Shown: positions 1 to 64,000 of the stretch, piece after piece
Numbering within the stretch: the stretch's first letter is position 1
Layout of the letters: each line of letters opens with the position of its first letter
Virus record (IMG/VR): IMGVR_UViG_3300025715_000009
Span: 288,001-352,000 of that record
DNA: 64,000 nt
Reading direction: 5' to 3' (one strand)
Source of the DNA: a virus
Taxonomy: Duplodnaviria; Caudoviricetes
Program-made: the position numbers and the translations under genes
The notes under the pieces: generated by a model
What the model was told of the DNA's origin: nothing
The model's input: the letters and a program-made list of their open reading frames with translations, nothing else
Database searches by the model: none

Positions 1-253
1 GTATTTTACCCAATATTTCAGATAAATCATCTAAAATAGAAAAATTTTTATTATAATTTCTGCCATCTGTTCTACTATTAAATCTAATATACATTTTATT
101 ATTATAAAACATAATTTCCATTTTATATTCTATATCATATGATATAACTTCAGGTGTTAATTGTTGTGTTTTTATCTTATTACACAATATAAGATGATAA
201 TTATCACCTTTATAGTCTTTATAAGGTGATTTTTGTAAAACCCATTTGTTCAT
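1..253 (-). CDS. Hypothetical protein, runs off the window edge
   Basis: ATG at 253 overlaps the stop of 250..660; the frame stays open to position 1 (MNKWVFTKSPY...). Confidence 0.6.
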   Translation of the reverse strand, partial: MNKWVLQKSPYKDYKGDNYHLILCNKIKTQQLTPEVISYDIEYKMEIMFYNNKMYIRFNSRTDGRNYNKNFSILDDLSEILGKI

Positions 254-660
254 GATATATTATCTTTGTTATGATAATCACTTATGATTAAACCTTGGTT
301 CCATTTTTCTTTATTTTCTAATAAATAAATTTTGGCATATAATGGATAATCTTCTTCTTTTATTTCAGAAATCAAGTTATTTATTTTCTTGACATTTTCT
401 ATACTGAAATATAAGATATTAGCAATTTTTCCAATTGGACTTAATTGCTCCACTCCATCTACAGTTTTTTTATCATAATAATAACACTTTGATACTAAGC
501 CATTCCATCTTGCTCTTTGAATACTTTTTTGAGCTTGATTCGGCGTTATATTTGGCTCATGTTTTTTTAATATTTCATAAGCAGTGTCTGTTTGAAAATA
601 ATGATTTTGTACAACATCTAAAATGTTTTTTATTCTAATAACATAAAGAAAATTTTTCAT
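250..660 (-). CDS. Hypothetical protein
   Basis: 136-aa ORF with a GCATA motif upstream. Confidence 0.6.
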   Translation of the reverse strand: MKNFLYVIRIKNILDVVQNHYFQTDTAYEILKKHEPNITPNQAQKSIQRARWNGLVSKCYYYDKKTVDGVEQLSPIGKIANILYFSIENVKKINNLISEIKEEDYPLYAKIYLLENKEKWNQGLIISDYHNKDNIS

Positions 661-674
661 ATATCAAAATATGC

Positions 675-701
675 AAAAAAAGAGGCCGTAAGGCCTCTTT
701 T
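675..701. terminator. Bidirectional intrinsic terminator
   Basis: AGAGGCC-GTAA-GGCCTCT hairpin flanked by A and T runs. Confidence 0.8.
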
Positions 702-702
702 A

Positions 703-1332
703 TTATTCAACTAATTCAGTGTTCCAGTATGCATCTGAAATAAAATGAGTCCAGCTTCGATACTTAGCATTGCCAATATGCACAGTAATGTGAGGACTTT
801 GCTTTGGCTTTTGAGGTTGACGAATCAACTTCATATGTGCTTCGTTTGGGTCTCTGTCCCTCTTCTTTTGATTGCACTTGATACAAGAACAAACAAGATT
901 CTCCCAGCTATTCTCTCCACCCTTGGAGCGTGGAATAACGTGGTCAATGTTAAGCTGTTCAGTTGAATATGCTTTGCCACAATATTGACAGGTGTTATTA
1001 TCTCGTGTGTAGATATTTTTTCTTGTCAATTTGATAGCATATCTTGGAACATCTTGGAATCCAAGTATACGAATGACTCTTGGAATTTGAAGAGTTAATG
1101 AAGGCGTGTGAATCCATTCATCATACTCAGCCCAATCTCCCATCTCCTCTTTTAATTCAGATATTTCTGCCCAAGAGGAGAATGTGTAGTTGGCATAAGA
1201 GCCATTTTCGACTGTAACGACTTCTGCGCAATTCTTCCAAAGAAGAATAAAAGCTTCCTTGGCTGTTACGATTTCAATAGGTTGATAGTTTCGGTTAAGC
1301 TTTAAAACTCTGTTCTGAAGAATTGCTTCCAT
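703..1332 (-). CDS. HNH endonuclease (McrA/HNH_5-like)
   Basis: RDNNTCQYCG...IDHVIPRSKGG..SWENLVCSCIKCNQKK; N-terminal VLKLNRNYQP; GGAGG RBS. Confidence 0.92.
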   Translation of the reverse strand: MEAILQNRVLKLNRNYQPIEIVTAKEAFILLWKNCAEVVTVENGSYANYTFSSWAEISELKEEMGDWAEYDEWIHTPSLTLQIPRVIRILGFQDVPRYAIKLTRKNIYTRDNNTCQYCGKAYSTEQLNIDHVIPRSKGGENSWENLVCSCIKCNQKKRDRDPNEAHMKLIRQPQKPKQSPHITVHIGNAKYRSWTHFISDAYWNTELVE

Positions 1333-1381
1333 GAATAACCTCCTTTTTTCATGGCTAAGTAAGATTATAATATATAATTAT

Positions 1382-2059
1382 TTACTCTAAATTAGAATAA
1401 TGATTCATACAAGTAGGACACACACCATCTGATATTTGAATATTGTGAATTGTTAGATATTCTCTTAAATCATGCCATGCTCCATTTTCATCTCTCATTT
1501 TTTTACAATTTGAACATACAGATATAATTGCAGGCAACTCCTTTTTGTCTTTTTTGGTCCTTATATAAAAAGCCCAAGCAAGATTTGCCAAATTATCTAC
1601 AATAGTTAAATCATCTTCATCATATTCAATATCTTTATTTCCTACTCCCATCACAGCAACTACTGAACCAAGATGTTTAATTGGGACAACTAACTCTCTC
1701 AATAAAGCAACATGCCCACCAGGTAAACCTTTTTTTAATTCAGGTGGCATTTGTAAATAGTTATTATGAATAACAGGTTTACCATCTCTTACTGGGTCTG
1801 CCCATATACCTGCAGCTGCTACTGGATAATGTGATGCTTCAACTGCATGACATTCTTGTGCAGTAGAGTTAGTCCATGTAAATAAAGATATTGTTTCTTT
1901 ATCTGGATTTACAAAATGGAAAAAACCAATTTTAGATAAGGTGATTTTTTGACATTCCTCGAGACAAAATTTAAAAATATCGATTGGGTGTTTATCATCC
2001 GAGTAATCGAGGAATGTATGAATTGTTTGACAAGCCTGATAGTATAAATCCCTTATCAT
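1382..2059 (-). CDS. GAF-domain protein with C-terminal Cys-rich motif
   Basis: GFFHFV...AGIWADPVRDGKPVIHNNY...GLPGGH..LRELVVPI...GVGNK..Y GAF signature; CSNCKKMRD..G.W...SDGVCPTC tail. Confidence 0.85.
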   Translation of the reverse strand: MIRDLYYQACQTIHTFLDYSDDKHPIDIFKFCLEECQKITLSKIGFFHFVNPDKETISLFTWTNSTAQECHAVEASHYPVAAAGIWADPVRDGKPVIHNNYLQMPPELKKGLPGGHVALLRELVVPIKHLGSVVAVMGVGNKDIEYDEDDLTIVDNLANLAWAFYIRTKKDKKELPAIISVCSNCKKMRDENGAWHDLREYLTIHNIQISDGVCPTCMNHYSNLE

Positions 2060-2076
2060 AATATTATCTTTTCTTA

Positions 2077-2340
2077 TTAAGAATGATTATTAACTTTTTT
2101 TCTCCGTTTATCAGTTGCTTTTTTATGTTTGTGTCTTCTATCTATTTCATCATCCATGCTTAATTTTTTTGTTTTTACTTTGCTGACACTAATAACTGTT
2201 TTTTGTTCATTTTCATAAATTCGTCTTCCACATTTTGGACAAAGTGGTTTGTTTTTTGTTATATATTCTTTAACATCTGTTTCAATAATATATTCTATTT
2301 CACATCCTTTTTTACATTCTAAATAATATTTGTAAATCAA
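2077..2340 (-). CDS. Small zinc-ribbon protein
   Basis: CKKGC...CPKCG motifs. Confidence 0.55.
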   Translation of the reverse strand: MIYKYYLECKKGCEIEYIIETDVKEYITKNKPLCPKCGRRIYENEQKTVISVSKVKTKKLSMDDEIDRRHKHKKATDKRRKKVNNHS

Positions 2341-2368
2341 TTATGTACTCCTCTGGTTATAATTATGC

Positions 2369-3058
2369 TTAAATAGTTAAATCTTTTAAATAAGCGCCAG
2401 AGGGATTATATAAATGGTCTTTTATTGATAAACCTAATTTCCTTTCAGGACCTATATGTATTTCTTTATTTACATGTTTATGTCCAAATATTCCAGGTGG
2501 TAATCCAGGTACAACATCATTACCATAAACATATCTAAATGTTTGTGGAACACGTTTATTATATGATTCTACAAAATATTTATTTCCAACTTTTGGAGAC
2601 CCAGTAGTAAGACATTCTAATTCTTTATTAAAATTATATTGTATATCCAATGCAGCAAATGTAGCAATTGCCCCACCTAAAGATTGACCCATACAAATTA
2701 CTTTTGGTGCATTTTGTGCTCTCAAATGAACTGCTTGTCTTAGCAATAAATAGGATTTATAAAATCCTACATGGGCCTTTATTTTTTTATTTGTCCCGGT
2801 TTCACTATATGGTGTTTTAGAGAATCTAAACCAAAAGTTGTATAACCAATCTATAAATTGATTTGAACCTAAAAACATAAATATTCTCCACCCATCTTTT
2901 TCTAAAATAGCGAGTTGCATATGTTTAAATTGAACAAAATCAATAACATCTTGTATTATAACCTTTGGTTGTTCATAATTATCGAAAAAGAGTTTTCTAT
3001 CTTGTTTTCTTATTTCATGATATTTATTTACAAGATAACTTGTCATCTCTGGTGTCAT
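2369..3058 (-). CDS. Class 3 lipase family protein
   Basis: GQSLGGA nucleophile elbow, GSPKVGN, DVVP, downstream DH. Confidence 0.88.
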   Translation of the reverse strand: MTPEMTSYLVNKYHEIRKQDRKLFFDNYEQPKVIIQDVIDFVQFKHMQLAILEKDGWRIFMFLGSNQFIDWLYNFWFRFSKTPYSETGTNKKIKAHVGFYKSYLLLRQAVHLRAQNAPKVICMGQSLGGAIATFAALDIQYNFNKELECLTTGSPKVGNKYFVESYNKRVPQTFRYVYGNDVVPGLPPGIFGHKHVNKEIHIGPERKLGLSIKDHLYNPSGAYLKDLTI

Positions 3059-3578
3059 AATCCCCTCCTAATTACTTCTTTCTTTATTGCTTGCTTGGCT
3101 TCAATTAATGGATAAAAACAATCTTCTAAAAAATGTATGTGAACGTCTTTACCCAAAATATTTTCTTCAATAGTAAAATTAATTTTAAATTCTTGTTTAG
3201 GAGTAATAATAAGGGCATCATATTCTCTTATGTAATGAACATGTCTTTTATTATCTGTTAATAGTTTTATTTCTGATATTTCCATATTGCCTTAATAATA
3301 GTTCTTTGATGTTTATTTTTACTTCCATCATATATGAAAGTAAATGGTGAATCCAAAGTAATTCTTACATCAGAATATGATGGGAATAAAAGTCCTGGAG
3401 AAAGTTCTGCTTTTATTTTTGGCTCTGGTCCAAGAATAAATCTTTTATTTGTTTTAACAATTTCAAACATATGCGCGTCTGACCAATCTTTTTTATTAGA
3501 TATTTTTACTTCTAAAAAAGCAACATCAAGATATAATTTAGGACCTAATAGTTGACGAATATAAATTATTTCCATACT

Positions 3579-3929
3579 TTATCTTGTATATTTTAATGCT
3601 TTATGTAATAATAAATCATGGTCATATTTATCTTTTATATAAACATGACCATTTTTATATGAGAGAGTATAAAGTTTTTTAAAATATTTGGAAGTAATAC
3701 GAAGAATTATTGTTTCAAGTTTTATTTTTTCAATATTACAAAGTTTCTGTATTTTAACCTTTGTTTTTAACTTATATTTAAAACTTGATTGAATTTCTTT
3801 TTTACTTAATAATATAACACTGCCATCTAAAGTAAAAACATTTCCATTATGGGTATATAATCTATTATTAGCATCTCTTGCAACAATTGCATAAACATAC
3901 CCATTACAAATTGACCTAATCTACTTCAT
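3579..3929 (-). CDS. 116-codon ORF with an in-frame TAG at codon 3 (amber readthrough candidate or pseudogene)
   Basis: GGAG RBS then ATG AAG TAG ATT AGG..., open to TAA at 3581-3579; it exactly fills the gap between neighbouring genes. Confidence 0.6.
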
Positions 3930-4141
3930 ACTACTCTCCTTTAATTACTGTTAATGATTTATATCCGTCAGTTATAATATAATGATTCACTTGAGCCCAT
4001 TCTTTTAATAGCCACCCACTTATATCATCAAAAGTTCCCCATACATTACCTGTTCTATCTAATTCATTTTTAAATCTATTAAAGTATTCTTGTTTCACTA
4101 TATTGTCTATTTTTTGATAATCTTCAAAAACATAAAAATCA

Positions 4142-4576
4142 TCATAGTGTCCCACAATTATACCTCCATAATGTTGGTCTAACTCTATTATACCAAGAAC
4201 TATCTTCTCTTTCATCATTATCAACATAGGATAAAGCTTGTTTATATCCCCAAGAAATAGATTGGTCAGAAAATATAATACCATCTTTTTTAGCTAGATT
4301 AATTCCTATATGCCAACATTCTAATTCAATTATTAATGTATTATAATTCCATTCTTTAATAAATTCTTGAGTTATACGACAATGACCTAATTCATGAAAA
4401 AATGAAATTAACATTTTTTCTTCATCATCATAATCTCCAAGCCAAATTTCATCATTACCTATAACCCAAGAATGATTTTTTTTGTCCCAATCATCATGAT
4501 TTTTATCAATAAAAGTGATAATAATATTATATTTTTCTGCTAATTCTAAAATCTTTTCTTTTGCCCTATTCATAAT
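4142..4576 (-). CDS. HEXXH metallopeptidase-like protein (ImmA/IrrE-like)
   Basis: FFHELGH plus downstream E..CW..G; probable start MNRAKE. Confidence 0.55.
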   Translation of the reverse strand: MMNRAKEKILELAEKYNIIITFIDKNHDDWDKKNHSWVIGNDEIWLGDYDDEEKMLISFFHELGHCRITQEFIKEWNYNTLIIELECWHIGINLAKKDGIIFSDQSISWGYKQALSYVDNDEREDSSWYNRVRPTLWRYNCGTL

Positions 4577-5024
4577 CTTCAGGGTTAAAAACTGTAGAAA
4601 CTTCAACGTTTGGCAATTCGCCTGATTCTGTTTTCTTTATTAAATCATCAATTATTTTAAGTGTTCTTTTTGTTTGATATAATTCGCTTATTGGACGTTT
4701 AATATCAACCAACTCCATAGCAATAATATCCCCTAAAATACCAAGCCAAATTTCTTTTGTAAATGGTCCATCAAGACAATCGTTTCCTCGATGCCAATCT
4801 TCTCCAGCTCGTGGTTTTCTACTTGTCATTGTGCACCCTAAATAACCTTCATAACCATCGTGAGGTGGTTTAGCAGTAATTGAATAATGATTTATGTCTG
4901 TAAATAATGACATTTTAACACAATCATCATCAACATAAATACAATCATTAAATTCGTATTTATGTCTCCTCACTGTCTCTAAAAACCATTGATATAATTT
5001 GTCCGCGCATTCTTGTAGGTTCAT
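4566..5024 (-). CDS. Hypothetical phage protein
   Basis: GGAGG RBS before MNLQEC. Confidence 0.7.
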   Translation of the reverse strand: MNLQECADKLYQWFLETVRRHKYEFNDCIYVDDDCVKMSLFTDINHYSITAKPPHDGYEGYLGCTMTSRKPRAGEDWHRGNDCLDGPFTKEIWLGILGDIIAMELVDIKRPISELYQTKRTLKIIDDLIKKTESGELPNVEVSTVFNPEDYE

Positions 5025-5077
5025 AACAAACCCTCCTTGAGGATAAAATAACAAGCCATAACAACTTGTTTTAATAA

Positions 5078-5259
5078 TCGGGAGGCGAGGATTTGAACCT
5101 CGCTCTTTCTACATTCACACTTTAATCATGATTTACTGCAGTAATCATGCTGTCTGAAACTTGCTGTCCACCTCCGCGTTGGCTTTCAGTATTGTCAGAC
5201 TCGAAATGTAGTTGTGCTATTCAGCTCTAAGGCTGGCCTTTTTCCCTACACTACCCCCG
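5078..5259 (-). ncRNA. Expanded tRNA-like RNA (182 nt) with insertions in the D-loop and anticodon loop
   Basis: CGGGGG/CTCCCG acceptor, TAGTGT...GCAC D-stem, CTACATT/AATGTAG stem around a ~90-nt insert, GCGAGG-TTCAAAT-CCTCGC T-arm. Confidence 0.7.
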
Positions 5260-5264
5260 TAGTG

Positions 5265-5335
5265 TGCCCCATTTGGGAATCGAACCCAAGTAAATAGTTT
5301 TAGAGACTACCGCTTTACCATTAAGCAAATGGAGC
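5265..5335 (-). tRNA. tRNA with CUA anticodon (amber suppressor)
   Basis: GCTCCAT/ATGGGGC acceptor; GTAGT-CTCTAAA-ACTAT anticodon arm; canonical TTCGATT T-loop. Confidence 0.88.
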
Positions 5336-5371
5336 AAGTTTGCCAGTTAAACTGGCAAAACTATATATGCT

Positions 5372-6049
5372 TTAGACCTTGAAAGTTTGCCTCATTTCAT
5401 AATTATCCCAACGTTTACCAGCATAATGTTTAATATCTGTCATACTATGTGGAAGAAAACCAGATTCTGAATTATTTTCTTCAAATTGATATTCAGACAT
5501 TAATGGAATTAAAATCCTACCATTATATAATGACATCCATGCAACGCAATCGTCTAAAAGTTCATTGCTTCCTAATTCACAATATCCAAATAAGTCTTGG
5601 ACTTCCAATTTTCCCTCAGATATTTTAGATAAATCAATTGCTTCTAATTTCCATCCTCCACTATCATCTCCCCAAACACATCCAGCAACAATAGCCAAGT
5701 TTGCTATTTTAGAATTTGGGTCTAATTTAGACTCATCCCAATAATCATAATCATTAGGAACACTAAAATCTACTGGACAGAAACCAGAGTTATGTTCAGC
5801 TATTAACTGACAATCTGGCAAAGACATTAAACTCACTGTTTCATAATCATGAGAATATAAAGCATATTCTTTCTCTTTCCATTTAAATGGATAAAATGTA
5901 TTATACATTGAATGATAATTTCTTGTATATTCGCCTATTTTAATTCCATCTTTTAGTATTTCAACTAATAAAGAATTACAATATCCATGACCATTACTTA
6001 TATCTGATGTTTTGGTTGTATAGTTTTTTAGTCTTTTCATTCTAGCCAC
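5372..6049 (-). CDS. Hypothetical phage protein
   Basis: 225-aa ORF in a tightly packed operon. Confidence 0.7.
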   Translation of the reverse strand: MARMKRLKNYTTKTSDISNGHGYCNSLLVEILKDGIKIGEYTRNYHSMYNTFYPFKWKEKEYALYSHDYETVSLMSLPDCQLIAEHNSGFCPVDFSVPNDYDYWDESKLDPNSKIANLAIVAGCVWGDDSGGWKLEAIDLSKISEGKLEVQDLFGYCELGSNELLDDCVAWMSLYNGRILIPLMSEYQFEENNSESGFLPHSMTDIKHYAGKRWDNYEMRQTFKV

Positions 6050-7248
6050 TCCTTTCCATTCTCTTTTAACATGTATTTTACTGAAATATACGCATGTTTT
6101 CTTTCTTCAGTTTTTACTTCATCATCGCTGACTTTTGGTTCAATTTGAGAAATTGTTTTGCCTCTTAGCATTGAATTATAAATATGCTGAATTCTGAAAG
6201 AAGATTTCAAGGATTGGATTGTATTTCTAGTAGAATTGATTCTTTGTAAGATGGGGGAAATTGTAAAATGATATTTTTCTGGTTGTGCATAACACGTATT
6301 TCGTGTATATACTTCATCTAAAACTAATTTGGATAATTCTCTTTGTGCTTCTTTATGTTGTTGTTTTGTAGATTTGATAAGATTTGCAATTTCATTATTT
6401 TCCATAATTTATCTCCTATAAGTTTAATAATAAGGTGGGAATTAAACTTTAAGAGTTATGGTGGTTTTAAAATCTATGACATACTCTCTCCTTTTATATA
6501 TAAATATGCTTTTAATTTTGAAAAATTTACTTTAAAGGAAAATATTGTTCACATTGAAAAGAACCTTTTACTTTTTTATGGTATATTAAACAAATTGCTT
6601 CACTATTAGCATCTGTTTTTATACCATTTTTATCAACAGTTCTTTCACCAGTCCACTGTATACAGGTACAACATCTTTTTTTACCAATTGCATGATACTC
6701 TTTAGACATAATTTCTCCTTATAATATATTTTCAACCATCTCATCTATTTCAGCAATAGCCAATGAGATTTTTGTAATTGCTCTAATCATTTCATCAGCA
6801 TCTTCACATTCAATAATTGATTTAGACATATGTTCTTTTGTTTCAATTAAATCATGTTTTATCATCTTTAATTTTTTCCTTCTTTCTTCCATACGATTAA
6901 TAATTTCATAAAGACCCATTTTCACTCCATGTTGTAAATATCCATTGTATTGTATTTTGGCAAATAAATTCTTTTAGTTGTTGGTTTTTTATATTATTTA
7001 ATTTTCTTAATGTATTCAGAGAAACACCACTAGGCCAAGAATGTGTATAAAACATGGCTCGATATGTTATATTATTATATTTTTCAAGCATTTTCATATT
7101 AACAATATACTGACTATGGAAAGCTCGAACATCAAACATTTTTATCAGTTTATCTTTTACAAAATAACATTCAATGTTTCTTGTCTGGGTATTAATTCCG
7201 ATATACATAATAGTTATCTTACATAAAAAAAGGAAGCTTGCGCTTCCT

Positions 7249-7950
7249 TTATATTTTTTTTATATACCCATATAAAAATTCTGTTTTACCAAATTCTGCA
7301 TTTATATGGAAATGTCCACAATACCATTTTTTATAATTTACACTATTCTCAATTATGTCAAAATAATCTCTAAGAGGTTGTTCTTCATCTGCCTCTTTAT
7401 GAATCATATCAAATTCTTGACTCATCTCTTTGAATTTATTGTATGAGCAAGAGTGAGTAATAATGTAATCAACAGTATTGTTATGCTGAGCAAGATTTTT
7501 CATGCCAAGAGCATATTCAGCATAATTTGGCATTTCTTGTGGCCACCAGTGAATTTGTGGAGTGCGCCTTGCTTTATCTATTGAATAGCCACCACCAAAT
7601 GTAAAAAATTTCACTCCATCAATAATATATACTCTTCCTCTTTTAAGATGGAAAATAGAATCTCTTACTATACCTACTTCATCACCAAACATTGATTTAG
7701 TAGGGAGAACTTCAAGACGATTAAAATTCTCATGATTTCCATCTACGAAAAGAGTAGTCCATGGTTTTGAGTTGAGCCAATCAAGCTTATATTTTTCAGG
7801 TGCTTTGGATTCATTTACATCCCACACACCACCAAAATCACCAGCAATAATAATATAATCTTGTTTGGTTAATTCTTTACCATCAGAGAAATGTTTAGAG
7901 GAAAATCTTTGAAAATCTCCATGTGTATCACCAGTTAAAAAAACCACTAA
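7249..7950 (-). CDS. Calcineurin-like metallophosphoesterase
   Basis: GDTHG, GDFGG, DGNHEN, ITH and GHFH motifs; exact start uncertain. Confidence 0.9.
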   Translation of the reverse strand, partial: LVVFLTGDTHGDFQRFSSKHFSDGKELTKQDYIIIAGDFGGVWDVNESKAPEKYKLDWLNSKPWTTLFVDGNHENFNRLEVLPTKSMFGDEVGIVRDSIFHLKRGRVYIIDGVKFFTFGGGYSIDKARRTPQIHWWPQEMPNYAEYALGMKNLAQHNNTVDYIITHSCSYNKFKEMSQEFDMIHKEADEEQPLRDYFDIIENSVNYKKWYCGHFHINAEFGKTEFLYGYIKKI

Positions 7951-8166
7951 CACCACCTCTATAGTCTACTGTCATTCCAGGCCCATATAAAACATTGAGT
8001 TTTTCCAAGGCTATTTTTTCTGCCTCTTGTCGATTATTAACACCATTAAACAATAAATCATATAGTGCTTCAGTAGAAGCAAGTCTTACTACTTCTTCGT
8101 TGTGAGAACCACGGACAAGTATAGTCATTGCTCCTCCTGATTTATAGTATCATAAAATTAAGATAT

Positions 8167-8542
8167 CTAAACTGATAAATATTGCTTAACCAAAAGCATT
8201 AAAACATTTTGGTCAAACGGTTTACTTAACCAACCATCTATTTTGTTCTTGCTTGATAAATTTTGTAATTCTAATATATTATAATTTCCAGTTATAACTA
8301 ATACTGGGAGATTTTTAAATTTTTCATTTTGTTTAATAGTTTCAATTAATTGAAAACCATCCATTTTAGGAAGTGTAATATCAGAAATTAAAAGATTACA
8401 ATCTAACTTGCTTAAAAAATCCAAGGCCTCTTCAGCAGTTGCGTAATCATATACTTCATAACCACCATGAAGAGTTAAAATCATTTTTGTTGTTTTTCTA
8501 ATTGAGTCAGAATCTTCAATTAAAAGTATTTTTTTTCTTCAT
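8167..8542 (-). CDS. Single-domain response regulator (CheY-like), frameshifted in an A8 tract near the N-terminus
   Basis: Removing one A gives MKKKILLIEDSDSIRK...; LLISDITLPKMDG, VITG and SKPF motifs. Confidence 0.8.
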
Positions 8543-8551
8543 AAGATTATC

Positions 8552-8932
8552 TTATGTTTTTTCAAAGATATGACGCATAAGACTATAAAAAACTAATTTA
8601 GAATCTCGACTATATGCAGCTTCTTTAGGAATATATGCTAATGGCTTTACACTGTCTATCAGCTCTTGTGCTTCACCTGGTTCTGCAAAAGAATGATAAA
8701 TTATAGGGATAGAATAATTTTCTTTTATGAACTTTCCAATCTCTTCACCATCTATGGGGAGATTAAATCTATAATCTAAAATCACGACATCTGGCTTAAA
8801 CTCTTCAATTGCTTCTCGTGTTTTATATGGATCAAAAATTTGCATATACTTAGCTTTTATTTCAGGAATAACATGCTTCTCCAAGTTCATTGAAACAAGA
8901 GGTGAGTCGTCAATAACTAGTATTTTTTTCAT
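8552..8932 (-). CDS. Single-domain response regulator (REC)
   Basis: KILVIDDS, PDVVILDY, DG, PIIYHS, AYIPK. Confidence 0.85.
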   Translation of the reverse strand: MKKILVIDDSPLVSMNLEKHVIPEIKAKYMQIFDPYKTREAIEEFKPDVVILDYRFNLPIDGEEIGKFIKENYSIPIIYHSFAEPGEAQELIDSVKPLAYIPKEAAYSRDSKLVFYSLMRHIFEKT

Positions 8933-10308
8933 ATATTATCTTATATATATTACTTAATTAGTTATTAATTTTACTTACAATAGTTGTCTCAATTGCTTGC
9001 TTATTCATGTATGTCATAATTTGTTTTAGGTCATCTTCATATCCTTTAAAAACAAGCACCTTGCCATCAAATTCAAAATGATTTGTAATTTTTGCTCTTA
9101 CAAAATTATAAAATTGATTTTTAAATTGATTTGTAAAATTCTTGCCCTTAAAAGAAAGTGTGTAAACCATTGTATCCTCCTAAAAGAAATATGCATAAAA
9201 AAAAGGAAGCATTGCGTTTATAGCGATGCTTCCTCTATTTTATTAAACAATATATTACCATATTATATCTTGCTGTCTTTTTTCATTTTTGTTTCATCTA
9301 ATAATAAAATTTTTGCTTCTATTGCTAATAAACCATATTGTTCAATTTCTTTTTGAGAGCATGGCATACTAGAATTTAAACTTAATCCACCCCAATAGGT
9401 TTTAATAGGTATCATATAGTCATTTTCAAAATTAAAAATACTATAATAGGATTTAGGATTAATATCATAAACATAAAAATTTATATTAAAATCATCAATT
9501 GGAATAATATATAAAAATTCTTTTCTTCTTCTCTTTATCCACTTGTTTGAAAAATAATTTTGTAAACGTTTATTATCTGCAATTTTATGTGTTATATCAA
9601 AATTAGAAAACAAAACTACTGTAATCATACAAATAGAACCGAACATATAAGACAAAACCACTATAAATGCCAAAGGTGTTTTAATTGCAAGAGACATTAA
9701 TATTGAACTTAGAATAAATGGAATTACTGAAATACAAATAACAAGTATTTTGTGCCCTTCTATAAAGTTTGATATTGATAGTTTTGCTGTTAGTCTTTTT
9801 TCAAATTTAGTCAAAATAAAATGTCCATATTAACCAACATATGCCAAGATGATTTTCATTTTCTGACCCATAATGAAAATGCCATGGGATAATCCACTCA
9901 TACCACTTCTGGCCTTCTAATTCTACTCGCATTTGTTTCTCCTTTTTTTGCCTGCAGCTAATCTATATTTTTCTTGGCGAATTTCTTTTTTAGATTGATG
10001 TTTATTTTCTATATTACGTCGTCTGAACTCTGATGCAATTCTATTATATACTATTTGAGCTGTTTCTATGTTATATTCTAGGTCATATTTTTGAAATGCT
10101 GAAATCATTATTTTACTCAAAGCACGTTCAGATAATCTAAAAATTAATAATAATTCTTTTTTAGGAGTTGAAGAAAAGTCGTGTGAGCGATATTTTTTTA
10201 ATTGTCTTGATAGAGAAATAAGTGAGAGATACTCATTATAGATAAATTCAAATCTTTTATCTAACATTAAAGCTTTTGCTATTTCCCACTCTTGCATAAT
10301 TACCTCTT

Positions 10309-10340
10309 TAAAAAAAATCCTCTCCTGAGGAGAGGATTTA
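10309..10340 (-). terminator. Intrinsic terminator after the GOLLD-like RNA
   Basis: AAATCCTCTCC-TCA-GGAGAGGATTT hairpin followed by a T run on the minus strand. Confidence 0.8.
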
Positions 10341-10348
10341 AAAACAAA

Positions 10349-11177
10349 GGGCTGAGACTATACCCTTCTCGCTATCACTTTCAAGCCCGTACCTTTGAGG
10401 TGCTACCCTCTCCGTTAAGCTCTTATCCACATCCTCATGGATGTCTGATAGCATGGCTGCCTTTTTTAGAGAGTGGCTTTTCTCTCGTCACAACAAGTTA
10501 ATCAACCTTCCGGTTACCGTCTACCTTGCGAGCAGTAAAGGACCGCTAAGTCCACCGTGCACCTTCCCATCAAACCCTTCCGCCTTGCGAGCTTCCAGGC
10601 TCCAGATTCTCTTTCGAGTCTGGACTTAAGCCATTTTCGCTTGTTGTCGGTCAAGACTTTTGCGTTTTCAATTGTTGGACTCGAACCAACGACCGATTGT
10701 ATTACAAGACAATTGCTCTACCATTGAGCAAAACTGAACGGGTTTCCCCTTGACCACGAGGTGCTTGACCAGTTGCTCCATATCCTTTTGAGATACGGAA
10801 TACAACACCTCGCATACATTTTACCTGCCGGCTACTTTGTGGTTTTTCAAGACCAGGTATTCCCCTGAATCTATCAAACTGCTATTAAGCACTTGTCTGC
10901 AAAGACTCGCACCTAATAACTACTGTTCTCTCTCATAGATAATCAGTTTTGCATGAAGATAATCCCTTGCGAGGAAAAGTTACTCTCACCCGGTTGGCCC
11001 TGAATAACTCTGTCTCTTCCTGATGTCTCTACAAATTCCGCTGGTAGCGAAATCATAGGAGAGTCAGCTTGCTTACATGAACTGTATTACTACAGCGGGA
11101 GGCGTCACCCTTTACCCCTTTATGATTATTGCTAATCACTATTCTTCGCCTTTCGGCAGGACCATAAGCAGCCCTTA
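10349..11177 (-). ncRNA. Large structured ncRNA, GOLLD-like (~830 nt)
   Basis: GC-elevated region lacking a credible ORF, many GNRA hairpins, ends resembling recalled GOLLD termini (GGGCTGCTTATGGTCC... / ...GGGTATAGTCTCAGC), own promoter motif and terminator, embedded tRNA. Confidence 0.7.
10667..10738 (-). tRNA. tRNA-Thr(UGU)-like element with an 8-nt anticodon loop, inside the large ncRNA
   Basis: TTCAGTT/AATTGAA acceptor, ATTGT-CTTGTAAT-ACAAT arm, GTTGG-TTCGAGT-CCAAC T-arm. Confidence 0.7.
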
Positions 11178-11224
11178 ATTAAATTTTCAAAGATCTATTA
11201 GCTTTCGCTCTTTTTTATTATACT

Positions 11225-11237
11225 ATTATATATGCTT
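11225..11237 (-). promoter_or_regulatory. AGCATATATAAT promoter-like motif (representative copy)
   Basis: Motif recurs upstream of many transcription units. Confidence 0.6.
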
Positions 11238-11838
11238 ACTCTAAACATATTTTTTGTAATTCTTCAAAATATTTTCCTTGGGGATGTAATTTTTGATCAA
11301 ATAAAGGAAAAATTTTATTTGAACCAAAAACTATATCTTTCCCATGATGAACAAAGCCCATCCAAACAGTTGGCAATTTTGGAACAAGATCTTTTTTATT
11401 TACATATCTAATGGTTTTAATGGTTGAAAAACAACGCGATACAAACCATTCAAATCTAGGAGAACCGAATGCAATACTTTCTATATCAGAAAAATATTTT
11501 CCATATATTAAATGAAAAAGTTGTGCCCTTCCACCGCCCAAAGAATGTCCTATTACATAAGTTTTTTTATTAAAATCAATTTTTTTACTAATATAATTTT
11601 TCCATGCTTTTCTCATTCCTAATTGAATACCAAGATGAATGAATTTAAAATGATATGGCCATGGTATAAAAGTTAAACTTAAAATATAATCTAATGGTGT
11701 GCTAGATCCATGAAAAGTAATAACTTGATAAGAATCATATTGTTTGACATTACATTCAAAACTTAATTTTTTATTTTCATATTCCCATACAGGATGTAGG
11801 ATGTTTTGTTCAAATAAATCAAGAATAGTTTTATTCAT
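11236..11838 (-). CDS. Class 3 lipase family protein (second copy)
   Basis: GHSLGGG, FGSPR, DLVPKLP. Confidence 0.88.
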   Translation of the reverse strand: MNKTILDLFEQNILHPVWEYENKKLSFECNVKQYDSYQVITFHGSSTPLDYILSLTFIPWPYHFKFIHLGIQLGMRKAWKNYISKKIDFNKKTYVIGHSLGGGRAQLFHLIYGKYFSDIESIAFGSPRFEWFVSRCFSTIKTIRYVNKKDLVPKLPTVWMGFVHHGKDIVFGSNKIFPLFDQKLHPQGKYFEELQKICLE

Positions 11839-12342
11839 CTTTCTCCTTTAAATACTTTTTTACACATTTTAAAGCATTTTCTGTAGCACATCTTGCGGCA
11901 AGACTGTTTGGTGAATGAACATATTGCTCAACTAAGCCAGTAAAAGAATTTAAGATAATAAATTCTACAGGCTTATTTTCTTCTTGAGCTGTTGCCTTTG
12001 TTCTTTCAAGCCAATCTTCATAATTTCTTATCATGGTGTATCCTTATGTATCATCTGGCGTAAATATTTCTATTTTAAAGGCACTTGGTGGAATAGAAAT
12101 TCCTAATTTATCTGCTTGATCTAAAAAACAATCAACACATAAAGACCCACCACCATTATCATTTCGTTGCATTACACTATACCAATATTTATCTTCAATA
12201 AGCCAACATATTCTAAATGATTTGCCACAATTTTCACATGATTCATATGGCCATTTATTAAGAGATAATGAGTTCCATTGTTTGATAAATAACCACTTAA
12301 TACGTCGTAATAATCTAAGAAATAACATTTTTACCTCTTAAA

Positions 12343-12414
12343 TAGCTGGGGCCGGATTCGAACCGACAATCTCAACCTTATGAGGGTTGCAAGATACCAT
12401 TTCTCTACCCAGCG
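12343..12414 (-). tRNA. tRNA-Met(CAU), fMet-like 1:72 mismatch
   Basis: CAACC-CTCATAA-GGTTG arm; C1/T72 mismatch; lacks the 3 G-C anticodon-stem pairs of typical initiators. Confidence 0.85.
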
Positions 12415-12435
12415 TCGTATGCGTATTGAATTTAC

Positions 12436-12507
12436 TAGACCCACACCGAATTGAACGGTGATCTAAACTTTATCAGAGTTTCATACTTACCTTTATACTA
12501 TGGGTCT
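12436..12507 (-). tRNA. tRNA-Ile(GAU) with divergent D-arm
   Basis: AGACCCA/TGGGTCT acceptor; AAACT-CTGATAA-AGTTT arm. Confidence 0.85.
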
Positions 12508-13302
12508 ATGTTCTTCATAAAGAGAAATAAAATCACTACCATATTTCTCTATTACATAATCTAAATATATTTTCATATCATCTTTCTCTAAAACCTTAAG
12601 TCTTTGTTTAAATTGACTTATTTTTGTTATACATTTTTTGTCTTTATATCCTTTTATTTCAAAATATTCTCCATCAATAATAAAATCTGGATAATATTTA
12701 TATTCTTTTCCTTCATATATATAAGTAAATCCAGTAAAATTTCTATTAAATAAAATTCCATGCTCTATATTATAAATAACAAATGCTAATTCCCAACTAC
12801 TTTGACAATAATATCCTTTATACCATCCTCTATGTCCTTTTCCAGACATTTTTCTTAAACCACCACCCCTTGAACAATTTTTAAGCCATTCTTCTTTATG
12901 GTTTTTTTGATATATTGCAAAACCTCCTCTTATTTCTTTGGGTAATTTTTGTAAACGTTTACTTACTTTTTCAGCACTTTTTCTAACTGACTCTGAAGTT
13001 TCTTTAGTTAAACTTTTATTCCACGAAGGTTTGCCAATTTGAAGTTTATGTCTTTTTTCTAAAGATTTAAAATGTCTTTTTCTCCCCTCTTCAGTATGAT
13101 TAATAATAATGTGAGAACATATTCCTTTTTTACATACTAATTTCTGACATTCTGGACATTTATATAATCCTGAAATTTCGTCGTACCATTCTTCATCAAT
13201 TTTTAGTTGATGTTTTTTTTCTTTGAAATGAGATTGAAAATGTCGCTCATAAACAGATAAACTAACCAATCTATTACATACTTCACAATTTTTATATTTC
13301 AT
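12493..13302 (-). CDS. Zn-finger plus PD-(D/E)XK (TnsA-N-like) free-standing endonuclease
   Basis: CEVC...H...H and CPEC...H...H fingers, PSWNK NUMOD-like segment, QSSWE...YYPDFII..EIKGY. Confidence 0.8.
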   Translation of the reverse strand: MKYKNCEVCNRLVSLSVYERHFQSHFKEKKHQLKIDEEWYDEISGLYKCPECQKLVCKKGICSHIIINHTEEGRKRHFKSLEKRHKLQIGKPSWNKSLTKETSESVRKSAEKVSKRLQKLPKEIRGGFAIYQKNHKEEWLKNCSRGGGLRKMSGKGHRGWYKGYYCQSSWELAFVIYNIEHGILFNRNFTGFTYIYEGKEYKYYPDFIIDGEYFEIKGYKDKKCITKISQFKQRLKVLEKDDMKIYLDYVIEKYGSDFISLYEEHRPIV

Positions 13303-13306
13303 ACAA

Positions 13307-13313
13307 TTATCTT
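13307..13313 (-). promoter_or_regulatory. AAGATAA promoter-like motif inside a hairpin that sequesters the start codon
   Basis: ATATTTCATACA (13294-13305) pairs with TGTATGAAATAT (13332-13343). Confidence 0.65.
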
Positions 13314-13373
13314 ATATGGTTAGAGCAATTATGTATGAAATATATAAAAAAATTTACGAATTCCAAAAGGCTG

Positions 13374-13387
13374 TGAGCTAATCCCGC
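13374..13387 (-). pseudogene. Orphan tRNA 5' fragment GCGGGATTAGCTCA
   Basis: 7-nt acceptor strand plus TA plus GCTCA, then abrupt loss of tRNA structure. Confidence 0.55.
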
Positions 13388-13800
13388 ATGTTTTCTAAAT
13401 ATCCTTTGCATCCAAGATCAGTGATCTCTATTTCTAAATACCACCCATGATCCTCTTTTTCAAACTGAATACCACCTTCAAACGGAACAATTGCAAAATT
13501 CAAATTTTCTAAATATGTAGCCAAGTGTTTTGCCATATTATATACATAATCTGATATTACAAAATCTTTAGTCTCTTTAAAAAAATCTATTCTTTCTTGC
13601 AAGTTCATTCTATTTTTTTCTTTATATAAACTGTTTTCGCTAATTTTTGTATTTCTTTTAAATCAACTTCATTTTTGGCTTCAAGTAATAAAGCAACAAT
13701 CATAGCATCAACATCTTTTTTAAGAATGATTTTTTTTGATTGTTCTGTCTGTTCTACTATTTCACCTTTTTCAAAATCATAAATCATACTCATTCCTCTA

Positions 13801-13872
13801 AGCGCCGAGAGGGAGTCGAACCCTCGTCTCCAGCTTGGAAGGCTGGGGTAATAGCCGTTATACGACCGGCGC
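13801..13872 (-). tRNA. tRNA-Gly(UCC)
   Basis: CCAGC-CTTCCAA-GCTGG arm. Confidence 0.95.
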
Positions 13873-13972
13873 AAATTAAGGGGATTTTTTTAACTACGGT
13901 TCCCCTCAAAACCACGTTTAAGATTTGGGCGCATAATGCGCGGCTCACCTTATCAGACACAACGGTCTGATT

Positions 13973-14046
13973 TGTCGGCGATGGGATTTGAACCCATAGG
14001 TCTTGGACTCTGAAACCAAGAAGTCTGCCAATTCCTTCACGCCGAC
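13973..14046 (-). tRNA. tRNA-Leu(CAG), atypical
   Basis: Leu-type D-loop GAATTGGCAGAC; CTTGG-TTTCAGAGT-CCAAG arm (U-U closing pair); short variable arm. Confidence 0.7.
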
Positions 14047-14130
14047 TAGTTCCCAACCTGCTAAACCGTAGGAAATGGTTGGTGTTGGTATGTCATAAAC
14101 ATATTATATCTTGTTTATTTCTCTTCTAAA

Positions 14131-14439
14131 TTATTCGTAGATGAAAAGATTTTTTGTTCTAAGGTTCCATTTGTTTCCATCTTTGAACATTACATTTCTA
14201 TACCCAGGAAGATCTTCATTTCTACTCTCTGCAAAAGCACGAACAAGAGTAGTAGACTTGTTTTCATCTTTGACTCGTAGAATATCATTTGTTTTATCAT
14301 AACAAATCTTACCAATATTCTGCTTGATAAACGCCCGGCTATCATTATCAACAAGCACTTCAAAATTCCTACCCCACCCCCTGCCAACATGTTCAAGAAC
14401 CATCTTTCCACCAGCCATAGACTTAATCTTCATATTCAC
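14131..14439 (-). CDS. Hypothetical protein with a degenerate HNH_3-like C-terminus
   Basis: VMFKDGNKWNLRTKNL resembles V.H.DGN..NN...NL but lacks the catalytic His. Confidence 0.5.
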   Translation of the reverse strand: MNMKIKSMAGGKMVLEHVGRGWGRNFEVLVDNDSRAFIKQNIGKICYDKTNDILRVKDENKSTTLVRAFAESRNEDLPGYRNVMFKDGNKWNLRTKNLFIYE

Positions 14440-14476
14440 TCCTTGATATATATTAGAACTTCTATGAAGTTCGTTT

Positions 14477-14548
14477 TACGCCTACCAGGAATCGAACCTG
14501 GATAATCTGCTTAGAAGGCAGAGACTTTGTCCATTAAGTTATAGGCGC
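14477..14548 (-). tRNA. tRNA-Arg(UCU)
   Basis: TCTGC-CTTCTAA-GCAGA arm. Confidence 0.93.
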
Positions 14549-14574
14549 TCGTTTATTAACGTTTTTAAATATGC

Positions 14575-15510
14575 TCATGGATAATGATTTTCATATAGAT
14601 CAGGATGTTTATTTCTAAATTTTAGATTTTCTTCAGATACATCAAGACAAAAAATTTTTATATGGCTTTTAAAACAAGCGCCAAAATGATAAGCACTAAC
14701 TTTATGAAAATTCATATCATATGGTGGAACTATTTGAGTATAAAAAGAATCATTTTCATATTTACAAAAACTTGAAGATAAGTCAAATACTCTTGAATTA
14801 TCAATAACATCAAAATTAAAATCAAACAAATAATTAAATAAAAATTGATCTACTCCCCATACAATAGGTGCTAACCCTACTTGTATACATTCCTGATATT
14901 GATTTATTTTTTTAATAAAATTATCTCTATTCGCACCAAAATAACAACCCATTATTCCTTTTGTATATATTTTTTTAAACATTAAATTTACTTTATTATA
15001 AAAGGATTCAATTTCATTTTCATCAATAGGGTGTCCTAACCACATGGGTGGATTTAACGTTCCACTAAAAATACAACCATTATCTGGAGTTTTATGATTA
15101 AATAAATCATCAAACCATACGTCTAAATCATATGCAAATATATTATCATATTTTATATTAGATTGAATATAATTTAATGCATCAACATGTCTCCAATACA
15201 TTAACTCTTTATAATCTTGAAAAGCAAAAGTTCTTTCAATATATTTTATTTGTATATCTAATTTTTTTGCTAAATTTCTAATTTTTGAAGGGATAGGTCC
15301 ACCATAAAAAAATATAATTACATCATCATTATATTTTGCAACATGTCTTAAAGAAATCATAAAATCAATCATATGTCCGAGTGAATGATCCATAACATCA
15401 TATCTAAATATAGATTCATTGCTTTGATTTAAAAGTTTAGAATCCAAATATGTTGTTGGTTTTCCATGATTAGATGTTGTGAGTAAAAGACTAGCATAAA
15501 CTAAATTCAT
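14575..15510 (-). CDS. Putative glycosyltransferase (GT-A-like)
   Basis: AYDLDVWF DxD motif and late DQFLFNY motif. Confidence 0.5.
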   Translation of the reverse strand: MNLVYASLLLTTSNHGKPTTYLDSKLLNQSNESIFRYDVMDHSLGHMIDFMISLRHVAKYNDDVIIFFYGGPIPSKIRNLAKKLDIQIKYIERTFAFQDYKELMYWRHVDALNYIQSNIKYDNIFAYDLDVWFDDLFNHKTPDNGCIFSGTLNPPMWLGHPIDENEIESFYNKVNLMFKKIYTKGIMGCYFGANRDNFIKKINQYQECIQVGLAPIVWGVDQFLFNYLFDFNFDVIDNSRVFDLSSSFCKYENDSFYTQIVPPYDMNFHKVSAYHFGACFKSHIKIFCLDVSEENLKFRNKHPDLYENHYP

Positions 15511-15659
15511 TTTGGAAATGTCAATTCCAAGCATCCATCTTCTAATTCTTTAATCAAGACATCATCTCCAGGATGGATATCAAATGTCTTAATTATTTCT
15601 TCTGGAAGAGGAAGCACATATTCGCCTGTTTTTGGATCTATTTCAAGTTTTACTATCAT
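15507..15659 (-). CDS. AbrB/MazE-like small DNA-binding protein (50 aa)
   Basis: MIVKLEIDPKTGEYVLPLPEEIIKTFDIHPGDDVLIKELEDGCLEL. Confidence 0.65.
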   Translation of the reverse strand: MIVKLEIDPKTGEYVLPLPEEIIKTFDIHPGDDVLIKELEDGCLELTFPK

Positions 15660-16778
15660 GTATATAACTATGCTGAAAAAATAGTTAAAATACTCTCTCC
15701 ATACTTATTTAAAAAAGAACGCAATATAATTTTAATAGATGAAATATCAAACCCATTTTTCCAATATTTTGGATTAGAAGATATTTTTTTTCTCCACAAT
15801 AAAAATGCTGATTTAATTTCTTCATCTGAAAATTTGGACATATCTAAAATTAGCTTGTGTTTTGCTTCATATATGTTTGGAGTGTCAAATGCAACTAAAA
15901 CTGGACCTACTACATTCAATTTATCTATTGCTATAATGATGGGGAATGCAAAGCCATAATCATAATATTCAACAAGAGAAAAAGCATCATAATTTAATAA
16001 TCTTTGATTTAAAGGCCAATTTGTAACCATTAATAATGCAGGATCAGTTTTTGAGTAAGATGATATATTTGGCAAAGTATCTAAAAATGCTTGAGCTGCT
16101 ATTTCTCCTCTTTTATGACTATGTAAAGTAAAAAGAACATAACCATAACATCCATAGCCTGGTTCTTGTTGGCCTCTAATAATATAACTACCTACTGGTA
16201 TTCTATATTCTGGGCTTTGGACTGTAAATTCTGAATTTAAAACACAAGATGCTAATAATAAATAAATAAGACTAATCAATATTCTCATTTTTTCTTCCTG
16301 CACAAAATAGATGATATAATTGTAATTATACTAACATAAAAAAGAGCTATAAGACCAATAGCTCCTGCATTTAGAGGATTAAGAGAATCGCTTAATAAAA
16401 ACACTGTAATTGAAGTTAAAATAAGAGATAAGAATATATTAAAAGGAAGTGATTTCATAAGATTATCTTATGAAAAAAGAATAAATTATGATTTTTTTCT
16501 TTCGTACCCTAATTCTGTTATAGCATTACGATATTTATTTAATCTATTTTCCATAGCTATACCACGTTCTTTCATATCATCTAAAAGAGAAAATGCTCGA
16601 TCTGTTATTTCTATTAATTGTTCTTGTAGTTTTGGTATTTCACTAATAGTAGCGTCAGTGAAATTTAATTCTCGTATAGCTTCTATTTCATATCTAAGAT
16701 GATCATTTAAATGACAAATATATTGTTTTTGCTTTATAGGTTCAACTTTCTTTCTAGGCATACAAAACTCCTATAAAT

Positions 16779-17456
16779 TTAAATTCCAAAAATTTGCTGG
16801 AATTTTTTAAAGACATCATTATCAACAAAATAATCTATATAATCATAAAATTTTGATTCAAACATTAGCTGATCTTTTAAATTACTATTTTTATAAATAG
16901 AAAAACAATTATCTAATAAAAAAATTTTAATGTATTTATTATCTAGTTTAATTTTATCAATATAAATTCGTTCTTCGCCTTCTTTGTTTATTAAATTATA
17001 TAAATAATTATATATTTTATTGTGTAATTTTTTATAATCAAAATTTGAAAAATTTTCTTTATATTTTTTAACGTTATTAATAATATCTTTTTTATTATCT
17101 AATAGTTTATATTTGTTTAAAATTTCTTCTATTTCTTTTTCAAAATTTAAAACCGGTTCATTTATTGGTTTTGCTTTTATATTATGGATTTTATCATTTA
17201 CAATATCAAATTGTATTTCAAATCTAGCAACAAGATTTTTTGAATTAGGGCCAGTTATTGATTCAATATCTTTAGATCCAGATGGTCTTATAACAGATAT
17301 TTGATCTAAATTTTGATTTAAGTTAGAATAAGTACTTCCAGATTTAATATAACCAGATTTTAAGATATTTAAAAAACCTATCATATTTGTGTAATGATAA
17401 AATAGTTTTTCTGAGCCAGATTCTAATAATGTGCCCAATAGCTCATCAAAATTCAT
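16779..17456 (-). CDS. Putative virion-internal protein
   Basis: N-terminus MNFDELLGTLLE followed by LFYHYT. Confidence 0.5.
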   Translation of the reverse strand: MNFDELLGTLLESGSEKLFYHYTNMIGFLNILKSGYIKSGSTYSNLNQNLDQISVIRPSGSKDIESITGPNSKNLVARFEIQFDIVNDKIHNIKAKPINEPVLNFEKEIEEILNKYKLLDNKKDIINNVKKYKENFSNFDYKKLHNKIYNYLYNLINKEGEERIYIDKIKLDNKYIKIFLLDNCFSIYKNSNLKDQLMFESKFYDYIDYFVDNDVFKKFQQIFGI

Positions 17457-17469
17457 GTTGCCTCTTTTA

Positions 17470-17558
17470 CGGAGAGAGAGGGATTTGAACCCCCGAACGG
17501 ATTGCTCCGTTGCCTGATTTCAAGTCAGGTGCAATCAGCCAGACTCTGCCATCTCTCC
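17470..17558 (-). tRNA. tRNA-Ser(UGA)
   Basis: CCTGA-CTTGAAA-TCAGG arm, long variable arm. Confidence 0.95.
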
Positions 17559-17564
17559 ATTTAA

Positions 17565-17635
17565 TTCGCCCAAATGGATTCGAACCACTACTAAAAGCTC
17601 CAAAGGCTCTTGTGCTACCGTTACACCATGGGCGA
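17565..17635 (-). tRNA. tRNA-Gln(UUG)
   Basis: AGAGC-CTTTGGA-GCTTT arm. Confidence 0.9.
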
Positions 17636-18012
17636 ATGTTTAATCGTTAAAATCTGAAGGCCTTCTTTCTTGTCTTTTGCATTTTTCACATTCTGCAAAA
17701 TCTTTTTTTCTTCCTTCTATAAAAGAAGTATGCATTTTGATTTCTCCACCACACTTGCAATAAAATCTTTGAGTTGTCGATGAAGTACGCGAGTTTTTAG
17801 ATACAGCCATTTATTAATTCCTCTCTTAATTTTTGTTTCCATCTTCTGGATAAACGATGTAAAAATTTTTGTCTTGTTGAATGATTGTGTAAATTCTTTT
17901 TAGGATTAGAATGATTGTGTCCACCACAACAACAATATTTATCACTATGATCACAACCATGATTTGAATCAGATGGAAAGAAAGAATCAGATTTCACATA
18001 TCCTCCAAATAA

Positions 18013-18050
18013 AGCCCCCGCGGTGAATCGAACACCGGACAAGCAGTTTA
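18013..18050 (-). pseudogene. Orphan 3' half of a tRNA (Thr-type)
   Basis: TAA-ACTGC-TTGTC-CGGTG-TTCGATT-CACCG-CGGGGGC-T begins 2 nt after the HNH stop codon. Confidence 0.75.
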
Positions 18051-18052
18051 AT

Positions 18053-18586
18053 TTAATAACTTTTTCCTTCTTTATATCTTTGACGTCTATAGTGCCTTCC
18101 TTTTCCTCTATTTCTACTTTTATATGTACCAAGTTGTGAATCACAGTTTGAACAAATCATTCTTAAATTTTCTCTAGAATTATTTGAACTGTTGCCATCT
18201 ATATGGTCTAATATAAATGGCATTGGTTTTCCATTCCATATTGGCTCTATACCACAAATAGCACATTTACTATTTTGTTCTTCAAGAATAAATGGTCTTA
18301 ATGATTTTGTCCATTTTCCATTTTCTTTCCATTTTTGAATGGCTTTTTCTTGTTCTTGTTTTCCATTTTTTTTACCGCCTTTACTTCTTTCATCAAATGA
18401 AAAACAATGATGTTTTCTGTTTTCTTTAGGAACCCAACATTCTCTACCTTTTAATGACAAAGAAACTTTTTTATTTATTTCTTCTCTTCTTTCTTTTGTA
18501 GCAAAACTTTTAGCACATTTAATTGAACAAAATCTTCCAGAACCGTAAGATCCGCCATGCTCATTACCACAGTTTTCACATTTCAT
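18053..18586 (-). CDS. HNH homing-type endonuclease with N-terminal Zn finger
   Basis: CENCG..GSYGSGRFCS..C; CAICG...LDHIDGNSSNNSRENLRMICSNCDSQ. Confidence 0.9.
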   Translation of the reverse strand: MKCENCGNEHGGSYGSGRFCSIKCAKSFATKERREEINKKVSLSLKGRECWVPKENRKHHCFSFDERSKGGKKNGKQEQEKAIQKWKENGKWTKSLRPFILEEQNSKCAICGIEPIWNGKPMPFILDHIDGNSSNNSRENLRMICSNCDSQLGTYKSRNRGKGRHYRRQRYKEGKSY

Positions 18587-18656
18587 TTTGAACTCCTCTG
18601 TTGAATATAATTTATCTTATACTCAAGAGTTCAAATAATCAAATATATTTTAAAAA

Positions 18657-18729
18657 AGCCCTGACCAGGAATTGAACCCGGATCTGAAGATTACAAGTCT
18701 ACTGTACTAGCCATTTGTACTATCAAGGC
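18657..18729 (-). tRNA. tRNA-Thr(UGU)
   Basis: GTAGA-CTTGTAA-TCTTC arm; GCCTTGA/TCAGGGC acceptor. Confidence 0.9.
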
Positions 18730-18784
18730 AAATTAATGTATCTAATGTATCCACAAATGGTTTCTCCAATAAAAACCATATGAT

Positions 18785-18856
18785 TCGGGGATGTAGGATT
18801 CGAACCTCTTCTTCTGGTCCCAAACCAGACGTGTCTCCCGTAGCACTGCATCCCCG
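18785..18856 (-). tRNA. tRNA-Pro(UGG), atypical (best folded as 8/4)
   Basis: TCTGG-TTTGGGA-CCAGA arm; CGGGGATG/CATCCCCG acceptor. Confidence 0.75.
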
Positions 18857-18917
18857 GATTAAACTATAGCATATAATAATATATGCATTTATCTTGTAAA
18901 ATAAGAAAGATAAATGT

Positions 18918-19250
18918 ATGAAACTAAAACAAATTTTATCTGAATTAGCCCAGTTAGAATATTCTTCTACTAAAGGCTCACAAAAACAATTATCTCAATC
19001 AGGAATTGAAAATAAATTTTTAGAAACAGTTGAAGCTGCTATAGCTGCAAGTCCTGAATTACAAAAAATGTTTGATGTAGAACAAGAACCTTATGATGTC
19101 CAATTAGAAAGACAAGGTGGAAATATTAAAATTATTCTCAATCCAGAACATGGTCAAAAACAAAGTATAGCAACATTTCCAATGTCATATTTAAGTAAGT
19201 ATTTTAACAATCCAAAAGGTTTAATTTCTTTATTGCTAAAACGTGGTTAA
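18918..19250 (+). CDS. Putative virion-internal protein
   Basis: AAGATAA 4 nt upstream of the ATG; N-terminus MKLKQILSE. Confidence 0.6.
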   Translation: MKLKQILSELAQLEYSSTKGSQKQLSQSGIENKFLETVEAAIAASPELQKMFDVEQEPYDVQLERQGGNIKIILNPEHGQKQSIATFPMSYLSKYFNNPKGLISLLLKRG

Positions 19251-19507
19251 AAAACTGTTTCCTCTACTTTAACTGGGATATGTTCATCTTGGCAACATTG
19301 TTCTATTTCTTGAATTGTTTGCTTGGCATTTACATCAATAAAGTGATCTACATACTCACAAAAATAATCATTTAACTCTGAATCATAATAAAATGCAATA
19401 CAATCATATCCAATTTGTATATCATCTTTAAAAAGATTTCTTATGGTGAGATTTTTTATAGAAACAGAATCATCATTACAATAAAAATTTAATTTATCTT
19501 TTAACAT

Positions 19508-19870
19508 TTACCACCACTCTTTATTATATGAAGTTAGAATAACATCCCAAATTTTATATTTTCTTGAATCAGGATTTGCATAAACTCTATCAAGCACAAT
19601 AATCATATCTTGAACAGTTCCAGAATATGTAGCCCATTCAAATAAAAGAGATCTAAGTGATTCAGCACTCCCAGTTAGTTTATCAGACCCTTGCATTTGT
19701 CCTAATAGCTGTCTTAAACTATCTAAGCCACTAAACCAACCTAAAACATATTTGGTTTTTTCCATACTTGTCCAGCTTACCCAAGTATAACCATCATTAT
19801 CTAATACTGATTGAGCAAAAACAAGATTTACAAGCAAACAAAACAATACAACAAGAAAGGCTTTTCTCAT
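19508..19870 (-). CDS. Secreted protein, paralog of 21988..22425
   Basis: Signal peptide MRKAFLVV...VFAQ; shared G..WV.....K..V.G.F.GL, WA and Y.K.WW motifs. Confidence 0.7.
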   Translation of the reverse strand: MRKAFLVVLFCLLVNLVFAQSVLDNDGYTWVSWTSMEKTKYVLGWFSGLDSLRQLLGQMQGSDKLTGSAESLRSLLFEWATYSGTVQDMIIVLDRVYANPDSRKYKIWDVILTSYNKEWW

Positions 19871-20146
19871 GTTTTCTCCTTGTTTATAAATATGCTTAAT
19901 TGATATTAATATTTGTTTCTGTATAATCAAATTTTTTCTTTATACTTAGCTTTATATCTTCACTTTTTTCAGAATGGGGGATATATATTGAATGTGTTTT
20001 AGTTTTAAAATTAATTGTAAACCCACATCCAACATAACCATATTTTGTTTCACAGCATGATTTAATATTATTTTTTTTATATAAATTATGAATTATAATG
20101 TTATCGATCTCATTGTTTTTTATTTCACCAAAAACGTTTTTCATGT

Positions 20147-20887
20147 TTACTCCTTTAGTTTTTTCATTGCTTTGATTCTGTTTCTTATTATTTTTTTAGA
20201 AAACCTAATATTCTTCATAGAAACAAAATATTCATATAAATAAATAATACTAAATGGCAATAATAAGCTAAATAAAACAAGTGTTAATGAAAGAGAGAAG
20301 ATTAAAACTTTTTGTTTATTTAATATTGAATAATAACTTTCAGCACTTGAATCTACTCCAATAGATGCTATATGATTTTTTGATTTAGAATATAGTGGAC
20401 CATAAGCACTTATACTATAAGTATCAAATTCTTCATCATAAGATGTTTCTTGTTCAATTAAAATTTCTGATGTAAATAAAGACTCAAGCATTAGTTCAAA
20501 ATTTGAAGTATCATATTTTTTACCTAAAAATTCAATCTCTTCATCAGCATCTATAATAAACGATACAATATTTACATCATTAAAAATATAAATATAAATA
20601 TATGTCACATATTCTGGATATAAATTTTTTATAAACTGCAAATTATTTTTAATTTTTGTATATCTAACTAAAACTTCTTCATTTGATAGATTCAATTTAC
20701 CTTGAGAATAAAGTATCAATTGCTCTAAACTATCAGGGCAAACTACTAAAGAAGTAAGTTTAATAATTCTTGCTAATTCTGATTTATAAGCCTGTTCAAC
20801 CATATTTGCTTTTGTATTATAGATAAAAAAGTATACAATTGTTGTAATTATGATTGTATAGAGAATAAAAAATATTGTTTTACGCAC
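20147..20887 (-). CDS. Stand-alone Cache-like extracytoplasmic sensor with two TM helices
   Basis: TM; YIYIY..FIIDAD..G.KYD...DEEFDTYSISAYGPLY...IASIGVD; TM; no output domain. Confidence 0.65.
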   Translation of the reverse strand: MRKTIFFILYTIIITTIVYFFIYNTKANMVEQAYKSELARIIKLTSLVVCPDSLEQLILYSQGKLNLSNEEVLVRYTKIKNNLQFIKNLYPEYVTYIYIYIFNDVNIVSFIIDADEEIEFLGKKYDTSNFELMLESLFTSEILIEQETSYDEEFDTYSISAYGPLYSKSKNHIASIGVDSSAESYYSILNKQKVLIFSLSLTLVLFSLLLPFSIIYLYEYFVSMKNIRFSKKIIRNRIKAMKKLKE

Positions 20888-20921
20888 ATTATCTCCTAAG
20901 ATTATCTTTTAAAAAAATAGT

Positions 20922-20992
20922 TTGCCTTATTTGGATTTGAACCAAAACACTGAGCTTCAGAGACTCGTATGCTACCATTACATCATAAGGCA
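20922..20992 (-). tRNA. tRNA-Gln(CUG)
   Basis: CGAGT-CTCTGAA-GCTCA arm; TGCCTTA/TAAGGCA acceptor. Confidence 0.85.
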
Positions 20993-21322
20993 TCGTTTTC
21001 ATATAATTCAGATAAATCTATTGCATATTGATTATCTTGTAAGTCATTACATTCACATGGAGAAATATTTAACCATGTCATAGCATCTAAGCATGAATAT
21101 AATTTCATTGCGTTTTTTCTGTTCATATATATGCAACATGCATTAAGCTTTTTATTATCTTGACTTATTGATGATAATTCTTTTATAGCCCAATTAGCAT
21201 AATTTTCAAAATTACTTCGGAGAGTAGAGTATCTACAATTTTTTCTTATTTGTTTTAATTTAATTGATTTGAAATCAAATTCTTTAAGAATTAAAATCTT
21301 ATCTTTATATTTAGTTAACATT

Positions 21323-21394
21323 TACTCTCACCAGGAATCGAACCTGGACTTTGAACTTAGGAGGTTCATGTTCTATCCATTAAACTATGAGAAT
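21323..21394 (-). tRNA. tRNA-Arg(CCU)
   Basis: TGAAC-CTCCTAA-GTTCA arm. Confidence 0.92.
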
Positions 21395-21412
21395 TTTATA
21401 AAAACTATTTTC

Positions 21413-21826
21413 TTAAATTCTTTTTGCTTCTATAATTCTCTTTACATTTTGATAAATTTTTGGAGATTCTTTAGTAGCCTCAGCTTCATTAGATCTAAAG
21501 AATTCACACATTTCAAATTCTGTCTCTTCATCTTCACCAAAATAAGATCCCCAACCGGATATAGAACCAACTCTTAAATGTTGGCTTGAATCAAAATAAA
21601 CCTTACCAGTGTCTGAATCAACTTCTTGGGTGTTATCGCTTGGTAATTCCACAATCCTTGTAATCTTCATTCTCATTCCACCTGGTTTAGTGTTGAGAAC
21701 CTTACCATAGATGTTAAACATTTCACCTTCAATGTGAACATAGTCATCTTTTTGCATTTCACTGAATGAAGAATATTGTTTAGATTCCTTTGCTTCTAAT
21801 AATTTATTAAAATCAGAAAAATTCAT
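21413..21826 (-). CDS. Putative virion-internal protein
   Basis: N-terminus MNFSDFNKLLEA; GGAGG RBS. Confidence 0.6.
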   Translation of the reverse strand: MNFSDFNKLLEAKESKQYSSFSEMQKDDYVHIEGEMFNIYGKVLNTKPGGMRMKITRIVELPSDNTQEVDSDTGKVYFDSSQHLRVGSISGWGSYFGEDEETEFEMCEFFRSNEAEATKESPKIYQNVKRIIEAKRI

Positions 21827-21907
21827 TACAACCTCCTAATGGTATAATATAATATATCTTTCTTCATTTAATAAAATAATTCAAAAATAATAAAATAATT
21901 CAAAAAA

Positions 21908-21980
21908 AGCCGCTTCTGAGAATCGAACTCAGATTACTTGTTTACGAAACAAGCGTAATAATCCATTATACGAAAGCGGC
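21908..21980 (-). tRNA. tRNA-Thr(CGU)
   Basis: CTTGT-TTCGTAA-ACAAG arm. Confidence 0.92.
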
Positions 21981-21987
21981 TTATTCT

Positions 21988-22425
21988 CTACTCTATATTC
22001 CACCAATTCTTATCATATTCTACTAGCAGGACTTCAATAATGCCATATTTTCTATTTTCTGGTTTCTCATATACTTTATCTAGAGAAACAATAACTGTCT
22101 GAACATTTACACTAAAATATGCCCAATTGCTAAACATCTCAAGCAAATCATATGCTACTTTTGTATCGCCTGTGTAATTATTAACCAGTAATTCTTTAAA
22201 TTTTGGACTTTCTTGTAGTGCCCAAACATATTCTAGCATGGTGTTAAGACCAAAGAAAATGCCTCTAACAAATGTTTCTTTTGTAGATGTAGTGAATGTT
22301 ACCCAGTTTTCCCCATTAAGAGTTAAAATTCCTCTATCTGGTCTAGGTGGAGAATCACTAATTTGAGCAAATGCAGAAAAAACTAGACTAAGAAAAACCA
22401 GGACAAACATAATCTTCTTGAACAT
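21988..22425 (-). CDS. Secreted protein, paralog of 19508..19870
   Basis: Signal peptide ending AFAQ; shared motifs with the paralog. Confidence 0.7.
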   Translation of the reverse strand: MFKKIMFVLVFLSLVFSAFAQISDSPPRPDRGILTLNGENWVTFTTSTKETFVRGIFFGLNTMLEYVWALQESPKFKELLVNNYTGDTKVAYDLLEMFSNWAYFSVNVQTVIVSLDKVYEKPENRKYGIIEVLLVEYDKNWWNIE

Positions 22426-22449
22426 CTTAACTCCTTTAAAAAAAGATTA

Positions 22450-22536
22450 CGGAAAGTGAGGGATTTGAACCCTCGGTGCCCTTACGAACACGCAATCTTA
22501 GCAGGATTGTGCCTTAGACCACTCGGCCAACTTTCC
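22450..22536 (-). tRNA. tRNA-Ser(GCU)
   Basis: CAATC-CTGCTAA-GATTG arm, long variable arm. Confidence 0.95.
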
Positions 22537-22537
22537 A

Positions 22538-22963
22538 TTAAATATGCAATATATCTATGTTATTTGATTCAAAAATTATATTATTAGGACTTACTGCCCA
22601 AGTATATCTCATCTTATCCAAAATAGCAGATACAATAACTTGAACATTTTTACGATTAAATCCATTTCCTCGAATTGAAGCTATCTCTAAATATAATGTC
22701 TTGTTTGCAGGTACATACCCCCAATAAAAAGTAAAATCTGTTTCTCCTTCTAATTTCTGCTTAATTTGAGCATGCTTCATGCCTTGCATGGAGATAAATG
22801 CTTCGCCTTTAGATGAATATACTCCTCGACCCCAATTAGATCCAAATGGTTGCATGGGTTGAGTTGAATCAATCCATCCTTTAGGAAGATATTGTTTAAT
22901 TGAAGAAAAAGAAGTAATAAGTTTGCTGACTGTTGCTTCTGTTAAAACTTTGTCAAACTTCAT
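22538..22963 (-). CDS. Putative virion-internal protein
   Basis: N-terminus MKFDKVLTEA. Confidence 0.55.
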   Translation of the reverse strand: MKFDKVLTEATVSKLITSFSSIKQYLPKGWIDSTQPMQPFGSNWGRGVYSSKGEAFISMQGMKHAQIKQKLEGETDFTFYWGYVPANKTLYLEIASIRGNGFNRKNVQVIVSAILDKMRYTWAVSPNNIIFESNNIDILHI

Positions 22964-23084
22964 GTTCTAATTCCTCTAGATATTTTTCAATATCTTTTTC
23001 TAAATCTTTGTCTTTAATTCTCATAAAAGTGAGAGCTTTGAGCATCCACTTTAATAAGAAAATTACAAGACTTGTTTTCATCTA

Positions 23085-23110
23085 GGTGATCGGTGGGAGT
23101 TGAACCCACC
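23085..23110 (-). pseudogene. Orphan tRNA 3' fragment (His-type)
   Basis: GTGGG-TTCAACT-CCCAC-CGATCAC-C: T-arm, acceptor strand and C73. Confidence 0.7.
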
Positions 23111-23159
23111 TTATATTATACTGAAATAATATCCTTTCTAAAATAATTTACAACTATTA

Positions 23160-23231
23160 GGGGTTTAGAGGGAATTGAACCCTCGACAGTGGTTCCACAG
23201 ACCACGGTTTTACCACTAAACTATAAACCCC
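23160..23231 (-). tRNA. tRNA-His(GUG) with encoded G-1
   Basis: GGGGTTTA/TAAACCCC acceptor; GTGGT-CTGTGGA-ACCAC arm. Confidence 0.92.
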
Positions 23232-23234
23232 ATG

Positions 23235-24050
23235 CTATTTTAATCCTAAACGAATTTCTTCTCTAATGATATCTTCATTGAACCATTTTATTAAAACCTT
23301 ATTTTGTTCTTCTGCTGCTTTCCATTTTAACAAATCTTTTTTTGTTGTATATCCTTTTGTTTCAATATAATAAGAATTATTAACTTTAAAATCAAACAAA
23401 TACATATGTTCTTTATTATCTTCATCTATATACACTATTCTATCTTTAGTATATTCCCAACATAAAATTTCTTTATTTTCTAACATTTTATCTAAAACAA
23501 AACATGTTCTTAATTCATATGTTCCTTGAACTTTTATGTTTTTATAGTAAAACCATTTTGTGGTTCCTCCATAAACTTTTTTACCATTCTTGTATTGTTT
23601 TTTTAATATATTAGATTGTTTATCTCTATGTTCTTGAGATTTTATTTTACATTGAAAACATAATCCAGATTTGGATTTTTTATTAATTTGTTTACCACAC
23701 TTGCAATATAAGCGTTTATATTTAGTTTTTCCCTTATTATGTGGTATTTTGCCTTTTATTTTAATTGATATTTTTAATTTTGTTTTTTCTGTATGTTTTC
23801 GGCTATTACCACAGGAATGAGAACAATATTTCCTTTCTTTTTTGTCTATATGCTGCGTTCCATCTTTTTTTATTTTTCTTTCTATTTCAAATTCTTTTCC
23901 ACATTTAAGGCATTTTTTTATTATTTTAACTCTTTGAAGAGTTAAAGAATTACTAGATTTTATATAAAGTTCTGGGTTATGTGATGCTTTATGACCACCA
24001 TATGCTGATGAGTTTTTAAATTCTTTTCCACATATTTCACATTTATACAT
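23235..24050 (-). CDS. Multi-Zn-finger plus PD-(D/E)XK (TnsA-N-like) free-standing endonuclease
   Basis: YKCEICGKEF...GGH..SH, CLKC, YCSHSC, HTEKTKLKIS NUMOD-like segment, QGTYE...YLFDFKV...IETKGY; probable start at 24050. Confidence 0.8.
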   Translation of the reverse strand: MYKCEICGKEFKNSSAYGGHKASHNPELYIKSSNSLTLQRVKIIKKCLKCGKEFEIERKIKKDGTQHIDKKERKYCSHSCGNSRKHTEKTKLKISIKIKGKIPHNKGKTKYKRLYCKCGKQINKKSKSGLCFQCKIKSQEHRDKQSNILKKQYKNGKKVYGGTTKWFYYKNIKVQGTYELRTCFVLDKMLENKEILCWEYTKDRIVYIDEDNKEHMYLFDFKVNNSYYIETKGYTTKKDLLKWKAAEEQNKVLIKWFNEDIIREEIRLGLK

Positions 24051-24077
24051 TATATTTGTTTTATATAAAAAAATAAA

Positions 24078-24155
24078 GGTGGTCGACGGGATTCGAACCC
24101 GCATTCTTTTCAGCCTGATCCACAGTCAGGTGCATAACCGTTCTGCCACGACCAC
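24078..24155 (-). tRNA. tRNA-His(GUG), no encoded G-1, enlarged variable loop
   Basis: CCTGA-CTGTGGA-TCAGG arm; GTGGTCG/CGACCAC-C acceptor. Confidence 0.88.
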
Positions 24156-24157
24156 AG

Positions 24158-24230
24158 TGGAGAATGCCGGACTTGAACCGGCCACATCCAGCTTGCAAAG
24201 CTGACGCTCTACCAGATGAGCTAATTCCCC
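24158..24230 (-). tRNA. tRNA-Ala(UGC)
   Basis: TCAGC-TTTGCAA-GCTGG arm; G3-U70 pair. Confidence 0.93.
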
Positions 24231-24396
24231 ATGATGAGTGAAGTATTATTTACATTTACATTTACTTCACTTACTTCTTTGCCACACAAACACTCTTTCT
24301 TTATCTTTACTAGTTTACCATCCTTGTAGATATAAATTTTTATTATACCTTGATTTATTGAGCAAAATTTACATGTATCACAATTCCATTCCATAG

Positions 24397-24469
24397 AGAC
24401 CCCGACAGGATTTGAACCTGCATAAAATGGATTTGCAATCCACTCCCTAGCCATTCGGGTCACGGAGCC
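24397..24469 (-). tRNA. tRNA-Cys(GCA)
   Basis: GTGGA-TTGCAAA-TCCAT arm; U73. Confidence 0.92.
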
Positions 24470-24587
24470 ACAGAAAACATAAAAGCAAGTAAGATGAAAA
24501 TAAAACCAGAAAAGAAAATAAAACTACCAATAAAACGAAATATAATCTTCATGCTTTTATTATATATTATATTTTAATCCTCTAAAA

Positions 24588-24670
24588 CGGAAACGGTGAG
24601 ATTCGAACTCACAAGCCCTCTCGGACCACTGGTTTTCGAAACCAGCGCCTTACCATTAGACTACGTTTCC
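24588..24670 (-). tRNA. tRNA-Ser(CGA)
   Basis: CTGGT-TTCGAAA-ACCAG arm, long variable arm. Confidence 0.92.
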
Positions 24671-24943
24671 ATAAATCTATAAATTAAATTGACAATATTC
24701 CTCTCCTTTTTGCATAAAATATTTTCCATCTTTTTCAAAAATAGGTGATAACACCCCATTTTCTTCTTTTTTACCAATAATAAAAGAAAATTTTTTGTCT
24801 TCATGCTGCAATATTATTTTTTTATTTGGATAATTAAGTTCTACAAGTTTATAGAGTAAATCATCAGTATTGTCATCTATAACTTCATAATTTAGTGGTG
24901 AGTTTTTATTTTCCATTTTTATTAAAAATTTTTGTATCATATA

Positions 24944-25016
24944 AGCCGCTTCCAGGAATTGAACCCGGGTCTTCAGTTTACAAGACTGTTGTAATAGCCA
25001 ACTATACTAAAGCGGC
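24944..25016 (-). tRNA. tRNA-Thr(UGU), second copy
   Basis: ACAGT-CTTGTAA-ACTGA arm. Confidence 0.9.
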
Positions 25017-25021
25017 ATAAG

Positions 25022-25094
25022 CGGGCATATCTGGTTACGATCCGGAACTACAAGATTGACAGTCTTGCGTGCAGAGCCACTACACTATACACCC
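25022..25094 (-). tRNA. tRNA-Asp(GUC), atypical T-loop ATCGTAA
   Basis: CAAGA-CTGTCAA-TCTTG arm. Confidence 0.82.
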
Positions 25095-25097
25095 ATA

Positions 25098-25182
25098 CGG
25101 AGAGAGGGAGACTCGAACTCCCAAGTCATATTTCAGACCACCTCGTTTCCAACGAGGCCAAATACCATTATCACATCTCTCC
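25098..25182 (-). tRNA. tRNA-Ser(GGA)
   Basis: CCTCG-TTGGAAA-CGAGG arm, long variable arm. Confidence 0.88.
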
Positions 25183-26083
25183 ATTGGTCCTCTTATAGAG
25201 GACCATTAATTTACTTCTTCTTTTCTTTTCTTATTGGCTCTTCATATCTAAGAGCACAATTCCAACAAAGACGACCATTTGGATCGTTCTTTTTTGTGCA
25301 ATCACTGCACCAAATCCAAACTCTCTCATAATCTTTTTTTGTGTCCATAAACACCTCCGATTAATATAGAGGTGTTTTTAACTTCCTTTCATTTGTGCTC
25401 CTATTTAAACTCTAAATTTTCATTTTTAGAAATAGCATTTAACATTCCATTACACAATTCTAACCCCATAGTTATATCATAATCATCAAATTGTGTTAAT
25501 AACAAACCCTTTGCTAATTCATTTACTGGCTTGTTAAATAATTCTAATGTTTTTTCTCTCAAAATAGGTTCAATTTTCTTTAATTGCTCTGGTGTTAATT
25601 CCCCGTCACAATCTGAATGATCAAAGAAATCATATAATGGGTGGTCTACAGAGATTTGTTCTAACCACACATCTTCTTTATATAAAAAATATAAGTCATC
25701 AGAAAATCCACATTGATTCCATATACGACGTCTATATTGTCCAAAACCAGAATATGACCAATGCGCATTACAATGTGAAAAATCTATTCCCATAATCTCT
25801 CCATTTATTTATTAAATATAGAAATTATAATTTTTTCTAGTGCTTCAAGAACTATATTTAAATTATCTTGTATATCTAGAGGTGTTAAGTATTCTTCTAC
25901 ATTTTCTTTTGGTACCTCACCTCTTACATAAAACCAGGGACCATTTTCTTTTGTTGCATTTTTATCAATTGGTATTGGTTCAAAAAAATAAACAACAGCT
26001 TTTTCACTTTTTTTTGTGCTAAAAACAAGACTATAATATCCAGCTTTTGTTTTACCAAATATCATAATATCCTCCTTACTTTA

Positions 26084-26154
26084 ATCCCTGACTAGGAGTC
26101 GAACCTAGACCGTAAGATTCAAAATCTTTTATGCTACCGCTACACCATCAGGGA
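26084..26154 (-). tRNA. tRNA-Gln(UUG), second copy
   Basis: AAAGA-TTTTGAA-TCTTA arm. Confidence 0.88.
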
Positions 26155-26157
26155 AAG

Positions 26158-26384
26158 TAATGAGGGCCTAGGACCCTCATTGTTGAGATTTGTAGTGCTC
26201 TCACACATTACAATTGTGCGCAAAGGGGCTCTCAAACCCTTTTAACCCACTGAGATTCATCAGCTCCCCATGTGGACCAGCAATATAGCACATCGAATTT
26301 AACGCCGAGATTGTGCAAAGGGCGTGCCAGGTCAGGTCATAAGGCCAACCACCTTTATTCACTCCAAAAGGTAAGGAGGAGTAA
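26158..26384 (-). ncRNA. Unidentified structured RNA between tRNA-Ala and tRNA-Gln
   Basis: GC-elevated, multiple hairpins (AAAGGG..CCCTTT; ATGAGGG-TCCTAGG-CCCTCAT), no credible ORF. Confidence 0.5.
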
Positions 26385-26385
26385 G

Positions 26386-26457
26386 TGGACACGGGGGGAT
26401 TCGAACCCCTTAGACCTGAATGCAAATCAGGCGCATTACCAGTTATGCTACCGGCCC
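26386..26457 (-). tRNA. tRNA-Ala(UGC), second copy
   Basis: CCTGA-TTTGCAT-TCAGG arm; G3-U70 pair. Confidence 0.88.
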
Positions 26458-26461
26458 ATGG

Positions 26462-26543
26462 TAGGTCAGGTTGGACTTTAACTAACATCTTCCGTAGTTG
26501 TTCATGACCAGAGCTACGGCGTTTTAATTATTACTACTGACCT
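26462..26543 (-). ncRNA. tRNA-like RNA with a 16-nt loop in the anticodon position
   Basis: AGGTCAG/CTGACCT acceptor, CCGTAG-CTCTGGTCATGAACAA-CTACGG arm, degenerate T-arm. Confidence 0.55.
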
Positions 26544-27060
26544 GTTTGTGCAATTTTATGATTAATTGCTGTAATCCTATTTATGCAAATTTTTCTCATA
26601 AAAGGCAACTTATATCTAAACAATCGAGAAAGAAAACAAAAGAATAGATTATCAGAACCATGAACAAGCTTGTAATAAAAGTTGATTTTACTTCTAAGGC
26701 TTTTCATATTTCTCCTTTAGCTTCTTTAGTAAGGCTAATTCCTCTTCCTCTTTTTGCTTTTTCATCAACTTTGCTTCAGCTCTTTTTCGCTTTCTTGCTT
26801 CAGCCTCCTTATTGCATCGAATAGCAAACTCTTCATTAGTCTCATCTCTTATTCCAAAAATGGTATAAGAGCCAGGAGCATGTTCATTATATGCATAATC
26901 ATAATCAATTAAAAATGACTTATATTTTGTTCTATCAACATCACCAATTAAAAGATTCCAGAGGTCTTCAGGAGTAGATATAGTATGTGAATCTAATCTC
27001 GAAACTGAATAGTTGTCTATTTCATCTCTTACTTCCATCTTTTCCATCATCTACTCCTTT

Positions 27061-27087
27061 TGCAAGATACAGGACTCGAACCTGTGG
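27061..27087 (-). pseudogene. 3' fragment of a disrupted Val-type tRNA
   Basis: ACAGG-TTCGAGT-CCTGT-ATCTTGC-A. Confidence 0.85.
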
Positions 27088-27094
27088 TAATACT

Positions 27095-27167
27095 TAGGGG
27101 CTGAAGGGTACGATCCTCCGACATCTACGGTGTAAACGTAGCGCTCTCCCAACTGAGCTAAGCCCCC
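27095..27167 (-). tRNA. tRNA-Val(UAC), atypical T-loop ATCGTAC
   Basis: CTACG-TTTACAC-CGTAG arm. Confidence 0.9.
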
Positions 27168-27907
27168 AAATTTAAAATCAATTCTACAAATTCTTCATAT
27201 TTCTTAACTACATAAAAATTCAATTTATTCTCTTTATATAGTTCTATTTTATCCAACCATTTTTCATATGACTTTTTAAAACTTTCGTAATTCTTAACTC
27301 TATCTCTATCAATTCCATCTAATTCAATCCAAATATCTTTATCAACTAAATATATATCACTTAGTCTTGATGAATTTGGCAAATATTTATGAGGATCAAA
27401 TCTTATATTTTTATCTTCTAAGAAATTAAAACATTTTTCTTCTAAAGAAGATTGAAAATATGTTCCAACCTTAGTATATCCTTTTTTTCCAAATCCACCT
27501 TTTCTCCCAATTTCTCCAAGTCTTTTTCTTTCTTTTAACGAAGAAGCATTTTTTTTATTTACTATAGACATTGTTAATTTAAAATCTGATGAACTTCTAT
27601 AACAATCCACACAATATCCAGTTTTATTACCATATTTTAGTAATTTATTACAAGTTTTACAATATCCATATATTTTCTTTTTTTTAATATTTTTAGGTTT
27701 TTTAAGTGATAATTTGACTCCTAATGAAATTTTTCTTTTCCATTCTTCTGAGTGGACATGCCCATTTGCACAAGATCTACTACAGAATTCTCTTTCATAT
27801 TTTGGAACATTTTGAAATCCATTTTCTGATATAGTTCTAAAAACTTCAAATTCTTTTCCACACTTTTTACATATTTTATTAATTGCAATTTTATTTAATT
27901 TTTTCAT
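27158..27907 (-). CDS. Zn-finger plus PD-(D/E)XK/DUF559-like free-standing endonuclease
   Basis: CKKCGKEF...FCSRSCAN, HSEEWKRKIS, CKTC..CVDC, QSSLE...SDIYL..DIWIELDG. Confidence 0.8.
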   Translation of the reverse strand: MKKLNKIAINKICKKCGKEFEVFRTISENGFQNVPKYEREFCSRSCANGHVHSEEWKRKISLGVKLSLKKPKNIKKKKIYGYCKTCNKLLKYGNKTGYCVDCYRSSSDFKLTMSIVNKKNASSLKERKRLGEIGRKGGFGKKGYTKVGTYFQSSLEEKCFNFLEDKNIRFDPHKYLPNSSRLSDIYLVDKDIWIELDGIDRDRVKNYESFKKSYEKWLDKIELYKENKLNFYVVKKYEEFVELILNLGA

Positions 27908-27964
27908 ATAATTATCTTATATAAACAAATCGAACCATGTGTTTTCTATATGTTATTTTTTCTT

Positions 27965-27982
27965 CAGCTGGGCTAATCTTGC
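27965..27982 (-). pseudogene. 5' fragment of the disrupted Val-type tRNA
   Basis: GCAAGAT-TA-GCCC-AGCTG; pairs 7/7 with the 3' fragment at 27062-27068. Confidence 0.85.
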
Positions 27983-27988
27983 ATAATA

Positions 27989-28062
27989 CGAGCCGTGCAG
28001 GAGTCGAACCTGCCTCCACGGATTAACAGTTCGTACCCTCACCACGACGGGCCTACGACTCA
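27989..28062 (-). tRNA. tRNA-Asn(GUU), atypical
   Basis: ACGAA-CTGTTAA-TCCGT arm; irregular D-arm and acceptor. Confidence 0.7.
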
Positions 28063-28069
28063 AATAATA

Positions 28070-28142
28070 CTCCTGGTGTAGGGTTCGAACCTACGACCCA
28101 ATGGTTAACAGCCATTTGCTCTGCCAACTGAGCTAACCAGGA
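28070..28142 (-). tRNA. tRNA-Asn(GUU)
   Basis: AATGG-CTGTTAA-CCATT arm. Confidence 0.95.
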
Positions 28143-28146
28143 ATGA

Positions 28147-28220
28147 TGCATGCACCTGGTGTTGGACCAGGACCTTCAGTTTATCAGACTGACGTGCAGA
28201 ACCGCTACAGCCATGCATGC
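28147..28220 (-). tRNA. tRNA-Ile(GAU), atypical T-loop TCCAACA
   Basis: TCAGT-CTGATAA-ACTGA arm. Confidence 0.78.
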
Positions 28221-28225
28221 GTTTA

Positions 28226-28296
28226 CAGGTCGTGAAGGAATCGAACCCTCAACTTAGGTTTTGGAGACTCATATGATACCGTTTCACCAACGACCT
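28226..28296 (-). tRNA. tRNA-Trp(CCA)
   Basis: CTCCAAA loop; AGGTCGT/ACGACCT-G acceptor. Confidence 0.9.
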
Positions 28297-28304
28297 ATAA
28301 ATTT

Positions 28305-28435
28305 TTCTGTTTTCTTCTGAGAGTGTGAGTTCCACTCTGTTAATCCTCTTTCGAGGCACGACATATACCGCTTCTTTCGAAGAACTACCTTTCGGCATTT
28401 CGGTATACCGCTTGCATCCCTCTCAGCTACAGAAT
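28305..28435 (-). ncRNA. Unidentified multi-hairpin RNA with three GAAA tetraloops
   Basis: CTGAGAG/CTCTCAG, TATACCG/CGGTATA, GCC-GAAA-GGT, CTTC-GAAA-GAAG, CCTC-GAAA-GAGG. Confidence 0.65.
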
Positions 28436-28446
28436 AAAACAGAATA

Positions 28447-28526
28447 CTGGGGCGACAGGACTCGAACCTGCATAAGATTTCTCCACTGGTTAACAGCCAG
28501 TTGCTCAGCCTTTGAGCCACACCCCA
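28447..28526 (-). tRNA. tRNA-Asn(GUU) with extended variable arm
   Basis: ACTGG-CTGTTAA-CCAGT arm followed by GGAGAAATCTTAT. Confidence 0.85.
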
Positions 28527-28577
28527 ATGTGCAACCCTAGAGTCGCTAGGCGTCTCTTTATTGGGTCGCAAGCGTCT

Positions 28578-28650
28578 TGGCTCCCATGGGATTCGAACCC
28601 ATACTGTACACATTTTAAGTGTGCCGCCTCTGCCATTGGGCTACGGAGCC
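28578..28650 (-). tRNA. tRNA-Leu(UAA), short variable arm
   Basis: GCACA-CTTAAAA-TGTGT arm. Confidence 0.9.
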
Positions 28651-28853
28651 ATAAAATTGGGCTCCAGACTAAGGTTGCCCTACCTAGATATATCTAATAT
28701 AGTATCAAGCAGGAGTTTCCTATACCAAGTCTGGTTGATATAGGACGCGCTCTTTAATCTTTATAGAGGGAAAGAGCACCGCTTATGCCTGCAGCTCTTC
28801 AGCATCGACCCTCTTACTCAAATAATTTCACAAATATAAAGTTCTAATTAGCG

Positions 28854-28951
28854 AGGTGGTGTCATCCTAACCTCCATATTAATCTACAAATAACACTTAA
28901 TTAAACTTGCTAAATTCTTACTTACCAGGTGGCGTCATCCTAACCTCCATA
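28854..28951 (-). repeat. Two 25-bp direct repeats (24/25 identical) within a probable ncRNA
   Basis: TATGGAGGTTAGGATGACRCCACCT at 28854-28878 and 28927-28951. Confidence 0.85.
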
Positions 28952-29038
28952 CTAGGCTAATTAGTTAACTTTTGCCATGTTGAGTTGGCGCTCTTTATCT
29001 GATACTCTTATTCTACCATACTTATATATGCTCTAAAT

Positions 29039-29110
29039 TGCAAAATATTGGATTTGAACCAATGACTTCCACCATGTCAAGGTGGCACTCTCCCACTGAG
29101 TTAATTTTGC
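29039..29110 (-). tRNA. tRNA-Val(GAC)
   Basis: CCACC-TTGACAT-GGTGG arm; GCAAAAT/ATTTTGC-A acceptor. Confidence 0.93.
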
Positions 29111-29175
29111 GTAGGCCATCCATCTAAATCGTCGTAATAATCTCCTTCAGGAATCATTTTGTCCTCCATAAATAG

Positions 29176-29250
29176 TCTAGGTGGAAGTACTCGAAACTTC
29201 ATTGTGTCCTGGTCCCGGGCCAGGCGGGTTGCCTCTTACCCAACACCTAG
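29176..29250 (-). tRNA. tRNA-Pro(CGG), C33 instead of U33
   Basis: CCTGG-CCCGGGA-CCAGG arm. Confidence 0.8.
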
Positions 29251-29256
29251 ATGAAA

Positions 29257-29331
29257 CAGCTCGTAGGGGGTTCGAACCCCTCTATCTCCTGCGTGACAGG
29301 CAGGCGTCCACACCTAGCAGACTCACGAGCT
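29257..29331 (-). tRNA. tRNA-Asp(GUC), second copy
   Basis: CCTGC-CTGTCAC-GCAGG arm. Confidence 0.88.
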
Positions 29332-29370
29332 ATAAGTGGGGATAATAAGCTATCCCCGAAACTATCAACC

Positions 29371-30015
29371 TTAAAAATCCCTTGTCTTCAGTTTAGTAAT
29401 AATCCTCTCCCCTTTCCTAGAAAAGAGGCTCACACTTGGGACTAGAACCAAACCTTCTGCTTTCGCATTTCCTATTGTAGACTTAAAACCTCCTTTTACC
29501 ATTTCAATTGCTTGACCTAATGTTCCTTTAAATAGAACAGGAACAGATTTGATACCTAATTTAGCGGCAATACCATCGACATCTTCTCGCTTTAACCACC
29601 AACCATCAATCCAGACATCAAACAAGATAAAGTCAACTCCATTAGGGATGTAATCCCCTCCACCTTTTTGAATCTTAGCTCCATAGCCTTCGCCATAGAG
29701 AGTTACATTTGTCATTCTATTTCCATCAAAATCACGTTCAATACCAGGAAAAGCTTCTTCCCAATTAATTTTGGAAACAATCTCTTCTAGTTTAGTCTGA
29801 AGGAAAGAAGGGATACTTGCATTATCTGACTTGCCTTTGATTTCTACTTTCTTGCCATCCCAAATGATGCGAATGTTTGTTCCATCAATTTTTTCTGTTC
29901 CAATCCATTCATTGTTGAATAGATAGGCAAATTCAGGTTGAGCAAAATCTCCAATGATGAAATCACCATTATCATCTCGTTTATACAGTCCATTAATTTT
30001 ATGATACTGTTTCAT
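29371..30015 (-). CDS. RNA ligase (Rnl2-like nucleotidyltransferase domain)
   Basis: EKIDGTN, LYGEGYG, FILFDV, EGLVL, KLK motifs. Confidence 0.85.
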   Translation of the reverse strand: MKQYHKINGLYKRDDNGDFIIGDFAQPEFAYLFNNEWIGTEKIDGTNIRIIWDGKKVEIKGKSDNASIPSFLQTKLEEIVSKINWEEAFPGIERDFDGNRMTNVTLYGEGYGAKIQKGGGDYIPNGVDFILFDVWIDGWWLKREDVDGIAAKLGIKSVPVLFKGTLGQAIEMVKGGFKSTIGNAKAEGLVLVPSVSLFSRKGERIITKLKTRDF

Positions 30016-30030
30016 TTACACCTCCAATTA

Positions 30031-30104
30031 TACCACCAACAGGATTTGAACCCGTATCACCTTGCTTCGAAGGCAAGTGTCTTAATCCATTAGACTATGG
30101 TGGC
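30031..30104 (-). tRNA. tRNA-Arg(UCG)
   Basis: CTTGC-CTTCGAA-GCAAG arm. Confidence 0.92.
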
Positions 30105-30108
30105 AAGA

Positions 30109-30180
30109 TACCTCTACCAGGAATCGAACCCGGATACTCTGTTTAGAAGACAGAGGTCTTATCCATTAGACGATAGAGGC
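30109..30180 (-). tRNA. tRNA-Arg(UCU), second copy
   Basis: TCTGT-CTTCTAA-ACAGA arm. Confidence 0.93.
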
Positions 30181-30186
30181 ATGATA

Positions 30187-30258
30187 TGCTTCTGCCGGGA
30201 CTTGAACCCAGATTATAGGTTTCGTAGACCTATGTCCTATCCATTAGACGACAGAAAC
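30187..30258 (-). tRNA. tRNA-Arg(ACG)
   Basis: TAGGT-CTACGAA-ACCTA arm. Confidence 0.93.
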
Positions 30259-30260
30259 TC

Positions 30261-30333
30261 AGCTGCCACAAAGAATTGAACTTTGATTTAATCCTTACCA
30301 AGGATTTGTAATTATCCATTATACGATGGCAGC
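30261..30333 (-). tRNA. tRNA-Thr(GGU)
   Basis: AATCC-TTGGTAA-GGATT arm. Confidence 0.9.
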
Positions 30334-30489
30334 ATTATCCTTCTCTAATGCCAATTAACCCTAAGAGCATTGGCTTTCTTTTTCAAAGTTCTTGTTGTCT
30401 TGGTCATTATATACTCAAGACTTTTATCTCTAAAACAAAAAAGGCATTCAGCCTAAGCCGAATGCCTGATTAAAATCAAACCTTGAACG

Positions 30490-30571
30490 GCTTACAACAC
30501 TGGTATCCCTGTATCGACAGTTCTCCAATTATGATTGGCTACTGGGGATGAGGTACTAATTTGTTGTAAGC
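30490..30571 (-). ncRNA. Structured leader or small RNA upstream of the tRNA array
   Basis: Perfect 10-bp GCTTACAACA/TGTTGTAAGC closing stem; AAGATAA motif upstream; terminator-like hairpin at 30441-30468. Confidence 0.5.
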
Positions 30572-30951
30572 ATAATTCTTTCATATATTTTATCTTGCGT
30601 CCTTTTCTATAAATATGCATTTTTTTGTAAAAATTTTTATTTTTTTGTTATTTTTATATGATTATATTCTTCTGTTTTACCTAATAAAACTTTTTTGCCT
30701 GCTTGACTATCAAATCTTCATCATATATTTCATACATCTCTTGAATACTAGAGGTTAATTTTTTATCATTATTCGGATGACCTGAAAAATTAAAAATAGA
30801 AATAAAATCCCAAGATAAAGACCCAGGACCGTGTATATTAACACGACTTGCCGCCCATCTTCCAGACATCCATTTATCATTATACTTTACAAGATAAGTC
30901 TTACTCTCATCTATATTAGATATAAATTTATCAAAATCATAATTACATAAA

Positions 30952-31707
30952 TCAACTGGTAGAAGTTTCATTAACAAACCTCTCAAGATAAGATTTAAAT
31001 CCTTTCATATCTTTATCTATGCATTGCAAAATCAAATAATTAATTTCAGTCATCTCCTTAAAGATTTCAACACTCCATTTTAAATCTGACATTTCTTCAA
31101 GTATTGTCATAATGGCTTGGGCATAAACGCGAATTTCATATTGAGCATGTTCATGTAGGCGTAATTCAAGAAAATGGAATAAATTTCTTAAATCTACAGT
31201 AAAGTAAAATTCCGTATAATTGCTTACTGGGGTGGCCATTCGAGCCATTTCTTTGGCAACACCTTTAGATAATAAATCTTCATATAATATATGAGATGCT
31301 GAATATAAAGAACCGATACGAGATTTTAATTCTTTATTTAATTCTGAGTCTATTGCTTCTCCTGACCCTTGATGGTTTTTTACTCCTTGGATACGTAATT
31401 CATTTGGCATATACAAATCATCAATCATTGGGGAGTAGCGACCACTATATTCATTAAATGAAAATGTACGATGTCTAAACCATTGTCTTGCTACAAAAAT
31501 AGGACATTTAATCCTAAAAGTTAATTGAACTTGCTCAAATGGAGAAAGATGTTGATTTTTGTATAAATAACGAATTAATCCTCTATCTTCTTTGTCTCCT
31601 TTTTTAGCAATTCCACCTGTTGAAACTCTAGCTGATTGCAAAATACGATAATCATCTCCCATTTTGTCTATAAATTCTACTTCACCGTGGTCAAGAACTT
31701 GAATCAT
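30952..31707 (-). CDS. thyX: Flavin-dependent thymidylate synthase
   Basis: HLSPFEQ, ARQWFRHRTFSFNEYSGRY, LRLHEHAQYEIR. Confidence 0.97.
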   Translation of the reverse strand: MIQVLDHGEVEFIDKMGDDYRILQSARVSTGGIAKKGDKEDRGLIRYLYKNQHLSPFEQVQLTFRIKCPIFVARQWFRHRTFSFNEYSGRYSPMIDDLYMPNELRIQGVKNHQGSGEAIDSELNKELKSRIGSLYSASHILYEDLLSKGVAKEMARMATPVSNYTEFYFTVDLRNLFHFLELRLHEHAQYEIRVYAQAIMTILEEMSDLKWSVEIFKEMTEINYLILQCIDKDMKGFKSYLERFVNETSTS

Positions 31708-32088
31708 TTTTTACCTCTTTTACTTGGATGCGTGTTGTATATATATTATTATTGATTAAATCATGACGAACTTGCTCTGGTGTCATGTTATCTGGATAAT
31801 CTACTTTTTCTATTAATTCATTCCCAATATAAATTTCAAACTTCATTTAATAATCCTTTAGCATGTTTAGCAATTAATATGGCTCTCACATCTGGTTTAT
31901 TGAAATGAATACAAGAAGAACATAATTGCATATATCTATTTTCTGCTTGTAGCATTGTAACAGTCCATGCAGTAATACTTTCTATATTCTCGCTTTTTCT
32001 AATTTTTTCATTAATTTTTCTAAACTCTTCATAACTTTCTGGATTAAAATAAATTCCATATAATGGACAATCTTGTTGATTACAAACT

Positions 32089-32830
32089 TCATTCATCTGA
32101 TTTCTCCCACCTTTCACATGTTAATTCTAATGGCAACATCTTAAACCAATTATAACACATTATTACTTGATTGTTGATTATACACCCATCATGAATACTT
32201 TCTTTGCTTATACCTGTTAATTTTTCAAAATTGCTTATTTGAAATGTGTCTTTGCCGGCTATAATTCCGGCATTTTTGCAGTTATAACAATTTCTATTTA
32301 ATAACAAATTTTTAGCCAATATATTATCGTTCATTTCGCCAATCCTCACAAGTATTATTTTCATCTCTAGGGCGCCAATCCCAATAACCATCTTCATTTT
32401 GGCAATGAGAACAATATTCTACTTCACCTGATTTACCTTTTGGAGCAACACAATTTAAACATGTTCTGTTTAATAATAAATTTTTAGCAATTATATTATC
32501 GTTCATTATACCAATTCTCACATGTATTATTACTTTTATCTTGAATGACCCATTGCCATCCTATTGCTTCACCTAAATACTGAACACAATATCCATCTGG
32601 GGATTTTTGTGCTATACATGTCTCACATATTTTATTTAATAATAAATTTTTAGTTATTGCTATTATGTGTTCTTGACCCATTTATCACAAATTCCTAATT
32701 TTTCATGTTTTCTTTGTTGAAATAAACCAATTTTTTTACAAACAGTAAATCCTAAATCATAATCCATATATTTACATGTTTCACATGTTCTGTTTAATAA
32801 TAAATTTTTAGCAACTATATTCTCATTCAT
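32089..32830 (-). repeat. Tandem array of four small Cys-rich paralogs (32089-32334, 32324-32506, 32496-32681, 32663-32830)
   Basis: Each begins with MN.NI.AKNLLLNR.C..C or a close variant and ends with C..W. Confidence 0.85.
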
Positions 32831-32932
32831 ACAAATATATATGCATAAAAAAACTCCCTGATTTCCAACCAGGGAGAAAGTCTAACTTTTTTAAATGGTA
32901 CTGCCAGGAGGATAGGCCTCCGCGCTTTTAAT

Positions 32933-33062
32933 AAAAAAGGTTCAAAGTAGCCTACTTTGAACCGTAAATTACCATCAAATTAATAATTAATAAAATTATA
33001 AGTGTCTCATTACTAAGACTCGGCTTACTTAGGCCTACATTCTCTCGTTGGCTTTCCGAGAT
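32933..33062 (-). ncRNA. Small RNA with its own AGCATA promoter motif and strong terminator
   Basis: TCTCG-GAAAGCCAA-CGAGA hairpin, possible CTAAG/CTTAG pseudoknot, GGTTCAAAGTAG-G-CTACTTTGAACC-T6 terminator. Confidence 0.55.
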
Positions 33063-33386
33063 ATAATTATCTATGCTTATTTTATGTTGTTTTTTATCAA
33101 TTTTGCGTTTTTATCCCAATTTTCATGCATTTTTTTATCATCTACTTTTCTGGCAGGATAAATATAAATTTCATCTTCCTCGTAGGTAATATAAAATCTT
33201 TGACCTTCTTTTATAACCATTTCTTTGTTTAATCTATGTTTATGTGCCAAAGATTCTAAGAGATAATCATGATTCATTGTATGAGAATAAGCCACTATTA
33301 TAAAATTATCATATATGACGAAACAACCTTCATTCTCTTTTAATTTTTTATTATGGGTATTAAAAACATAATAATATTTCATACAT

Positions 33387-33791
33387 CTATATATGCTTAT
33401 TTTCTCTAGCCCATTGAGTATATTCTTGGTCTTCACCTAAAATGTGGTCAATTATCCAATTTTTTAAAAAATCAGACATCGTCATAGATAAAAACAACCC
33501 ATCAGAAAAATGTTTTAACATATCATTAATATGTTTAGAATATTTGGTATGTTCTTTTTTATGATGTTCAACCATTTTTTGAGGTAAATTAATTTTCACC
33601 CAATATTCTTCTTCTGTTTTAAAATGATATTTTGCATATTCAAATATTTGTTCCATGCTCTCTTTTAATTTTAATCCCTTTTCATGCATTGGAACTGAAC
33701 ATATATCGGCTAATAAATTAAATAATTTTTTATGTTGTTCGTCTATCTCTGGTATTCCAGTTTCATATACTTCTCGCCAATTAAGGTCCAT
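33387..33791 (-). CDS. Bacteriohemerythrin
   Basis: W...YETGIPEIDEQHKKLF, HFKTEE, HKKEH, WIIDHILGED. Confidence 0.93.
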   Translation of the reverse strand: MDLNWREVYETGIPEIDEQHKKLFNLLADICSVPMHEKGLKLKESMEQIFEYAKYHFKTEEEYWVKINLPQKMVEHHKKEHTKYSKHINDMLKHFSDGLFLSMTMSDFLKNWIIDHILGEDQEYTQWARENKHI

Positions 33792-33799
33792 ATCCCCTC

Positions 33800-34621
33800 C
33801 TAATATTCAAAAACCATATACACAGGATAATGGTCTGAAATTTGTTTTGTTGTTATATTAGGAGTTAAATAACTCTCAAAATATAAAACTCCTGATTGAA
33901 TTATCTTTATTGGTAATTTATCAGAAGTAATTATTCTATCATAAGTATTATTACTAACTGCAACAGTTGTGTTTAATTCATTTCCTATAACAATATTATA
34001 AATTTCATCAGAAAATAATGTCAATAAATCTTGTTCTGGAAAATATGAACCATCAGCATTAAAATCACCTACAATAACTACCTCTTTTTGATGTTTTGTT
34101 ATTAATTGTGATGACAAAATTGCTAAATATGTTAATTCTGATTTGGCACTTCCTGGAGAAATATGGACATTTACAATTTGAAAACTTAATTTCTTGTCAT
34201 CAGTTTCAAAAATTCCTATGTAAGGAGACCTTTCAAATATATCTGATAAATCTTCATAGTTATATTCTGATATAAAATCTAAAACTCTATCATCATAAAT
34301 ATATACTGCTTGTTCTTTAGAAGAGGAGCGACCTTCTCGTGGACCTGCTATAATTTTATAATGTTCTGGCATTAATCTTTTTAATTCTACAAGAGTAAAA
34401 TCAGTATTATCTCTTAATTCTTGAATTGCTATTAAATCATAATCATCAATAATATCAATTATAATAGAAGCAATTTGAGGATTAGAAATTTTTGTCCTCC
34501 CTAACACTTGAATATTAAAACTTATAATGGATAGTTGGTTTGTTTGTGTTGCAGTAGTATATATAGGTTCTTTTGTACAAGATACTAAAATGAGAAAAAT
34601 TAATAATAATTTTTTAATCAT
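33800..34621 (-). CDS. DNase I-like (EEP) nuclease lipoprotein
   Basis: LVSC lipobox; SFNIQ, QELRD, GDFNADGSY, YDRI, ISDHYPV. Confidence 0.92.
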   Translation of the reverse strand: MIKKLLLIFLILVSCTKEPIYTTATQTNQLSIISFNIQVLGRTKISNPQIASIIIDIIDDYDLIAIQELRDNTDFTLVELKRLMPEHYKIIAGPREGRSSSKEQAVYIYDDRVLDFISEYNYEDLSDIFERSPYIGIFETDDKKLSFQIVNVHISPGSAKSELTYLAILSSQLITKHQKEVVIVGDFNADGSYFPEQDLLTLFSDEIYNIVIGNELNTTVAVSNNTYDRIITSDKLPIKIIQSGVLYFESYLTPNITTKQISDHYPVYMVFEY

Positions 34622-35109
34622 AATCCACCAAGAGCATTGTAAATTTTTAATAAATTAGCAAACTGCTCAACTGTCATTTCTTGTTCTATACTGCTCGACC
34701 CAGTAGTTCTTGTTATTGATTCTATTTTAGATAATCGAGATAGATATAGTTTTTTTAACTCTTCTAATGTTAAGTTGGGCATTATCTGTCCACCAGCATT
34801 TAAATATTCTCTTTCATATATCTCAACCAAATATTGATATTTTTCAACTGTTCCAAATAAAGTGATAATAATTTCCATTAAATAGGCCTTGGTCAATTCA
34901 ATTGGCTTGCCATCAGAATCATAAACAATAATAGATGGAACATTTGGATGTGGTTGTGGTTCTCTTTGTGGAACTACTACATTAGGGCACTCACTTGCTA
35001 AAATAAAATCATGTTCATAAGCCCATTCTTTTAACTTCCTTTCTGGAATTAATGACACACAACTTGATAATAATAAAATTGGTATAAGCATTGCAGATAT
35101 AAATTTCAT
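34618..35109 (-). CDS. Lipoprotein, putative o-spanin
   Basis: LLSSC lipobox, Pro-rich segment, adjacent to a TM/coiled-coil gene. Confidence 0.5.
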   Translation of the reverse strand: MKFISAMLIPILLLSSCVSLIPERKLKEWAYEHDFILASECPNVVVPQREPQPHPNVPSIIVYDSDGKPIELTKAYLMEIIITLFGTVEKYQYLVEIYEREYLNAGGQIMPNLTLEELKKLYLSRLSKIESITRTTGSSSIEQEMTVEQFANLLKIYNALGGL

Positions 35110-35110
35110 A

Positions 35111-35617
35111 TTATGCTCCTAAACCAAGAGAGAAAACCAACTCTTGTGTTTCTTTATATAATTTTTCTGCTTCTTCTCTTAATTGCTTAAATGGTGTTAA
35201 ATCTAATATTGTTGTTGTATCTGTAAAAGACGCAGTTATTCCATTAAGTTGATTAAATTTATCTACCAATTTTCTGAACAAATCCTCTGTTTCAGGTGTT
35301 GGTTGACCTTGTGGGTCTAATGTCTTTTTTAAATCTTGAACATCTTTTCTTGTCTTTTCATCAACTGCTGAATATTTTTTTAACAATTCTAATGCTGCCA
35401 GTGTATCATTTAAAACAACTTTAGTAGCATTCAATTCATTCACTGCTGCTTCCCATTGCTTCTGCATTGTTTGTCTTGCTAAAACTGCCTGGTCTCTTTC
35501 TGACCTTAGATTTGCTAATTCTATTTGAGTCATCACTGTCTTGGTTAGAAATCCACCACCAAAACCTAATGTTAATCCAATTATTACTCCTACTATAATA
35601 ATAATTTTGTCTCCCAT
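35111..35617 (-). CDS. Putative i-spanin
   Basis: N-terminal TM helix followed by a long coiled coil. Confidence 0.5.
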   Translation of the reverse strand: MGDKIIIIVGVIIGLTLGFGGGFLTKTVMTQIELANLRSERDQAVLARQTMQKQWEAAVNELNATKVVLNDTLAALELLKKYSAVDEKTRKDVQDLKKTLDPQGQPTPETEDLFRKLVDKFNQLNGITASFTDTTTILDLTPFKQLREEAEKLYKETQELVFSLGLGA

Positions 35618-38600
35618 ATTTCCTCCTATTTTAACCCATCAAAAATAGAAGCATCATTATCATCATTTTTAATTGATGCTTGCAACTTTTTTATCCAAGT
35701 ATTAATTAAAGAAGCATCTTTCATCCTTGATTCATCTTTTGCTCTTTCTAATGCTTGCTTTTTTCCTGCAGGGCTAAGTTTTGAATATCTATAATCTTTT
35801 AATATCTTTTGTTCTATTTCAGGCCATGATGACCTTCTTAACATATACTCATTGGCATTTGATAATAAATCAATTGCTCCTTGTATTCCTCCACCATATT
35901 GATTATTGAAATCTTCTTGATCGTCAATATCTAAATCTACTAATATATCTAAATTGTCTGGTTCTGTTGATTTAATCATTTGTATTATATTATTAGGCAC
36001 TAAATCAACTTTATGTTTTTCTGAAAATGCTGCTTTACCTTGTTGAATATATTTTGCAAGTTCTGATTGCAACCCCCAATTGCTTAATACTTTATCTGGA
36101 TTAAATCCTCTATCAAAAGTAAATTTAACTTTTGCTCTTCTTTCTATAGCATCATATTCCTCTTTTAGTTCAGAGACATCTGTATTCCCCATTCTAACTT
36201 TATATCTAATTCCACTTGGAACAATCAGAACATTCCACCACATTTATTTACTTCCTGCTGACATATGTGTTGGACTGTTTTTTAAATATATCTTAATTGT
36301 TTCATCAACTGTTGGTTCTCTATCATGTTTCTCAATAAAATTGGAATAAAACCTCTCAAATGATAGAAATCCTTCATGATCTGTTGGATATACTTTTCCT
36401 TGTGTGGCTAAAGTGTTCCACACTACTTTGGCATTTTTCCATGGTTGGGGGAGTTGTTGCTTAGTCATGTCTATTGCTTCTTGAAGTTTCATATTATGCC
36501 TCCTATATTAATGATTATATCCAATATGATATTTAACATTATATTGTTCATTAAGTTTTCTGTATTCATCATAATCAACAAAATGTATTTTTATTAAAAA
36601 ATATAAAACATCTTGTGGAACAAAATCTGGCCATTTGTTTATTTGTTTAAATGTATCAAGATATTTTTCTTTTACTAATCTTATTTTATCTGGGTCATCA
36701 GTCCCATAAAACTCTATTTTCCACTGGTTAGATTTTTTACTATACCATATTTGAATTGCTTTAAATTGTGTTATATATTCTGGCATAGGTCCAAAATCTG
36801 TTATCCATAAATCTAACTCTGGGCTACGATATTTTTCTGGCATAGGCGCATTTGATGTTGATACTTTCCATCTTATATCTTGATGGATATCAGAATTCCA
36901 ACTATCATTATAATCTGAATAAAATTGATATATTTTCATTTGGTTATCTCTATTTTAAAACTTGGATTTGAAAATAAATCTTGCAATAAATCTTTCATTA
37001 ACTTCTCTAATTTCTTTTGATATATTTCTATATATGCAATTGCTTCATAAGAATTTGGCTCTTTGTTATATTGCTCTCTATATCCTTCCCATGTTTTTTT
37101 AACTATTAATTTATTTGGCATAATAGTAATATACTCACCTGGTTTATAAAAGAAATAATATGATTGAAAACCATGATCAGAGAAAAATTTTTTTATATAA
37201 TGAATTTGATACCATCTGCTATCGAGTTGATTGTAATATATCCTTCCTTCTTTTATTTCTTCAAATGGTGTTGTTTTAAACATTAAATATTCCTTTTAAA
37301 ATTGCTCTTTTATATTTATACATTGCTTTAAAAATAACATTATATTGATTTTCTGTTAATTTGCCTTTTTTCTTGGCACTATAAATTAAATCTTTTACAA
37401 CATTCATTTGATTATAATAATTTCTTGGCAAATAATTATAAAAAACTAATTCCCAAATTTCTGCTTCTTTTTGACTTATATTAATATATTTAGGTGGATT
37501 TAAAACACCAGCCCATACACTTTTACCATATTTAATTTGATTAGGTGTTAGTTTATATTCTTTAGATGCTTCCAGAATAGATTTTAAAAAGTTGTGTTCG
37601 TGTGTTTCTAACCATTTTTCTATTTCTATCAATTCTGGTAATTGTTCTAAATTATATGGTAATATCATTTGAATATTGTCCTTATTGCTGCTCTCTCGTC
37701 TAAGAATAAACTTTTTACAATAGACCCATCTGGGTGCATAGTGTTATTATCAACTGTCATGCCATCTATATCATAAATAACTTGAATAATTTTATAAGCA
37801 TATGCTTTTTGATTATTATAAGAATCTATTGTTTTAACCACACATACACTTCTTAATGTATCAGATTTTCTAACTATATATCCAATCATTCTCTGTCCTT
37901 TTTATGATCCAAAAATCTCTCTTATAATTATTCTTTCATTTGTTAATATTAAATGTCTTAAAATAGCACCATCTGAATAAGAACTAACATCTGTTTGATT
38001 ATCCGTATCATAAATAATTTTAATTATTTCATAATCTGCTATTTCATTTGCTGATTTATTAAATTCTACTTTCCATACATGCTGTAATTTTCCAATATTT
38101 CTAACTATATATCCAATCATTCTTGACCTTCTTGTTTTTTAATCCAAGCGTCTATAATAGCATCAATTTCTTCTTCTGTAGCACTTTTATTTAATTGTTC
38201 TCTAAACTCTTTTGCCTTCTCTTCTATTCTTTCTTCGGGTACTTGCACCTGAAAACTTTCACCGGGGCGAATCAACATTTTATTTCCACATTTTTGACAT
38301 TGAAAATCAACACCATCTTCTCTTACTTCTACTTTTACTTTATTGCTTTTACACTTCAAACATACAGATATAAATCCATTAATTGGATATTTTTTTATAT
38401 AATATTCCATTTTATTTCTCTAAATGCTTTTTATTATTATGGGATGTAAACCAAGAACCAAATGCTCTTTTTCCTCTTCTCTTTCTTTTTTCTTTTTCTG
38501 CTTTCTTTTTTAATTCTTCTTCTTCCTCTGGAGTCATTTTATTTTTAAAATAATGACCAACTTCACCAGTATCAATATTTATTTCTTGTAATATATTATC

Positions 38601-38671
38601 AAACTTCATATTTCCTCCATATTTATCTTTATTATTATTGTAAGATAATAACATGAATATAGTGAGGAAAC

Positions 38672-38992
38672 ATGGAAAATACAATTAATAGAAGAGAAGT
38701 AAAAAGAGAATTTAATAAAATTAACAAGAAGATAGAAGCAACCAAAATAGAATTAGAAAATGAACGAAGAAGGTCTGAGAAAAATTTTGAAAGACAAATA
38801 AAAGAAATAAAAGTTTTATTGTTAGGCAACAAAAAAGACATTCAAGAGTTATATAGAAGGTCTACTGATAATACAGATGAAATAGAAAAATTACAAAATA
38901 TTGTTAGTTGGACATTTAAAACAATTGTTGGAATTGTTATTACTGTCTTATTAACAAGTATATTAAATATATTTTTTGGATTTTTTAAATGA
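38672..38992 (+). CDS. Coiled-coil protein with C-terminal TM helix (XhlA/holin-like)
   Basis: Coiled coil then WTFKTIVGIVITVLL; AAGATAA upstream. Confidence 0.5.
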   Translation: MENTINRREVKREFNKINKKIEATKIELENERRRSEKNFERQIKEIKVLLLGNKKDIQELYRRSTDNTDEIEKLQNIVSWTFKTIVGIVITVLLTSILNIFFGFFK

Positions 38993-39159
38993 ATTATTAC
39001 ATATCTTTTTCGCATAACAAAATAACAATATATATTACCCAAGAAGACAGACAGTATAGATACAATTATAGATTAGCAGATGAACGAGCAGTAATAAAAT
39101 TTATATTCAATCGGATTGATTTTTATAGATATAAAACAGAGATAGTGCAATACTAATAA

Positions 39160-39190
39160 AAAAAACATCCTCTAACGAGGATGTTTTTTT
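39160..39190. terminator. Bidirectional terminator
   Basis: A-run, CATCCTC-TAAC-GAGGATG hairpin, T-run. Confidence 0.8.
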
Positions 39191-39395
39191 GGCAAAGTAT
39201 CATCTTAATATAAGATACCTTACCAAGCGTTAAGAAGCAACCTACCTCTTAACAAGCCCTTATAATATTATTATATTAATTGGGCTTACATAATTATCTT
39301 AAGCCTTACGGCCCAAAAAACAATAATGTGTCTGGCCAAACAACATCATTGCTCCAAGGTTTTCTGCTTGGTTTTTGCAGAATTTACCTTGATTT
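39191..39395 (-). ncRNA. Two tandem putative small RNAs (about 39395-39315 and 39290-39191)
   Basis: AGCATA and AAGATAA motifs each precede a series of hairpins ending in a terminator; no ORF. Confidence 0.45.
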
Positions 39396-40190
39396 AACTA
39401 TATTTATATATGCTTAATTTTTCACAAAATCATCAACTTCTGAAATAATTTCTGGATTTGTTAGTTTTAATAAATCATACTCCAAATCTTCTATTGTTTT
39501 ACCAATCTCAATAATTGCTTTTTTCCACTTTTTCTTAAATATCAATGGCTCTTGTTTAGATAATTCAATTCCTCTTTTTTGATAAAAATTTATGCAATAT
39601 TTAATATATTCTATTTTATCCTGTTCTGTAGGTTTTTCATATAAATTATGTCTCAAGTAAAAAGGTTTTGGTGTTGTTGGTCCAGGTTTAACTGTCATTT
39701 TCTAATAAAATCCTTGCAATATCAGCAGAATCAATTTCTCTAATATATGTTTGGGCTTTTTCCAACGTCTGATTATCTTTAATTTCTTGTTTGACTAATT
39801 CAGCAATTTTTTCTAAGGCCAATTGTTCTGATGGAAATAAACACGTGGTTTTCCAACCATCAGGCCAACCACTATCTTCTTTATATATTTTCCACTTCCT
39901 GCCATTAAAATATTCTATATAATATTCACCAAGAGGAGGGTTAAACATTTTACCAGTTCCAATCTTAATTCTATACTTCATAACTAAAATCTATTATCCA
40001 AATTTAAGTCTATGAATAATTTGTATCTCTCCATCTTTATGTAATACCAAAGTTCCAAACCTTGTAATAGAAATAAAATCTTCTCCTTGAACAGAGATGA
40101 CAATACCATCTAAAGATGGTTCTAATCTTCTATCTGTAGGATCAATATCCTTAGGATATTTTACTGTATCTCCAATATTCATATTACCTC

Positions 40191-41300
40191 CTAAAATCTA
40201 TCGTGCTGCCTATTTACTCTTATTAATGTTCCACATTTGCCAAAATTCTTGATAGAGTTGGCTCCTATATATGTTCCTGCACTTCTCAATCCACCAAGTA
40301 AATCATCAATTACATTCTGAACAGGACCTTTATATTCTACTTCTTCAACTCTACCTTCACTCGTTCTATAATTCTTCATTCCAGACATATGCTTTTCTTG
40401 GGCATATTCTGAAGACATGCCATAAAATACTTTATATTGTTTTGTAATTGTTTTTTTCTTATATACTCCATTATCCCACTCTAATTCATTAGATTCAAAA
40501 CTCTTTTCAACTATATCACCTTCTTGTTCGTCAGTTCCTGAAAACATTCCACCAATCATTACCATATCACTATTTGCTACAAATGCTTTTGCCACATCGC
40601 CAGGTGAGCGCATCCCCCCATCTAATACAATACCTGCACCTAAACCATGTGCTGCGTCTGAACATTCTATTGCTGCAGAAATTTGTGGATAACCTGCACC
40701 AGTTTTTAATCTTGTGCTGCACATGGCACCCGGACCCAACCCGATCTTACAATAATCTGCTCCTGCAATTACTAACTCTTGAACCATCTCTGGCGTTGCA
40801 ACGTTGCCTGCAATAATAACATTTTCAGGAAATTCTTTTCTCACTTTTGAAACAAATGAAGCAAATCTTTGAGTATATCCGTTGGCAATATCAATACAAA
40901 TTTTGATATCATATTTATACCCAATTTTAATTAAATGTTGTTTAAATTGTATCAATTCTTGCAACTCTTGATCGCTCATCCCAATTGTATAAAATCCATA
41001 ATTAAGCATTCTACCCCAAGGATAAAGAGATATGTTCTCTTTTGAAAAAATTTCAAGCCATTTTTTATTATTATGTTTAGCAATAGCAACAAACATCTTT
41101 TCTTGGGAAAAAACATCAAGCATTTCAAATGTCCCTGTTGCCATATTAGCAGCAATGATTGGCACGCCAGAAAACTCTGCACCATGCAGAGTTTTAAATA
41201 CCCTCTCTAACTTTACTTGACTACGACTTTCAAGGGTTGAACGCTTTGGTCGAATTAACACATCAGAAAAATCTAATTTAATTTCATGATCAAGTATCAC
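40191..41300 (-). CDS. guaC: GMP reductase
   Basis: KLDFSDVLIRPKRSTLESRS, IIAANM, ICIDIANGY, KIGLGPGAMCSTR, FYGMSS, RTSEG. Confidence 0.95.
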   Translation of the reverse strand: MILDHEIKLDFSDVLIRPKRSTLESRSQVKLERVFKTLHGAEFSGVPIIAANMATGTFEMLDVFSQEKMFVAIAKHNNKKWLEIFSKENISLYPWGRMLNYGFYTIGMSDQELQELIQFKQHLIKIGYKYDIKICIDIANGYTQRFASFVSKVRKEFPENVIIAGNVATPEMVQELVIAGADYCKIGLGPGAMCSTRLKTGAGYPQISAAIECSDAAHGLGAGIVLDGGMRSPGDVAKAFVANSDMVMIGGMFSGTDEQEGDIVEKSFESNELEWDNGVYKKKTITKQYKVFYGMSSEYAQEKHMSGMKNYRTSEGRVEEVEYKGPVQNVIDDLLGGLRSAGTYIGANSIKNFGKCGTLIRVNRQHDRF

Positions 41301-41527
41301 TTTTTGCTCCTAATAATAAGTTTTTTGCTTCCAAAATAGTAATGGCATCAAGTGCCTCTTGCTTATCTACAATTTTATATAATGTTAAAAGTTTTTTTAT
41401 TTGTTTATTCAAGGCCGGATTATACATAAATCTCCTTGATTCAAAATCATAGGCAAAATATTTTTCTTCAATCATCATAATTACAGGGTCGAGAATTGCT
41501 AAATCTATATTTTTTATTATTAAATAA

Positions 41528-41722
41528 TTAATTTTCTCCATCTAATAATAACCTTTTTGCTTTATCCACCATTTTAGGATTAAGGAGATAAACTATCTCA
41601 TAATCTGGCTTGCCCTGTTTTAATGCTTCTATTATTTTTTTATAATTTGGGTCTTCAGACTGTATAATAACAACCTTATCTAAATAAAAAGTTATACAAT
41701 CTTGTGTAATAATATATTTCAT
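41528..41722 (-). CDS. Short protein resembling the N-terminus of rIIB
   Basis: Sits directly after rIIA; YIITQDCITF...DPNYKKIIEALK. Confidence 0.45.
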   Translation of the reverse strand: MKYIITQDCITFYLDKVVIIQSEDPNYKKIIEALKQGKPDYEIVYLLNPKMVDKAKRLLLDGEN

Positions 41723-43740
41723 TTATTCAACTCTTGAACATATGCTGTTATGTTTTGAATATCTTTATCAGTTAATTTAAAATTCCAAATTGTGCTTGAA
41801 ATATAATGATTCAAATATTCTAACATGGGGTAATAATCTAATAAATTATCAATTTTTGAATCATCTTCTATTTCTATTTTTGGGAGGAGACTATTAATTA
41901 AATTAAAATTCTCTCCTTTAAAAAATTCTTCTTTCTGTTTTTGTAATTGACTTACTTGATAAAAAATAAAATACATCTTGGAGTAAAGAGGAAGTGTCAT
42001 TCTTCCTTCTTTAAAAGCATTATAGAGAAATTTATTGCTGTGAGAACTAAACCATTTTTCTAATGCTATACTAATTTTTCTAAATTCTTTTACCTTGTCT
42101 GTTTGCTTTTCCAATACCCTATTTAACTCTTGTGGGAGAAAGTCTAAGACGTTTATCAATCTATGGCTATATTTTTGAGCAACAGATTTTATTATCCCAT
42201 AGATTTTTACATCCTTTGATAGGATATTTAAGGTATAAGCATTATCAAGCATTCTCTGAAAAGAGGCTGTGTTTATTTTTTGACCATTATTAACTATCTT
42301 GCCTCGCAATAAAGGAACATAATAGATTGTGCCAGTCAAGTCTTTAAAAGAGTAGCCATTAGAAGAATAAAAAGAACCAGTATATAAAATAAAATCCTTG
42401 GTCTTTTTTCTTGATGAAGGAGTTGATTTAGGTTTCTCCATTTGACTGGTTAAGATATGATCTGCTTTACCCAAGCAGTCAACAATTGCTTGATCAAAGT
42501 TATCGAAAAAGATAATTCTGTTGTCAAATTTAACCAAAGATCTGGCTTTAGTAATTGATTCTCGAGGTTTTAACCCATCTCCAAAGACTATAACATCTTT
42601 GTCTGGATAAATAGAAAATTCATATTTAAAATGTGTTTTCTTAACAGTGCTATGATCTCTTTGATATATAAAGGCTAATGTTTTAAACTTTTCTGGATGA
42701 AAATTAAAACTACCTGTCAATGCTTCTCCATTATATAAAACTGGAAGATCAGATGAAGATTTTAAACCATATTTTCGAATTGATTGTTTTAATTGTAAAT
42801 TAGCCTTCCATAATGTTTCTGCTTGACGAACTTCTTGAATAAATAAATCATAAAATTCATCAAACACCTGATTCAACCGAGAGGATATGTTTTTTACAGT
42901 TAATTCATCATATGACAAGGTCTCTCTACTTGCTGCTGTCTCTAATTGTCCTATTGGAAATTGGATGATAAAATTATTTGCCAAGACAAATTGATGTTTG
43001 ACGTCAGAGAACTTGGTATCACTAATAGGATAATAAACATTGCCCTGTAGGGCAATTGCTTTAGTCATTGTATGTGGTTTTACTAATTTCCAATTAGAAC
43101 CAGACAATAACACCTCTGGTCGTGGAAAATCCGAATTACAATTTACAATGGTAGGAGGAGTATCAAAAAAGTAATATATCTTTTTAGCCTTATTAATAAA
43201 TTCAGATATATCTCCTCTTTTGACATTGATTTTGATAGTTATCCCATTTTCTTTATCAGTGTCTTGATCAACTATCTTGGCAATTTTAGGTGTTCCATCT
43301 TCTCCAAGAAAGCAAGTATAAACACAATATGTAGAGTTGTATACAGACTCAACAACAAAACTATCAGTATAAGAGAAAGCACTCTTAGATCCTAGACCTA
43401 ATGCTCCAATAAAATCATTTGATTCAGTTTTATTACTATCAAAATAAGTAGTGAATAAAGTATATATAGTAGAATGATCCATGCCTGTTCCAAAGTCTTG
43501 GACACTAAAGAATGGCTCTTCATAAGATGGAAGGTGGACTATGAATGGGGTTGTTGCTTTACCAGCAGACACATGACTATCATAAGCATTAGTGCTATAT
43601 TCACGAATTATAGCAGTGATCTTATCTGAGTAGAGATTATCAGACAAGATCTTGAATGCCTTAGGAGATGTTTTAATAGTAAAAGAGTTGGTATTTGTTA
43701 TATTGGTAGAGATGTCAACAACACTGTCATGCAATCGCAT
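41719..43740 (-). CDS. rIIA: rIIA-like protector protein
   Basis: AFKILSDNLYSDKITAIIREYSTNAYDSH, DFGTGM, GALGLGSKSAFSYTDSF, SRETLSY. Confidence 0.93.
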   Translation of the reverse strand: MRLHDSVVDISTNITNTNSFTIKTSPKAFKILSDNLYSDKITAIIREYSTNAYDSHVSAGKATTPFIVHLPSYEEPFFSVQDFGTGMDHSTIYTLFTTYFDSNKTESNDFIGALGLGSKSAFSYTDSFVVESVYNSTYCVYTCFLGEDGTPKIAKIVDQDTDKENGITIKINVKRGDISEFINKAKKIYYFFDTPPTIVNCNSDFPRPEVLLSGSNWKLVKPHTMTKAIALQGNVYYPISDTKFSDVKHQFVLANNFIIQFPIGQLETAASRETLSYDELTVKNISSRLNQVFDEFYDLFIQEVRQAETLWKANLQLKQSIRKYGLKSSSDLPVLYNGEALTGSFNFHPEKFKTLAFIYQRDHSTVKKTHFKYEFSIYPDKDVIVFGDGLKPRESITKARSLVKFDNRIIFFDNFDQAIVDCLGKADHILTSQMEKPKSTPSSRKKTKDFILYTGSFYSSNGYSFKDLTGTIYYVPLLRGKIVNNGQKINTASFQRMLDNAYTLNILSKDVKIYGIIKSVAQKYSHRLINVLDFLPQELNRVLEKQTDKVKEFRKISIALEKWFSSHSNKFLYNAFKEGRMTLPLYSKMYFIFYQVSQLQKQKEEFFKGENFNLINSLLPKIEIEDDSKIDNLLDYYPMLEYLNHYISSTIWNFKLTDKDIQNITAYVQELNK

Positions 43741-44124
43741 TAGGCCCCCTAAAATATATCATCAAGCAAACGCTCTGCTAAATTATCTATATCCATTTGA
43801 CCACGTTCTTTTACAGAGGAAGAAATAATTTTCTTGACATCTTCTCGAGATAAACCCATACTCTTTAAATCCAACAATGACTTTTTAACTTCATCGTCTA
43901 ATGGATTAGATTTGGGTTCTGTCTTCTCAAATAATTTTTTAAATAGAGGAAGAGGCACATCAATCATCTCTCCATCAATCATAAACGAGACCATATCTTT
44001 CTCTTTGTCAATAAGAGGAACTGATTGAGGCATTTTAGGAGCGTAATAGATTGTTTCCATATCTTTATATATGCCAAAAAAAGCCACCTGTTAGGGTGGC
44101 TTTGAATTAATCTTTGGTTTTTAG

Positions 44125-44628
44125 TTAGAGTGTAACACGAGCGTATTCATTAGTAGCAATAGAAATCTTATCAGTAAAAGCATCATAAGATATGTCAATT
44201 GTATTATTCAACTTATTGGTTGTCCAAAATCCAGCTCCACTAGAAGTATCAACAAAAGTACCGTCATCATTTAGATGAATTCCATATGAATTAAAAACCC
44301 ACCACTCGTTTGCAAGTACATTAATCATTCGATAGTCTTCGAAAGTGATGTTAACAGGATCAGAGAGAACACCATCTTCACTAACAGTGATTGAATAGTT
44401 GGTGTAGGGAAAAGCTGTTCCAGTAGGCTTTACCTGACGATTTTCTACAACAGGAGCACCACGATCATAAGTAATAGTTACTTCAATTGTAGCAAATTCA
44501 GTCCATACCTGCACAGGAAAATCAGTGATTTCTACACTCATAACAATGGGTGAAGTGGCTGGATTATCACAACCCACGAAACTGAACAGCGTAACTAGAA
44601 TAGCAAAAACAAACATAATCTTCTTCAT
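44125..44628 (-). CDS. Lipoprotein
   Basis: FVGC lipobox. Confidence 0.7.
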   Translation of the reverse strand: MKKIMFVFAILVTLFSFVGCDNPATSPIVMSVEITDFPVQVWTEFATIEVTITYDRGAPVVENRQVKPTGTAFPYTNYSITVSEDGVLSDPVNITFEDYRMINVLANEWWVFNSYGIHLNDDGTFVDTSSGAGFWTTNKLNNTIDISYDAFTDKISIATNEYARVTL

Positions 44629-44703
44629 AAAACCCTCCTACAGGTTTGATAAGATTATTATACTGCAAGTATGCTTTCTCTAAACACTTTTTTTAAAAAA
44701 AAT

Positions 44704-44777
44704 AGGCCCAGACAGGAATTGAACACTGTGATTCTATCAATTGCAGTTGATTTGCCTTCCCACTTGGCTACTGGGCC
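44704..44777 (-). tRNA. tRNA-Cys(GCA), degenerate
   Basis: GGCCCAG/CTGGGCC-T acceptor; 6-nt CTGCAA loop; bulged T-stem. Confidence 0.6.
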
Positions 44778-44782
44778 ATAGA

Positions 44783-45334
44783 TTATCTTGTAAAAGTATA
44801 ACCACCTAGTATGATTTCTCTGTTATAGAAATCATATGAACCAGATATATCACCAAATAGAGTAATCAAAGTAGATGCTGCTGGAACATACCACGTGCCA
44901 GATTTTGAATCTGAAGTGGTCCAAGTTCCATTTTGTCCACCAACTACATCATAAGATGTTTGTACAAGATTTAATATAACTGTACCATCTGACCAATCAT
45001 CACTTGGATTATTGATTGTTATTGATATAGGGTTAGAATAAACATATGATCCAGTTAAATAATCAGTGATATAGGATCGAATTACAGCAGTTCCATATCT
45101 AATAGCCTGACCATTATCTACTATATCAGTAAATCCTGTTGAATCTACAGAAGTAAGTCGATTTGTAATGATAGAACCATCATCCATATAAATAGTTGAG
45201 GTAAAGCGAAAACCAAGTTGATAGCCATCTGATCCTGGTGCTTGTTCTAGAACAATGCTTTCAGGCTTAGGAACAGGAGGAAGGAAACTTATAGTACAAC
45301 TTGATAGCATAAGCAAGATGCAAAGCCAAATCAT
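44783..45334 (-). CDS. Lipoprotein
   Basis: MIWLCILLMLSSC lipobox. Confidence 0.65.
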   Translation of the reverse strand: MIWLCILLMLSSCTISFLPPVPKPESIVLEQAPGSDGYQLGFRFTSTIYMDDGSIITNRLTSVDSTGFTDIVDNGQAIRYGTAVIRSYITDYLTGSYVYSNPISITINNPSDDWSDGTVILNLVQTSYDVVGGQNGTWTTSDSKSGTWYVPAASTLITLFGDISGSYDFYNREIILGGYTFTR

Positions 45335-45537
45335 AATCCCTCCCAATCTGTACAAATTCCATACTTGGTTAATTTGTTCTTTGTACAAATAGTTCTGTTC
45401 CCATCAGAAGTAACTGTAGAAAGATTATAAACAAATAGACCACGAAATGTGCTTTCATATATACAATTTTTACAACTATTACCAAGCATCAAATTCTTGG
45501 CAATAAATGGTGGAACAACTTTCTTTTTAAAAAACAT
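45331..45537 (-). CDS. Dispersed member of the AKNLLL-CxxC family
   Basis: IAKNLMLGNSCKNC...GICTDW. Confidence 0.65.
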   Translation of the reverse strand: MFFKKKVVPPFIAKNLMLGNSCKNCIYESTFRGLFVYNLSTVTSDGNRTICTKNKLTKYGICTDWEGL

Positions 45538-46118
45538 ATTAGTTAAACGTATTGCCTTTCGCTGGTAGGCCCATACTTGTTTCTACACCTTCAAAGACAC
45601 ACTGATCTTCAGTAAAATGTACTAGGATAGTATAGTCCTGACCATAGAAATTGAAGAGATAGAGTATCTCACCATCATAGTCATAATCAAAAACCTGACC
45701 TGTTTTAAGGTTCTTGACTTGACCTTCCTCATTGAATCTTAGGACATAAGTTTGCTCTCCAATAGTGATTTCCCAGGTTCTAACCCAAGGATTCCAATAT
45801 GGGAGAGCAATGGCTGAAAGAGACAGAATGAGAAATAGGGCAAATACAATCTTTTTCATAACTCCTCCAGGAGGAATTATACTCTATTATTCTCTTCCTC
45901 TAAAAATTTTATATAATTATCAAAAATAAAATCTAAAATAGGTTCAGATTCCAAAGCATATCTAGATGCTTTTTTACGCAAAAGAATCCAAACAATTGCA
46001 CTAATAAAAGCCAAGTATTGTAGTGCAAATAGTGGAGGCCAAAGGACACCAAATCCAGAAAGTAGATACAAAGACCAGGGGATGAGTCTAAACCATCCAA
46101 GTAATAGAGAATAAAATT

Positions 46119-47108
46119 TTACCATCCTCTCCTCCTCCTATATTCATCGGCTCTTCTTTCTGCTTCTTGTTCATCCCAAATTAAGATTTCCCAATGTGGG
46201 TGTAATGCTTTTACCTTTTCTAGAGAATAATCAGTTTGCTTTTTTAAGAACATAGAATTGCTTGTAAAGTAATAATCATGTTCCCACCCATTTAATGTTG
46301 ATTTATCTCTTTCATGATAAGAAAGGCCTTGATTATGAAATTCTTGTTTAGAAACAAAGGCAATTTGCTCGTTTAATAATTGCTCGGGGTTTGGAATAAC
46401 ATTGCTAGAATCAAGCACTTCCGCTACTACAATAGATGTTTTTATAACAAGATGATTGTTGTCTGTTAAGAAGACGTTTCTCTTTTTTGGTTTATCATAA
46501 AGAATTTTTTCTTTTTTATCTTGACCTTGATAATAACCTTCTGTGATAGCCCACAGACTACCTAACCAGGTACCGATCTCTCCAGTTTGTAATCTTACTT
46601 TATATCCAGGTTTTAATTCATTCAAAGATACTTTCTTGTTCTTTAATTCAAATGATTCAATTCCTTCTTTATATAAATCAGTTCCTTCAGGTATAAGAAG
46701 AAGTGTAGTTTTATCCCAAGACCATACACATTTTTGTTGTATCACTCCATTTATTATAGAGCATTGTTTAATAATCTCTATTAAATTACCAGATCCAATT
46801 TGGAGAACAAATCCTCTAGGGTCTTCAACACAGAAGACAGATCTGCCAGAAGAAGTCCAAGCAGATGATCTATGTTCTTGACCAACAAGTTTAAATCCTG
46901 CTATTAGATTATTATCAAAAGTTAAAACAGGATTTTCTTTATGTTTCCAATTATTCCAAATTGTCTCTTGCCTTATCTGTCCTTTTGCATCTTTATATGT
47001 AGCAAATCCAAGTATATATTCATTGTCTCTATCAGTATCTAAAGCATGCCCATAATTATTGACTCTTCTTTGAAAACCTACCAAGAATTTTTCTGGAGTG
47101 TATATCAT
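46119..47108 (-). CDS. Hypothetical phage protein
   Basis: 329-aa ORF with VGFQ, LGFATY and EDPRGF motifs. Confidence 0.75.
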   Translation of the reverse strand: MIYTPEKFLVGFQRRVNNYGHALDTDRDNEYILGFATYKDAKGQIRQETIWNNWKHKENPVLTFDNNLIAGFKLVGQEHRSSAWTSSGRSVFCVEDPRGFVLQIGSGNLIEIIKQCSIINGVIQQKCVWSWDKTTLLLIPEGTDLYKEGIESFELKNKKVSLNELKPGYKVRLQTGEIGTWLGSLWAITEGYYQGQDKKEKILYDKPKKRNVFLTDNNHLVIKTSIVVAEVLDSSNVIPNPEQLLNEQIAFVSKQEFHNQGLSYHERDKSTLNGWEHDYYFTSNSMFLKKQTDYSLEKVKALHPHWEILIWDEQEAERRADEYRRRRGW

Positions 47109-47481
47109 TCTTTATCCCACCTTGATTTGTGTACTTCAATTCCGTTTTCTTTTTCCATTTGATAAGCAAAAGCCTCTGCGAAATAAGCATCAATAGTTGT
47201 TTGAAAAACTTCAAAGGTTTGAGGATCTACTTTTTGTTTAATTCTTTCTAAGATAGGGTCTGATTCTGGTTTGGAGATAAATTCTTCTTTACTTACAAGT
47301 TTCTTGTTTACAAAATCATAATTATAAATCATTCTCAACCTCACCTCTAAAAATCAATCTCAATCCTAAATAAATAATAAAGAATCCGCTTACATCTATA
47401 AGTATGCCGTTTAATCCAAATAATTGGCAAACTATTGATCCAGCCCAACATAAAAAAGCATAACCCCATAGACAAACATTG

Positions 47482-48087
47482 TCAATCTTCGATCTCATTT
47501 ACATTTTTTACCTTTACATTGTGTATATTGAGATTTCTAACTGCTTGGACATTTTTAGAATCATCATCAACAAATGTTATTTTATCATAATTAGCCGAAA
47601 GAGATTTTATGACATTTGCCTTTCTCTCAAATGATGTTGCTCCTCTATATTTTTTTATATCATCACCAACAGCAAACACCTCTTTTAGTTTTGATCCTAT
47701 GCTCTTTAACTCACCTCTTTTTTTATACATAAGCCAACTAGCAATGGTAGATTTTATCACATCTTCCATACCTCTTGCTGTTAATATGCCTACTTTATAC
47801 CCCTTAGAAATCATATTATCCATATATTTTAAAACTTTAATTATAGGTTCTCCTGTAGAAATAGAAGAGGCAATTTTTTCAGCGTTTCTAAAATCTCTAA
47901 AATCATACATTCTCTCTGTCTCAGGTGATACTTTCTCATGAGAGAATTGTTCAGGAGTAAGTTTTATTTCTTGACCATTTATGTTCTTGTAGATATAAAT
48001 GTTTTTTGCTTTTACAATAGTGTCATCAATGTCTAATAATAATAATTTATTTTTCTTTCCTTCAGTTAATAACTCTTGAAAATTCAT
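47482..48087 (-). CDS. HAD-family phosphatase with a CTS-like N-terminus
   Basis: LLDIDDTIV, ILTARG, K, FVDDDSKN. Confidence 0.8.
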   Translation of the reverse strand: MNFQELLTEGKKNKLLLLDIDDTIVKAKNIYIYKNINGQEIKLTPEQFSHEKVSPETERMYDFRDFRNAEKIASSISTGEPIIKVLKYMDNMISKGYKVGILTARGMEDVIKSTIASWLMYKKRGELKSIGSKLKEVFAVGDDIKKYRGATSFERKANVIKSLSANYDKITFVDDDSKNVQAVRNLNIHNVKVKNVNEIED

Positions 48088-48095
48088 AAATCCTC

Positions 48096-48770
48096 CTATT
48101 GGTATAGGATTACTTGATTTTTGCCATTGTCTTTTGCTCTATACATTGCATCATCGCTTTTTTGATACAATATATGATGATCGTCTAAATCTTCTAACAT
48201 TGCTACGCCAATGGATAAAGTTATGGCAATTTTCCTATTCAATCTTGATTCTTGTATTTTTTCTCTTATCCTCTCACATAGATCTATTGCTTCTTGTTCT
48301 TGTATCTCTGGTAAGATGATTGCAAACTCTTCACCACCTAATCTTCCAAAAGAGTCATAGGGGCGAATCATTCTAGAAATAATTTGGGTTAATGCAATCA
48401 AAGTTTGATCACCCGCATAATGCCCATAATTATCATTTATCAACTTAAAATCATCTATATCAAATAAAACCATAGCCAGTTTAGATGAATTTCTCCTGGC
48501 TCTGGATATTTCTTTCTCTAACAAAATCATAAAATGTTGACGATTAAAAATTCTAGTTAGTGGATCTTTGGATACTTCAATTTTTAAATTATCATATTTA
48601 TGAACTAGCAAAATCATTGATCCAATGGCAAAACATTCTGTTGTTATTGCTATTATTAAAGCAATAGGGCAAAAGATCTCTATACTATATAATGACCATA
48701 GTATTATTTGAGATAAAATTACTATTATCACTCCAGCAAGAAATCCCTTTCTTGCTATTGATCTTGGCAT
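48096..48770 (-). CDS. Membrane-anchored diguanylate cyclase (GGDEF)
   Basis: Two TM helices; DPLT..FNR, DIDDFKLINDNYGH..GD, RPYD I-site, RLGGEEF, AMYRAK..GKN. Confidence 0.93.
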   Translation of the reverse strand: MPRSIARKGFLAGVIIVILSQIILWSLYSIEIFCPIALIIAITTECFAIGSMILLVHKYDNLKIEVSKDPLTRIFNRQHFMILLEKEISRARRNSSKLAMVLFDIDDFKLINDNYGHYAGDQTLIALTQIISRMIRPYDSFGRLGGEEFAIILPEIQEQEAIDLCERIREKIQESRLNRKIAITLSIGVAMLEDLDDHHILYQKSDDAMYRAKDNGKNQVILYQ

Positions 48771-48811
48771 TTTTTTCTCCTTCTACACCTCCCCTCCCAT
48801 ACATCATATAT

Positions 48812-48885
48812 TAGCCTGGGTGGGATTCGAACCCACACTGTACGCATTTTGAGTGCGTCGCCTCCTGCCGTTGGGCTACCAGGCC
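48812..48885 (-). tRNA. tRNA-Leu(CAA), short variable arm
   Basis: ACGCA-CTCAAAA-TGCGT arm. Confidence 0.9.
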
Positions 48886-49852
48886 ATAAATTGGGCCTTG
48901 AAGGCCCAACTATATTTAACTTTCAAACATTTCTTCTAATTCATCAATATCAAACTGTTTATTTACACAGTTAATATGGTTGTTTTTTGCTCCTCCATCT
49001 TTGATAAACTTTTTAGATCGGAACTTGTTCTGCTTATTTTTTGCCTTATTCTCTAGTCGTGCCCGATCTTCCCAAGTGCGCTTCATACTTTCTCCTTATG
49101 CAAAAATATCTAATTTAGTTCCACAATATACTGGGATAATACCCCTAACATATTCTGTTGTTTCAATTACTATGCCATGATCAGTTTCTTTTATCTGTTT
49201 AACTTCAATAAATTCTGTTGCCCTGATCTCTTTAATATATGCTCTATATCTCCTTTCCTCTTTTAATTCCTTGATGGCCATTTATCACCACCTGGTAATT
49301 GTGCCAGATATTCATAATGTCTTTCAATCTCTTTTTGTGCAATTTCTATCCTATCCTCAAACACCTCCTGATACTCTGGTGAAAGCATTTCAACAAACAT
49401 ATTCATTACTAAATTAATAGTAATATCACATTCATCATCAGTCATATCAGAGTTATAGATAGCATGTAGAAAAGAATGGATAACCACATCCATAGCATCT
49501 ATTTGAGCATTATCCATTTAACAACCTCTTGGCTAAAAATCGATTTAATTTATCTTTCATATAATGATCTGTATATGGGCGAGAATTTAAAATATATGCT
49601 AAATCAATGTTTAAAAGGAATACTTGTTTCTCTTTGTAATAAATAGGATTGATATCATCATATGTTATTGATTTCTTGGCATTATTGATAAAAAAACCAT
49701 CAGCAAACACACGATTATCAGTGAATATATTGCTAGTGTGCATTATTTCAAGATTAAAAACAATATAAATAACATCACCATCTTTTGAAGAGTGGACTAG
49801 CCATTTGTTGAGGATTTGATTTTCTAGACGTTGGTAAAAAGTTCTGGCCATA

Positions 49853-50248
49853 TTACACCGTATACTCAGAAATTCCAGACTCAGTGGTATAAACTACCTT
49901 CTTGACACCAGCCTCACGCAGAGCAATCTGACAAATCGGGCAAGGCTTAGCCAAACCCATCTGACCATCATGCAAGAAGCGAAAAACATACAAGGTGTGA
50001 GGCATCTTGCGACACTTTACCAAAGCAGCAATCTCAGCATGAAGATAGATGCGATCAGGCCTTTCCGTCTTGCTGGCATATTCAGCCTGAAGAGGATGAG
50101 TCTTATCATAGGAATTAACCGCCTTGGAGACTATCTTACCAGCCGAGTCGGTAATAATAGCCGAAATGCGGTGCTTGTTGTGTCCAGGATCACCAGCCGA
50201 AAGCATATAGTTCTTGGCAATCCGCGTCATCATATCAATCTTAGCCAT
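49853..50248 (-). CDS. Cytidine/deoxycytidylate deaminase-family protein
   Basis: LHAEIAAL...AKPCPIC. Confidence 0.85.
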   Translation of the reverse strand: MAKIDMMTRIAKNYMLSAGDPGHNKHRISAIITDSAGKIVSKAVNSYDKTHPLQAEYASKTERPDRIYLHAEIAALVKCRKMPHTLYVFRFLHDGQMGLAKPCPICQIALREAGVKKVVYTTESGISEYTV

Positions 50249-53200
50249 GATTAGTTATTATATATAGTTTTATTCTGCTCTAAAATCTTTTTTTACCCAA
50301 ATCATTGAGTAATTTTTTAGCCATTAAACCTGGATTCTCATCTAATAATTTAACTATTTTCAATCCATCAGTCGTAAAGGTATGAAAAACCCAACCGCCT
50401 GATCTCCAGTATTTAATTGCTGGCTTTAAAAGTTCTGCTTCTGGGCGATTTATCCATTTTATGATTTTTCTACCATGAAGATATGATAACATTGTAGGTT
50501 TAATTGCATCATAAGCCTCACTTGAGCAGAAGGCACTAGGATATTTTTGATATAATTGCCAGGCAGCAATGTGATATTTATATATTATCATATTAGTAAT
50601 AATAATTTAGCCATTAGACTTGGATCGGTTATCTTTTCTAACAATTCAGAATTTAATGAGTAGGTTATGCTTTTAGAATCAATAATAGTTTTTTCAAGAA
50701 ATTTAAAATTGGTATCGAATAAAACATATTTCGGGTAATGAAGTTCTGGGTTCAAAACTACCATGTATAAATTTTTTTGATAGTATTGTGAGTGAGATCC
50801 TAACTTATCACCATTTACTTTATAAACATTCATTTTTAGGAACTAACACTCCCTGGGAAATGAATAGATCAAACTGCTTTTTACTACATTCTGACTGTAC
50901 AAGAGTTGTAAGGTTAGATCTAGCAATCGCATATTTTACTTTCTCTTCAGAGGAGTCTAAAACTTTTAATAAGCAATCTCCCCAAAGTTGTTTATTCGCA
51001 AGTTCATATATTGAATTATATCCCATTCATAGCCTCTTTAATTTTTTCATAATAAGAAAACATTTTATCACATTCTTCTTGGTTCAAATATCGAAAAGAG
51101 AAAAACATTGGGTATCCATTCATAGACATAGGTCCTGCTCGATCAAGATATTCATAAATCAAAGCAGGTTTAGAATCAAAAAAATCTTTGCCTGCTTTTG
51201 TTTCTGATTTGATGAACATAAGAGCCATAAAGATACTTTGTAAATTTGTATGTTCATCAAGATGTCTATCAGTAAAAATCTTGCCTGAATAAAGATCTTT
51301 AGCCAATTCTTTCAACTCTTCATCTTTCATATATCACCTCGATTTACAAGTGCAAGGATCATGCCCACATGCTGGACACAACCCCAAAGATAACCTCTTT
51401 CTGATCTTTTTATCTGCTCTAGATCCACCATTTGCTGGATCACATCCTCTATAATAACACCCTTTACATAAATCCCAAGATTTTTGCCCAGATTTTTTTA
51501 TTCCTCTAGGCTTGCGTTTCCTCATTCAAATTCCTTGGCATTTACAATATAAGAAAAATTTGCTTCTGAGTCTGATAAATAGGCAAGCATAGCAGAAAGA
51601 GAGGCAAAGTCTCTTTCATATTGTTTATCCCCATAATTAATATCTACAGTATATCTATCATTAAATGTTTTATTTAACTTGATAATTATATAAAGAGATG
51701 TATCTTTTTCTAGTTTATCCAAATTTGATACAAGTTTTGATAGGGCTTGTACCTCATCATATTTGACTTCTGTTTTAATTTGTGCTTTTACAGCTTGATT
51801 CCTTTTCCAAGAATCAATAGAGGCAAAAGTTGCTAATAAAAGAATAATAAACATAAATGCTATAATGACAATTGTTGACTTGGTCATTTTTTACTCCTTA
51901 GATATATTTTAGGTCTAAACCTAATTTCCTAATATGGTTATCTTCTTTTACTCTTTTTTCTACATGTTTTACTTGCTCTATTCTCTCTCTCATCCTCTGT
52001 TGTTTAATTTCTTTATTCACCCTTTTAATTAAAATTGACAAAGAAATTAAGACAAAGATAGATAAAAGAACAAAGACAACAGATACAATAAACATCATTA
52101 TAATAAGATCATTAGAGCAAGCAAGTGTAAGTGTGCTTAGGCTTTCCATATTAATAAAAATAAAATTTATTTAATTTACGAATATTTAATCTAGATTGGG
52201 CTAGATTAATAGCAATTTTTTGTTCCATTACCAACTTGTTGAATTCCTTGATTTGTTCTGTTATGCCTTTACCCACAGCATCAATCTGTTGGCTGAAATA
52301 TTGAAGTTGGATAGCAGTTGCTGTACGAGCCATGGCAGATTGGGCTGCTTGATATTCCTCAATTTGTTTTTGAGCAGCCGCTTGATAATCTTGGATATAT
52401 GTTTGATAGAGGACAATATTCTTGTTATAAGAATCAATCAGATAAAGATCTTTTTGTTCTTGGATATATGGAGAGAGACTGAAGACACTATATATCACAA
52501 TAGCAATTACAAAAGAGAGGATGGAGAGCTTGTTGAATAGAGAGTTGACAACTAGATCAAAAACATCCTGTTTAACTTTAATCTTGAGGATAAAGTTTAT
52601 TAGAAAGGATAAAAATCCAATGGATAAAAATATATAAAATAATGTTTGCATAATAACCTCCAGAGTTATATATGCTTTTTTATAAAAAAAAGAAGGTTTT
52701 ACTTCTTTTTAAGATACATAAAATTTTATATTAGGGTCTATTGTAAGAACAAAAGATTTATGTTTTTGATACTCTTGTTTTTTATCTATATCTATATACG
52801 AGACGCTTCCTTGACCTATAACTGTTTCCCAAACATAGTGTTGATTTTTGTATTCAAAAAATATTTTATAATTAGGAAATGTTTTTGTACAATCAATTAA
52901 ATAACTAGTATGTTTTTTCATTGTATATTCATGAATATAAGTGTGAACTGATCTAAATTCTTTTGATGAGATAGGGAGAGTAGAATTTAGATCATCAGGG
53001 AAGTCCCAAGAATCTGTTCCATCTTGGACAGATCCTTGGTTGACTTGATCTATTACTTTATCAAACAACTCTTGAGTCATATTAGATTGTATTCCAGCAA
53101 GTTGTTCATATTCTTGTGGGGTGAGATTTTTAAAATATTCTAGTGTGTCTTTTAGAGCTTGTTCTTGATTCATATTATCTCCTTCTTGTATATTATATAT

Positions 53201-53509
53201 GCTTAATTTTACTCATCTAATCCTACATAATCTAAATTTGTGTTGCCCAACTCTATTTGTCTTTCAAGGCCTTCAAATATGAAATGGATTAGTGCTTTTT
53301 TCATATCTTCATCAATTTCAGTTTCTTGTGTTAAAAAATGGTCAGAGACTAGAGTGCTACAATGTATAGAATATTTTCCTATTCTATAAGAAAATTTATC
53401 ATTAAAAGTTGTTTTATTTATTTGTATTACAGCAGACTCATCATCTCGTGTTTCTATGGGAATAAATATTGTATTACTATAAATATAAAATTTATACATT
53501 AGTGTTATC

Positions 53510-54016
53510 TTATAATTTTATGCTATAAAAATAGTCATTTGTATTTTTTCGAATAAGATCACATATAATTGTTAAATTACTACCCAATTTTTTGTCAAAC
53601 AGTTCGATTAATTTTTTATTTGGTAAAGCCAATTTCTTTATTTCATAAAATATTTGAAGTGATTTTTCTTCTGACTTGGTTATCATATAGAGGAGTGCTA
53701 TACCCACAGCAGCAGATCTAGAAACGCCTGCATGACAGTGAATAACATATCCAGTAGCAACATCCTTTGTTTCATTAAAATAGTTTATTATTTTTTCTAC
53801 GTCTGATAATGATGGTAGAATATCATTTAAATATTTCTTTTCATCGATATCATGAAACTCAAGCCTTAGATAAGAGACAAAATTATCTTTTATTGAATTC
53901 AACATTTTTTCGCCAGGAGATCCAATGGAGATACAATGATCAAAGTATTCTTCTTGATTTGCTAGAAGTTCATCTAATTGAGTTTCTCCGAAAATTTGAA
54001 TATAAGGATATATCAA
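53510..54016 (-). CDS. Protein-tyrosine/dual-specificity phosphatase
   Basis: VIHCHAGVSRSAA, FHDI, PN motifs. Confidence 0.9.
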   Translation of the reverse strand: MIYPYIQIFGETQLDELLANQEEYFDHCISIGSPGEKMLNSIKDNFVSYLRLEFHDIDEKKYLNDILPSLSDVEKIINYFNETKDVATGYVIHCHAGVSRSAAVGIALLYMITKSEEKSLQIFYEIKKLALPNKKLIELFDKKLGSNLTIICDLIRKNTNDYFYSIKL

Positions 54017-54339
54017 TTTAATTCCTTTCTAGGATATTATACTATATAAATATATGCTCTAAATGATTTAGAGAAGATAAAGATAAGTTATAATTATTAA
54101 ACTACTATGAAATATCCTATGACAATAAAAAAATTACTAGATATTCAGGACAATATATATAAACTCAAATATGAAAAATTAATTACACAGTATCTAAATA
54201 CACTTGAAGTAGTTTGGTGTGAAGGATCTGTAGATTTAGATAACATGGGTTCTGAATATCCCTATGTCTTCTTATCTTTTAATAAAGATAGAGAAATTGA
54301 AGATGTAAAGATTTACAAATAGTTATTATATTACTTAAA

Positions 54340-54987
54340 TTATAATGTATTATAATAATCAAATATCATTTTGATTTTTTCTTCATTATCTGCAAAAATA
54401 AAATTAAGAAAATCAAATTTATAGTCAGTTTTTATTTCACCAATATCATTTATATTTAAACAATAATTCATTAATTCTTCAAAAGAAATATTTGTTTTAT
54501 CACAAAGCAAAGAACCAATTTCTTTAGGTATATAATTTAATGAATTTATAGGATTATGACTGATATCTAAACAACGCAGTCTGTTTATTTCCTCTATTCC
54601 TTCTAGGGAATTAATCTTATTATATGAACAAGAAAGTGTCCCATTCATGTCTTTTGGTAAACCTTTTAGCGAAAAAATGTTGTTTAAATCACAATATATA
54701 ACTACCATTTCTTCTGGACATCCTTCTAAAGAAGATAATTTGTTTCTTGAACAATCAAGAGTATGAACTTTTTTAGGTCCATATTTTAGTGTTGATAAAT
54801 TACAATTATAACATTTAAAATATCCTGCAATTTCTGGTGAGCCTTTTAAGGATTTAATATTACATTTTTCCAATATAATATCATTTTTAAATTCATTGGG
54901 GAGGTCAAATTCTTCTAGTGATTCAATGTCTTGTTCAAAAAGAACAAAATCCCCTTTTTTATTTAAATATTTTTCATATGATTTCAT
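54340..54987 (-). CDS. Leucine-rich-repeat protein
   Basis: Repeats of C..N.L.SL.G.P. Confidence 0.8.
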   Translation of the reverse strand: MKSYEKYLNKKGDFVLFEQDIESLEEFDLPNEFKNDIILEKCNIKSLKGSPEIAGYFKCYNCNLSTLKYGPKKVHTLDCSRNKLSSLEGCPEEMVVIYCDLNNIFSLKGLPKDMNGTLSCSYNKINSLEGIEEINRLRCLDISHNPINSLNYIPKEIGSLLCDKTNISFEELMNYCLNINDIGEIKTDYKFDFLNFIFADNEEKIKMIFDYYNTL

Positions 54988-56655
54988 ATTCTTTAACCAT
55001 CTTTGATATCAATAATCTTAATTTATCTTCACTACAAACAAACAAAGGTTCACAGGTAAAATTACTTGCTACATATTTTATATAATCATAAACCAGATAT
55101 TGATCTTGTTTAATTGTAAACATTATAATTAGTTTATTAGAAATATAAATTTCTACTCTATCATTTAGAACTCTATATTGATATTTATTTAACACCTTAT
55201 CTTGAGCAAATTCTTTTAATATATTATATATCTTAGGATGGGTTATTTCTTGAGCATCTTTAAACAAGAAAAATCTATCTAGATAATCTCCATTTAACAT
55301 AGATATTCCTTGATTTGATCATATGTTAATAAATAATTTTTATCAATAAGTATATTAGGGTTTGATTTATAAGCATTTAATAATTTATCATAATCTTTGT
55401 CGTCTTGTATATATACTATTTCTAAAAATGTAGCAATATATCTAGATACATCTTTCCATTTTTTTAATACTTCTGGAGAGATATGACGTTTCTTTACATC
55501 AACTTTGAAGATTATTTTATTAGATTCTAAATAACTTGTTATATATCTAATCATTTTAAACACCATGATAAATTAATACTTAAATTATTCATTATCTTTA
55601 TCAGATTCTTCAGAATTAAAATATCCATCCAAAGCATGATGAACAGGAAACATAATATTTTGACTTGAGATTTGTTTATATCTAGCTTTATATATTAACT
55701 TATCAAGCCATAATTCAATATATAGATATTCATCTTTTTTATACAATCGATATATATAAGTTTCTGCATAATTCCATTCATCTAGTGTACACATCTTTTG
55801 AATAGGAAAAATTCTTAGATCTTCTCCCTCTACATATAGTTCTTGTGTAACATATACAATGTTTTGCTCAATAACAAAATATTCAATAGGATCATCTTTT
55901 ATATTATAAAAATAATATTCAGTCTCATCATATTGAAAAAGTTGATGTTGAGCAAATAAAGAGAAAGAGAGGATTAAGAATAATACAAAAAGAAATTGCT
56001 TCATGAGAGTATTATTTTGTACCCAAAATTATTCTAAGTTGATTATTTTGAATAAGTTGAATATCAGTTTTTATAGATATATCTAAATATTCATAATATT
56101 CATGTTTTGGCATAAGTCGTTTTAAAAACAACTCATATACTACGATTTCTTTGAGATTTTCGAAATCATCATTCATAAAATATTTACAAGATAAATCTAT
56201 TGTATCAATGATTTCTTTTTTAAGAGTTTTTTCAATATTTAAATTATTAATAAGCGACTGTTGTAACTTATAAAAATACTTATTAGAAATTTCTAAATTG
56301 GATAGCTTTGTATTAAATTCTTCTTTATCTAATGTCATATTTAGGCCTGCAATAATTATTTCTTCTAATTGCAGTGATAAATCATCGCTAATTAATATAG
56401 GCAGAATAACTATAAATGGATCGTGTGGTTCAAATTGCTTTAATTGTTCAGATCTTGGATCTAATGAATTTGATGGCCAATTTGGTGGGAAAGAACCTCT
56501 AGCTACATCATACTGATCTTGGGCTGAAATATTGATTGTGAAAAAGAATAAAATATAAAACAATATGTGTTTCATTTGTTGAATCCCCTTGTTAATTATA
56601 TATTGCTTTGTTATTATTCTAAAATATTATTTCAAAATTTTGTTCAAAAGAGTGT

Positions 56656-57561
56656 ATGAATATTGGTTTATCAAAAATGAAAAATCAAGGTTGTGAAAAA
56701 ATTTGTACTATTTGTGGTCAATCTTATCATATTAAACCGTCAAAAAAAGATGAATCAAAATATTGTTCAAGAGAGTGTCGGCATATTGGTTTATCCGGCA
56801 AGGGTGAATATAAACTCGATTTGGATATGGAAGAAATACGACGCTTATATGTAGATGAGTTGTGGTCTGCACAAATGATTGCAGATAAAATGGGTACAAT
56901 TAAAAAGAATATACTTTTCCGTCTTAAAGATATGAACTTAACTCGTAGTAAAGGTGAAGCCAAATCTAATTTTTTTATTAATAATCCTGATAAAAATCCG
57001 AATAATCTACCTGGTGTTAAAGAAAAGCAAATTGAAGTTCAGAAAGAAATGAATAAAGATCCTATATATAGAGCTGAACGAATAAACAAAAGATATTTGG
57101 GAATAAAAAGTATGTCTCCTGAGGCAAAAGAAAGTTGGAAATTATCAAAAAAGCAACAAATGATTAATCGTTCTCCAGAAGAAGTATGTTCCGCTATGCG
57201 CAAGCAATACGCCACCAAGAGAAAGAATGGAACGTTTAAATGTAATGGCTTAGAGAAGAAGTATGAAGCTATTTTAATTCGAGATGATGTAACATATTTA
57301 CCACAATATTGTATACCCGATGGTGATATGCTCTATCGTTACGATTTCTACCTTCCCGATAGCAATACACTTATTGAAGTAAATGGTACAGGAACACATG
57401 CTGATCCGAGGAAATATAAAGCCGAGGATTTAATTAAACTTGGTATTCCTGGTTGGAAAGTGAGAACAGCGGGTGAGATTTGGGAAGAGGATAGAGTAAA
57501 GAGAGAATATGCAGAAGAGAGAGGATATACGGTAATAACAGTGTGGCAGGAGGAATTATGA
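56656..57561 (+). CDS. Vsr/DUF559-like (EDxHD-type) putative homing endonuclease
   Basis: CTICG..YCSREC, HTH-like segment, YDFYLP...IEVNG..THAD...GYTVITVWQEE. Confidence 0.8.
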   Translation: MNIGLSKMKNQGCEKICTICGQSYHIKPSKKDESKYCSRECRHIGLSGKGEYKLDLDMEEIRRLYVDELWSAQMIADKMGTIKKNILFRLKDMNLTRSKGEAKSNFFINNPDKNPNNLPGVKEKQIEVQKEMNKDPIYRAERINKRYLGIKSMSPEAKESWKLSKKQQMINRSPEEVCSAMRKQYATKRKNGTFKCNGLEKKYEAILIRDDVTYLPQYCIPDGDMLYRYDFYLPDSNTLIEVNGTGTHADPRKYKAEDLIKLGIPGWKVRTAGEIWEEDRVKREYAEERGYTVITVWQEEL

Positions 57562-58028
57562 TTAATGATATTATTTGGTGGCAAGTTAGTCTATATGAAT
57601 TAATAAATATTTGGATTCCTGGATTTATTTTTGTTTTTCTTGCATATCGTGTTGGTAGAGGAAAAATAAAATCTGGTGGTGGAACTGTTTCAATAAAAAT
57701 AAGACCTGATTTTGAAGAAAACATTGTTTGTAAAATTGATGATATTCCTAGTTTATATATTAAAGAATTAGAAGAAAATGATAATTGTTTTGAAAAAATG
57801 AATAATATTTGGAATAATGTTTCGAATACTCTTCTTAGCGTGATACCAGGACGGCCTAAGCCGGCCACCAAATTAAAAATATATGATAAAAAACTACAAT
57901 GTGATGAAATATTTGCTATTTTAATTAAAAATAATTATGAAATTACATCATGTATTCAGACAGACCCAACAAACAAATTTTTAATAATAAAAAAGAAATA
58001 TTAACAAACATTTTTATAAGATAATACT

Positions 58029-59054
58029 ATGAATAATTTTATAAAAGTGTTGGCAGAAGAAGTTTTAAAAGAAGATTTTGATATAAAAACTTTGGCTTTA
58101 AAATTTTTTAATAAACATCCTACTTTATTAAAACAAATACAAAAATTGGCTTGTAAACAAAGTATACCTCAAATTAAATTATCAAATTATGACCATTCTA
58201 TTATAAAAGAAATTTATATTAATAAGAATACAGAAAAGGCTAAACAACTTATTAATTCAAGATATAAACCTGGCGATAAAAAGTTTGGTGAATTGATGGA
58301 TTTAATAAATGTAAATGAAGCTAAAAATAATGCCCTTTTGGCTATAGGATTTGCTTTAGCATTGGGTGCTGGATTACTTTCTGGATGTGCAAATCCTCTT
58401 GCTGGTGGTGAAGAGATATACAACCATGTTACAAATACAATTGAAGATGAATATATTGAAGAATTTCAAAATAATTTTGGAAAAGTTTATAAAGAAGAAA
58501 ATAAAGTATTTTTCTATAATTCGTCTAAAAGTTGGGAAATAATAGGCATTAAAGGTATTTATGTTAAAACAATTGTTAGAAATCCAAATTATGCTTTACA
58601 ACCAGGTGAATCAAAATACTGGAGAAAAGCTATGTTTTACGCTCAATATTTAAACTTTTATGATTATAAAGCGGAAAAAGATTTGTTTTCAATAGAACCA
58701 GGTGAAGAAAAAAATATTTTATTAAATAAAAACGAAAACATGGTAGGAGTAATATTTAATTTTCTAAACCCAAAATCTGGTGAAAAAAAACAAGTTATAG
58801 TTTATAATAACGGTATAAGATGGCCTTGGGGATCTAGTATAATACAAAATATTGAAAATGAATATGATAAATTTATAAAATTACAAGAAACGGTTTATTG
58901 TGGTGAAAAATATAACAATTATCAAATAGATAATCTTAACGAATTAAAATTGAATAAATTTATTTCAATAAATGATATCATATCAAAGTCTTATACATCA
59001 TCTAATTATATAGATATACCTTGGGATGGATTAGAAATTAAACTCGATTTATAA
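58029..59054 (+). CDS. Putative virion protein with an internal lipoprotein-like signal
   Basis: N-terminal VLAEEVLKE; internal NE-AKNNALLAIGFALALGAGLLSGC. Confidence 0.55.
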   Translation: MNNFIKVLAEEVLKEDFDIKTLALKFFNKHPTLLKQIQKLACKQSIPQIKLSNYDHSIIKEIYINKNTEKAKQLINSRYKPGDKKFGELMDLINVNEAKNNALLAIGFALALGAGLLSGCANPLAGGEEIYNHVTNTIEDEYIEEFQNNFGKVYKEENKVFFYNSSKSWEIIGIKGIYVKTIVRNPNYALQPGESKYWRKAMFYAQYLNFYDYKAEKDLFSIEPGEEKNILLNKNENMVGVIFNFLNPKSGEKKQVIVYNNGIRWPWGSSIIQNIENEYDKFIKLQETVYCGEKYNNYQIDNLNELKLNKFISINDIISKSYTSSNYIDIPWDGLEIKLDL

Positions 59055-59080
59055 AGCATAATTTATTAAACGGAGGTAAA

Positions 59081-59284
59081 ATGCAATTTTTTAAAACTAT
59101 TGATGGTATGAAATCATCAAATATTAAATATAGAAAAATGATAGGTGGAGATTTTCGTATAGAAGAAAATGGTTTGATTACTGGAAAAATATTAAACACT
59201 AAAGATCTTGTTTTATTTCAAGGCTTTACAACAGATGAATTAGAAAAAGATTTTCATGAAACAGTTGATTTCTATTTGTCATGA
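59081..59284 (+). CDS. hicB: HicB-like antitoxin (N-terminal domain only)
   Basis: Y...IG......GKILNTKDLVLFQG.T.DELEKDFHETVDFYL. Confidence 0.75.
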   Translation: MQFFKTIDGMKSSNIKYRKMIGGDFRIEENGLITGKILNTKDLVLFQGFTTDELEKDFHETVDFYLS

Positions 59285-59523
59285 AATTTTTTAATAATGT
59301 TTTTAAAAAACCGACAAGAGCTGATATAAGATGGAGTGAATTTGTAAAAGCTCTTAAAGAAGTTGGCTATTTTTTGGATAAAAAGAAGGGAGTTCAGTGT
59401 TCATTTAAACATGATACTATAAAAGAAAAATTATTTATACATGAACCTCATGGTTCAAATAATATACCTAAAAGCGATATTGATAGAATTAGAGATAAAT
59501 TAAAAGAAGTGGGTATTATTTAA
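59281..59523 (+). CDS. hicA: HicA-like mRNA interferase toxin
   Basis: PTRADIRWSEF..AL...G......G...F......IHEPH. Confidence 0.75.
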   Translation: MKFFNNVFKKPTRADIRWSEFVKALKEVGYFLDKKKGVQCSFKHDTIKEKLFIHEPHGSNNIPKSDIDRIRDKLKEVGII

Positions 59524-59536
59524 ACCTAGCTGAAAG

Positions 59537-59749
59537 GCTGGGTTTTTAACAACAGATCAAATGATTTTACGTGATAGAATTGTATTTCAATTTGCTAAAG
59601 ATAATAATATTCCACTTGTGTGGAATCTTGCTGGTGGATATCAAGAACCTATAGAAAAAGTTCTTGATTTACATGAAAATACACTTCAAGAATGTTTAAA
59701 GGTTATGTATGGTAATGGATTGTTGTTAAAAGCATCTAAATATCTTTAA
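59537..59749 (+). pseudogene. C-terminal remnant of a histone-deacetylase-family gene
   Basis: GFLTTDQMILRDRIVF....IPLVWNLAGGYQ; the upstream part is absent. Confidence 0.7.
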
Positions 59750-59758
59750 AGGATATCT

Positions 59759-60163
59759 ATGAATTATATTATTCCACAGATCAAGCACAAATCCAAGCTC
59801 CTCCTCCGCAAGGTCCTACGTCTAGTCAAATTCTCACCTTCTTTTGTTGCCTATAAAGATGAGGATAGTTGGTTTGTTCAGGATCTAAATGGTTTCTCTA
59901 AACAGGATAATGAACTTGTCCTAGGTGTACCAGAGTTCCTAGAGAGATTTCTACCTGAATCAAAAAAGATAAAAATTTATTATTATACTACTCCACAAAC
60001 AGGCTCTATTGAACTGACTATGATTAGTACTTCCTTTTTTGGAACTACTTATAGTTATACTTATAAAGGGAGCAAATATTCTCTATGGCTTTGCCCGGTT
60101 TTATTCTGGTACTTTCCAGAGGCACCAAAGAGGCTATTTGTCAAGATGAGGAGGATTGCATGA
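59759..60163 (+). CDS. Conserved hypothetical protein (DUF6717-like)
   Basis: W...D.....ELVLG...WLCPVLFWYFPEAPKRLFV. Confidence 0.55.
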   Translation: MNYIIPQIKHKSKLLLRKVLRLVKFSPSFVAYKDEDSWFVQDLNGFSKQDNELVLGVPEFLERFLPESKKIKIYYYTTPQTGSIELTMISTSFFGTTYSYTYKGSKYSLWLCPVLFWYFPEAPKRLFVKMRRIA

Positions 60164-60338
60164 AAGAGTTGTATGATCTCAAAACTCGTACCAAGATTGA
60201 ATCCTATCTTAATGATAAGGATATTCCTTATACCATCATCGAAGGGTCAGACATGTTTGATAATATGCGTCATCGCATGTACTCAGGCATAGTCCTAATC
60301 TTTGATGATGAAAACAACATCCAACACGTTTATAACAA

Positions 60339-60896
60339 ATGATACTTGATTTTTATCTTAATTCTACTCCTCATCCAAGCACTCATCAAACTCTAAAGGA
60401 AATGCAATCCTGGAACGATAATAAACTAAATGGTGTACATAATTATATCACTTGGTTTTTTCCTACAAGAAGACACTCTTGTTCAGTCGATAGTATAGCA
60501 ATAACTGATGAAGAGATACAAGAATTTAAAACTAATCCTATCTTGAGAAAACAAATTCTACGTAATTATTATCGCATGCTTAAATTCTATGGATTTGTTT
60601 TTACTGGTGATAAAGTAATAAAATCAAACAATTATGAGGATAATAAACATTATTGGCTATGCGAGCAAACACCTAACTTTGGTAGAATAGCTCGGATGCT
60701 GCAATCATTAATGCTTTTAGGTTTTAGTCAGGCTGCTATGCTCTTTTATGATGCATTAATGCAAGCCTACTCAAAAGAGGAGCAAATCATCCCGGTGAAG
60801 GTATTAGATTATTGGCATTCTTCTGTTTATGACAAGAGTAATTGGGATTCTAATATATTTTGGTGGCAATTACAAACAGGTGGAAATGTAAAATAA
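60339..60896 (+). CDS. OGFr_N-like protein
   Basis: HNYITWFFPT, RMLKFYG, N..RIARMLQSL.LLG, YW. Confidence 0.8.
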   Translation: MILDFYLNSTPHPSTHQTLKEMQSWNDNKLNGVHNYITWFFPTRRHSCSVDSIAITDEEIQEFKTNPILRKQILRNYYRMLKFYGFVFTGDKVIKSNNYEDNKHYWLCEQTPNFGRIARMLQSLMLLGFSQAAMLFYDALMQAYSKEEQIIPVKVLDYWHSSVYDKSNWDSNIFWWQLQTGGNVK

Positions 60897-60921
60897 AAAA
60901 CCAGGCTCCGAGCCTGGTTTT
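60895..60921. terminator. Bidirectional terminator between convergent blocks
   Basis: A-run, CCAGGCT-CCG-AGCCTGG hairpin, T-run. Confidence 0.85.
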
Positions 60922-61549
60922 AAAAAAATATTTCTATAGGTTTAGAAAAAATACTATTAAATATGATTGAATAATAATTATGATATTGTTCTTTAGTTAT
61001 TATAGTACATGCTCCGGCAAAAAAAGATTCTGTCCATAAATCAAATTTTTTAATCTTGGTATTTTTAGTAGAGTATGTTATTGTTAAAACCGAGCAATGT
61101 GGTTTCCATTCTATTTCGAATATTTTACTAATCGGTATAACAAGAGTAAGAACAGGATTTTTAGTACTAAAACCCTGATGTAATAATATGTTGCCTTTTT
61201 TAAATTTCATTTTACCTTTATCAACACAGACAATGCCCCACCTAATATGTCGGCAAAACATTTTAATAATTTTTGACCTGCTTGCCTTGCAGATAAATTC
61301 ATTCTCAATAATTCAGCCTCAAGAGCTGTGTTTAAATCCTTAATCAATGATTCAAACTCTTCAGGGCTTATCTCTTCTTCTTTTCTCATTTTCATGTATT
61401 TAGATGTCAACTTACTCTGCTCAACTAAAAACTTAGAACCACTTTTAGCGGCATCTCCTAATACATCACCTAATGTCTTTAGAGCAGCTTGTCCTGCTTT
61501 ATCTGTTATATATTTTGAAAAATCATCAAAGTTAAATTCTATTTCCATA

Positions 61550-61960
61550 CTACCTCCGCGCTTTCTGATACTCTGTCGCTATTATTACATCTAATATCCT
61601 TGTCAAGGTCTCTTTCTTTAAATCTTTATATGTCTGACTTAATTCTTTTATCTTAGCCTCTTGATAAAATGCTTGCATCCTCTCAGTAAATAATTCAATC
61701 TGTTTAATTGTCTCAATATTCTCATCTCCTTTACCTACTTCATACTCATAAACTAGGTCTAGAGCAAGAAAATAATTATCTATTTTTTCTTGCTCTATAG
61801 CAGGAGAACATTCATCAACAAATGTTTTGGTTATTACCTTGAGAGTAATAAAATTTTCATATGACTTCTGGTCATAAGACGAAATCGGGCTGACCCACCC
61901 TTTAAGAGTAGAACAGCCCGATAATAAAAGTAAAATTAGTAATGGAGCAATCTTTTTCAT
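61550..61960 (-). CDS. Lipoprotein
   Basis: LLSGC lipobox. Confidence 0.7.
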   Translation of the reverse strand: MKKIAPLLILLLLSGCSTLKGWVSPISSYDQKSYENFITLKVITKTFVDECSPAIEQEKIDNYFLALDLVYEYEVGKGDENIETIKQIELFTERMQAFYQEAKIKELSQTYKDLKKETLTRILDVIIATEYQKARR

Positions 61961-61976
61961 ATAAATATCTTGCTAA

Positions 61977-62621
61977 CTACTCATAATATTTCATCCAATC
62001 TGTAGAATATTTTGTTTTTAGCTTTTCAAGATAAGAATTTGTTTTAATCTTACACATCCATACCTTGCCTCTAAAAGCACCACTCTTTTCTCTTCCTTTG
62101 CAAATTACTCCTTCATTTACACTAAACTCATTCTCTCTTACCCTGTTGATAAAATCATCAGTTAAATTGCCTTCATAAATCACTCTTGGTGTAGGTACTA
62201 TGCCTAATAATTTATTAGCTACTTTGACAAACTCTTGAGGCATTAAAAATTCTGTCCATTGGCTTTTAATTAAGAGGATATCAAACATGACAAATCGCAT
62301 CTTATCAATTGGGTCGCTATGAAAACCAGCAAATGAATTTGGGCCTACATACTCACCAAAAACAACTATTTCTTTATCTTTAGGATAAAATTTGCGGAAA
62401 TACTCTTCTAGTGGTTCTTTGCAAGTTGAATTAAAGACATTGACTACTCCACCTAAAATTGGATGAGAAGAGTCAATAAGTTGTGTTCTACTTCCAAATA
62501 AGTCAAATCCTCTTTTAGAAGTATATTTGACTCTTATATTACTCCCATCAAGCTTTTCAAAAGCTATCATTTGTTTTCTGGGGGCTCTGGAAGAATTAAT
62601 AATGGAAGGATACTCTATCAT
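61977..62621 (-). CDS. RNA ligase-family protein (second)
   Basis: FEKLDGSN, VFGEY, MFDI, EGVI, KIKT. Confidence 0.82.
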   Translation of the reverse strand: MIEYPSIINSSRAPRKQMIAFEKLDGSNIRVKYTSKRGFDLFGSRTQLIDSSHPILGGVVNVFNSTCKEPLEEYFRKFYPKDKEIVVFGEYVGPNSFAGFHSDPIDKMRFVMFDILLIKSQWTEFLMPQEFVKVANKLLGIVPTPRVIYEGNLTDDFINRVRENEFSVNEGVICKGREKSGAFRGKVWMCKIKTNSYLEKLKTKYSTDWMKYYE

Positions 62622-62702
62622 ATAATCTCCTTTATCGGCCTAAGATAGCGAAGATTATATTTTTGAACTGCACTGGATTCGAACCAGTGACCCACGCCTT
62701 AA

Positions 62703-63365
62703 CTTACTACTTTCAGTTTCCTGAACCATCTTTCAATGTTGTAGTCTGGACTTTATCTTCATCGTTTTCAAGAGGTACGATGTCTTGCGTAAAGTCTCTG
62801 AGGAACCTATCAATACCATATTCTTCAATAAAATTTATTCCAGTTTTTTGATTATTCTTTGGTTGATTCATTCTTATACTAAAGCCACTTTCTTTTTTAC
62901 AAGCTTCATTAGAAGAAATCCATACAATTTTTTCATTAAATGGATTATAAATTGCAAACCAATCAACATCTTTTTCTGAATAAGTATATCTATATCCATT
63001 TGGACCAGATTTTTGAAGACGAAGTAGAACTTTTTCTTCATTACTTCCAGAATATTTTATTTGAATTTTTTTAAAATCCCCGATTTTTCTGCAATTAAAT
63101 CAATCTTAGAATAATCACCAATTTCTGCAAAAACATTAAATTCATGTTTTTGTAATTCTAATACAACTGAAGAATATGCTATATTTCCTTTATGTTTTGT
63201 ATGCATATAATAATATATGCTTAGGAAATCTAGTTTCCTGCGGATTGCCCAATCTTTTTGATTTTTACTAGTTGCATAGTACAAAAAGCTCTAAGGGGTT
63301 TCCCGCATATAGCAAGATCCAGTATTTAGATTAAACCTCCTTTTTCTAAATACGCTCTTAATTTA
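62703..63365 (-). mobile_element. Group I intron in the tRNA-Lys anticodon
   Basis: Core-like elements TGCGGGAAA, AATCCGCAG, TCAGAGACT and AAGATAAAGTCC; terminal G; U-G pair possible in P1. Confidence 0.88.
62713..63206 (-). CDS. Intron-encoded PD-(D/E)XK homing endonuclease (I-Ssp6803I-like), frameshifted at an A7 tract
   Basis: HTKHKGNIA...KIDLIAEK...; adding one A gives IQIKY...Y...DVDWFAIY (164 aa). Confidence 0.8.
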
Positions 63366-63407
63366 AAGGGCGTTGCTCTACCATCTGAGCTAGCAGTCCA
63401 ATAATAC

Positions 63408-63704
63408 TTAGTCTATAATTTCCTTGGAACGAACACCATAATCATGACCAATGTAATCAACTTTATATTGCTTGCCATTTTCATTGGTGATAATGATTGT
63501 AAAGTTCCCAGTAGTAGAATCATCGCTAATATAGGCTTTAGCCTTAATTGTTTCGATTACCTGACCAGTGCGGGTATTCTCAATGACAATTTCACGATAC
63601 AACCCACCACCAAAGTCAGATTTAACATTCTTGATGGTTTGTTGAAAAGACATCCCACAAGAAGTTAACATTGCTACTAGAACTAGAACAACCATTTTCT
63701 TCAT
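63408..63704 (-). CDS. Lipoprotein
   Basis: MLTSC lipobox; KSDFGGGLYR. Confidence 0.7.
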   Translation of the reverse strand: MKKMVVLVLVAMLTSCGMSFQQTIKNVKSDFGGGLYREIVIENTRTGQVIETIKAKAYISDDSTTGNFTIIITNENGKQYKVDYIGHDYGVRSKEIID

Positions 63705-63897
63705 TTTATTCTCCTTTTGTTTTTAAAATATTTCCATATATTTGGCATTATTTTAAATATAATACCTCCTATTTTATAGGATATTATATTATTCCAAGAC
63801 CCAACTTTACACATATGACAATCTGCATCAAATTCATGATGTATTGAACAAATTGAGAACCATTCTTTTTTCCAAAATAATTTACCTTTTGTCATAT

Positions 63898-63932
63898 TGA
63901 AGAAAGAAGGACTTGAACCTTCAACCGGATTA
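63898..63932 (-). pseudogene. Orphan tRNA 3' fragment
   Basis: GAAGG-TTCAAGT-CCTTC-TTTCTTC-A with coding-like sequence immediately 5'. Confidence 0.55.
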
Positions 63933-64000
63933 CTTCATCTTTCTTAATAATATATTGATTGATTTCATGGTACCATCCACCAATCTCAAAAAAGATAGAT

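Follow-up and report, generated by a model that had tools for sequence, protein, structure and literature searches.

Genomic context of the element

A tRNA-shaped RNA of 182 nt is encoded on the minus strand of a large phage genome, next to an amber-suppressor tRNA and followed by a terminator-like hairpin (Table 1). The window, i.e., the whole 64,000-nt stretch of DNA that was analysed, comprises bases 288001-352000 of a virus record of 388,268 bp, which is ~98% complete by estimate and is present in sequencing runs of anaerobic digesters and activated sludge. Positions within the RNA are given as an index i, which equals 5260 minus the window position. The suppressor tRNA precedes the element by 5 nt on the same strand, and the two are probably co-transcribed. 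The terminator-like hairpin begins 8 nt past the element; it is retained in strain L038 and in L039, and the change found there is pair-preserving. A simple terminator scan does not list this AACAAG/CUUGUU hairpin, because it has few G-C pairs. The motif AAGCATA was considered as a promoter and set aside, its 26 matches against 16.8 expected being unconvincing.

According to ARAGORN, the phage genome carries 59 tRNA genes, all of them on a single strand. The CCA end is encoded by none of the 59, and the phage encodes a PF01743 nucleotidyltransferase of the CCA-adding type. The RNA ligase complement comprises RtcB and three Rnl2-type ligase domains; the two RNA ligases that the original prediction had placed in the window are present as PF09414 domains. 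A reduced tmRNA with the tag ANDNFALAA lies just upstream of the window, ~6 kb upstream of the element, and scores 41.7 bits in Rfam (E 8.7e-15), under the gathering score of 47. The tRNA-Leu(UAA) of the phage carries a group I intron (Rfam, 58.4 bits). Only 7 nt after this intron-bearing tRNA, the genome contains a second tRNA frame of a design like that of the element: it is 155 nt long, reaches 36.7 bits on the Rfam tRNA model and has 99 nt in the place of the anticodon arm.

Table 1. Positions of the element, its predicted parts and further RNA-related features in the window
Feature	Window position	Strand	RNA index	Basis or remark
tRNA-shaped RNA, whole, 182 nt	5078..5259	(-)		discriminator A (A182) at 5078
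Amber-suppressor tRNA, anticodon CUA	5264..5335	(-)		ARAGORN; Rfam tRNA model 65.1 bits
Terminator-like hairpin (AACAAG...CUUGUU), then U-rich tract	5043..5070	(-)		read from sequence
Acceptor stem, 5' strand CGGGGG	5254..5259	(-)	i1-6	pair probabilities 0.90-1.0
Acceptor stem, 3' strand	5079..5084	(-)	i176-181	discriminator A 5078 next
T-arm, 6-bp stem (i157-162/170-175) and 7-nt loop UUCAAAU	5085..5103	(-)	i157-175	p 0.97-0.98
Extended "anticodon-arm" stem, 5' strand	5202..5211	(-)	i49-58	RNAalifold consensus
Extended stem, 3' strand, U143 bulged	5109..5119	(-)	i141-151	RNAalifold consensus and strain changes
Hairpin A, internal loops, apical loop AACGCGGA	5152..5200	(-)	i60-108	lower stem p 0.95-1.0
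Hairpin B, near-palindromic, loop UGCA	5127..5149	(-)	i111-133	most pairs p 0.9-0.98
D region, possible 4-bp D-stem (i9-12/43-46), 30-nt loop (i13-42)	5214..5251	(-)		fold uncertain
GOLLD RNA	10349-10813			Rfam
RNA ligase domains PF09414	~29389-29910 and ~62076-62570			domain match

Predicted fold and tRNA frame

The acceptor stem and T-stem comprise 6 + 6 bp, as the original prediction had it, instead of the usual 7 + 5 bp, and both are predicted with high pair probabilities (Table 1). The 12-bp coaxial stack is retained, and the T-loop, UUCAAAU in the window and UUCGAGU in L038, conforms to UUCRANY. In the 6/6 reading, U7 and A13 match tRNA positions U8 and A14, and the variable loop of the predicted fold has 5 nt. 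The first acceptor pair, C1:G (C1:G72, with A73), is that of tRNA-Pro(UGG), the phage tRNA whose ends come closest to those of the element; this resemblance hints that the scaffold may have descended from a tRNA-Pro gene.

In the place of the anticodon arm, a 10-bp stem is predicted, on top of which stand hairpins A and B. The structured insert of about 90 nt that had been noted thus holds as a two-hairpin domain of ~82 nt, but it does not replace an anticodon loop. The CATGATT/AATCATG pairing persists as hairpin B, where the strain change A131G merely turns U-A into U.G. The proposed CTGAAA/TTTCAG stem does not survive: it would be broken by the strain change U102C, and A67G and U102C are compensatory in another register of hairpin A (GUCUGA/UCAGAC plus 67-69/100-102), which therefore replaces it. 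The two anticodons envisaged fail likewise, UCG (i56-58) and most GUG triplets being base-paired in the 10-bp stem. A canonical tRNA has a 5-bp anticodon stem and a 7-nt anticodon loop; neither is found here, and the candidate triplets are paired. No pseudoknots are predicted for the element, and the z-score of the fold is modest (-1.8 to -2.2).

The D region is the least settled part of the model. The putative D-stem, G9-U12/G43-C46, encloses a 30-nt loop with a GGG and a possible small hairpin, and three folds lie within 2 kcal/mol, one of which pairs i8-14 with i49-55; the tRNA-like fold has -48.4 kcal/mol versus -48.5 kcal/mol for an alternative pair of hairpins. The CAGC/GCTG hairpin previously assigned to the D-loop is predicted as one among several near-isoenergetic alternatives (p ~0.4), and no strain change falls within it. 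Hairpin A further contains a Shine-Dalgarno-like GGAGGUG. Its use as a ribosome-binding site was rejected: no start codon stands at a usable distance, and G86A weakens the motif.

Family models do not recognize the element. The Infernal search of Rfam that had been suggested as a check returns no known family at the gathering threshold or at E up to 10, and at the latter cut-off the tRNA model RF00005 fails to match as well. ARAGORN does not call a tRNA on the native element, whether introns are searched for or not; its intron and tmRNA modes give a Tyr call that is spurious, of low stringency and rich in mismatches. When parts were deleted in silico, 270 constructs were called tRNA by ARAGORN, and the D-loop insert and the anticodon-side insert were both gone in every one of them (270/270); removal of the anticodon-side insert alone never led to a tRNA call. 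The anticodon of the trimmed constructs (UCG, CGA, UUC, GUG and others) tracks the boundaries chosen. The genome was also scanned for T-arms that precede a strand complementary to sequence 40-420 nt upstream; outside called tRNAs, this yields a few GC-rich matches, all of them on the tRNA strand and within tRNA arrays. The tRNA frame of the element is real and more than chance, and there is no support for a defined excision that restores one particular tRNA.

Strain variation

Over 341 nt, the window sequence recurs unchanged in four independent assemblies. A variant that occurs in one DNA run and one RNA run differs by A8G, A67G, A81G, G86A and U102C; to these five changes, strain L038 adds G5A, A131G, U141C, G144A, A145G, A166G and A168G, together with a 1-nt insertion in the A-run of the D-loop, the sole indel within the 182 nt. 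All 12 substitutions in L038 are transitions, and the divergence amounts to ~7%. Seven of these 12 fall at predicted pairs, and pairing is kept at each: G5A turns G.U into A-U in the acceptor stem, U141C turns G.U into G-C, G144A turns U.G into U-A, A131G and A145G turn U-A into U.G, and A67G with U102C replaces A-U by G-C. The last, which occurs in two variant strains, is the sole true covariation. The changes U141C, G144A and A145G all keep pairing with the i49-58 strand and so extend this stem to 10 bp, placing the UCG triplet inside a helix.

The unpaired changes are distributed as follows. In the T-loop, A166G and A168G correspond to positions 57 and 59, and U54, U55, C56 and A58 are intact. 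The changes in the D region, A8G and the 1-nt insertion, are confined to loops. A81G and G86A constitute a swap of two purines that face each other in the apical loop of hairpin A. This loop has a self-complementary CGCG flanked by purines, two of which, A81 and G86, changed together between strains. Immediately downstream of the element, the 19-nt spacer has lost 5 nt. When pairs are taken from a prediction on the window sequence only, the probability that 12 random transitions break no pair is P = 0.068, and the evidence that strain variation provides for the structure appears modest. The element diverges by 6.6%; for the genes around it, the figure at 4-fold degenerate sites is 11.7% (12/103 sites), suggesting that constraint on its sequence is weak.

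Expression in metatranscriptomes

Over positions 4900-5500, Logan contigs from one DNA run were compared with those from three metatranscriptome runs (X8, X18 and X19). The three RNA runs carry three study codes, all from activated sludge of 2018, and possibly belong to one campaign. Two of them contain one 169-nt contig each, spanning 5078..5243 or 5078..5244 at depths of 13 and 21.7, and the third contains contigs of 80 and 96 nt within the element; the RNA of X19 holds two alleles of it. Neither the suppressor tRNA nor the 178 nt downstream is covered in any of the three RNA runs; the lack of cover over 4900-5067 and 5257-5361 serves as a contrast and not as proof that these parts are not transcribed. 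In the DNA run, cover is even across the whole stretch. With the flanks uncovered in the RNA runs and the DNA run even, the signal stems from RNA and not from contaminating DNA, and in each of the three RNA runs, no other feature of the 600-nt stretch is covered as well as the element.

The RNA contigs end exactly at position 5078, the discriminator base. Beyond it, the two 169-nt contigs carry 2 and 3 extra 3' letters, which do not align to the genomic UUA and are therefore untemplated; most simply, they may be read as CCA. The contigs run through both inserts, and no splice joint is reported. Thus, the form that accumulates well above its neighbours bears the inserts and is matured at its 3' end. 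The first 15-16 nt of the element are missing from the RNA contigs, be it through the loss of 5' ends that is usual in random-primed libraries, a stop of reverse transcription or a nick in the A-rich D-loop.

Search for relatives

No homologues outside this phage species were found by sequence, pattern or covariance model. The covariance model of the element, R1, has one match in the phage genome, the element itself (223 bits); on four related or syntenic viral records, it gives one 16-bit hairpin match, which was taken as chance. A blastn search against 50,697 phage records retrieved ordinary tRNAs only, matched through the suppressor-tRNA part of the query. Exact and degenerate pattern scans of IMG/VR for the T-arm/acceptor, the apex of hairpin A and the suppressor tRNA returned 0, 2, 0 and 0 stretches. 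The two matches are odd 81-nt tRNA-Pro calls without inserts on two other viral contigs, and they share with the element an identical T-arm and acceptor 3' strand. Two scans of bacterial and archaeal genomes gave 0 matches, and the inserts, considered as a possible small mobile element, have no paralogues in the 388-kb genome.

The neighbouring genes lead no further. The upstream neighbour has no relatives in IMG/VR; the downstream neighbour has 3 in IMG/VR and 24 in metagenomes, at no more than 57% identity, and the element was not detected at the loci of these relatives by nhmmer or blastn. At one such locus, an ordinary tRNA-Ile occupies its place. In a search of 5.8 billion proteins, the identity of the neighbouring genes falls from 99% to 55% with nothing between. 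In the nearest relative of the phage, whose TerL is 60% identical, a CUA suppressor tRNA is followed directly by an ORF, and the element is absent beside it.

Comparison with known RNAs

The closest parallel is RNAC of phage T4 (also called "species 1 RNA", gene rnaC, 139 nt). Like the element, it belongs to a phage tRNA cluster and follows a tRNA of the same strand after a few nt; RNAD and RNAC directly follow tRNA-Arg in the T4 locus. Both RNAs fold with a canonical T-arm and an acceptor-like closing stem, the rest of RNAC consisting of long hairpins, and both are absent from Rfam. Taking RNAC-type RNAs to be stable RNAs of 120-190 nt with a T-arm and closing stem, located a few nt after a cluster tRNA, the element belongs among them. 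However, the two share no homology at the level of sequence or model, and the T4 locus contains no match to R1. The frame of RNAC is 7/5, and its acceptor stem contains two U.U mismatches, whereas the element has a clean 6/6 frame; the expansions, too, affect different arms. Records of T-even-type phages with a conserved RNAC number 740, in contrast to the element, which is known from one phage species. By sequence and predicted fold, the element is thus analogous to T4 RNAC and not homologous. The role of RNAC is still described as unknown (PMC3014915, PMC9697503). A literature search on "species 1 RNA" and on GOLLD and tRNA-like RNAs retrieved nothing directly relevant.

Other tRNA-like RNAs resemble the element in part. 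The tRNA-like domain of tmRNA likewise combines an acceptor stem and a T-arm with a degenerate D region and a long helix leading to a structured domain, and its 3' maturation is tRNA-like; the element has half the size and lacks G3:U70, predicted pseudoknots, a supported tag frame and any tmRNA match in Rfam or ARAGORN. Intron-bearing tRNAs, be it with group I or archaeal bulge-helix-bulge introns, are also interrupted in the anticodon region, but the element has an additional insert in the D-loop, and its insert-bearing form is the one that accumulates. GOLLD, which occurs in the same window, is a structured phage RNA with a tRNA-shaped module that is tied to tRNA arrays. The tRNA module is small relative to the 400-800 nt of GOLLD that enclose it, whereas in the element, the tRNA frame is outside and the novel domain inside; the two are unrelated in sequence. 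YrlA, a bacterial Y RNA, is a Ro/Rsr-bound RNA with a tRNA-like module that is often encoded beside rtcB. Both it and the element are non-coding RNAs in which a T-arm and a D-arm imitate the tRNA elbow, and both occur in genomes that encode RtcB. In YrlA, the ends of the RNA are located in the Ro-binding stem, not in a free acceptor stem. An identity as YrlA or Y RNA is disfavoured, the element having no Y RNA-like match in Rfam and the phage genome no TROVE/Ro gene (PF05731).

Alternative interpretations

Two readings assign the element a part in translation, and both are disfavoured. It could be an intron-containing tRNA from which one or both inserts are excised, with the phage ligases, RtcB or those of the Rnl2 type, joining the remainder into a decoding tRNA such as Arg-UCG. 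The ligase set would suit this reading, and in-silico deletion of both inserts does give sequences that ARAGORN accepts. Two independent excisions would nevertheless be needed, the anticodon would be an arbitrary outcome of the boundaries, and the candidate triplets are engaged in a stem that stays paired through the strain changes. The stem i49-58/141-151 has a single 1-nt bulge instead of the 3-nt/4-bp/3-nt bulge-helix-bulge motif, and no splicing endonuclease (PF01974) was found in the 98%-complete genome by a search in which archaeal controls were positive. The inserts of group I introns with a catalytic core (P3-P9) usually exceed 200 nt. At ~82-89 nt, the insert is too short for such an intron, as had been pointed out before, and it gives no Intron_gpI match in a search that detects the intron in the phage tRNA-Leu(UAA). 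A joint is absent from the contigs of all three RNA runs, in which the insert-bearing form has the matured 3' end. The absence of the spliced form by itself weighs little, because a mature 75-nt product would be as invisible in these libraries as the adjacent 72-nt suppressor tRNA, which likewise has zero cover. ARAGORN moreover finds a tRNA-Arg(UCG) already among the phage tRNA genes. Taken together, the protein-spliced intron that the original prediction offered as one option appears very improbable. Even smaller is the chance that the element acts as a miniature tmRNA-like or otherwise chargeable RNA, which would be aminoacylated at its CCA-end and enter the ribosome or donate the amino acid. 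Its architecture is like that of the tRNA-like domain of tmRNA, with acceptor, T-arm and a long helix for the anticodon arm; untemplated letters are present on the 3' end; and hairpin A contains a 12-codon frame that starts with GCC AAC at i77 and reads ANAEVDSKFQTA-stop. However, an open frame of 12 codons is expected by chance about half the time, this one ends differently from the usual hydrophobic-Ala-Ala, and all three strain changes within it are non-synonymous (3/3), one of them explained by helix covariation. In agreement with the earlier remark that a tmRNA-type Ala acceptor is missing, the identity pair G3:U70 is absent: the third pair is G-C, and the sole G.U is the fifth pair, which is A-U in L038. 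Searches with the Rfam tmRNA models at E up to 10 and with ARAGORN give no tmRNA, and a recognisable tmRNA is already encoded elsewhere by the phage.

A further alternative is that the element represents a decaying tRNA gene, probably once tRNA-Pro-like, with insertions in the D-loop and the anticodon loop, devoid of function, whose transcript persists by virtue of its acceptor/T-arm minihelix. The lineage-restricted occurrence, with absence beside the suppressor tRNA of the nearest relative, is consistent with such a gene, as are the divergence close to the neutral proxy, the acceptor end like that of tRNA-Pro(UGG) and the identical T-arm and acceptor 3' strand in the odd tRNA-Pro calls of two other viral contigs. 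On the other hand, both insertions lie exactly in loops and leave all four cloverleaf stems intact, and the inserts themselves fold into stable helices. Changes at paired positions all keep pairing, one of them being compensatory, and the 182 nt show 1 nt of length change, in an A-run, against the loss of 5 nt from the short spacer downstream. The element is also the part of the stretch best covered in RNA, and the genome contains another, unrelated frame built in the same way. Decay is unlikely overall; it stays a serious rival because conservation is shallow.

Proposed maturation and significance

The preferred interpretation, to which we assign a probability of roughly 0.6, is that the element is a tRNA-scaffolded stable non-coding RNA that is matured by the tRNA pathway and does not decode. 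This was the first option of the original prediction, and it agrees with the inserts being retained in the RNA, the tRNA-like 3' end, helices that tolerate variation and the lack of an Rfam family. Such an RNA could be produced in the following manner: The element would be transcribed jointly with the amber-suppressor tRNA just upstream. Its 5' end may be freed by RNase P, as the 12-bp acceptor/T minihelix and the 5-nt spacer suggest. The 3' end would be trimmed to the discriminator and then extended by ~3 untemplated nt, most simply CCA, added either by an enzyme of the host or by the nucleotidyltransferase that the phage encodes. In its mature form, the RNA would possess the top half and the elbow of a tRNA, that is, the acceptor, the T-arm and a D region with GG and a D-loop enlarged to 30 nt, and in the place of the anticodon arm, a 10-bp stem under a three-way junction with two hairpins. 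The tRNA half presumably supplies processing, stability and access to tRNA-binding proteins, and any specific job of the RNA would then reside in the inserted domain.

A more specific proposal, which we consider rather speculative, is that the phage makes an anticodon-less, CCA-tailed tRNA mimic together with its amber suppressor, which engages proteins that recognize either the acceptor end or the elbow and leaves decoding unaffected. A decoy, the other non-coding role named in the original prediction, is likewise conceivable. If the proposal holds, the RNA may serve as a sponge that binds toxins or defence enzymes of the host directed against the 3' ends or acceptor stems of tRNAs or, alternatively, as a chargeable carrier of an amino acid; the three-way junction would add a second surface for binding or self-association.

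Extra stable RNAs of phage tRNA clusters, such as T4 RNAC and RNAD, have reportedly been known since the 1970s. On the preferred interpretation of the element as a tRNA-scaffolded stable RNA, a design like that of T4 RNAC would have arisen independently in a 388-kb environmental phage, with the top half of a tRNA serving as a scaffold for processing and stability and a foreign domain standing where the anticodon belongs. The phage also contains 59 tRNAs, a tmRNA, GOLLD, a tRNA with an intron and at least one other frame of the element's design. For annotation, the element is a warning that such RNAs escape both tRNA finders and Rfam. Its expression in wastewater metatranscriptomes makes it a second, unrelated example with which it may be asked what such RNAs do.

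Structured RNAs around the element

The tRNA-shaped element is not the only expanded or interrupted tRNA frame in this virus (coordinates in the table). A second frame of 155 nt spans the end of the window and follows another tRNA at a distance of 7 nt. The acceptor is 7 bp long, the D-arm is normal and the T-arm canonical, but 99 nt stand in place of the anticodon arm and variable loop. The frame scores 36.7 bits with the Rfam tRNA model; the element and this frame have no sequence in common. A 143-nt stretch farther along is possibly a third expanded tRNA-like RNA: its T-arm (UCAGG-UUCAAAU-CCUGA) is canonical, its closing stem is acceptor-like but weak, and the stretch received neither a tRNA nor an Rfam call.

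Two further RNAs were not called by ARAGORN. The tRNA-Leu(UAA) is split by an intron that matches Rfam Intron_gpI with 58.4 bits, above the gathering score, and the program's failure to call this tRNA explains the missing Leu-UAA isoacceptor. The other is a reduced tmRNA, which matches the Rfam tmRNA model at 41.7 bits (E 8.7e-15), below the gathering score of 47; its ends (GGGGCUGA...CUCCA) and its tag, ANDNFALAA, are intact. The GOLLD RNA encloses a tRNA-like module with an anticodon loop of 8 nt.

Positions of the features discussed (G000, whole virus record; L, stretches of it with local numbering; G001, relative phage)
Feature	Position	Local position	Strand	Remarks
Reduced tmRNA, 274 nt	G000 286841-287114	L050 542-815	minus	~0.9 kb ahead of window
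GOLLD RNA	window 10349-10813		minus	183 bits, E 5.7e-50
tRNA-like module in GOLLD RNA	window 10666-10738
tRNA-shaped frame, 155 nt	G000 351898-352052 (window 63898-64000 and beyond)	L055 199-353	minus
tRNA-Leu(UAA) with group I intron	G000 352060-352359	L055 361-660	minus	just beyond window end
143-nt stretch	G000 354195-354337	L055 2496-2638	minus
RtcB ORF, 733-737 aa	G000 112708-114909	in L005, L006
tRNA with CUA anticodon	G001 113615-113688

In the relative phage G001, whose terminase is 60% identical, the tRNA with a CUA anticodon has a similar T-arm, is preceded by an AGCATA motif and is directly followed by an ORF; no tRNA-like RNA is present. The RtcB ORF of the virus matches its Pfam model in two pieces (model positions 13-50 and 142-425) with >1 kb of in-frame sequence between them, an arrangement that suggests an intein or other large insertion.

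Strain variation and expression

In the variant strains L038 and L039, which are otherwise collinear, ~417 nt (window 4150-4566), comprising most of the ORF at 4142..4606, are missing; the difference lies two genes downstream of the element and represents the strain-specific insertion or deletion of a gene. The element itself is represented by two alleles in the activated-sludge metatranscriptome X19 (window 5128-5223); they differ at window positions 5158, 5174, 5179 and 5193. Since both alleles are present in this RNA run, the element is expressed by two co-existing strains.

Follow-up and report, generated by a model that had tools for sequence, protein, structure and literature searches.

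A nuclease and tRNA-Ile cassette has probably replaced a resident tRNA-Ile gene by a homing-type event in the tRNA array of a large phage

Introduction

Large phages encode tRNAs by the dozen, and the processes by which they acquire and rearrange these sets are little understood. T4 SegF and SegG, and F-TflI, F-TflII and F-TflIV of the T5 tRNA region, are known for intronless homing and marker exclusion. I-TevI represses its own expression through an operator that mimics its homing site, and I-Ssp6803I is a PD-(D/E)XK homing endonuclease encoded in a tRNA-fMet intron.

The closest known system to the locus described here is SegB of T4 and T6, the precedent for a homing nuclease that drags tRNA genes between T-even phages. 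T4 SegB is a GIY-YIG enzyme of the tRNA cluster that recognises a T-loop motif of tRNA genes (PMC2330249). Its gene abuts a tRNA gene at the stop codon and is passed on preferentially along with its tRNA region, and the end of the ORF is processed together with the tRNA that follows (PMC2330249). Homologues of SegB are likewise found at tRNA genes and make use of tRNA microhomology (PMC13096335), and translational hairpins control endonuclease genes of T4 (PMC2330249). At the phage locus examined here both alleles are in hand, and a nuclease of a different family appears to have erased a tRNA gene and supplied a tRNA with the same anticodon in one step.

Results

Organization of the locus

The window, meaning the whole 64,000-nt stretch of DNA that was analysed, comprises bases 288001-352000 of a 388-kb IMG/VR phage record. 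It has 30% G+C and 59 tRNA genes, every one of them on the minus strand; its DNA matches are weak and are to Lak-type megaphages. The genome also encodes a suppressor-type tRNA for CUA. When TAG was opened as a sense codon, the ORFs of the window did not become clearly longer, and read-through of TAG would add only eight codons to the 76-aa ORF described below, with no effect on how the locus is read.

The order on the minus strand is the end of the 76-aa ORF, a 14-nt stub, a 71-nt leader, a 269-aa ORF, a tRNA-Ile(GAT) gene and a tRNA-Met gene. The five elements named by an earlier sequence-only reading (the stub, an inverted 11-mer, the motif AAGATAAT, the nuclease and the tRNA-Ile) were all found in place on this strand. 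The features, by position in the window, are as follows.

13378..13608, minus strand: 76-aa ORF, flanking sequence outside the insert, with its stop codon within the stub
13374..13387, minus strand: 5' stub assigned to a resident tRNA-Ile(GAT), tRNA positions 1-14, GCGGGATTAGCTCA; homology with the empty allele (L102) stops at 13374
12422..13373, minus strand: inserted cassette and spacers, 952 nt, replacing 58 nt (tRNA positions 15 to ~72) by BLAST against L102
13293..13344, minus strand: window-specific hairpin that buries the start codon; its arms, 13344-13332 and 13305-13293, are a perfect inverted repeat of 13 bp
13316..13337, minus strand: 22-nt cassette-specific block, near-identical, and equally far from the ATG, in the window and in two related cassettes (L004 and L091)
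13306..13313, minus strand: gene-start motif AAGATAAT, 3 nt before the ATG, general to the genome and not cassette-specific
12493..13302, minus strand: nuclease gene, 269 aa, with two C2H2-like zinc fingers, a NUMOD3-like segment and a C-terminal PD-(D/E)XK domain
12435..12508, minus strand: cargo tRNA-Ile(GAT), called by ARAGORN and scoring 60.4 bits with Rfam
12343..12414, minus strand: tRNA-Met(CAT), downstream flank, common to the window and the empty allele

An empty allele in a sibling strain

The 76-aa protein is an orphan, with no relatives found in a single-protein scan of IMG/VR, and for this reason the exact-sequence variant P0121, one residue off the 76-aa protein, was used to find an empty allele. 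This led to L102, a 2.8-kb sibling-strain contig from one sample (SRR28047797) and the sole empty-allele contig found, in which the 76-aa gene and a 94-aa gene are separated by 155 nt. BLAST aligned L102 674-1125 with window 13825-13374 at 98.5% identity and L102 1184-1759 with window 12421-11847 at 99.1% identity. Lying between these matches are 58 nt in L102 and 952 nt in the window (12422-13373); on the left, homology breaks off at the final base of the stub. The cassette thus stands for positions 15 to ~72 of a resident tRNA-Ile(GAT), of which the first 14 nt survive. Since the 58 nt are missing from the window, deletion from the window state could not yield L102, and the comparison of alleles indicates that the window state is a replacement rather than the ancestor of L102.

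The stub, the 58 nt and two further bases of L102 together make a tRNA-Ile(GAT) by both ARAGORN and Rfam, and on this ground the stub is judged a genuine tRNA-Ile remnant, beyond chance. The isotype of the stub had been called unproven in the sequence-only reading; it can be assigned as Ile, because L102 carries a tRNA-Ile(GAT) starting exactly there. That reading had also proposed that relatives be checked for a tRNA at the stub position and searched for an empty allele, and L102 supplies both, with 58 nt at the place of the cassette. The stub additionally encodes the final codons and the TAG stop of the 76-aa ORF, this stop being tRNA positions 8-10 in the window and in L102 alike.

The resident gene of L102 is weak: it scores 29.1 bits where the Rfam threshold is 29, its acceptor stem and its D stem each contain two mispairs, and GG is missing from its D loop. 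At tRNA position 6 the stub has a base that it shares with L091 and canonical tRNA-Ile but not with L102; because of this agreement, the stub may have been brought by donor DNA rather than being the recipient's own. Among eight intact phage genes that start with the 26-nt extension of the stub, five are tRNA-Ile(GAT) genes whose 3' acceptor strand is as in a 3' tRNA remnant of L091 (below), and the remaining three are tRNA-Val genes with other 3' strands.

The mismatches between the window and L102 did not cluster at the junctions of the flanks, and hence no co-conversion gradient was visible. The filled allele was present on ten contigs from several samples, ERZ761563 and SRR5007146 among them, and the nuclease ORF was intact and identical in all 10 contigs. 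Between close relatives, the nuclease is polymorphic for presence or absence at one locus. An exact-pattern search of IMG/VR for an empty allele with a canonical D loop right after the 76-aa ORF returned no match, and tBLASTn with the neighbouring lipase gene returned no syntenic phage.

A predicted homing-type nuclease with a PD-(D/E)XK core

The 269-aa ORF had been read as a nuclease, and its PD-(D/E)XK core and zinc fingers support an assignment to the homing type. The residues E171, P205-D206, E215 and K217 (E...PD...ExK) are invariant among 28 homologues. The NUMOD3-like segment reads WNKGLTKET, and the N-terminal zinc fingers vary in the alignment. Searches with Pfam gave only below-threshold zinc-finger matches, NCBI-style family models did not recognise the protein and PHROGs gave weak "endonuclease" matches; no GIY-YIG domain was found with Pfam or PHROGs. 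A single-protein scan of IMG/VR found no relatives. Among 5.8 billion proteins, 155 relatives were found, some of them with NUMOD3, C2H2 or phage endonuclease I domains, and the best sequence-profile match of the family profile was to T7 endonuclease I (PDB 1m0d; E 1e-4).

The AlphaFold model has a mean pLDDT of 86, rising above 90 over residues 160-260. Its fold matches are middling, with TnsA (Z 5.7), Bax1 (Z 5.5), I-Bth0305I (Z 5.0), VRR-NUC and Vsr together at Z 4.5-5.7, and T7 endonuclease I at Z 3.5; Foldseek with the whole multidomain model against the PDB gave no match at E 0.001 or better. A modular PD-(D/E)XK nuclease that carries DNA-binding add-ons has the build of a homing endonuclease, and the sequence and model evidence supports the prediction that this is a homing-type nuclease.

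The cassette in other phages

Two further copies of the cassette, L004 and L091, were found in unrelated contexts, each with the block, the nuclease and a tRNA-Ile with an unusual D arm. The L004 nuclease is 68% identical to that of the window and is preceded by a near-identical block before the gene-start motif, and its flanks are unrelated to the window. Its tRNA-Ile(GAT) likewise overlaps the nuclease gene, with the same acceptor stem and a similar, odd D arm. In L091, whose nuclease is 66% identical, the order is a 24-nt stub, the odd-D-arm tRNA-Ile, the block, the nuclease and a T-arm/acceptor remnant. The stub there (L091 66-89) is the 14-nt stub of the window extended to 24 nt, through GGTTAGA, and the 3' remnant (L091 925-950) has an acceptor strand that pairs with the stub. 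The absence of a 3' remnant noted in the sequence-only reading thus holds for the window and fails for L091. The presumed mobile unit is made up of the 22-nt leader block, the gene of the zinc-finger/NUMOD3-like PD-(D/E)XK nuclease and the overlapping cargo tRNA-Ile(GAT).

In L092, whose nuclease is 49% identical, a different 5' stub likewise ends in the D arm, and additional pieces of D arm in L093, L004 and L091 run to about position 28, immediately past the D stem. Next to the closest nucleases, the stubs break off at about tRNA positions 14, 23 and 24. In IMG/VR, 289 places encode a relative of the nuclease, and tRNA genes were present in 57 of the 62 IMG/VR loci examined. At 32 of these 62 loci a tRNA gene on the same strand started between 30 nt before and 150 nt after the point where the matched region ends, often inside the last codons. 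Pieces of tRNA that ARAGORN did not call were found in 13/56 upstream flanks and 9/56 downstream flanks, against 1/56 ORF interiors. At several loci (L012, L059, L064 and L027) a 5' tRNA half stops right after the anticodon, just before the ORF, and L059 shows the order of an old tRNA-Ile 5' half, the nuclease, a complete new tRNA-Ile(GAT) and the old 3' half.

The genome of the phage itself encodes two more paralogues of the nuclease, both adjoining tRNA genes, one of which has the same N-terminus and another C-terminal domain. DNA-binding modules are shuffled among the members of the family.

The cargo tRNA-Ile

The first 16 nt of the cargo tRNA gene overlap the end of the nuclease ORF, stop codon included. 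The D stem of the cargo tRNA is GUAU/GUAU, comprising two G-U and two A-U pairs. Across six nuclease-linked tRNA-Ile genes, compensatory changes occurred in 18 of 22 pairs, and the comparison indicates that the nuclease-linked tRNA-Ile(GAT) genes are working tRNAs under structural selection and not debris. The replacement tRNA-Ile does lack the consensus D arm, as first noticed from the window, and it looks functional by its Rfam score and this covariation.

The proposed D-arm target and the leader block

Three cassettes with unrelated flanks and 66-68% identity between their proteins have the 22-nt block 23-26 nt upstream of the ATG. Being conserved and adjoining the gene start, it is suggested to have some function. 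Apart from the copy in this genome, two are known, from Logan and ENA, and a pattern search of IMG/VR and the JGI metagenomes found no match. Inside the block, the inverted 11-mer TGGTTAGAGCA (13317-13327, read on the plus strand) occurs once in the 388-kb genome, where 0.11 copies are expected. It had been taken for a copy of the D-loop sequence of tRNA-Ile, and this identification held: all 11 of its bases match the D arm typical of phage tRNA-Ile(GAT), and when the 71-nt leader was shuffled 1000 times, 0/1000 shuffles matched canonical phage tRNA-Ile as well. The motif GGTTAGAGC is present in 4 of 16 phage tRNA-Ile(GAT) genes and in 5 of 492 other phage tRNAs.

The neighbouring motif AAGATAAT is present beside the 11-mer as had been described; it is, however, a gene-start motif used throughout the genome and not a feature of the locus, since 35 of its 117 genomic copies are followed after 1-6 nt by an ATG, and it also precedes the nuclease of the Val locus. 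An extension of the inverted tRNA copy to 22 nt (18/22 matching) was rejected because the added part is this genome-wide motif. The lack of GGTTAGAGC in all 59 tRNAs of the phage was likewise rejected as a sign of avoidance, because the motif is rare in phage tRNAs (9/508) and only about one copy would be expected.

The proposal that the nuclease targets D-arm DNA is indirectly supported. The ends of the stub and of the fragments at the D arm and the match of the 11-mer to phage tRNA-Ile favour it, but the D-arm 11-mer is absent from the resident gene of L102, as it is from the cargo tRNA; the L102 gene has no GGTTAGAGC and nothing in common with the 22-nt block. Either the L102 gene is a decayed or escape allele of a canonical D arm, or the stub is donor-derived, or the nuclease has another site.

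Two readings of the block were weighed. It may be kept because it acts in the leader RNA, where it could hide the start codon, pair with the stub or mark a place for processing of a poly-tRNA transcript, or it may be the scar of an old inverted duplication of the target that linkage has preserved, the likeness to a D arm having no regulatory meaning. We regard this as quite possible, if somewhat improbable. The perfect 13-bp inverted repeat buries the ATG in the window, and translational hairpins of this sort control T4 segB and intron endonucleases (PMC2330249), but this hairpin is not conserved in L004 or L091 and no structure is common to all three leaders. In L091 the stub and the block can pair over ~20 nt around the odd tRNA-Ile (MFE z -2.3). 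A small hairpin over the ATG has two covarying pairs among the three leaders; its consensus reaches only -3.7 kcal/mol, however, and most of the strictly conserved sequence, namely the 11-mer with the bases on its 5' side, falls outside this hairpin. A neutral scar would be expected to decay at such divergence.

The other reading, in which the 11-mer is a putative operator, an uncleavable mimic of the target through which the nuclease represses itself as I-TevI does, is tenable but doubtful. It would account for a block that is almost invariant at a fixed offset in three diverged cassettes and that adjoins the gene-start motif, for the full-length match of the 11-mer, which the shuffles did not equal, and for the fact that the match spans the break point of the L091 stub. 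A weak sigma-70-like site in the window would put the transcript start at the block, but neither L004 nor L091 conserves this site, and shuffled sequence contains sites of the kind at least as often. More distant family members have no target copies before the ATG, and the sole empty allele lacks the motif, which weakens the case for the motif as target.

Could the locus instead hold no mobile element at all, the stub being the chance tail of the 76-aa ORF and the nuclease an immobile housekeeping enzyme for recombination, repair or the processing of tRNA transcripts? The core of the nuclease does resemble T7 endonuclease I, a junction resolvase, and TAGCTCA alone is not rare in the genome (18 copies seen, 38 expected). 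This is nevertheless very unlikely, as L102 shows that a tRNA gene begins with the stub, one sibling strain has the nuclease and the other lacks it, the cassette recurs in unrelated contexts and the DNA-binding modules are shuffled in the family. Group I introns with endonuclease ORFs are known in bacterial tRNA genes, but that the stub and the downstream sequence are exons of a tRNA split by a self-splicing intron encoding the nuclease is extremely improbable. With E allowed to rise to 10, 11000-15000 still gave no match to an intron family; a 3' exon is missing from the window, and the tRNA is broken at position 14 instead of in the anticodon loop. A complete tRNA lies within the insert, and 58 nt are removed relative to the sibling allele.

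Discussion

We consider it likely that the nuclease and tRNA-Ile cassette replaced the resident tRNA-Ile by a homing-type event, the mobility and the target being deduced from comparison of the alleles and cassettes. In the proposed mechanism, the nuclease would cut the tRNA-Ile genes of cassette-free phages in or beside the D arm. During co-infection, the break would be repaired from the cassette-bearing genome through short tRNA homologies, and repair would bring in the nuclease along with a tRNA-Ile free of the site, restoring decoding. The retention of the first 14 nt of the victim may be owed to their overlap with the upstream gene, and the level of the nuclease might be kept low through the leader and through tRNA processing at its 3' end.

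A wider proposal, which we put forward tentatively and think may well be too broad, is that the zinc-finger PD-(D/E)XK family is a general engine of tRNA turnover, with clade-specific segments, an isoacceptor that lacks the site and a leader that tunes its own nuclease. Such an engine would cut the D arm in this clade and the anticodon loop in others, and the nuclease would read the inverted copy of the target in its leader, holding its level below self-damage. If general, this process would explain the litter of tRNA fragments and the rapid turnover of phage tRNA arrays, and the odd D arms of many phage tRNAs would represent escape from the nuclease. The target-like motif of the leader offers a handle on whether autoregulation by target mimicry exists outside I-TevI, and short modular DNA-binding units joined to a compact nuclease may be useful as site-specific cutters.

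A limited literature search turned up neither a description of a PD-(D/E)XK zinc-finger family from phage tRNA arrays nor one of cassettes that combine a nuclease with an isoacceptor. This locus newly provides an empty allele, two foreign copies of the cassette and, in the leader, an inverted D-arm block that is conserved.

The nuclease shares a restriction-endonuclease-like catalytic fold with I-Ssp6803I, I-Bth0305I (PDB 3r3p) and T7 endonuclease I (PDB 1m0d), but it is not intron-encoded and has zinc-finger and NUMOD3-like modules in addition. The leader resembles that of I-TevI in holding a partial copy of the presumed target just upstream of the start of the nuclease gene. The likeness is one of sequence, however, as the copy is inverted, is only 11-13 nt long and has no conserved promoter overlapping it.

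With SegF, SegG and F-TflI, F-TflII and F-TflIV the locus would share an arrangement in which the nuclease gene adjoins a resistant allele of the cut gene and both are co-converted into sensitive genomes. Those systems make clean conversions between homologous flanks, whereas here the victim was mostly deleted and was replaced by a very different tRNA with the same anticodon.

The locus is best described as a new variant of the SegB kind. Both have a free-standing nuclease gene in a phage tRNA array, with an ORF that ends at or in the next tRNA gene; both have NUMOD3-type DNA-binding parts; and both, presumptively so here, target tRNA genes via a conserved tRNA motif, carry linked tRNA genes into the recipient and use tRNA microhomology in repair. 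They differ in that SegB is a GIY-YIG enzyme that reads a T-loop motif, whereas the nuclease here has a PD-(D/E)XK core with C2H2-like zinc fingers and breakpoints that point to the D arm. In contrast to the SegB case, the tRNA supplied here is an isoacceptor of the one destroyed, part of the victim is left behind as a stub, and the leader holds a conserved inverted copy of the presumed target.

Nuclease paralogues and the tRNA arrays

The tRNA arrays of the whole phage genome (G000) contained two nuclease genes in addition to that of the cassette.

G000:C1:354700-355700 (L002): N-terminus of the same zinc-finger/NUMOD3-like type and a different C-terminal domain; directly 5' of tRNA-Ile(UAU)
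G000:C1:363560-364300 (L003): intact PD-(D/E)XK paralogue, the final codons of which extend into tRNA-Met

The joining in L002 of the same N-terminus to another C-terminal domain points to domain shuffling.

The arrays were also compared between strains with L102, the contig of the sibling strain that carries the empty allele. Upstream of window position 13825, L102 was no longer homologous to the window, and positions 1-673 of L102 had no match in window 13001-20000, a segment that contains tRNA-Gly and tRNA-Leu genes. This unmatched segment indicates that the two strains differ by at least one additional rearrangement in the tRNA array. ARAGORN reported three odd tRNAs on the minus strand of the window (5264-5335, 10666-10738 and 44704-44777), of which one has a TAG-reading CUA anticodon, while the anticodon of another is 4 nt long (tgta) and that of the third 2 nt. 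When TAG was opened, the ORFs within the window showed no clear gain in length.

tRNA remnants and a split tRNA at other loci

Downstream of both foreign cassettes we found a conserved pair of older tRNA remnants (L004 5770-5900 and L091 950-1090), in which a tRNA 3' end is followed by a 5' stub that stops just past the D arm. The pair is flanked by an 8-nt inverted repeat (ACATGAAC / GTTCATGT), and its acceptor strands could pair with each other through an alanine-like G3-U70. At another locus (L017 2440-3045), a 180-aa member of the nuclease family splits a tRNA-Ser gene, the order being the 5' part of the tRNA up to the anticodon stem, the ORF, which has a Shine-Dalgarno-like AAGGAG, and lastly the tRNA's T arm and acceptor. 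Immediately after the split gene lies a complete tRNA-Ser(GCU).

Motifs in the nuclease leaders

A lone T-loop-like GTTCGA or GTTCAA followed by AT-rich sequence was present in the nuclease leaders of 14 of the 56 family members, with ORF interiors, used as the control, giving 4/56. The motif was located 23-59 nt 5' of the nuclease ATG (L033, L036, L041, L047, L052, L065, L066, L079 and others), and it may represent either the end of a stub or a target mimic in clades that read the T loop. Like the cassette, L014 has an inverted CTCTAACC in its leader, 68 nt 5' of the nuclease ATG. L014 is a more distant family member, with a nuclease domain 50% identical, and this copy, a single 8-mer, may have arisen by chance.

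A further motif, AAGATAAT, occurs upstream of many ORFs of the phage (for example, at window 13306-13313 and 27911-27918), and 35 of its 117 copies in the whole genome are followed by 1-6 nt and then ATG. The motif was also present in L004, L091, L092, L033 and L078, and together with the ATG it looks like the signal that marks gene starts in the phage and in its relatives.

Follow-up and report, generated by a model that had tools for sequence, protein, structure and literature searches.

Short units made of a nuclease gene and a complete tRNA gene lie in broken tRNA genes of a sludge phage, and they are probably mobile cassettes of the free-standing homing-endonuclease type, directed at tRNA genes and equipped with a substitute for the gene that they break; cleavage, resistance and homing are the parts that we infer. 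Such a unit has the look of a natural mobile element that cuts and replaces, and not of an intron. It is about 0.9 kb long and consists of a short phage-type expression signal, the nuclease gene, and a complete tRNA that overlaps or touches the nuclease stop codon. The nucleases belong to the HNH type or to the PD-(D/E)xK type, the latter with zinc ribbons as DNA-binding modules. In the literature, no paper describing this layout of nuclease and tRNA was found.

The window, by which the whole analysed stretch of 64,000 nucleotides is meant, belongs to a 388-kb IMG/VR phage genome with 59 tRNA genes, and contains an array of 41 of them on one strand. The initial annotation had described four nuclease genes in this array, each beside a tRNA and orphan tRNA fragments, and all four ORFs are indeed present within it on the minus strand (Table 1). 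Its account of three nucleases directly followed by the tRNA is right for loci A, C and D; at locus B, no tRNA follows and a tRNA-Thr lies upstream. The shared E...D...E domain that it had noticed in three of the nucleases is a C-terminal E...PD...ExK nuclease domain common to A, C and D, and this motif is invariant in the nuclease comparison. The PD-(D/E)xK nucleases give weak matches to T7 endonuclease I. In an AlphaFold model of nuclease A, the C-terminal domain reaches a pLDDT of 95-98, and the top Foldseek matches of the model are PD-(D/E)xK nucleases throughout, among them the homing endonuclease I-Bth0305I.

Table 1. Features of loci A to D, with positions counted from the first letter of the window.
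Locus	Feature	Position	Strand	Details
A	Cassette A, 952 nt	12422..13373	-	Expression signal, nuclease A and carried tRNA-Ile(GAU)
A	Nuclease A, 269 aa	12493..13302	-	N-terminal zinc ribbons and C-terminal PD-(D/E)xK-type domain
A	Carried tRNA-Ile(GAU)	12435..12508	-	Rfam 60.4 bits
A	5' remnant of resident tRNA-Ile(GAU), 14 nt	13374..13387	-	Acceptor strand and start of D-arm; complete in L071
B	tRNA-Thr(UGU)	18657..18729	-	70 nt upstream of nuclease B; acceptor stem self-consistent
B	Nuclease B, 177-aa HNH endonuclease with N-terminal zinc ribbon	18053..18586	-	PHROG 10822, E = 1e-23
B	Orphan T-arm and 3' acceptor strand, ending GGCT	about 18013..18043	-	Just past nuclease B stop
C	tRNA-His(GUG) no. 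1, 78 nt, 11-nt variable region	24078..24155	-	Rfam 57.1 bits
C	Nuclease C, 271 aa from ATG at 24050	23235..24050	-	C2H2-type zinc finger, NUMOD3-like motif, PD-(D/E)xK domain
C	Carried tRNA-His(GUG) no. 2	23159..23231	-	Rfam 68.8 bits; starts 3 nt past nuclease C stop
C	3' remnant of tRNA-His gene	23085..23109	-	T-arm, acceptor strand, His-type C73
D	Cassette D, 875 nt	27092..27966	-	Expression signal, nuclease D and carried tRNA-Val(UAC)
D	Nuclease D, 249 aa	27158..27907	-	Zinc ribbons and PD-(D/E)xK-type domain
D	Carried tRNA-Val(UAC)	27094..27168	-	Rfam 58.7 bits; unusual T-loop ATCGTAC
D	5' remnant of resident tRNA-Val(UAC), 16 nt	27967..27982	-	15/16 identical to intact gene in L072
D	3' remnant of resident tRNA-Val(UAC), 31 nt	27061..27091	-	Variable-loop end, T-arm, acceptor strand, A73; 31/31 identical to L072

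It had been proposed that related phages should show empty alleles with an intact tRNA, and that nuclease and tRNA should move together. Both were found, since a phage variant that is 98-99% identical and comes from a different sludge sample is without cassettes A and D, and at these loci nuclease and tRNA are either jointly present or jointly absent across variants. At locus D, an intact tRNA-Val(UAC) of 75 nt is present in the variant (contig L072, 98.3% identity to the window over a stretch of 1.9 kb), where the window has a 5' fragment, the cassette and a 3' fragment. Here the cassette stands in for 28 nt of the resident gene (positions 17-44), the whole anticodon arm included, and the acceptor strands of the two remnants are 7/7 complementary. 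The TAG stop of nuclease D lies 11 nt inside the carried tRNA, at tRNA positions 8-10, and the 388-kb genome has no other tRNA gene for Val(UAC). The filled allele is also present in a third sample (L081, 97% identity). Filled and empty alleles differ in the left flank of D as well, where the neighbouring tRNA-Asn lies, so that the exchange was larger than the cassette, and this could reflect co-conversion or unrelated recombination.

In a similar way, locus A in L071 (flanks with 98.5% and 99.1% identity to the window) is a tRNA-Ile(GAU), and in the window it is the 14-nt 5' fragment followed by the cassette. The cassette is missing from L071 as a single block (joint 12421 to 13374), and the 58 other bases found there complete the tRNA gene. 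Cassette A replaces the centre and the 3' part of the resident gene, of which nothing 3' of position 14 remains, and the TAA stop of nuclease A is 16 nt inside the carried tRNA, in the D-loop. The resident tRNA-Ile of the empty allele scores only 29.1 bits and its acceptor stem is mispaired, so the gene "destroyed" at A may already have been defective.

The orphan fragments of the window at A and D are the leftover ends of resident genes. The middle parts of these genes were not found in the genome of the window, even with up to 6 substitutions allowed, which marks the fragments as relics of the resident gene and also means that the empty alleles were not made by deletion from the filled form. 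Carried and resident tRNAs have the same anticodon at both loci (Ile-GAU and Val-UAC), with only about 55-58% identity (44/76 and 44/80 columns across loci A and D). For locus A, this resident gene is seen only through L071 and is not visible from the window itself. The initial annotation had judged the isotype of the fragments from the acceptor stem, for Val, His and Thr. This method is unreliable here, with mixed rankings against 369 tRNAs; Val was nevertheless correct, as the empty allele shows, and Thr at locus B is unproven.

In one explanation, the split tRNA would still be functional because the inserts behave like introns: a ribozyme, RNase P/Z processing at the nested tRNA, or the RNA ligase that the phage encodes within the array (29371-30015) would take them out of the RNA. 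The phage does have a group I intron in its tRNA-Leu(UAA), supported by Rfam, and two further tRNAs with the anticodon loop split by inserts of about 650 nt, in which the group I signal is sub-threshold only. Cassette E, which like cassette F is a nested cassette just outside the window, has retained the two strands of the anticodon stem. Against these points, no group I intron signal was found in cassettes A-F, and with the middle of the resident gene deleted, splicing cannot restore the split gene: no tRNA can be rebuilt from what is left at D or at A. The intron-like explanation is close to refuted for A and D, and hardly any credence can be given to it overall. Invasion of a tRNA gene without splicing, together with a replacement of the same isotype, had been suggested in the initial annotation, and the empty alleles and the missing group I signal support it.

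For the cassettes as mobile elements, the following course is probable. In a mixed infection, the nuclease would cut the resident tRNA gene of the empty allele, and the break would be resected and repaired from the cassette-bearing genome, with the tRNA stubs and the flanks as homology. The filled allele would be immune, since the cut region is deleted, and the carried tRNA may escape cutting through its low identity to the resident gene. At D, the anticodon arms of carried and resident tRNA are 15/17 identical, and if the enzyme reads this arm, it is not evident that the carried tRNA would resist cutting. Decoding capacity would be kept, as the carried tRNA would serve the same codons, and splicing would be neither needed nor possible. 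The same kind of element would also move between different tRNA genes in the phage population. As a reciprocal case, an A-like nuclease in the variant has replaced all but 25 nt of a tRNA-Gly(UCC) that is intact in the window (13801-13872); it is followed by an 80-aa ORF and no tRNA.

The two other loci of the window are less complete. Locus C, with its order of His, nuclease, His and His-type 3' fragment, is consistent with the cassette model, without an empty allele. The 3' remnant pairs with the 5' strand of tRNA-His no. 1, with one G-U. The start of nuclease C is probably at 24050 and not at 24104. tRNA-His no. 2 and nuclease C remain linked in L082 (94%) and L080 (80% identity), and tRNA-His no. 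1 is missing from the latter. The additional complete tRNA-His upstream is not required by the cassette model. Locus B matches this model only partly and loosely: past the nuclease there is the orphan fragment in place of a tRNA, the nested layout is absent, and no 5' partner for the fragment was found. Nuclease B is a paralogue of the HNH nuclease in nested cassette F. There is a weak hint of an empty allele at B, a joint from 18010 to 18655 with only 23 letters on one side.

Relatives of the nucleases occur in tRNA arrays of other viral contigs, in about 37 non-redundant cases. Linkage to a tRNA, which the initial annotation had suggested surveying, was seen in 19 of the 37, which end between -60 and +10 nt from the next tRNA start, compared to 6/62 of the other ORFs in the arrays (Fisher p = 7e-6). 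The nuclease-tRNA junction is a family trait. Nested layouts that involve other nuclease families were also found in two unrelated contigs, with a DUF559 gene and tRNA-Val(UAC) in L007 and with a nuclease-like ORF and tRNA-Ser in L031, the halves being 7/7 complementary in each. Cassette E carries a tRNA-Met, for which an isotype match to the split gene is not demonstrable. In cassette F, the anticodon loop of the 5' half reads GUA, as does the nested tRNA-like sequence, which was parsed by eye, with no ARAGORN call and a sub-threshold Rfam score (tRNA-Sec model, 22.6 bits).

It is possible, if unlikely, that all of this is generic turnover of tRNA arrays, in which nucleases cut conserved tRNA motifs and short-homology recombination shuffles the genes, so that pairs and fragments are by-products and the carried tRNA is a hitch-hiker without any cut-and-replace logic. 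SegB is known to cut many tRNA genes at a T-loop motif and to drive segmental amplification of a tRNA-plus-segB unit via microhomology (PMC2330249, PMC13096335). In the arrays studied, stray fragments, chimeric tRNAs and indels are plentiful (examples are L006, two indels of 686 nt and 677 nt, and a deletion of about 970 nt in L081), and the isotype of the downstream tRNA changes often along the nuclease tree. At A, D and F, however, resident and carried tRNA agree in their anticodon, which random shuffling of some 59 tRNA genes would not be expected to produce, and the carried tRNAs are too divergent for recent duplicates. Shuffling also does not account for the overlap of ORF and tRNA, which is kept across distant relatives, or for the at least 5 cases in which both halves of one tRNA gene, with 7/7 complementarity, flank the insert.

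The blocks could also be mobile without the nuclease being the mover, if it served in phage competition (marker exclusion) or in another role and the block spread by ordinary homologous exchange between related phages. Site-specific cutting is a property that we infer for these nucleases, and in L080 nuclease C is frameshifted and the block is still kept. The expression motif upstream of the nuclease genes (TATAAGATAA, 4 nt, ATG) is also found upstream of an ordinary response-regulator gene, which suggests a long residence in the phage. This explanation is very unlikely, as three unrelated nuclease families (PD-(D/E)xK, DUF559, HNH) have converged on the nested layout, the boundaries are inside the tRNA gene and not in the flanking DNA, and paralogous nucleases sit in different tRNA genes of near-identical phages.

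Several known systems share features with the cassettes. Group I introns with homing endonucleases occur in tRNA anticodon loops, for example in tRNA-Leu(UAA), and I-Ssp6803I is a PD-(D/E)xK enzyme of this kind in tRNA-fMet. They too are selfish nuclease-bearing inserts in tRNA genes, and the window phage has one along with the two further candidates, but introns keep their host gene working by splicing, whereas the cassettes lack a ribozyme, remove part of the gene and bring a complete tRNA of their own. Integrative elements and prophages also have tRNA genes as insertion targets and rebuild the 3' end, so that the element DNA preserves function and a displaced tRNA fragment stays behind; the order of complete tRNA, insert and 3' fragment at loci B and C is similar to this. 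Such elements work with an integrase and an att site, and what they restore is just the overlapped 3' segment, while the cassettes have no integrase, are below 1 kb and supply a whole divergent tRNA. In fungal mitochondria, free-standing endonuclease genes bring along a duplicate of the 3' end of the gene that they interrupt, and some phage genes are split by endonuclease insertion, such as nrdA by mobE. There, a homing endonuclease likewise enters a gene that is essential or useful, with rescue by carried DNA or a tolerated split, but these are protein-coding genes with partial duplications and no complete substitute tRNA gene. In T4/T6, the free-standing GIY-YIG homing endonuclease SegB lies in a tRNA gene cluster, cuts within tRNA genes and promotes the inheritance of the tRNA genes next to it (PMC2330249, PMC13096335). 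As proposed for the cassettes, a free-standing nuclease gene in a phage tRNA cluster spreads with neighbouring tRNA genes and displaces the tRNA markers of a rival phage. The unit of tRNA and nuclease can be moved or amplified as a whole, and microhomology of the nuclease 3' end with the tRNA 5' end assists in this. SegB differs in lying between intact tRNA genes and not nested in a broken one, and it is not described with a same-anticodon substitute for its target; in the cassettes the enzyme is of the PD-(D/E)xK or HNH type, its reading frame ends within the carried tRNA, and remains of the destroyed gene border the unit.

Alleles without the cassette were recovered at two of the four nuclease loci (A to D) in the tRNA array of this phage. 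The initial annotation had proposed searching related genomes for such empty alleles. Contigs from four sludge metagenome runs were aligned on 12000-29500 and recovered via variants of the flanking proteins; empty alleles that are 98-99% identical to the window, with boundaries inside tRNA genes, were found at A (contig L071) and at D (contig L072). One contig links 12421 straight to 13374, with 58 other letters between them, and another matches 25175-27091 and then departs exactly at the boundary of cassette D. L072, which is 98.3% identical to the window across 1920 bases, has an intact 75-nt tRNA-Val(UAC) (Rfam 53.8 bits); its first 16 bases correspond to the 5' fragment in the window (15/16) and its last 31 to the 3' fragment (31/31). 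The 28 bases of this resident gene that lie between (tRNA positions 17-44, the whole anticodon arm) are swapped in the window for 875 bases, which hold nuclease D and a complete tRNA-Val(UAC). Locus A is very similar. Here the flanks in L071 match the window at 98.5% and 99.1% identity. Between them L071 has a tRNA-Ile(GAU), of which the window keeps a 14-base 5' stub; the 952 bases after the stub contain nuclease A and another tRNA-Ile(GAU). About 60 nt of the resident gene are missing in this case, and the resident tRNA-Ile of the empty allele is a poor tRNA (29.1 bits). The filled D allele is also present in a third sample (L081, 97% identical); when filled and empty D alleles are compared with regard to co-conversion of flanking markers, the left flank (tRNA-Asn) differs and the right one is 98.3% identical. 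Since the middles of the resident tRNAs are absent everywhere in the window's genome, the empty alleles cannot be deletion products of the filled ones. The postulated joint mobility of nuclease and tRNA agrees with the alleles at A and D, and this comparison of sequences shows the cassettes to be units that are either there or missing as a whole, lie within resident tRNA genes with the same anticodon, partly delete these genes and carry a predicted homing-type nuclease. Joints with short sides (e.g. 13660->24907 and 23529->25531) resemble cross-matches between one tRNA and another that stem from other organisms, and they were left aside; an exact-pattern search of IMG/VR for intact forms of the split tRNAs at D and at the further locus E, just outside the window, gave none.

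The tRNA carried by the cassette had been described as a divergent isoacceptor, and this is borne out at both loci: the anticodon is that of the resident gene, and identical alignment columns number only 44/76 (D) and 44/80 (A). At D, the two tRNAs agree at 15/17 positions of the anticodon arm. Genome-wide, no other gene has the anticodon of the carried Val(UAC), and the phage therefore relies on this gene for it. Nuclease and tRNA are tightly packed, with the stop codon lying 16 nt within tRNA-Ile(GAU) for nuclease A, 11 nt within tRNA-Val(UAC) for nuclease D and 3 nt short of tRNA-His(GUG) for nuclease C. We speculate that, where the stop lies inside the tRNA, processing by RNase P may leave the nuclease message without its stop codon, which would limit expression. 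Orphan tRNA pieces are present at all of A-D, as had been noticed before, and those at D have acceptor strands that are complementary at 7/7 positions. Reading the isotype of a fragment from its acceptor stem, another part of the earlier description, held for Val at D, where the empty allele confirms it; calls by stem or by similarity to 369 tRNAs gave mixed results and were dropped in favour of the empty alleles.

Nuclease genes and other features of the window, in window coordinates
Feature	Position	Strand	Remarks
Nuclease A	12493-13302	-	269 aa
Nuclease B	18053-18586	-	177 aa, HNH endonuclease
Nuclease C	probable start 24050	-	271 aa
Nuclease D	27158-27907	-	249 aa
GOLLD RNA	10349-10813	-	Rfam RF02032, 183 bits; also in variant contig L071 (183 bits)
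Suppressor-type tRNA, anticodon CUA	5264-5335	-	
Orphan T-arm + acceptor fragment	5086-5102	-	~160 nt downstream of tRNA(CUA); partner not found

All four nuclease ORFs named in the initial annotation are present, and the common domain that it gave to three of them is seen in A, C and D, which share Cys-rich N-terminal ribbons and a C-terminal E...PD...ExK domain whose motif is invariant across 32 sequences. These three match PHROG "endonuclease" families, the sequence matches being weak and consistent. For nuclease C, Pfam gives weak matches to Phage_endo_I (18.7 bits against a cutoff of 29.1 bits) and NUMOD3. Among PDB profiles, T7 endonuclease I is matched (1m0d, E = 0.0037). An AlphaFold model of nuclease A, made from 32 relatives, has a pLDDT of 95-98 throughout the C-terminal domain, and its top Foldseek matches, every one with E >= 0.06, are all PD-(D/E)xK proteins: TnsA, RecU, Bax1, T7 endonuclease I and the homing endonuclease I-Bth0305I. 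Nuclease B matches the HNH families PHROG 10822 (E = 1e-23) and PHROG 14736 (E = 3e-15), and reaches 24.1 bits with Pfam HNH_3 (cutoff 24.8). By sequence and model the proteins thus belong to types known from homing endonucleases, HNH for B and a predicted PD-(D/E)xK type for A, C and D. Membership in the GIY-YIG Seg family, to which SegB belongs, was ruled out, as searches of Pfam, PHROGs and NCBIfam found no GIY-YIG domain in the A-D proteins. The motif TATAAGATAA occurs at 8936, 13307, 18612 and 27912 (-) and at 58015 (+). Four genes have it 4 nt ahead of their ATG: nucleases A and D, a response-regulator gene (8552-8932) and ORF 58029-59054. For HNH gene B the distance is 25 nt. Given the same spacing before the response-regulator gene, it was rejected as a cassette-specific signal; it probably serves the phage generally as a promoter or start signal, and the mRNAs may be nearly leaderless.

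An interrupted tRNA gene may also be the work of an intron or of an integrating element. The cassettes were considered as group I introns, and this reading was rejected: a covariance-model search (Rfam Intron_gpI, E <= 1) found nothing in cassettes A-D or in E and F (F being a second nested cassette just outside the window), and the resident gene has lost 28 nt at D and about 60 nt at A. The proposal that these elements invade without splicing stands on the same two points, and the cassette ORFs are separate genes outside any intron or intein. The phage does have tRNA genes that are interrupted in the anticodon loop, three in all, at 62665-63399 (-) in the window and at L004:67-359 (-) and L004:441-1177 (-) just beyond it. 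The tRNA-Leu(UAA) gene has a bona fide group I intron (~200 nt; Rfam, 58.4 bits); the other two have inserts of ~650 nt with weak group I signal and common intron ends. The phage therefore holds intron-type interruptions of tRNA genes beside the cassette-type ones. An integrase-type element was ruled out, as there is no tyrosine or serine recombinase among the ORFs of 12-28 kb and each cassette consists of one ORF and one tRNA.

The same layout of a nuclease and a complete tRNA nested in a broken tRNA gene is found to varying degrees at the other loci. Searched at the protein level, the genome yields a fifth paralogue just past the window, at locus E. There a nuclease and a tRNA-Met are enclosed by the halves of a single tRNA gene, whose acceptor strands pair at 7/7 positions and whose anticodon stem is retained; the ORF stops inside the D-arm of the tRNA-Met. 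Locus F has an HNH paralogue of B between two halves of a tRNA gene, of which the 5' half retains a tRNA-Tyr(GUA) anticodon loop. The nested tRNA-like sequence also reads GUA, as parsed by eye; it has no ARAGORN call and a Rfam score below threshold. At locus C, nuclease and downstream tRNA-His are linked in relatives of 94% and 80% identity (L082 and L080). The L080 copy has a frameshift in the nuclease and lacks the upstream tRNA-His, and its 3' fragment is reduced to the last 8 bases. From these sequences, locus C is judged to be an old orthologous insertion, and no empty allele was found for it. Its 3' fragment has a terminal C73, and the fragment pairs with a G-1-type 5' strand, in agreement with an origin from tRNA-His. 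Locus B has the order tRNA-Thr, HNH, 3' fragment, and the 5' partner is absent; a joint 18010->18655 hints at an HNH-free allele, based on 23 letters of T-arm-like sequence that may be a cross-match. Of the destroy-and-replace pattern claimed for four loci, A and D are supported by their empty alleles, C has a layout that fits, and B is only loosely part of it.

Variants also differ at other places in the array. In L071, a nuclease 69% identical to A in DNA, together with an 80-aa ORF, replaces all but the last 25 bases of tRNA-Gly(UCC) (L071:1-690, an insert seen without its upstream end); in the window this gene is intact (13801-13872 (-)). That nucleases occupy different tRNA genes in near-identical phages points to recent movement. 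Immediately after tRNA-Ser(UGA) the window has a 225-aa ORF at 16779-17456 (-), which variants of three runs and contigs L075 and L076 cleanly lack, with 9 other letters in place of 686 nt; it has no Pfam or PHROGs match and no nuclease motif by eye. Between a 56-aa ORF and tRNA-Gln(UUG), at window 17642-17648, one variant has an insertion of 677 nt (L073:382-1050), whose 222-aa ORF has a DxD-like motif, no Pfam match and no nuclease motif by eye. Both are indels beside tRNA genes but have no nuclease signature, and they were rejected as further cassettes. Also, the 96-97% identical variant L081 lacks ~970 nt at 25107-26080, a stretch with two small ORFs (25401-25793 and 25805-26065), and has tRNA-Gln directly followed by tRNA-Ser(GGA) there.

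Relatives of the nucleases are found in other viral contigs. Two IMG/VR scans with paralogue alignments gave 55 loci, 50 of them in the larger scan, where about 37/50 lie in same-strand tRNA arrays. The initial annotation had suggested counting how often such homologues are linked to a tRNA: 19/37 array members (non-redundant) stop in the interval from 10 nt ahead of the next tRNA to 60 nt into it, against 6/62 comparison ORFs of >=140 aa in the same arrays (Fisher p = 7e-6), and at least two of these six are other nucleases. The isotype of the downstream tRNA switches often on the nuclease tree, with clustering above shuffled labels that comes partly from near copies. In L007, an unrelated viral contig, a DUF559 nuclease and a tRNA-Val(UAC) are nested in a Val-like gene broken after U34, and in L031, also unrelated, a tRNA-Ser and a putative nuclease-like ORF are nested in a class II gene; in both, the halves are complementary. 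In another unrelated viral contig, of 161 kb, two tRNA-Leu(UAA) genes enclose a relative of nuclease D with 40% identity (L006:3816-5130). This locus has a 'CAAATTGCCC..' junction that occurs repeatedly, together with several stray pieces of tRNA, and its second Leu gene is a chimera with a mismatched acceptor stem.

The phage record (388,268 bases, of which the window covers 288001-352000) has an estimated completeness of 98%, and the region has a G+C of 30%. The ARAGORN count is 41 tRNA genes for the window and 59 genome-wide, all on the minus strand. The sequence is present in sequencing runs from anaerobic digesters and activated sludge. A megablast of 12000-28500 found no close relative among GenBank phages, and an IMG/VR search with the RNA-ligase protein gave best relatives that are <=44% identical; contig L058 was rejected as an independent relative, being the same phage (99.84% identical). 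The RNA ligase gene lies within the tRNA array (29371-30015 (-), Pfam PF09414, E = 2e-20) and suggests a tRNA repair function. Inside the GOLLD RNA is a tRNA-like gene (10666-10738) with an odd 4-base anticodon according to ARAGORN. Stop-codon recoding was considered because of the tRNA(CUA), but the window's ORF statistics have no clear TAG-recoding signal. In the genome-wide list, tRNAs with leucine anticodons are mostly 74-77 nt long and without a long variable arm (e.g. 13973-14046, 48811-48886); in bacteria, tRNA-Leu is expected to have one. Unusual T-loops occur in several tRNAs, such as Val(UAC) at 27094, Asp at 25021 and Ile at 28147.

In the proposed mechanism, the nuclease would cut the resident tRNA gene and repair would copy the cassette into the broken site; the filled allele and the carried tRNA would escape cutting, and the carried tRNA would make up for the lost gene. 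We lean slightly towards the view that tRNA genes of large phages are targeted by widespread, apparently unnamed natural cut-and-replace drives, in which nucleases of unrelated families (PD-(D/E)xK, DUF559, HNH) are each joined with a complete, divergent tRNA of the same anticodon. On this cut-and-replace reading, the joining of the two would let the target be destroyed without host cost or splicing machinery. It is worth noting that the idea is directly testable, because filled and empty alleles coexist in public sludge metagenomes. If true, it would identify a force behind the turnover and diversification of tRNA sets in phages, account for the nuclease genes, tRNA fragments and same-anticodon duplicates that litter the tRNA arrays of large phages, and offer a set of small nucleases that are probably sequence-specific and have defined candidate targets.

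In the usual view, homing endonucleases persist in genes via self-splicing introns or inteins, or sit between genes. The cassettes may be classed as free-standing homing endonucleases with intronless homing. The initial annotation did not name the layout as a described system, and a full-text literature search that covered only part of the subscription papers gave SegB and general accounts of phage tRNA-region endonucleases; it found no description of nuclease-plus-tRNA cassettes nested in same-anticodon tRNA genes. As a precedent for the proposed mechanism, SegB of T4 and T6 recognises a T-loop motif in tRNA genes (PMC2330249, PMC13096335). If the reading is right, breaking the target and bringing a substitute would add a third strategy, next to introns and inteins, by which homing elements persist within genes, and would be a natural counterpart of engineered "cleave and rescue" gene drives.

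Follow-up and report, generated by a model that had tools for sequence, protein, structure and literature searches.

Organization of the tRNA-His locus

Why does a phage with a large tRNA array carry its only two tRNA-His genes on either side of an endonuclease gene, with the 3' end of a further tRNA-His just beyond them? The locus lies in the window, i.e. the whole stretch of 64,000 nucleotides that was analysed, which corresponds to bases 288001-352000 of the record of a sludge phage (IMG/VR; 388,268 bp, estimated to be 98% complete, 29.7% G+C). The 59 tRNA genes of this genome form one array; 41 of them are inside the window, all on the minus strand, and the two tRNA-His genes, named here His A and His B, are both located at the nuclease locus. 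The features, in minus-strand order, are listed below; L026 and L023 are related contigs described in the next section.

24158..24230, minus strand: tRNA-Ala(UGC), copy 2 (ARAGORN and Rfam, 64.7 bits); left end of the module common to L026
24156..24157, minus strand: CT spacer between tRNA-Ala and His A, read from the sequence; the T at 24156 is in the place of G-1
24078..24155, minus strand: tRNA-His A (GUG), 78 nt (ARAGORN and Rfam, 57.1 bits); 3' end CGACCAC plus C
between 24078 and 24050, minus strand: spacer of 27 nt from His A to the nuclease ORF
23235..24050, minus strand: predicted free-standing homing-type endonuclease gene, 271 aa (fold, motif and profile matches)
23237-23235, minus strand: stop codon TAG of the nuclease, followed by CAT and then by G-1 of His B at 23231
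23160..23231, minus strand: tRNA-His B (GUG) (ARAGORN and Rfam tRNA, 68.8 bits), beginning 3 nt past the nuclease stop
23110..23159, minus strand: AT-rich spacer, 50 nt, with no detectable tRNA ancestry; homology to L026 stops at 23160
23085..23109, minus strand: orphan 3' remnant, 25 nt (T-stem, T-loop, acceptor 3' strand and C73)
22953..23081, minus strand: 42-aa ORF, right-hand resident flank; its ATG is 3 nt past the orphan; conserved in L023
22538..22963, minus strand: 141-aa ORF, resident flank; L023 homologue 93% identical

The 141-aa ORF is followed by tRNA-Ser(GCU). An earlier note, made from the sequence of the window, had described the abutment of the nuclease stop and a tRNA-His with encoded G-1, and an upstream tRNA-His without G-1 and with an 11-nt variable region (CUGAAAAGAAU). 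Both descriptions are correct, and every feature was confirmed at the coordinates given here.

Related loci in other phages

Relatives of the locus were located with the 141-aa flank ORF as the query, and through the nuclease and its flanking tRNA genes. L026, a 7.5-kb NCBI metagenome contig, encodes a nuclease 80% identical to that of the window, in the order tRNA-Ala, CT, His A, nuclease, CAT, His B with G-1 and then unrelated DNA, with no orphan. The blastn alignment of window positions 24214-23160 with L026 positions 2346-3464 (78.5% identity) begins inside tRNA-Ala, at 24214, and stops precisely with the last base of His B, at 23160. Upstream of this module, L026 resembles the region before the other tRNA-Ala of the window (26537-26469, 91%) and also matches the 3' part of a tRNA-Val (97%). 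Since these matches lie elsewhere in the array of the window, the module occupies different array sites in the two phages.

The second relative, L023, is a 1.7-kb JGI contig in which tRNA-Ala is directly followed by the nuclease, His B, the abutting sequence CGATCACC, the 42-aa ORF and the 141-aa ORF, His A being lost. Its nuclease is split into ORFs of 161 and 123 aa by a frameshift in an A-run (possibly an assembly error), lacks a Cys pair of the first zinc finger and has lost its stop into the tRNA. A 63-nt deletion between two CCCnC motifs, one at the end of His B and one in the orphan, took away the spacer and the T-arm of the orphan, of which just the last 8 nt are retained. The identity to the window is 87% in tRNA-Ala, 80.8% in the nuclease and His B and 83.6% in the downstream flank. 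As identity is similar across the cassette and its flanks, the simple explanation is common descent with later deletions. An independent gain of the cassette by the window phage and L023 was rejected on the same figures, the 80.8% of the cassette being close to the 83.6-87% of the flanks. L023 thus appears, from this comparison, to represent a later decay of the same locus, with the reservation that the frameshift could be an assembly error.

The nuclease and His B abut in all of the window, L023 and L026, which suggests that they are inherited together. Because the nuclease lineage also travels with the upstream Ala-CT-His A pair, the whole set from tRNA-Ala to His B seems to behave as one module that is found at different sites.

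The other searches gave little. A relative with an empty site (tRNA-Ala, tRNA-His and 42-aa ORF, with no nuclease) was found in no search, and scans of viral contigs with two flanking proteins, for such a site or for closer relatives, returned nothing. Searches for exact DNA matches to the 5' half of His A and to the orphan retrieved no relatives, and the pattern of the Ala-CT-His junction gave at least 119 chance matches, none of them within a tRNA. The protein cluster look-up yielded the protein of the window and that of L023 only, and the homologue search with the upstream 87-aa ORF its self-match only. Among GenBank phages, the nuclease had no tblastn match and blastn gave generic tRNA similarity only. 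His A, His B and the fragment together were seen in no relative lacking the nuclease, the informative relatives in the databases searched being two.

The orphan 3' fragment

The orphan, read from 23109 to 23085, consists of a perfect 5-bp T-stem (GTGGG and CCCAC) closing a canonical T-loop (TTCAACT), the 7-nt acceptor 3' strand CGATCAC and a discriminator C. No complete tRNA was called over it by ARAGORN or by Rfam at E<=1. The T-arm pattern occurs at 68 sites of the 388-kb genome, 52 of which are within called tRNAs, and 12 of the other 16 are on the tRNA strand within the 72-kb array. The sequence therefore looks like more than a chance occurrence.

In order to assign the fragment to an isotype, a metagenome collection was scanned for intact genes with GTGRTCG, 42-70 nt and then TTCAANTCCCANCGATCACC. 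All the 39 intact genes that combine GTGRTCG with the 3' end of the orphan carry the anticodon GTG, and for this reason the orphan is of the His type, as the earlier note had proposed. The note had also pointed out that the 5' strand of His A, GTGGTCG, can pair with CGATCAC of the orphan. This pairing does occur, and it is found in natural tRNA-His genes as well (17 of the 39), but it needs one G4:U69 wobble. When compared with the 3' 25 nt of the intact genes, the orphan matches His A at 19 positions, His A of L026 at 22 and His B at 18.

The 50-nt spacer shows no tRNA similarity: its best global alignment to the 5' parts of 41 tRNA-His genes was matched by 146 of 300 shuffled sequences. The edge of the orphan coincides with the boundary between variable loop and T-stem. 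Considering that the spacer is devoid of tRNA similarity and that the fragment is of the His type, the orphan is a sharply truncated canonical tRNA-His and not a slowly decayed one.

Such a truncated gene could have arisen where it stands. A complete canonical tRNA-His would once have followed His B in tandem, and a deletion or replacement, either spontaneous or subsequent to self-cleavage by the nuclease, would have removed its 5' 47 nt with no insertion taking place. In fact, the length of the spacer is close to that of the missing 5' part, tRNA fragments are common through this array and related arrays, L023 shows that further deletions occur at the locus, and SegB, the tRNA-gene endonuclease of phages T4 and T6, cuts tRNA genes of its own genome and drives local rearrangements (PMC13096335). 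We nevertheless consider decay in situ rather unlikely. The spacer keeps no trace of a tRNA while the adjoining 25 nt are perfect, and the module of L026 stops exactly at the 3' end of His B with unrelated DNA beyond, which suggests a junction; moreover, the tRNA-Val locus of the same genome, discussed below, is a documented insertion.

It is very improbable, instead, that the orphan has a function of its own as RNA, such as that of a T-arm mini-helix providing a processing or stabilising signal for the mRNA of the 42-aa and 141-aa ORFs. The fragment is perfectly formed, ends 3 nt ahead of the ATG of the 42-aa ORF and is 100% identical in ten contigs from different samples. These contigs, which encode an identical 141-aa protein, are however identical throughout the 1.4 kb from 22900 to 24300, hence uninformative on variation or selection, and in L023 the T-arm is gone though both ORFs are kept. 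Judging from this loss, the orphan is dispensable.

The two intact tRNA-His genes

His B is of the canonical bacterial type, with anticodon GUG and a G-1 encoded at 23231 opposite C73 at 23160. His A has the acceptor GUGGUCG/CGACCAC with C73 and a T at position -1, without an encoded G-1. The anticodon loops of both are intact. G-1 is the main identity element for HisRS and is normally encoded in bacterial genes (PMC3245924, PMC3061083), so that His B is the ordinary gene and His A the puzzling one. For the same reason, the cargo copy of the earlier note is not set apart by its encoded G-1 (PMC3061083, PMC3245924). Neither the Thg1-like gene that the note had in mind (PF04446) nor a HisRS gene (PF13393) was found in the phage genome.

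The copies of His B in the window, L026 and L023 differ by three compensatory double changes, at the acceptor pairs 4:69 and 5:68 and at the anticodon-stem pair 28:42, with no broken pairs. His A and its L026 orthologue differ by a compensatory T-stem change (C:G to T:A), a single wobble and a mismatch at 27:43. The L026 gene (84 nt) shares with that of the window the T at -1 and the 3' end CGACCACC, and its variable arm, UUCCAAUUGGAAAAAU, which is 16 nt long with a hairpin, is homologous to the shorter arm of the window gene. An intact Ala-CT-His dimer is present also in L048, an unrelated phage contig with 41% G+C, where the tRNA-His has a T at -1 and the 3' end of the orphan (18 of the 25 positions of this match were preset by the search pattern); a second tRNA-His of L048 has G-1. 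The junction CCA-CT-GTGGTCG is common to the window, L026 and L048.

These comparisons bear on another explanation of the locus, close to what the earlier note had put forward, in which a single ancestral tRNA-His linked to tRNA-Ala received, in its variable loop, a cassette made of a T-arm and acceptor strand, the nuclease and His B. His A would then join the resident 5' half to the 3' half brought by the cassette, and the orphan would be the original 3' half. Such a history accords with the natural pairing of GTGGTCG with CGATCAC in intact tRNA-His genes, with L048, whose Ala-linked tRNA-His combines T at -1 and the GTGGTCG 5' strand with an orphan-like 3' end, and with a break at the variable loop as at the tRNA-Val locus. 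L026, however, carries a complete His A with a longer homologous arm and the CGACCACC end, at another site and without the orphan. Any chimera must therefore predate the split between the window phage and L026, and a non-functional orphan would have stayed perfect through about 21% divergence. In addition, long variable arms are common among the tRNAs of these arrays (29 of the 206 tRNAs not of class II are at least 80 nt long), so the arm of His A is not a junction scar. We consider this history distinctly improbable. The event that produced the orphan did not, therefore, create His A as a chimera with a scar: L026 has the same peculiarities, and L048 some of them. Of the mobile insertion proposed in the note, what stands is a nuclease that looks of the homing type and a His B that travels along with it in the window, L023 and L026; the chimeric origin of His A does not.

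Two further ideas about His A were rejected. A T at -1 was present in 10 of the 39 pattern-matched intact genes, 4 of which stand alone on their contigs, so that it cannot be regarded as a trait of phage arrays. Likewise, long variable arms do not seem to shield tRNA genes from these nucleases, considering that tRNAs of at least 80 nt are not enriched beside the nuclease genes (1 of the 22 upstream and 1 of the 17 downstream neighbours vs. 27 of the 167 others).

In three phages, a gene of this kind, linked to tRNA-Ala, without G-1 and with a long arm, is kept beside a canonical tRNA-His; its product may be a specialised tRNA rather than a normal donor of histidine. It may, for example, be resistant to a tRNA-His-directed defence nuclease of the host or to the nuclease of the element itself. 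The conservation of such a tRNA-His in a phage without Thg1 and HisRS poses a small question on tRNA-His identity.

The endonuclease and its family

The product of the nuclease gene combines a C2H2 zinc finger, additional Cys pairs and a NUMOD3 motif with a PD-(D/E)XK domain at its C-terminus (residues 160-271). The Pfam matches to the C2H2 finger, NUMOD3 and Phage_endo_I are weak, all being below the cut-offs, and the PHROGs match is phrog_945, annotated as 'endonuclease' (E 3.8e-6). No GIY-YIG domain was matched in Pfam at E<=1. The AlphaFold (AF2) model, with a pLDDT of 85.7, gave nothing at E<=0.001 when searched against the PDB with Foldseek. With VIA-align, residues 160-271 matched TnsA (Z 8.9, 108 residues, rmsd 3.3), the catalytic domain of I-Bth0305I (Z 6.8), Vsr (Z 6.2) and also VRR-NUC and Bax1. 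The residues E179, D220, E230 and K232, which form the motif E...D...ExK, are invariant in 30 aligned homologues and present in the window protein. On our reading, the 271-aa protein is a PD-(D/E)XK nuclease, predicted from fold and motif, in which the zinc finger and NUMOD3 would bind DNA.

An ATG lies in frame at 24104, inside His A, but translation probably does not begin there, because the homologues begin at MxKCxxCGK; no clear Shine-Dalgarno sequence precedes the gene in the window. The possibility of a group I intron in a tRNA gene was rejected, since no intron or other Rfam family was matched over 22400-24700 at E<=1 and both His anticodon loops are intact.

The family comprises about 100 clusters of homologues, nearly all of them unnamed and none with a functional name other than 'hypothetical protein'. 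In 39 of the 40 viral-contig loci containing homologues, tRNA genes are present on the same strand within 1.5 kb. Many of the ORFs end a few nucleotides short of the downstream tRNA or run 15-66 nt into it, and this tRNA may be Asp, His, Phe, Thr, Cys or Tyr. In the tree of the nuclease domain all the nine members flanked by tRNA-His fall in one clade of 13 rows, and none of the 18 rows outside it has such a flank; the support of the clade, 88/84, is modest. Among the nine, the His gene is directly downstream in five and upstream in four, the window and L026 having both. A well-supported clade (starred in the tree) unites the nucleases of the window, L026 and L027. The L027 nuclease is 59% identical to that of the window and is preceded by tRNA-Asn and followed by a different tRNA-His with G-1, which overlaps the end of the ORF. 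As judged from the sequenced loci, these data show a family that lives almost exclusively in phage tRNA arrays, with one subclade apparently tied to tRNA-His.

Origin of the locus

A parallel is offered by a tRNA-Val locus of the same window, where a cassette made of a nuclease and a tRNA-Val interrupts the resident tRNA-Val, the breaks being in the D-loop and the variable loop. L026 keeps the resident tRNA-Val intact, so that both states are seen, and the Val locus is the cleaner example of the two. This cassette is like the His locus in that it lies in the same array and has a nuclease, an abutting isoacceptor tRNA and a 3' remnant that starts from the variable loop. On the other hand, a 17-nt 5' stub of the resident gene remains at the Val locus, whereas the upstream copy at the His locus is complete. 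The two nucleases are 37.5% identical in their N-terminal parts and have no tblastn match between their C-terminal nuclease domains.

On these grounds, the explanation that we favour, at somewhat better than even chances, is that a ready-made module comprising tRNA-Ala, His A, the nuclease and His B became inserted at a resident canonical tRNA-His, of which the 3' remnant stayed behind. The nuclease would cut the resident canonical tRNA-His of the recipient phage, and repair would copy the module from the donor, with tRNA genes (tRNA-Ala and/or the 5' half of tRNA-His) providing homology on the left side. The right side would be joined without homology, so that the T-arm and acceptor strand of the resident gene would persist as the orphan, while His B, and perhaps His A, would supply tRNA-His in place of the destroyed gene. 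The replacement would have taken place in an ancestor that the window phage shares with L023. In the line leading to L023, the nuclease would afterwards have been frameshifted, His A lost and the spacer removed with the orphan T-arm by the 63-nt deletion. The right junction has in fact no homology, and one-sided repair is an element of the model only. The edge of the orphan need not mark the site of cleavage, because the breaks differ among the other nuclease loci of the genome (D-loop, variable loop and anticodon loop). A plain 5' deletion in a third tandem tRNA-His gene would yield an identical picture.

By extension, the arrays of huge phages might be shaped by isotype-specific elements of a 'destroy and replace' type, the His nuclease destroying the tRNA-His gene of a competitor and bringing in a resistant isoacceptor. 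We regard this wider proposal as doubtful for the moment. If true, it would explain many of the tRNA fragments, duplicated isoacceptors and divergent tRNA sequences of these arrays.

Comparison with known systems

To our knowledge, SegB is the one family of homing endonucleases known from phage tRNA clusters, and it was recently reported to be relevant also to the escape from tRNA-cutting defences. SegB of T4 and T6 is the closest known system: it too is encoded by a free-standing gene within a phage tRNA cluster, and its homologues, like the family described here, occur widely alongside tRNAs. In tRNA genes, SegB recognises the T-psi-C motif, GGTTCRANTCC, and it drives inheritance of the T4 tRNA region (PMC2330249). 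It targets tRNA genes, and it drives co-inheritance and amplification of neighbouring tRNA genes as well as local rearrangements (PMC2330249, PMC13096335). SegB has, however, a GIY-YIG fold, whereas the window nuclease is a predicted PD-(D/E)XK enzyme with a zinc finger and NUMOD3. SegB neighbourhoods show no isotype preference, whereas the window nuclease belongs to a clade tied to one isotype, His. Unlike SegB, moreover, ORFs of the present type abut or overlap the downstream tRNA, and a broken resident tRNA adjoins.

A family unrelated to SegB, with a zinc-finger and PD-(D/E)XK architecture, would fill the same niche in huge environmental phages. The locus adds a new family of nucleases with a clade linked to tRNA-His, the tight coupling of an isoacceptor tRNA to the nuclease, and broken resident tRNA genes left behind. 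Elements of this kind would explain in concrete terms why the tRNA arrays of jumbo phages are messy, rich in fragments and quick to change, and the family represents a set of candidate sequence-specific nucleases recognising tRNA genes.

The locus also resembles an island inserted by an integrase at a tRNA 3' end (attL/attR), having an intact tRNA, an insert of about 1 kb and a displaced copy of a tRNA 3' end. This origin was rejected. The sole ORF of at least 60 aa in the 1-kb interval is the nuclease, with no integrase, and the orphan, which matches the 3' ends of His A and His B at 19/25 and 18/25 positions, is a direct repeat of neither. The array, in addition, belongs to a jumbo phage of the lytic type.

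Selfish PD-(D/E)XK nucleases in phage or tRNA contexts are known among the homing endonucleases. I-Bth0305I of Bacillus phage 0305phi8-36 has a restriction-endonuclease-like catalytic domain, as the window nuclease is predicted to have, and I-Ssp6803I is the PD-(D/E)XK-type homing endonuclease of a cyanobacterial tRNA-fMet intron. Both of these are intron-encoded, whereas the window gene is free-standing, with no intron by the Rfam scan. The identity of the window nuclease to PD-(D/E)XK homing endonucleases is at most 16%, too low to indicate that it belongs to their family.

Start and stop of the nuclease gene

The gene callers placed the start of the nuclease at an in-frame ATG at position 24104 of the window, which gives a 289-aa ORF (cluster representative P0005) and falls within the T-arm region of tRNA-His A. 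Because the homologues of the nuclease begin at the MxKCxxCGK motif, the start is likely at 24050. At the other end of the gene, readthrough at TAG, if it occurred, would extend the nuclease ORF across tRNA-His B. ARAGORN calls in the window include the following:

5264-5335, 10666-10738 and 44704-44777: one tRNA whose anticodon is CUA (labelled Pyl; amber suppressor type), plus two tRNAs in which the anticodon loop is irregular

tRNA-Ala copies and arrangement of the array

The window contains two tRNA-Ala(UGC) genes, with the dinucleotide CT directly after each:

26385-26457: tRNA-Ala(UGC), copy 1
24158-24230: tRNA-Ala(UGC), copy 2

The place held by copy 1 in the window is occupied by the His module in L026, the contig carrying an 80% identical nuclease. 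The 2.2 kb separating the two copies contains tRNA-Gln, Ser, Asp, Thr, Ser and Cys together with small ORFs, and looks like a rearrangement with the Ala genes as its bounds. Two stretches, each about 200 nt long and relatively rich in G+C, have neither an ORF nor a tRNA call and look like structured non-coding RNAs within the array:

window 26160-26384, minus strand: stretch after tRNA-Ala copy 1
L026 3466-3640: stretch after tRNA-His B

Long variable regions in array tRNAs

A length of 80-91 nt was found in 29 of the 206 tRNAs (about 14%) of these phage arrays that are expected to have short variable loops, and a small hairpin is often present in their variable region. The isotypes involved include Asn, Asp, Met, Glu, Cys, Lys, Ala and His, and besides the window such tRNAs occur in the array loci L008, L071, L073, L087, L095 and others. 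An example from the window is:

28446-28527: long tRNA-Asn, 82 nt

Within these arrays, 80-91-nt tRNAs were not enriched beside the nuclease genes.

Similar layouts at other loci

The layout of the window's His locus recurs with a different isotype in another phage array (L104, 1403-2360). There, a homologous nuclease lies between two tRNA-Phe genes and abuts the second, which is followed after about 46 nt by an orphan T-arm and more tRNA-like pieces. At 500-560 of L025, an orphan T-arm with a hairpin after it is also present, between tRNA-Cys and a more distant relative of the 141-aa gene flanking the His locus.

The array of an unrelated phage (L048) contains two candidate nuclease ORFs, at 1-381 and 724-1119. 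As judged by eye, one looks PD-(D/E)XK-like, and its end coincides exactly with the start of tRNA-Ala; the other appears to be of HNH type and is located after tRNA-Lys. If this reading is true, further nuclease families also abut tRNA genes.
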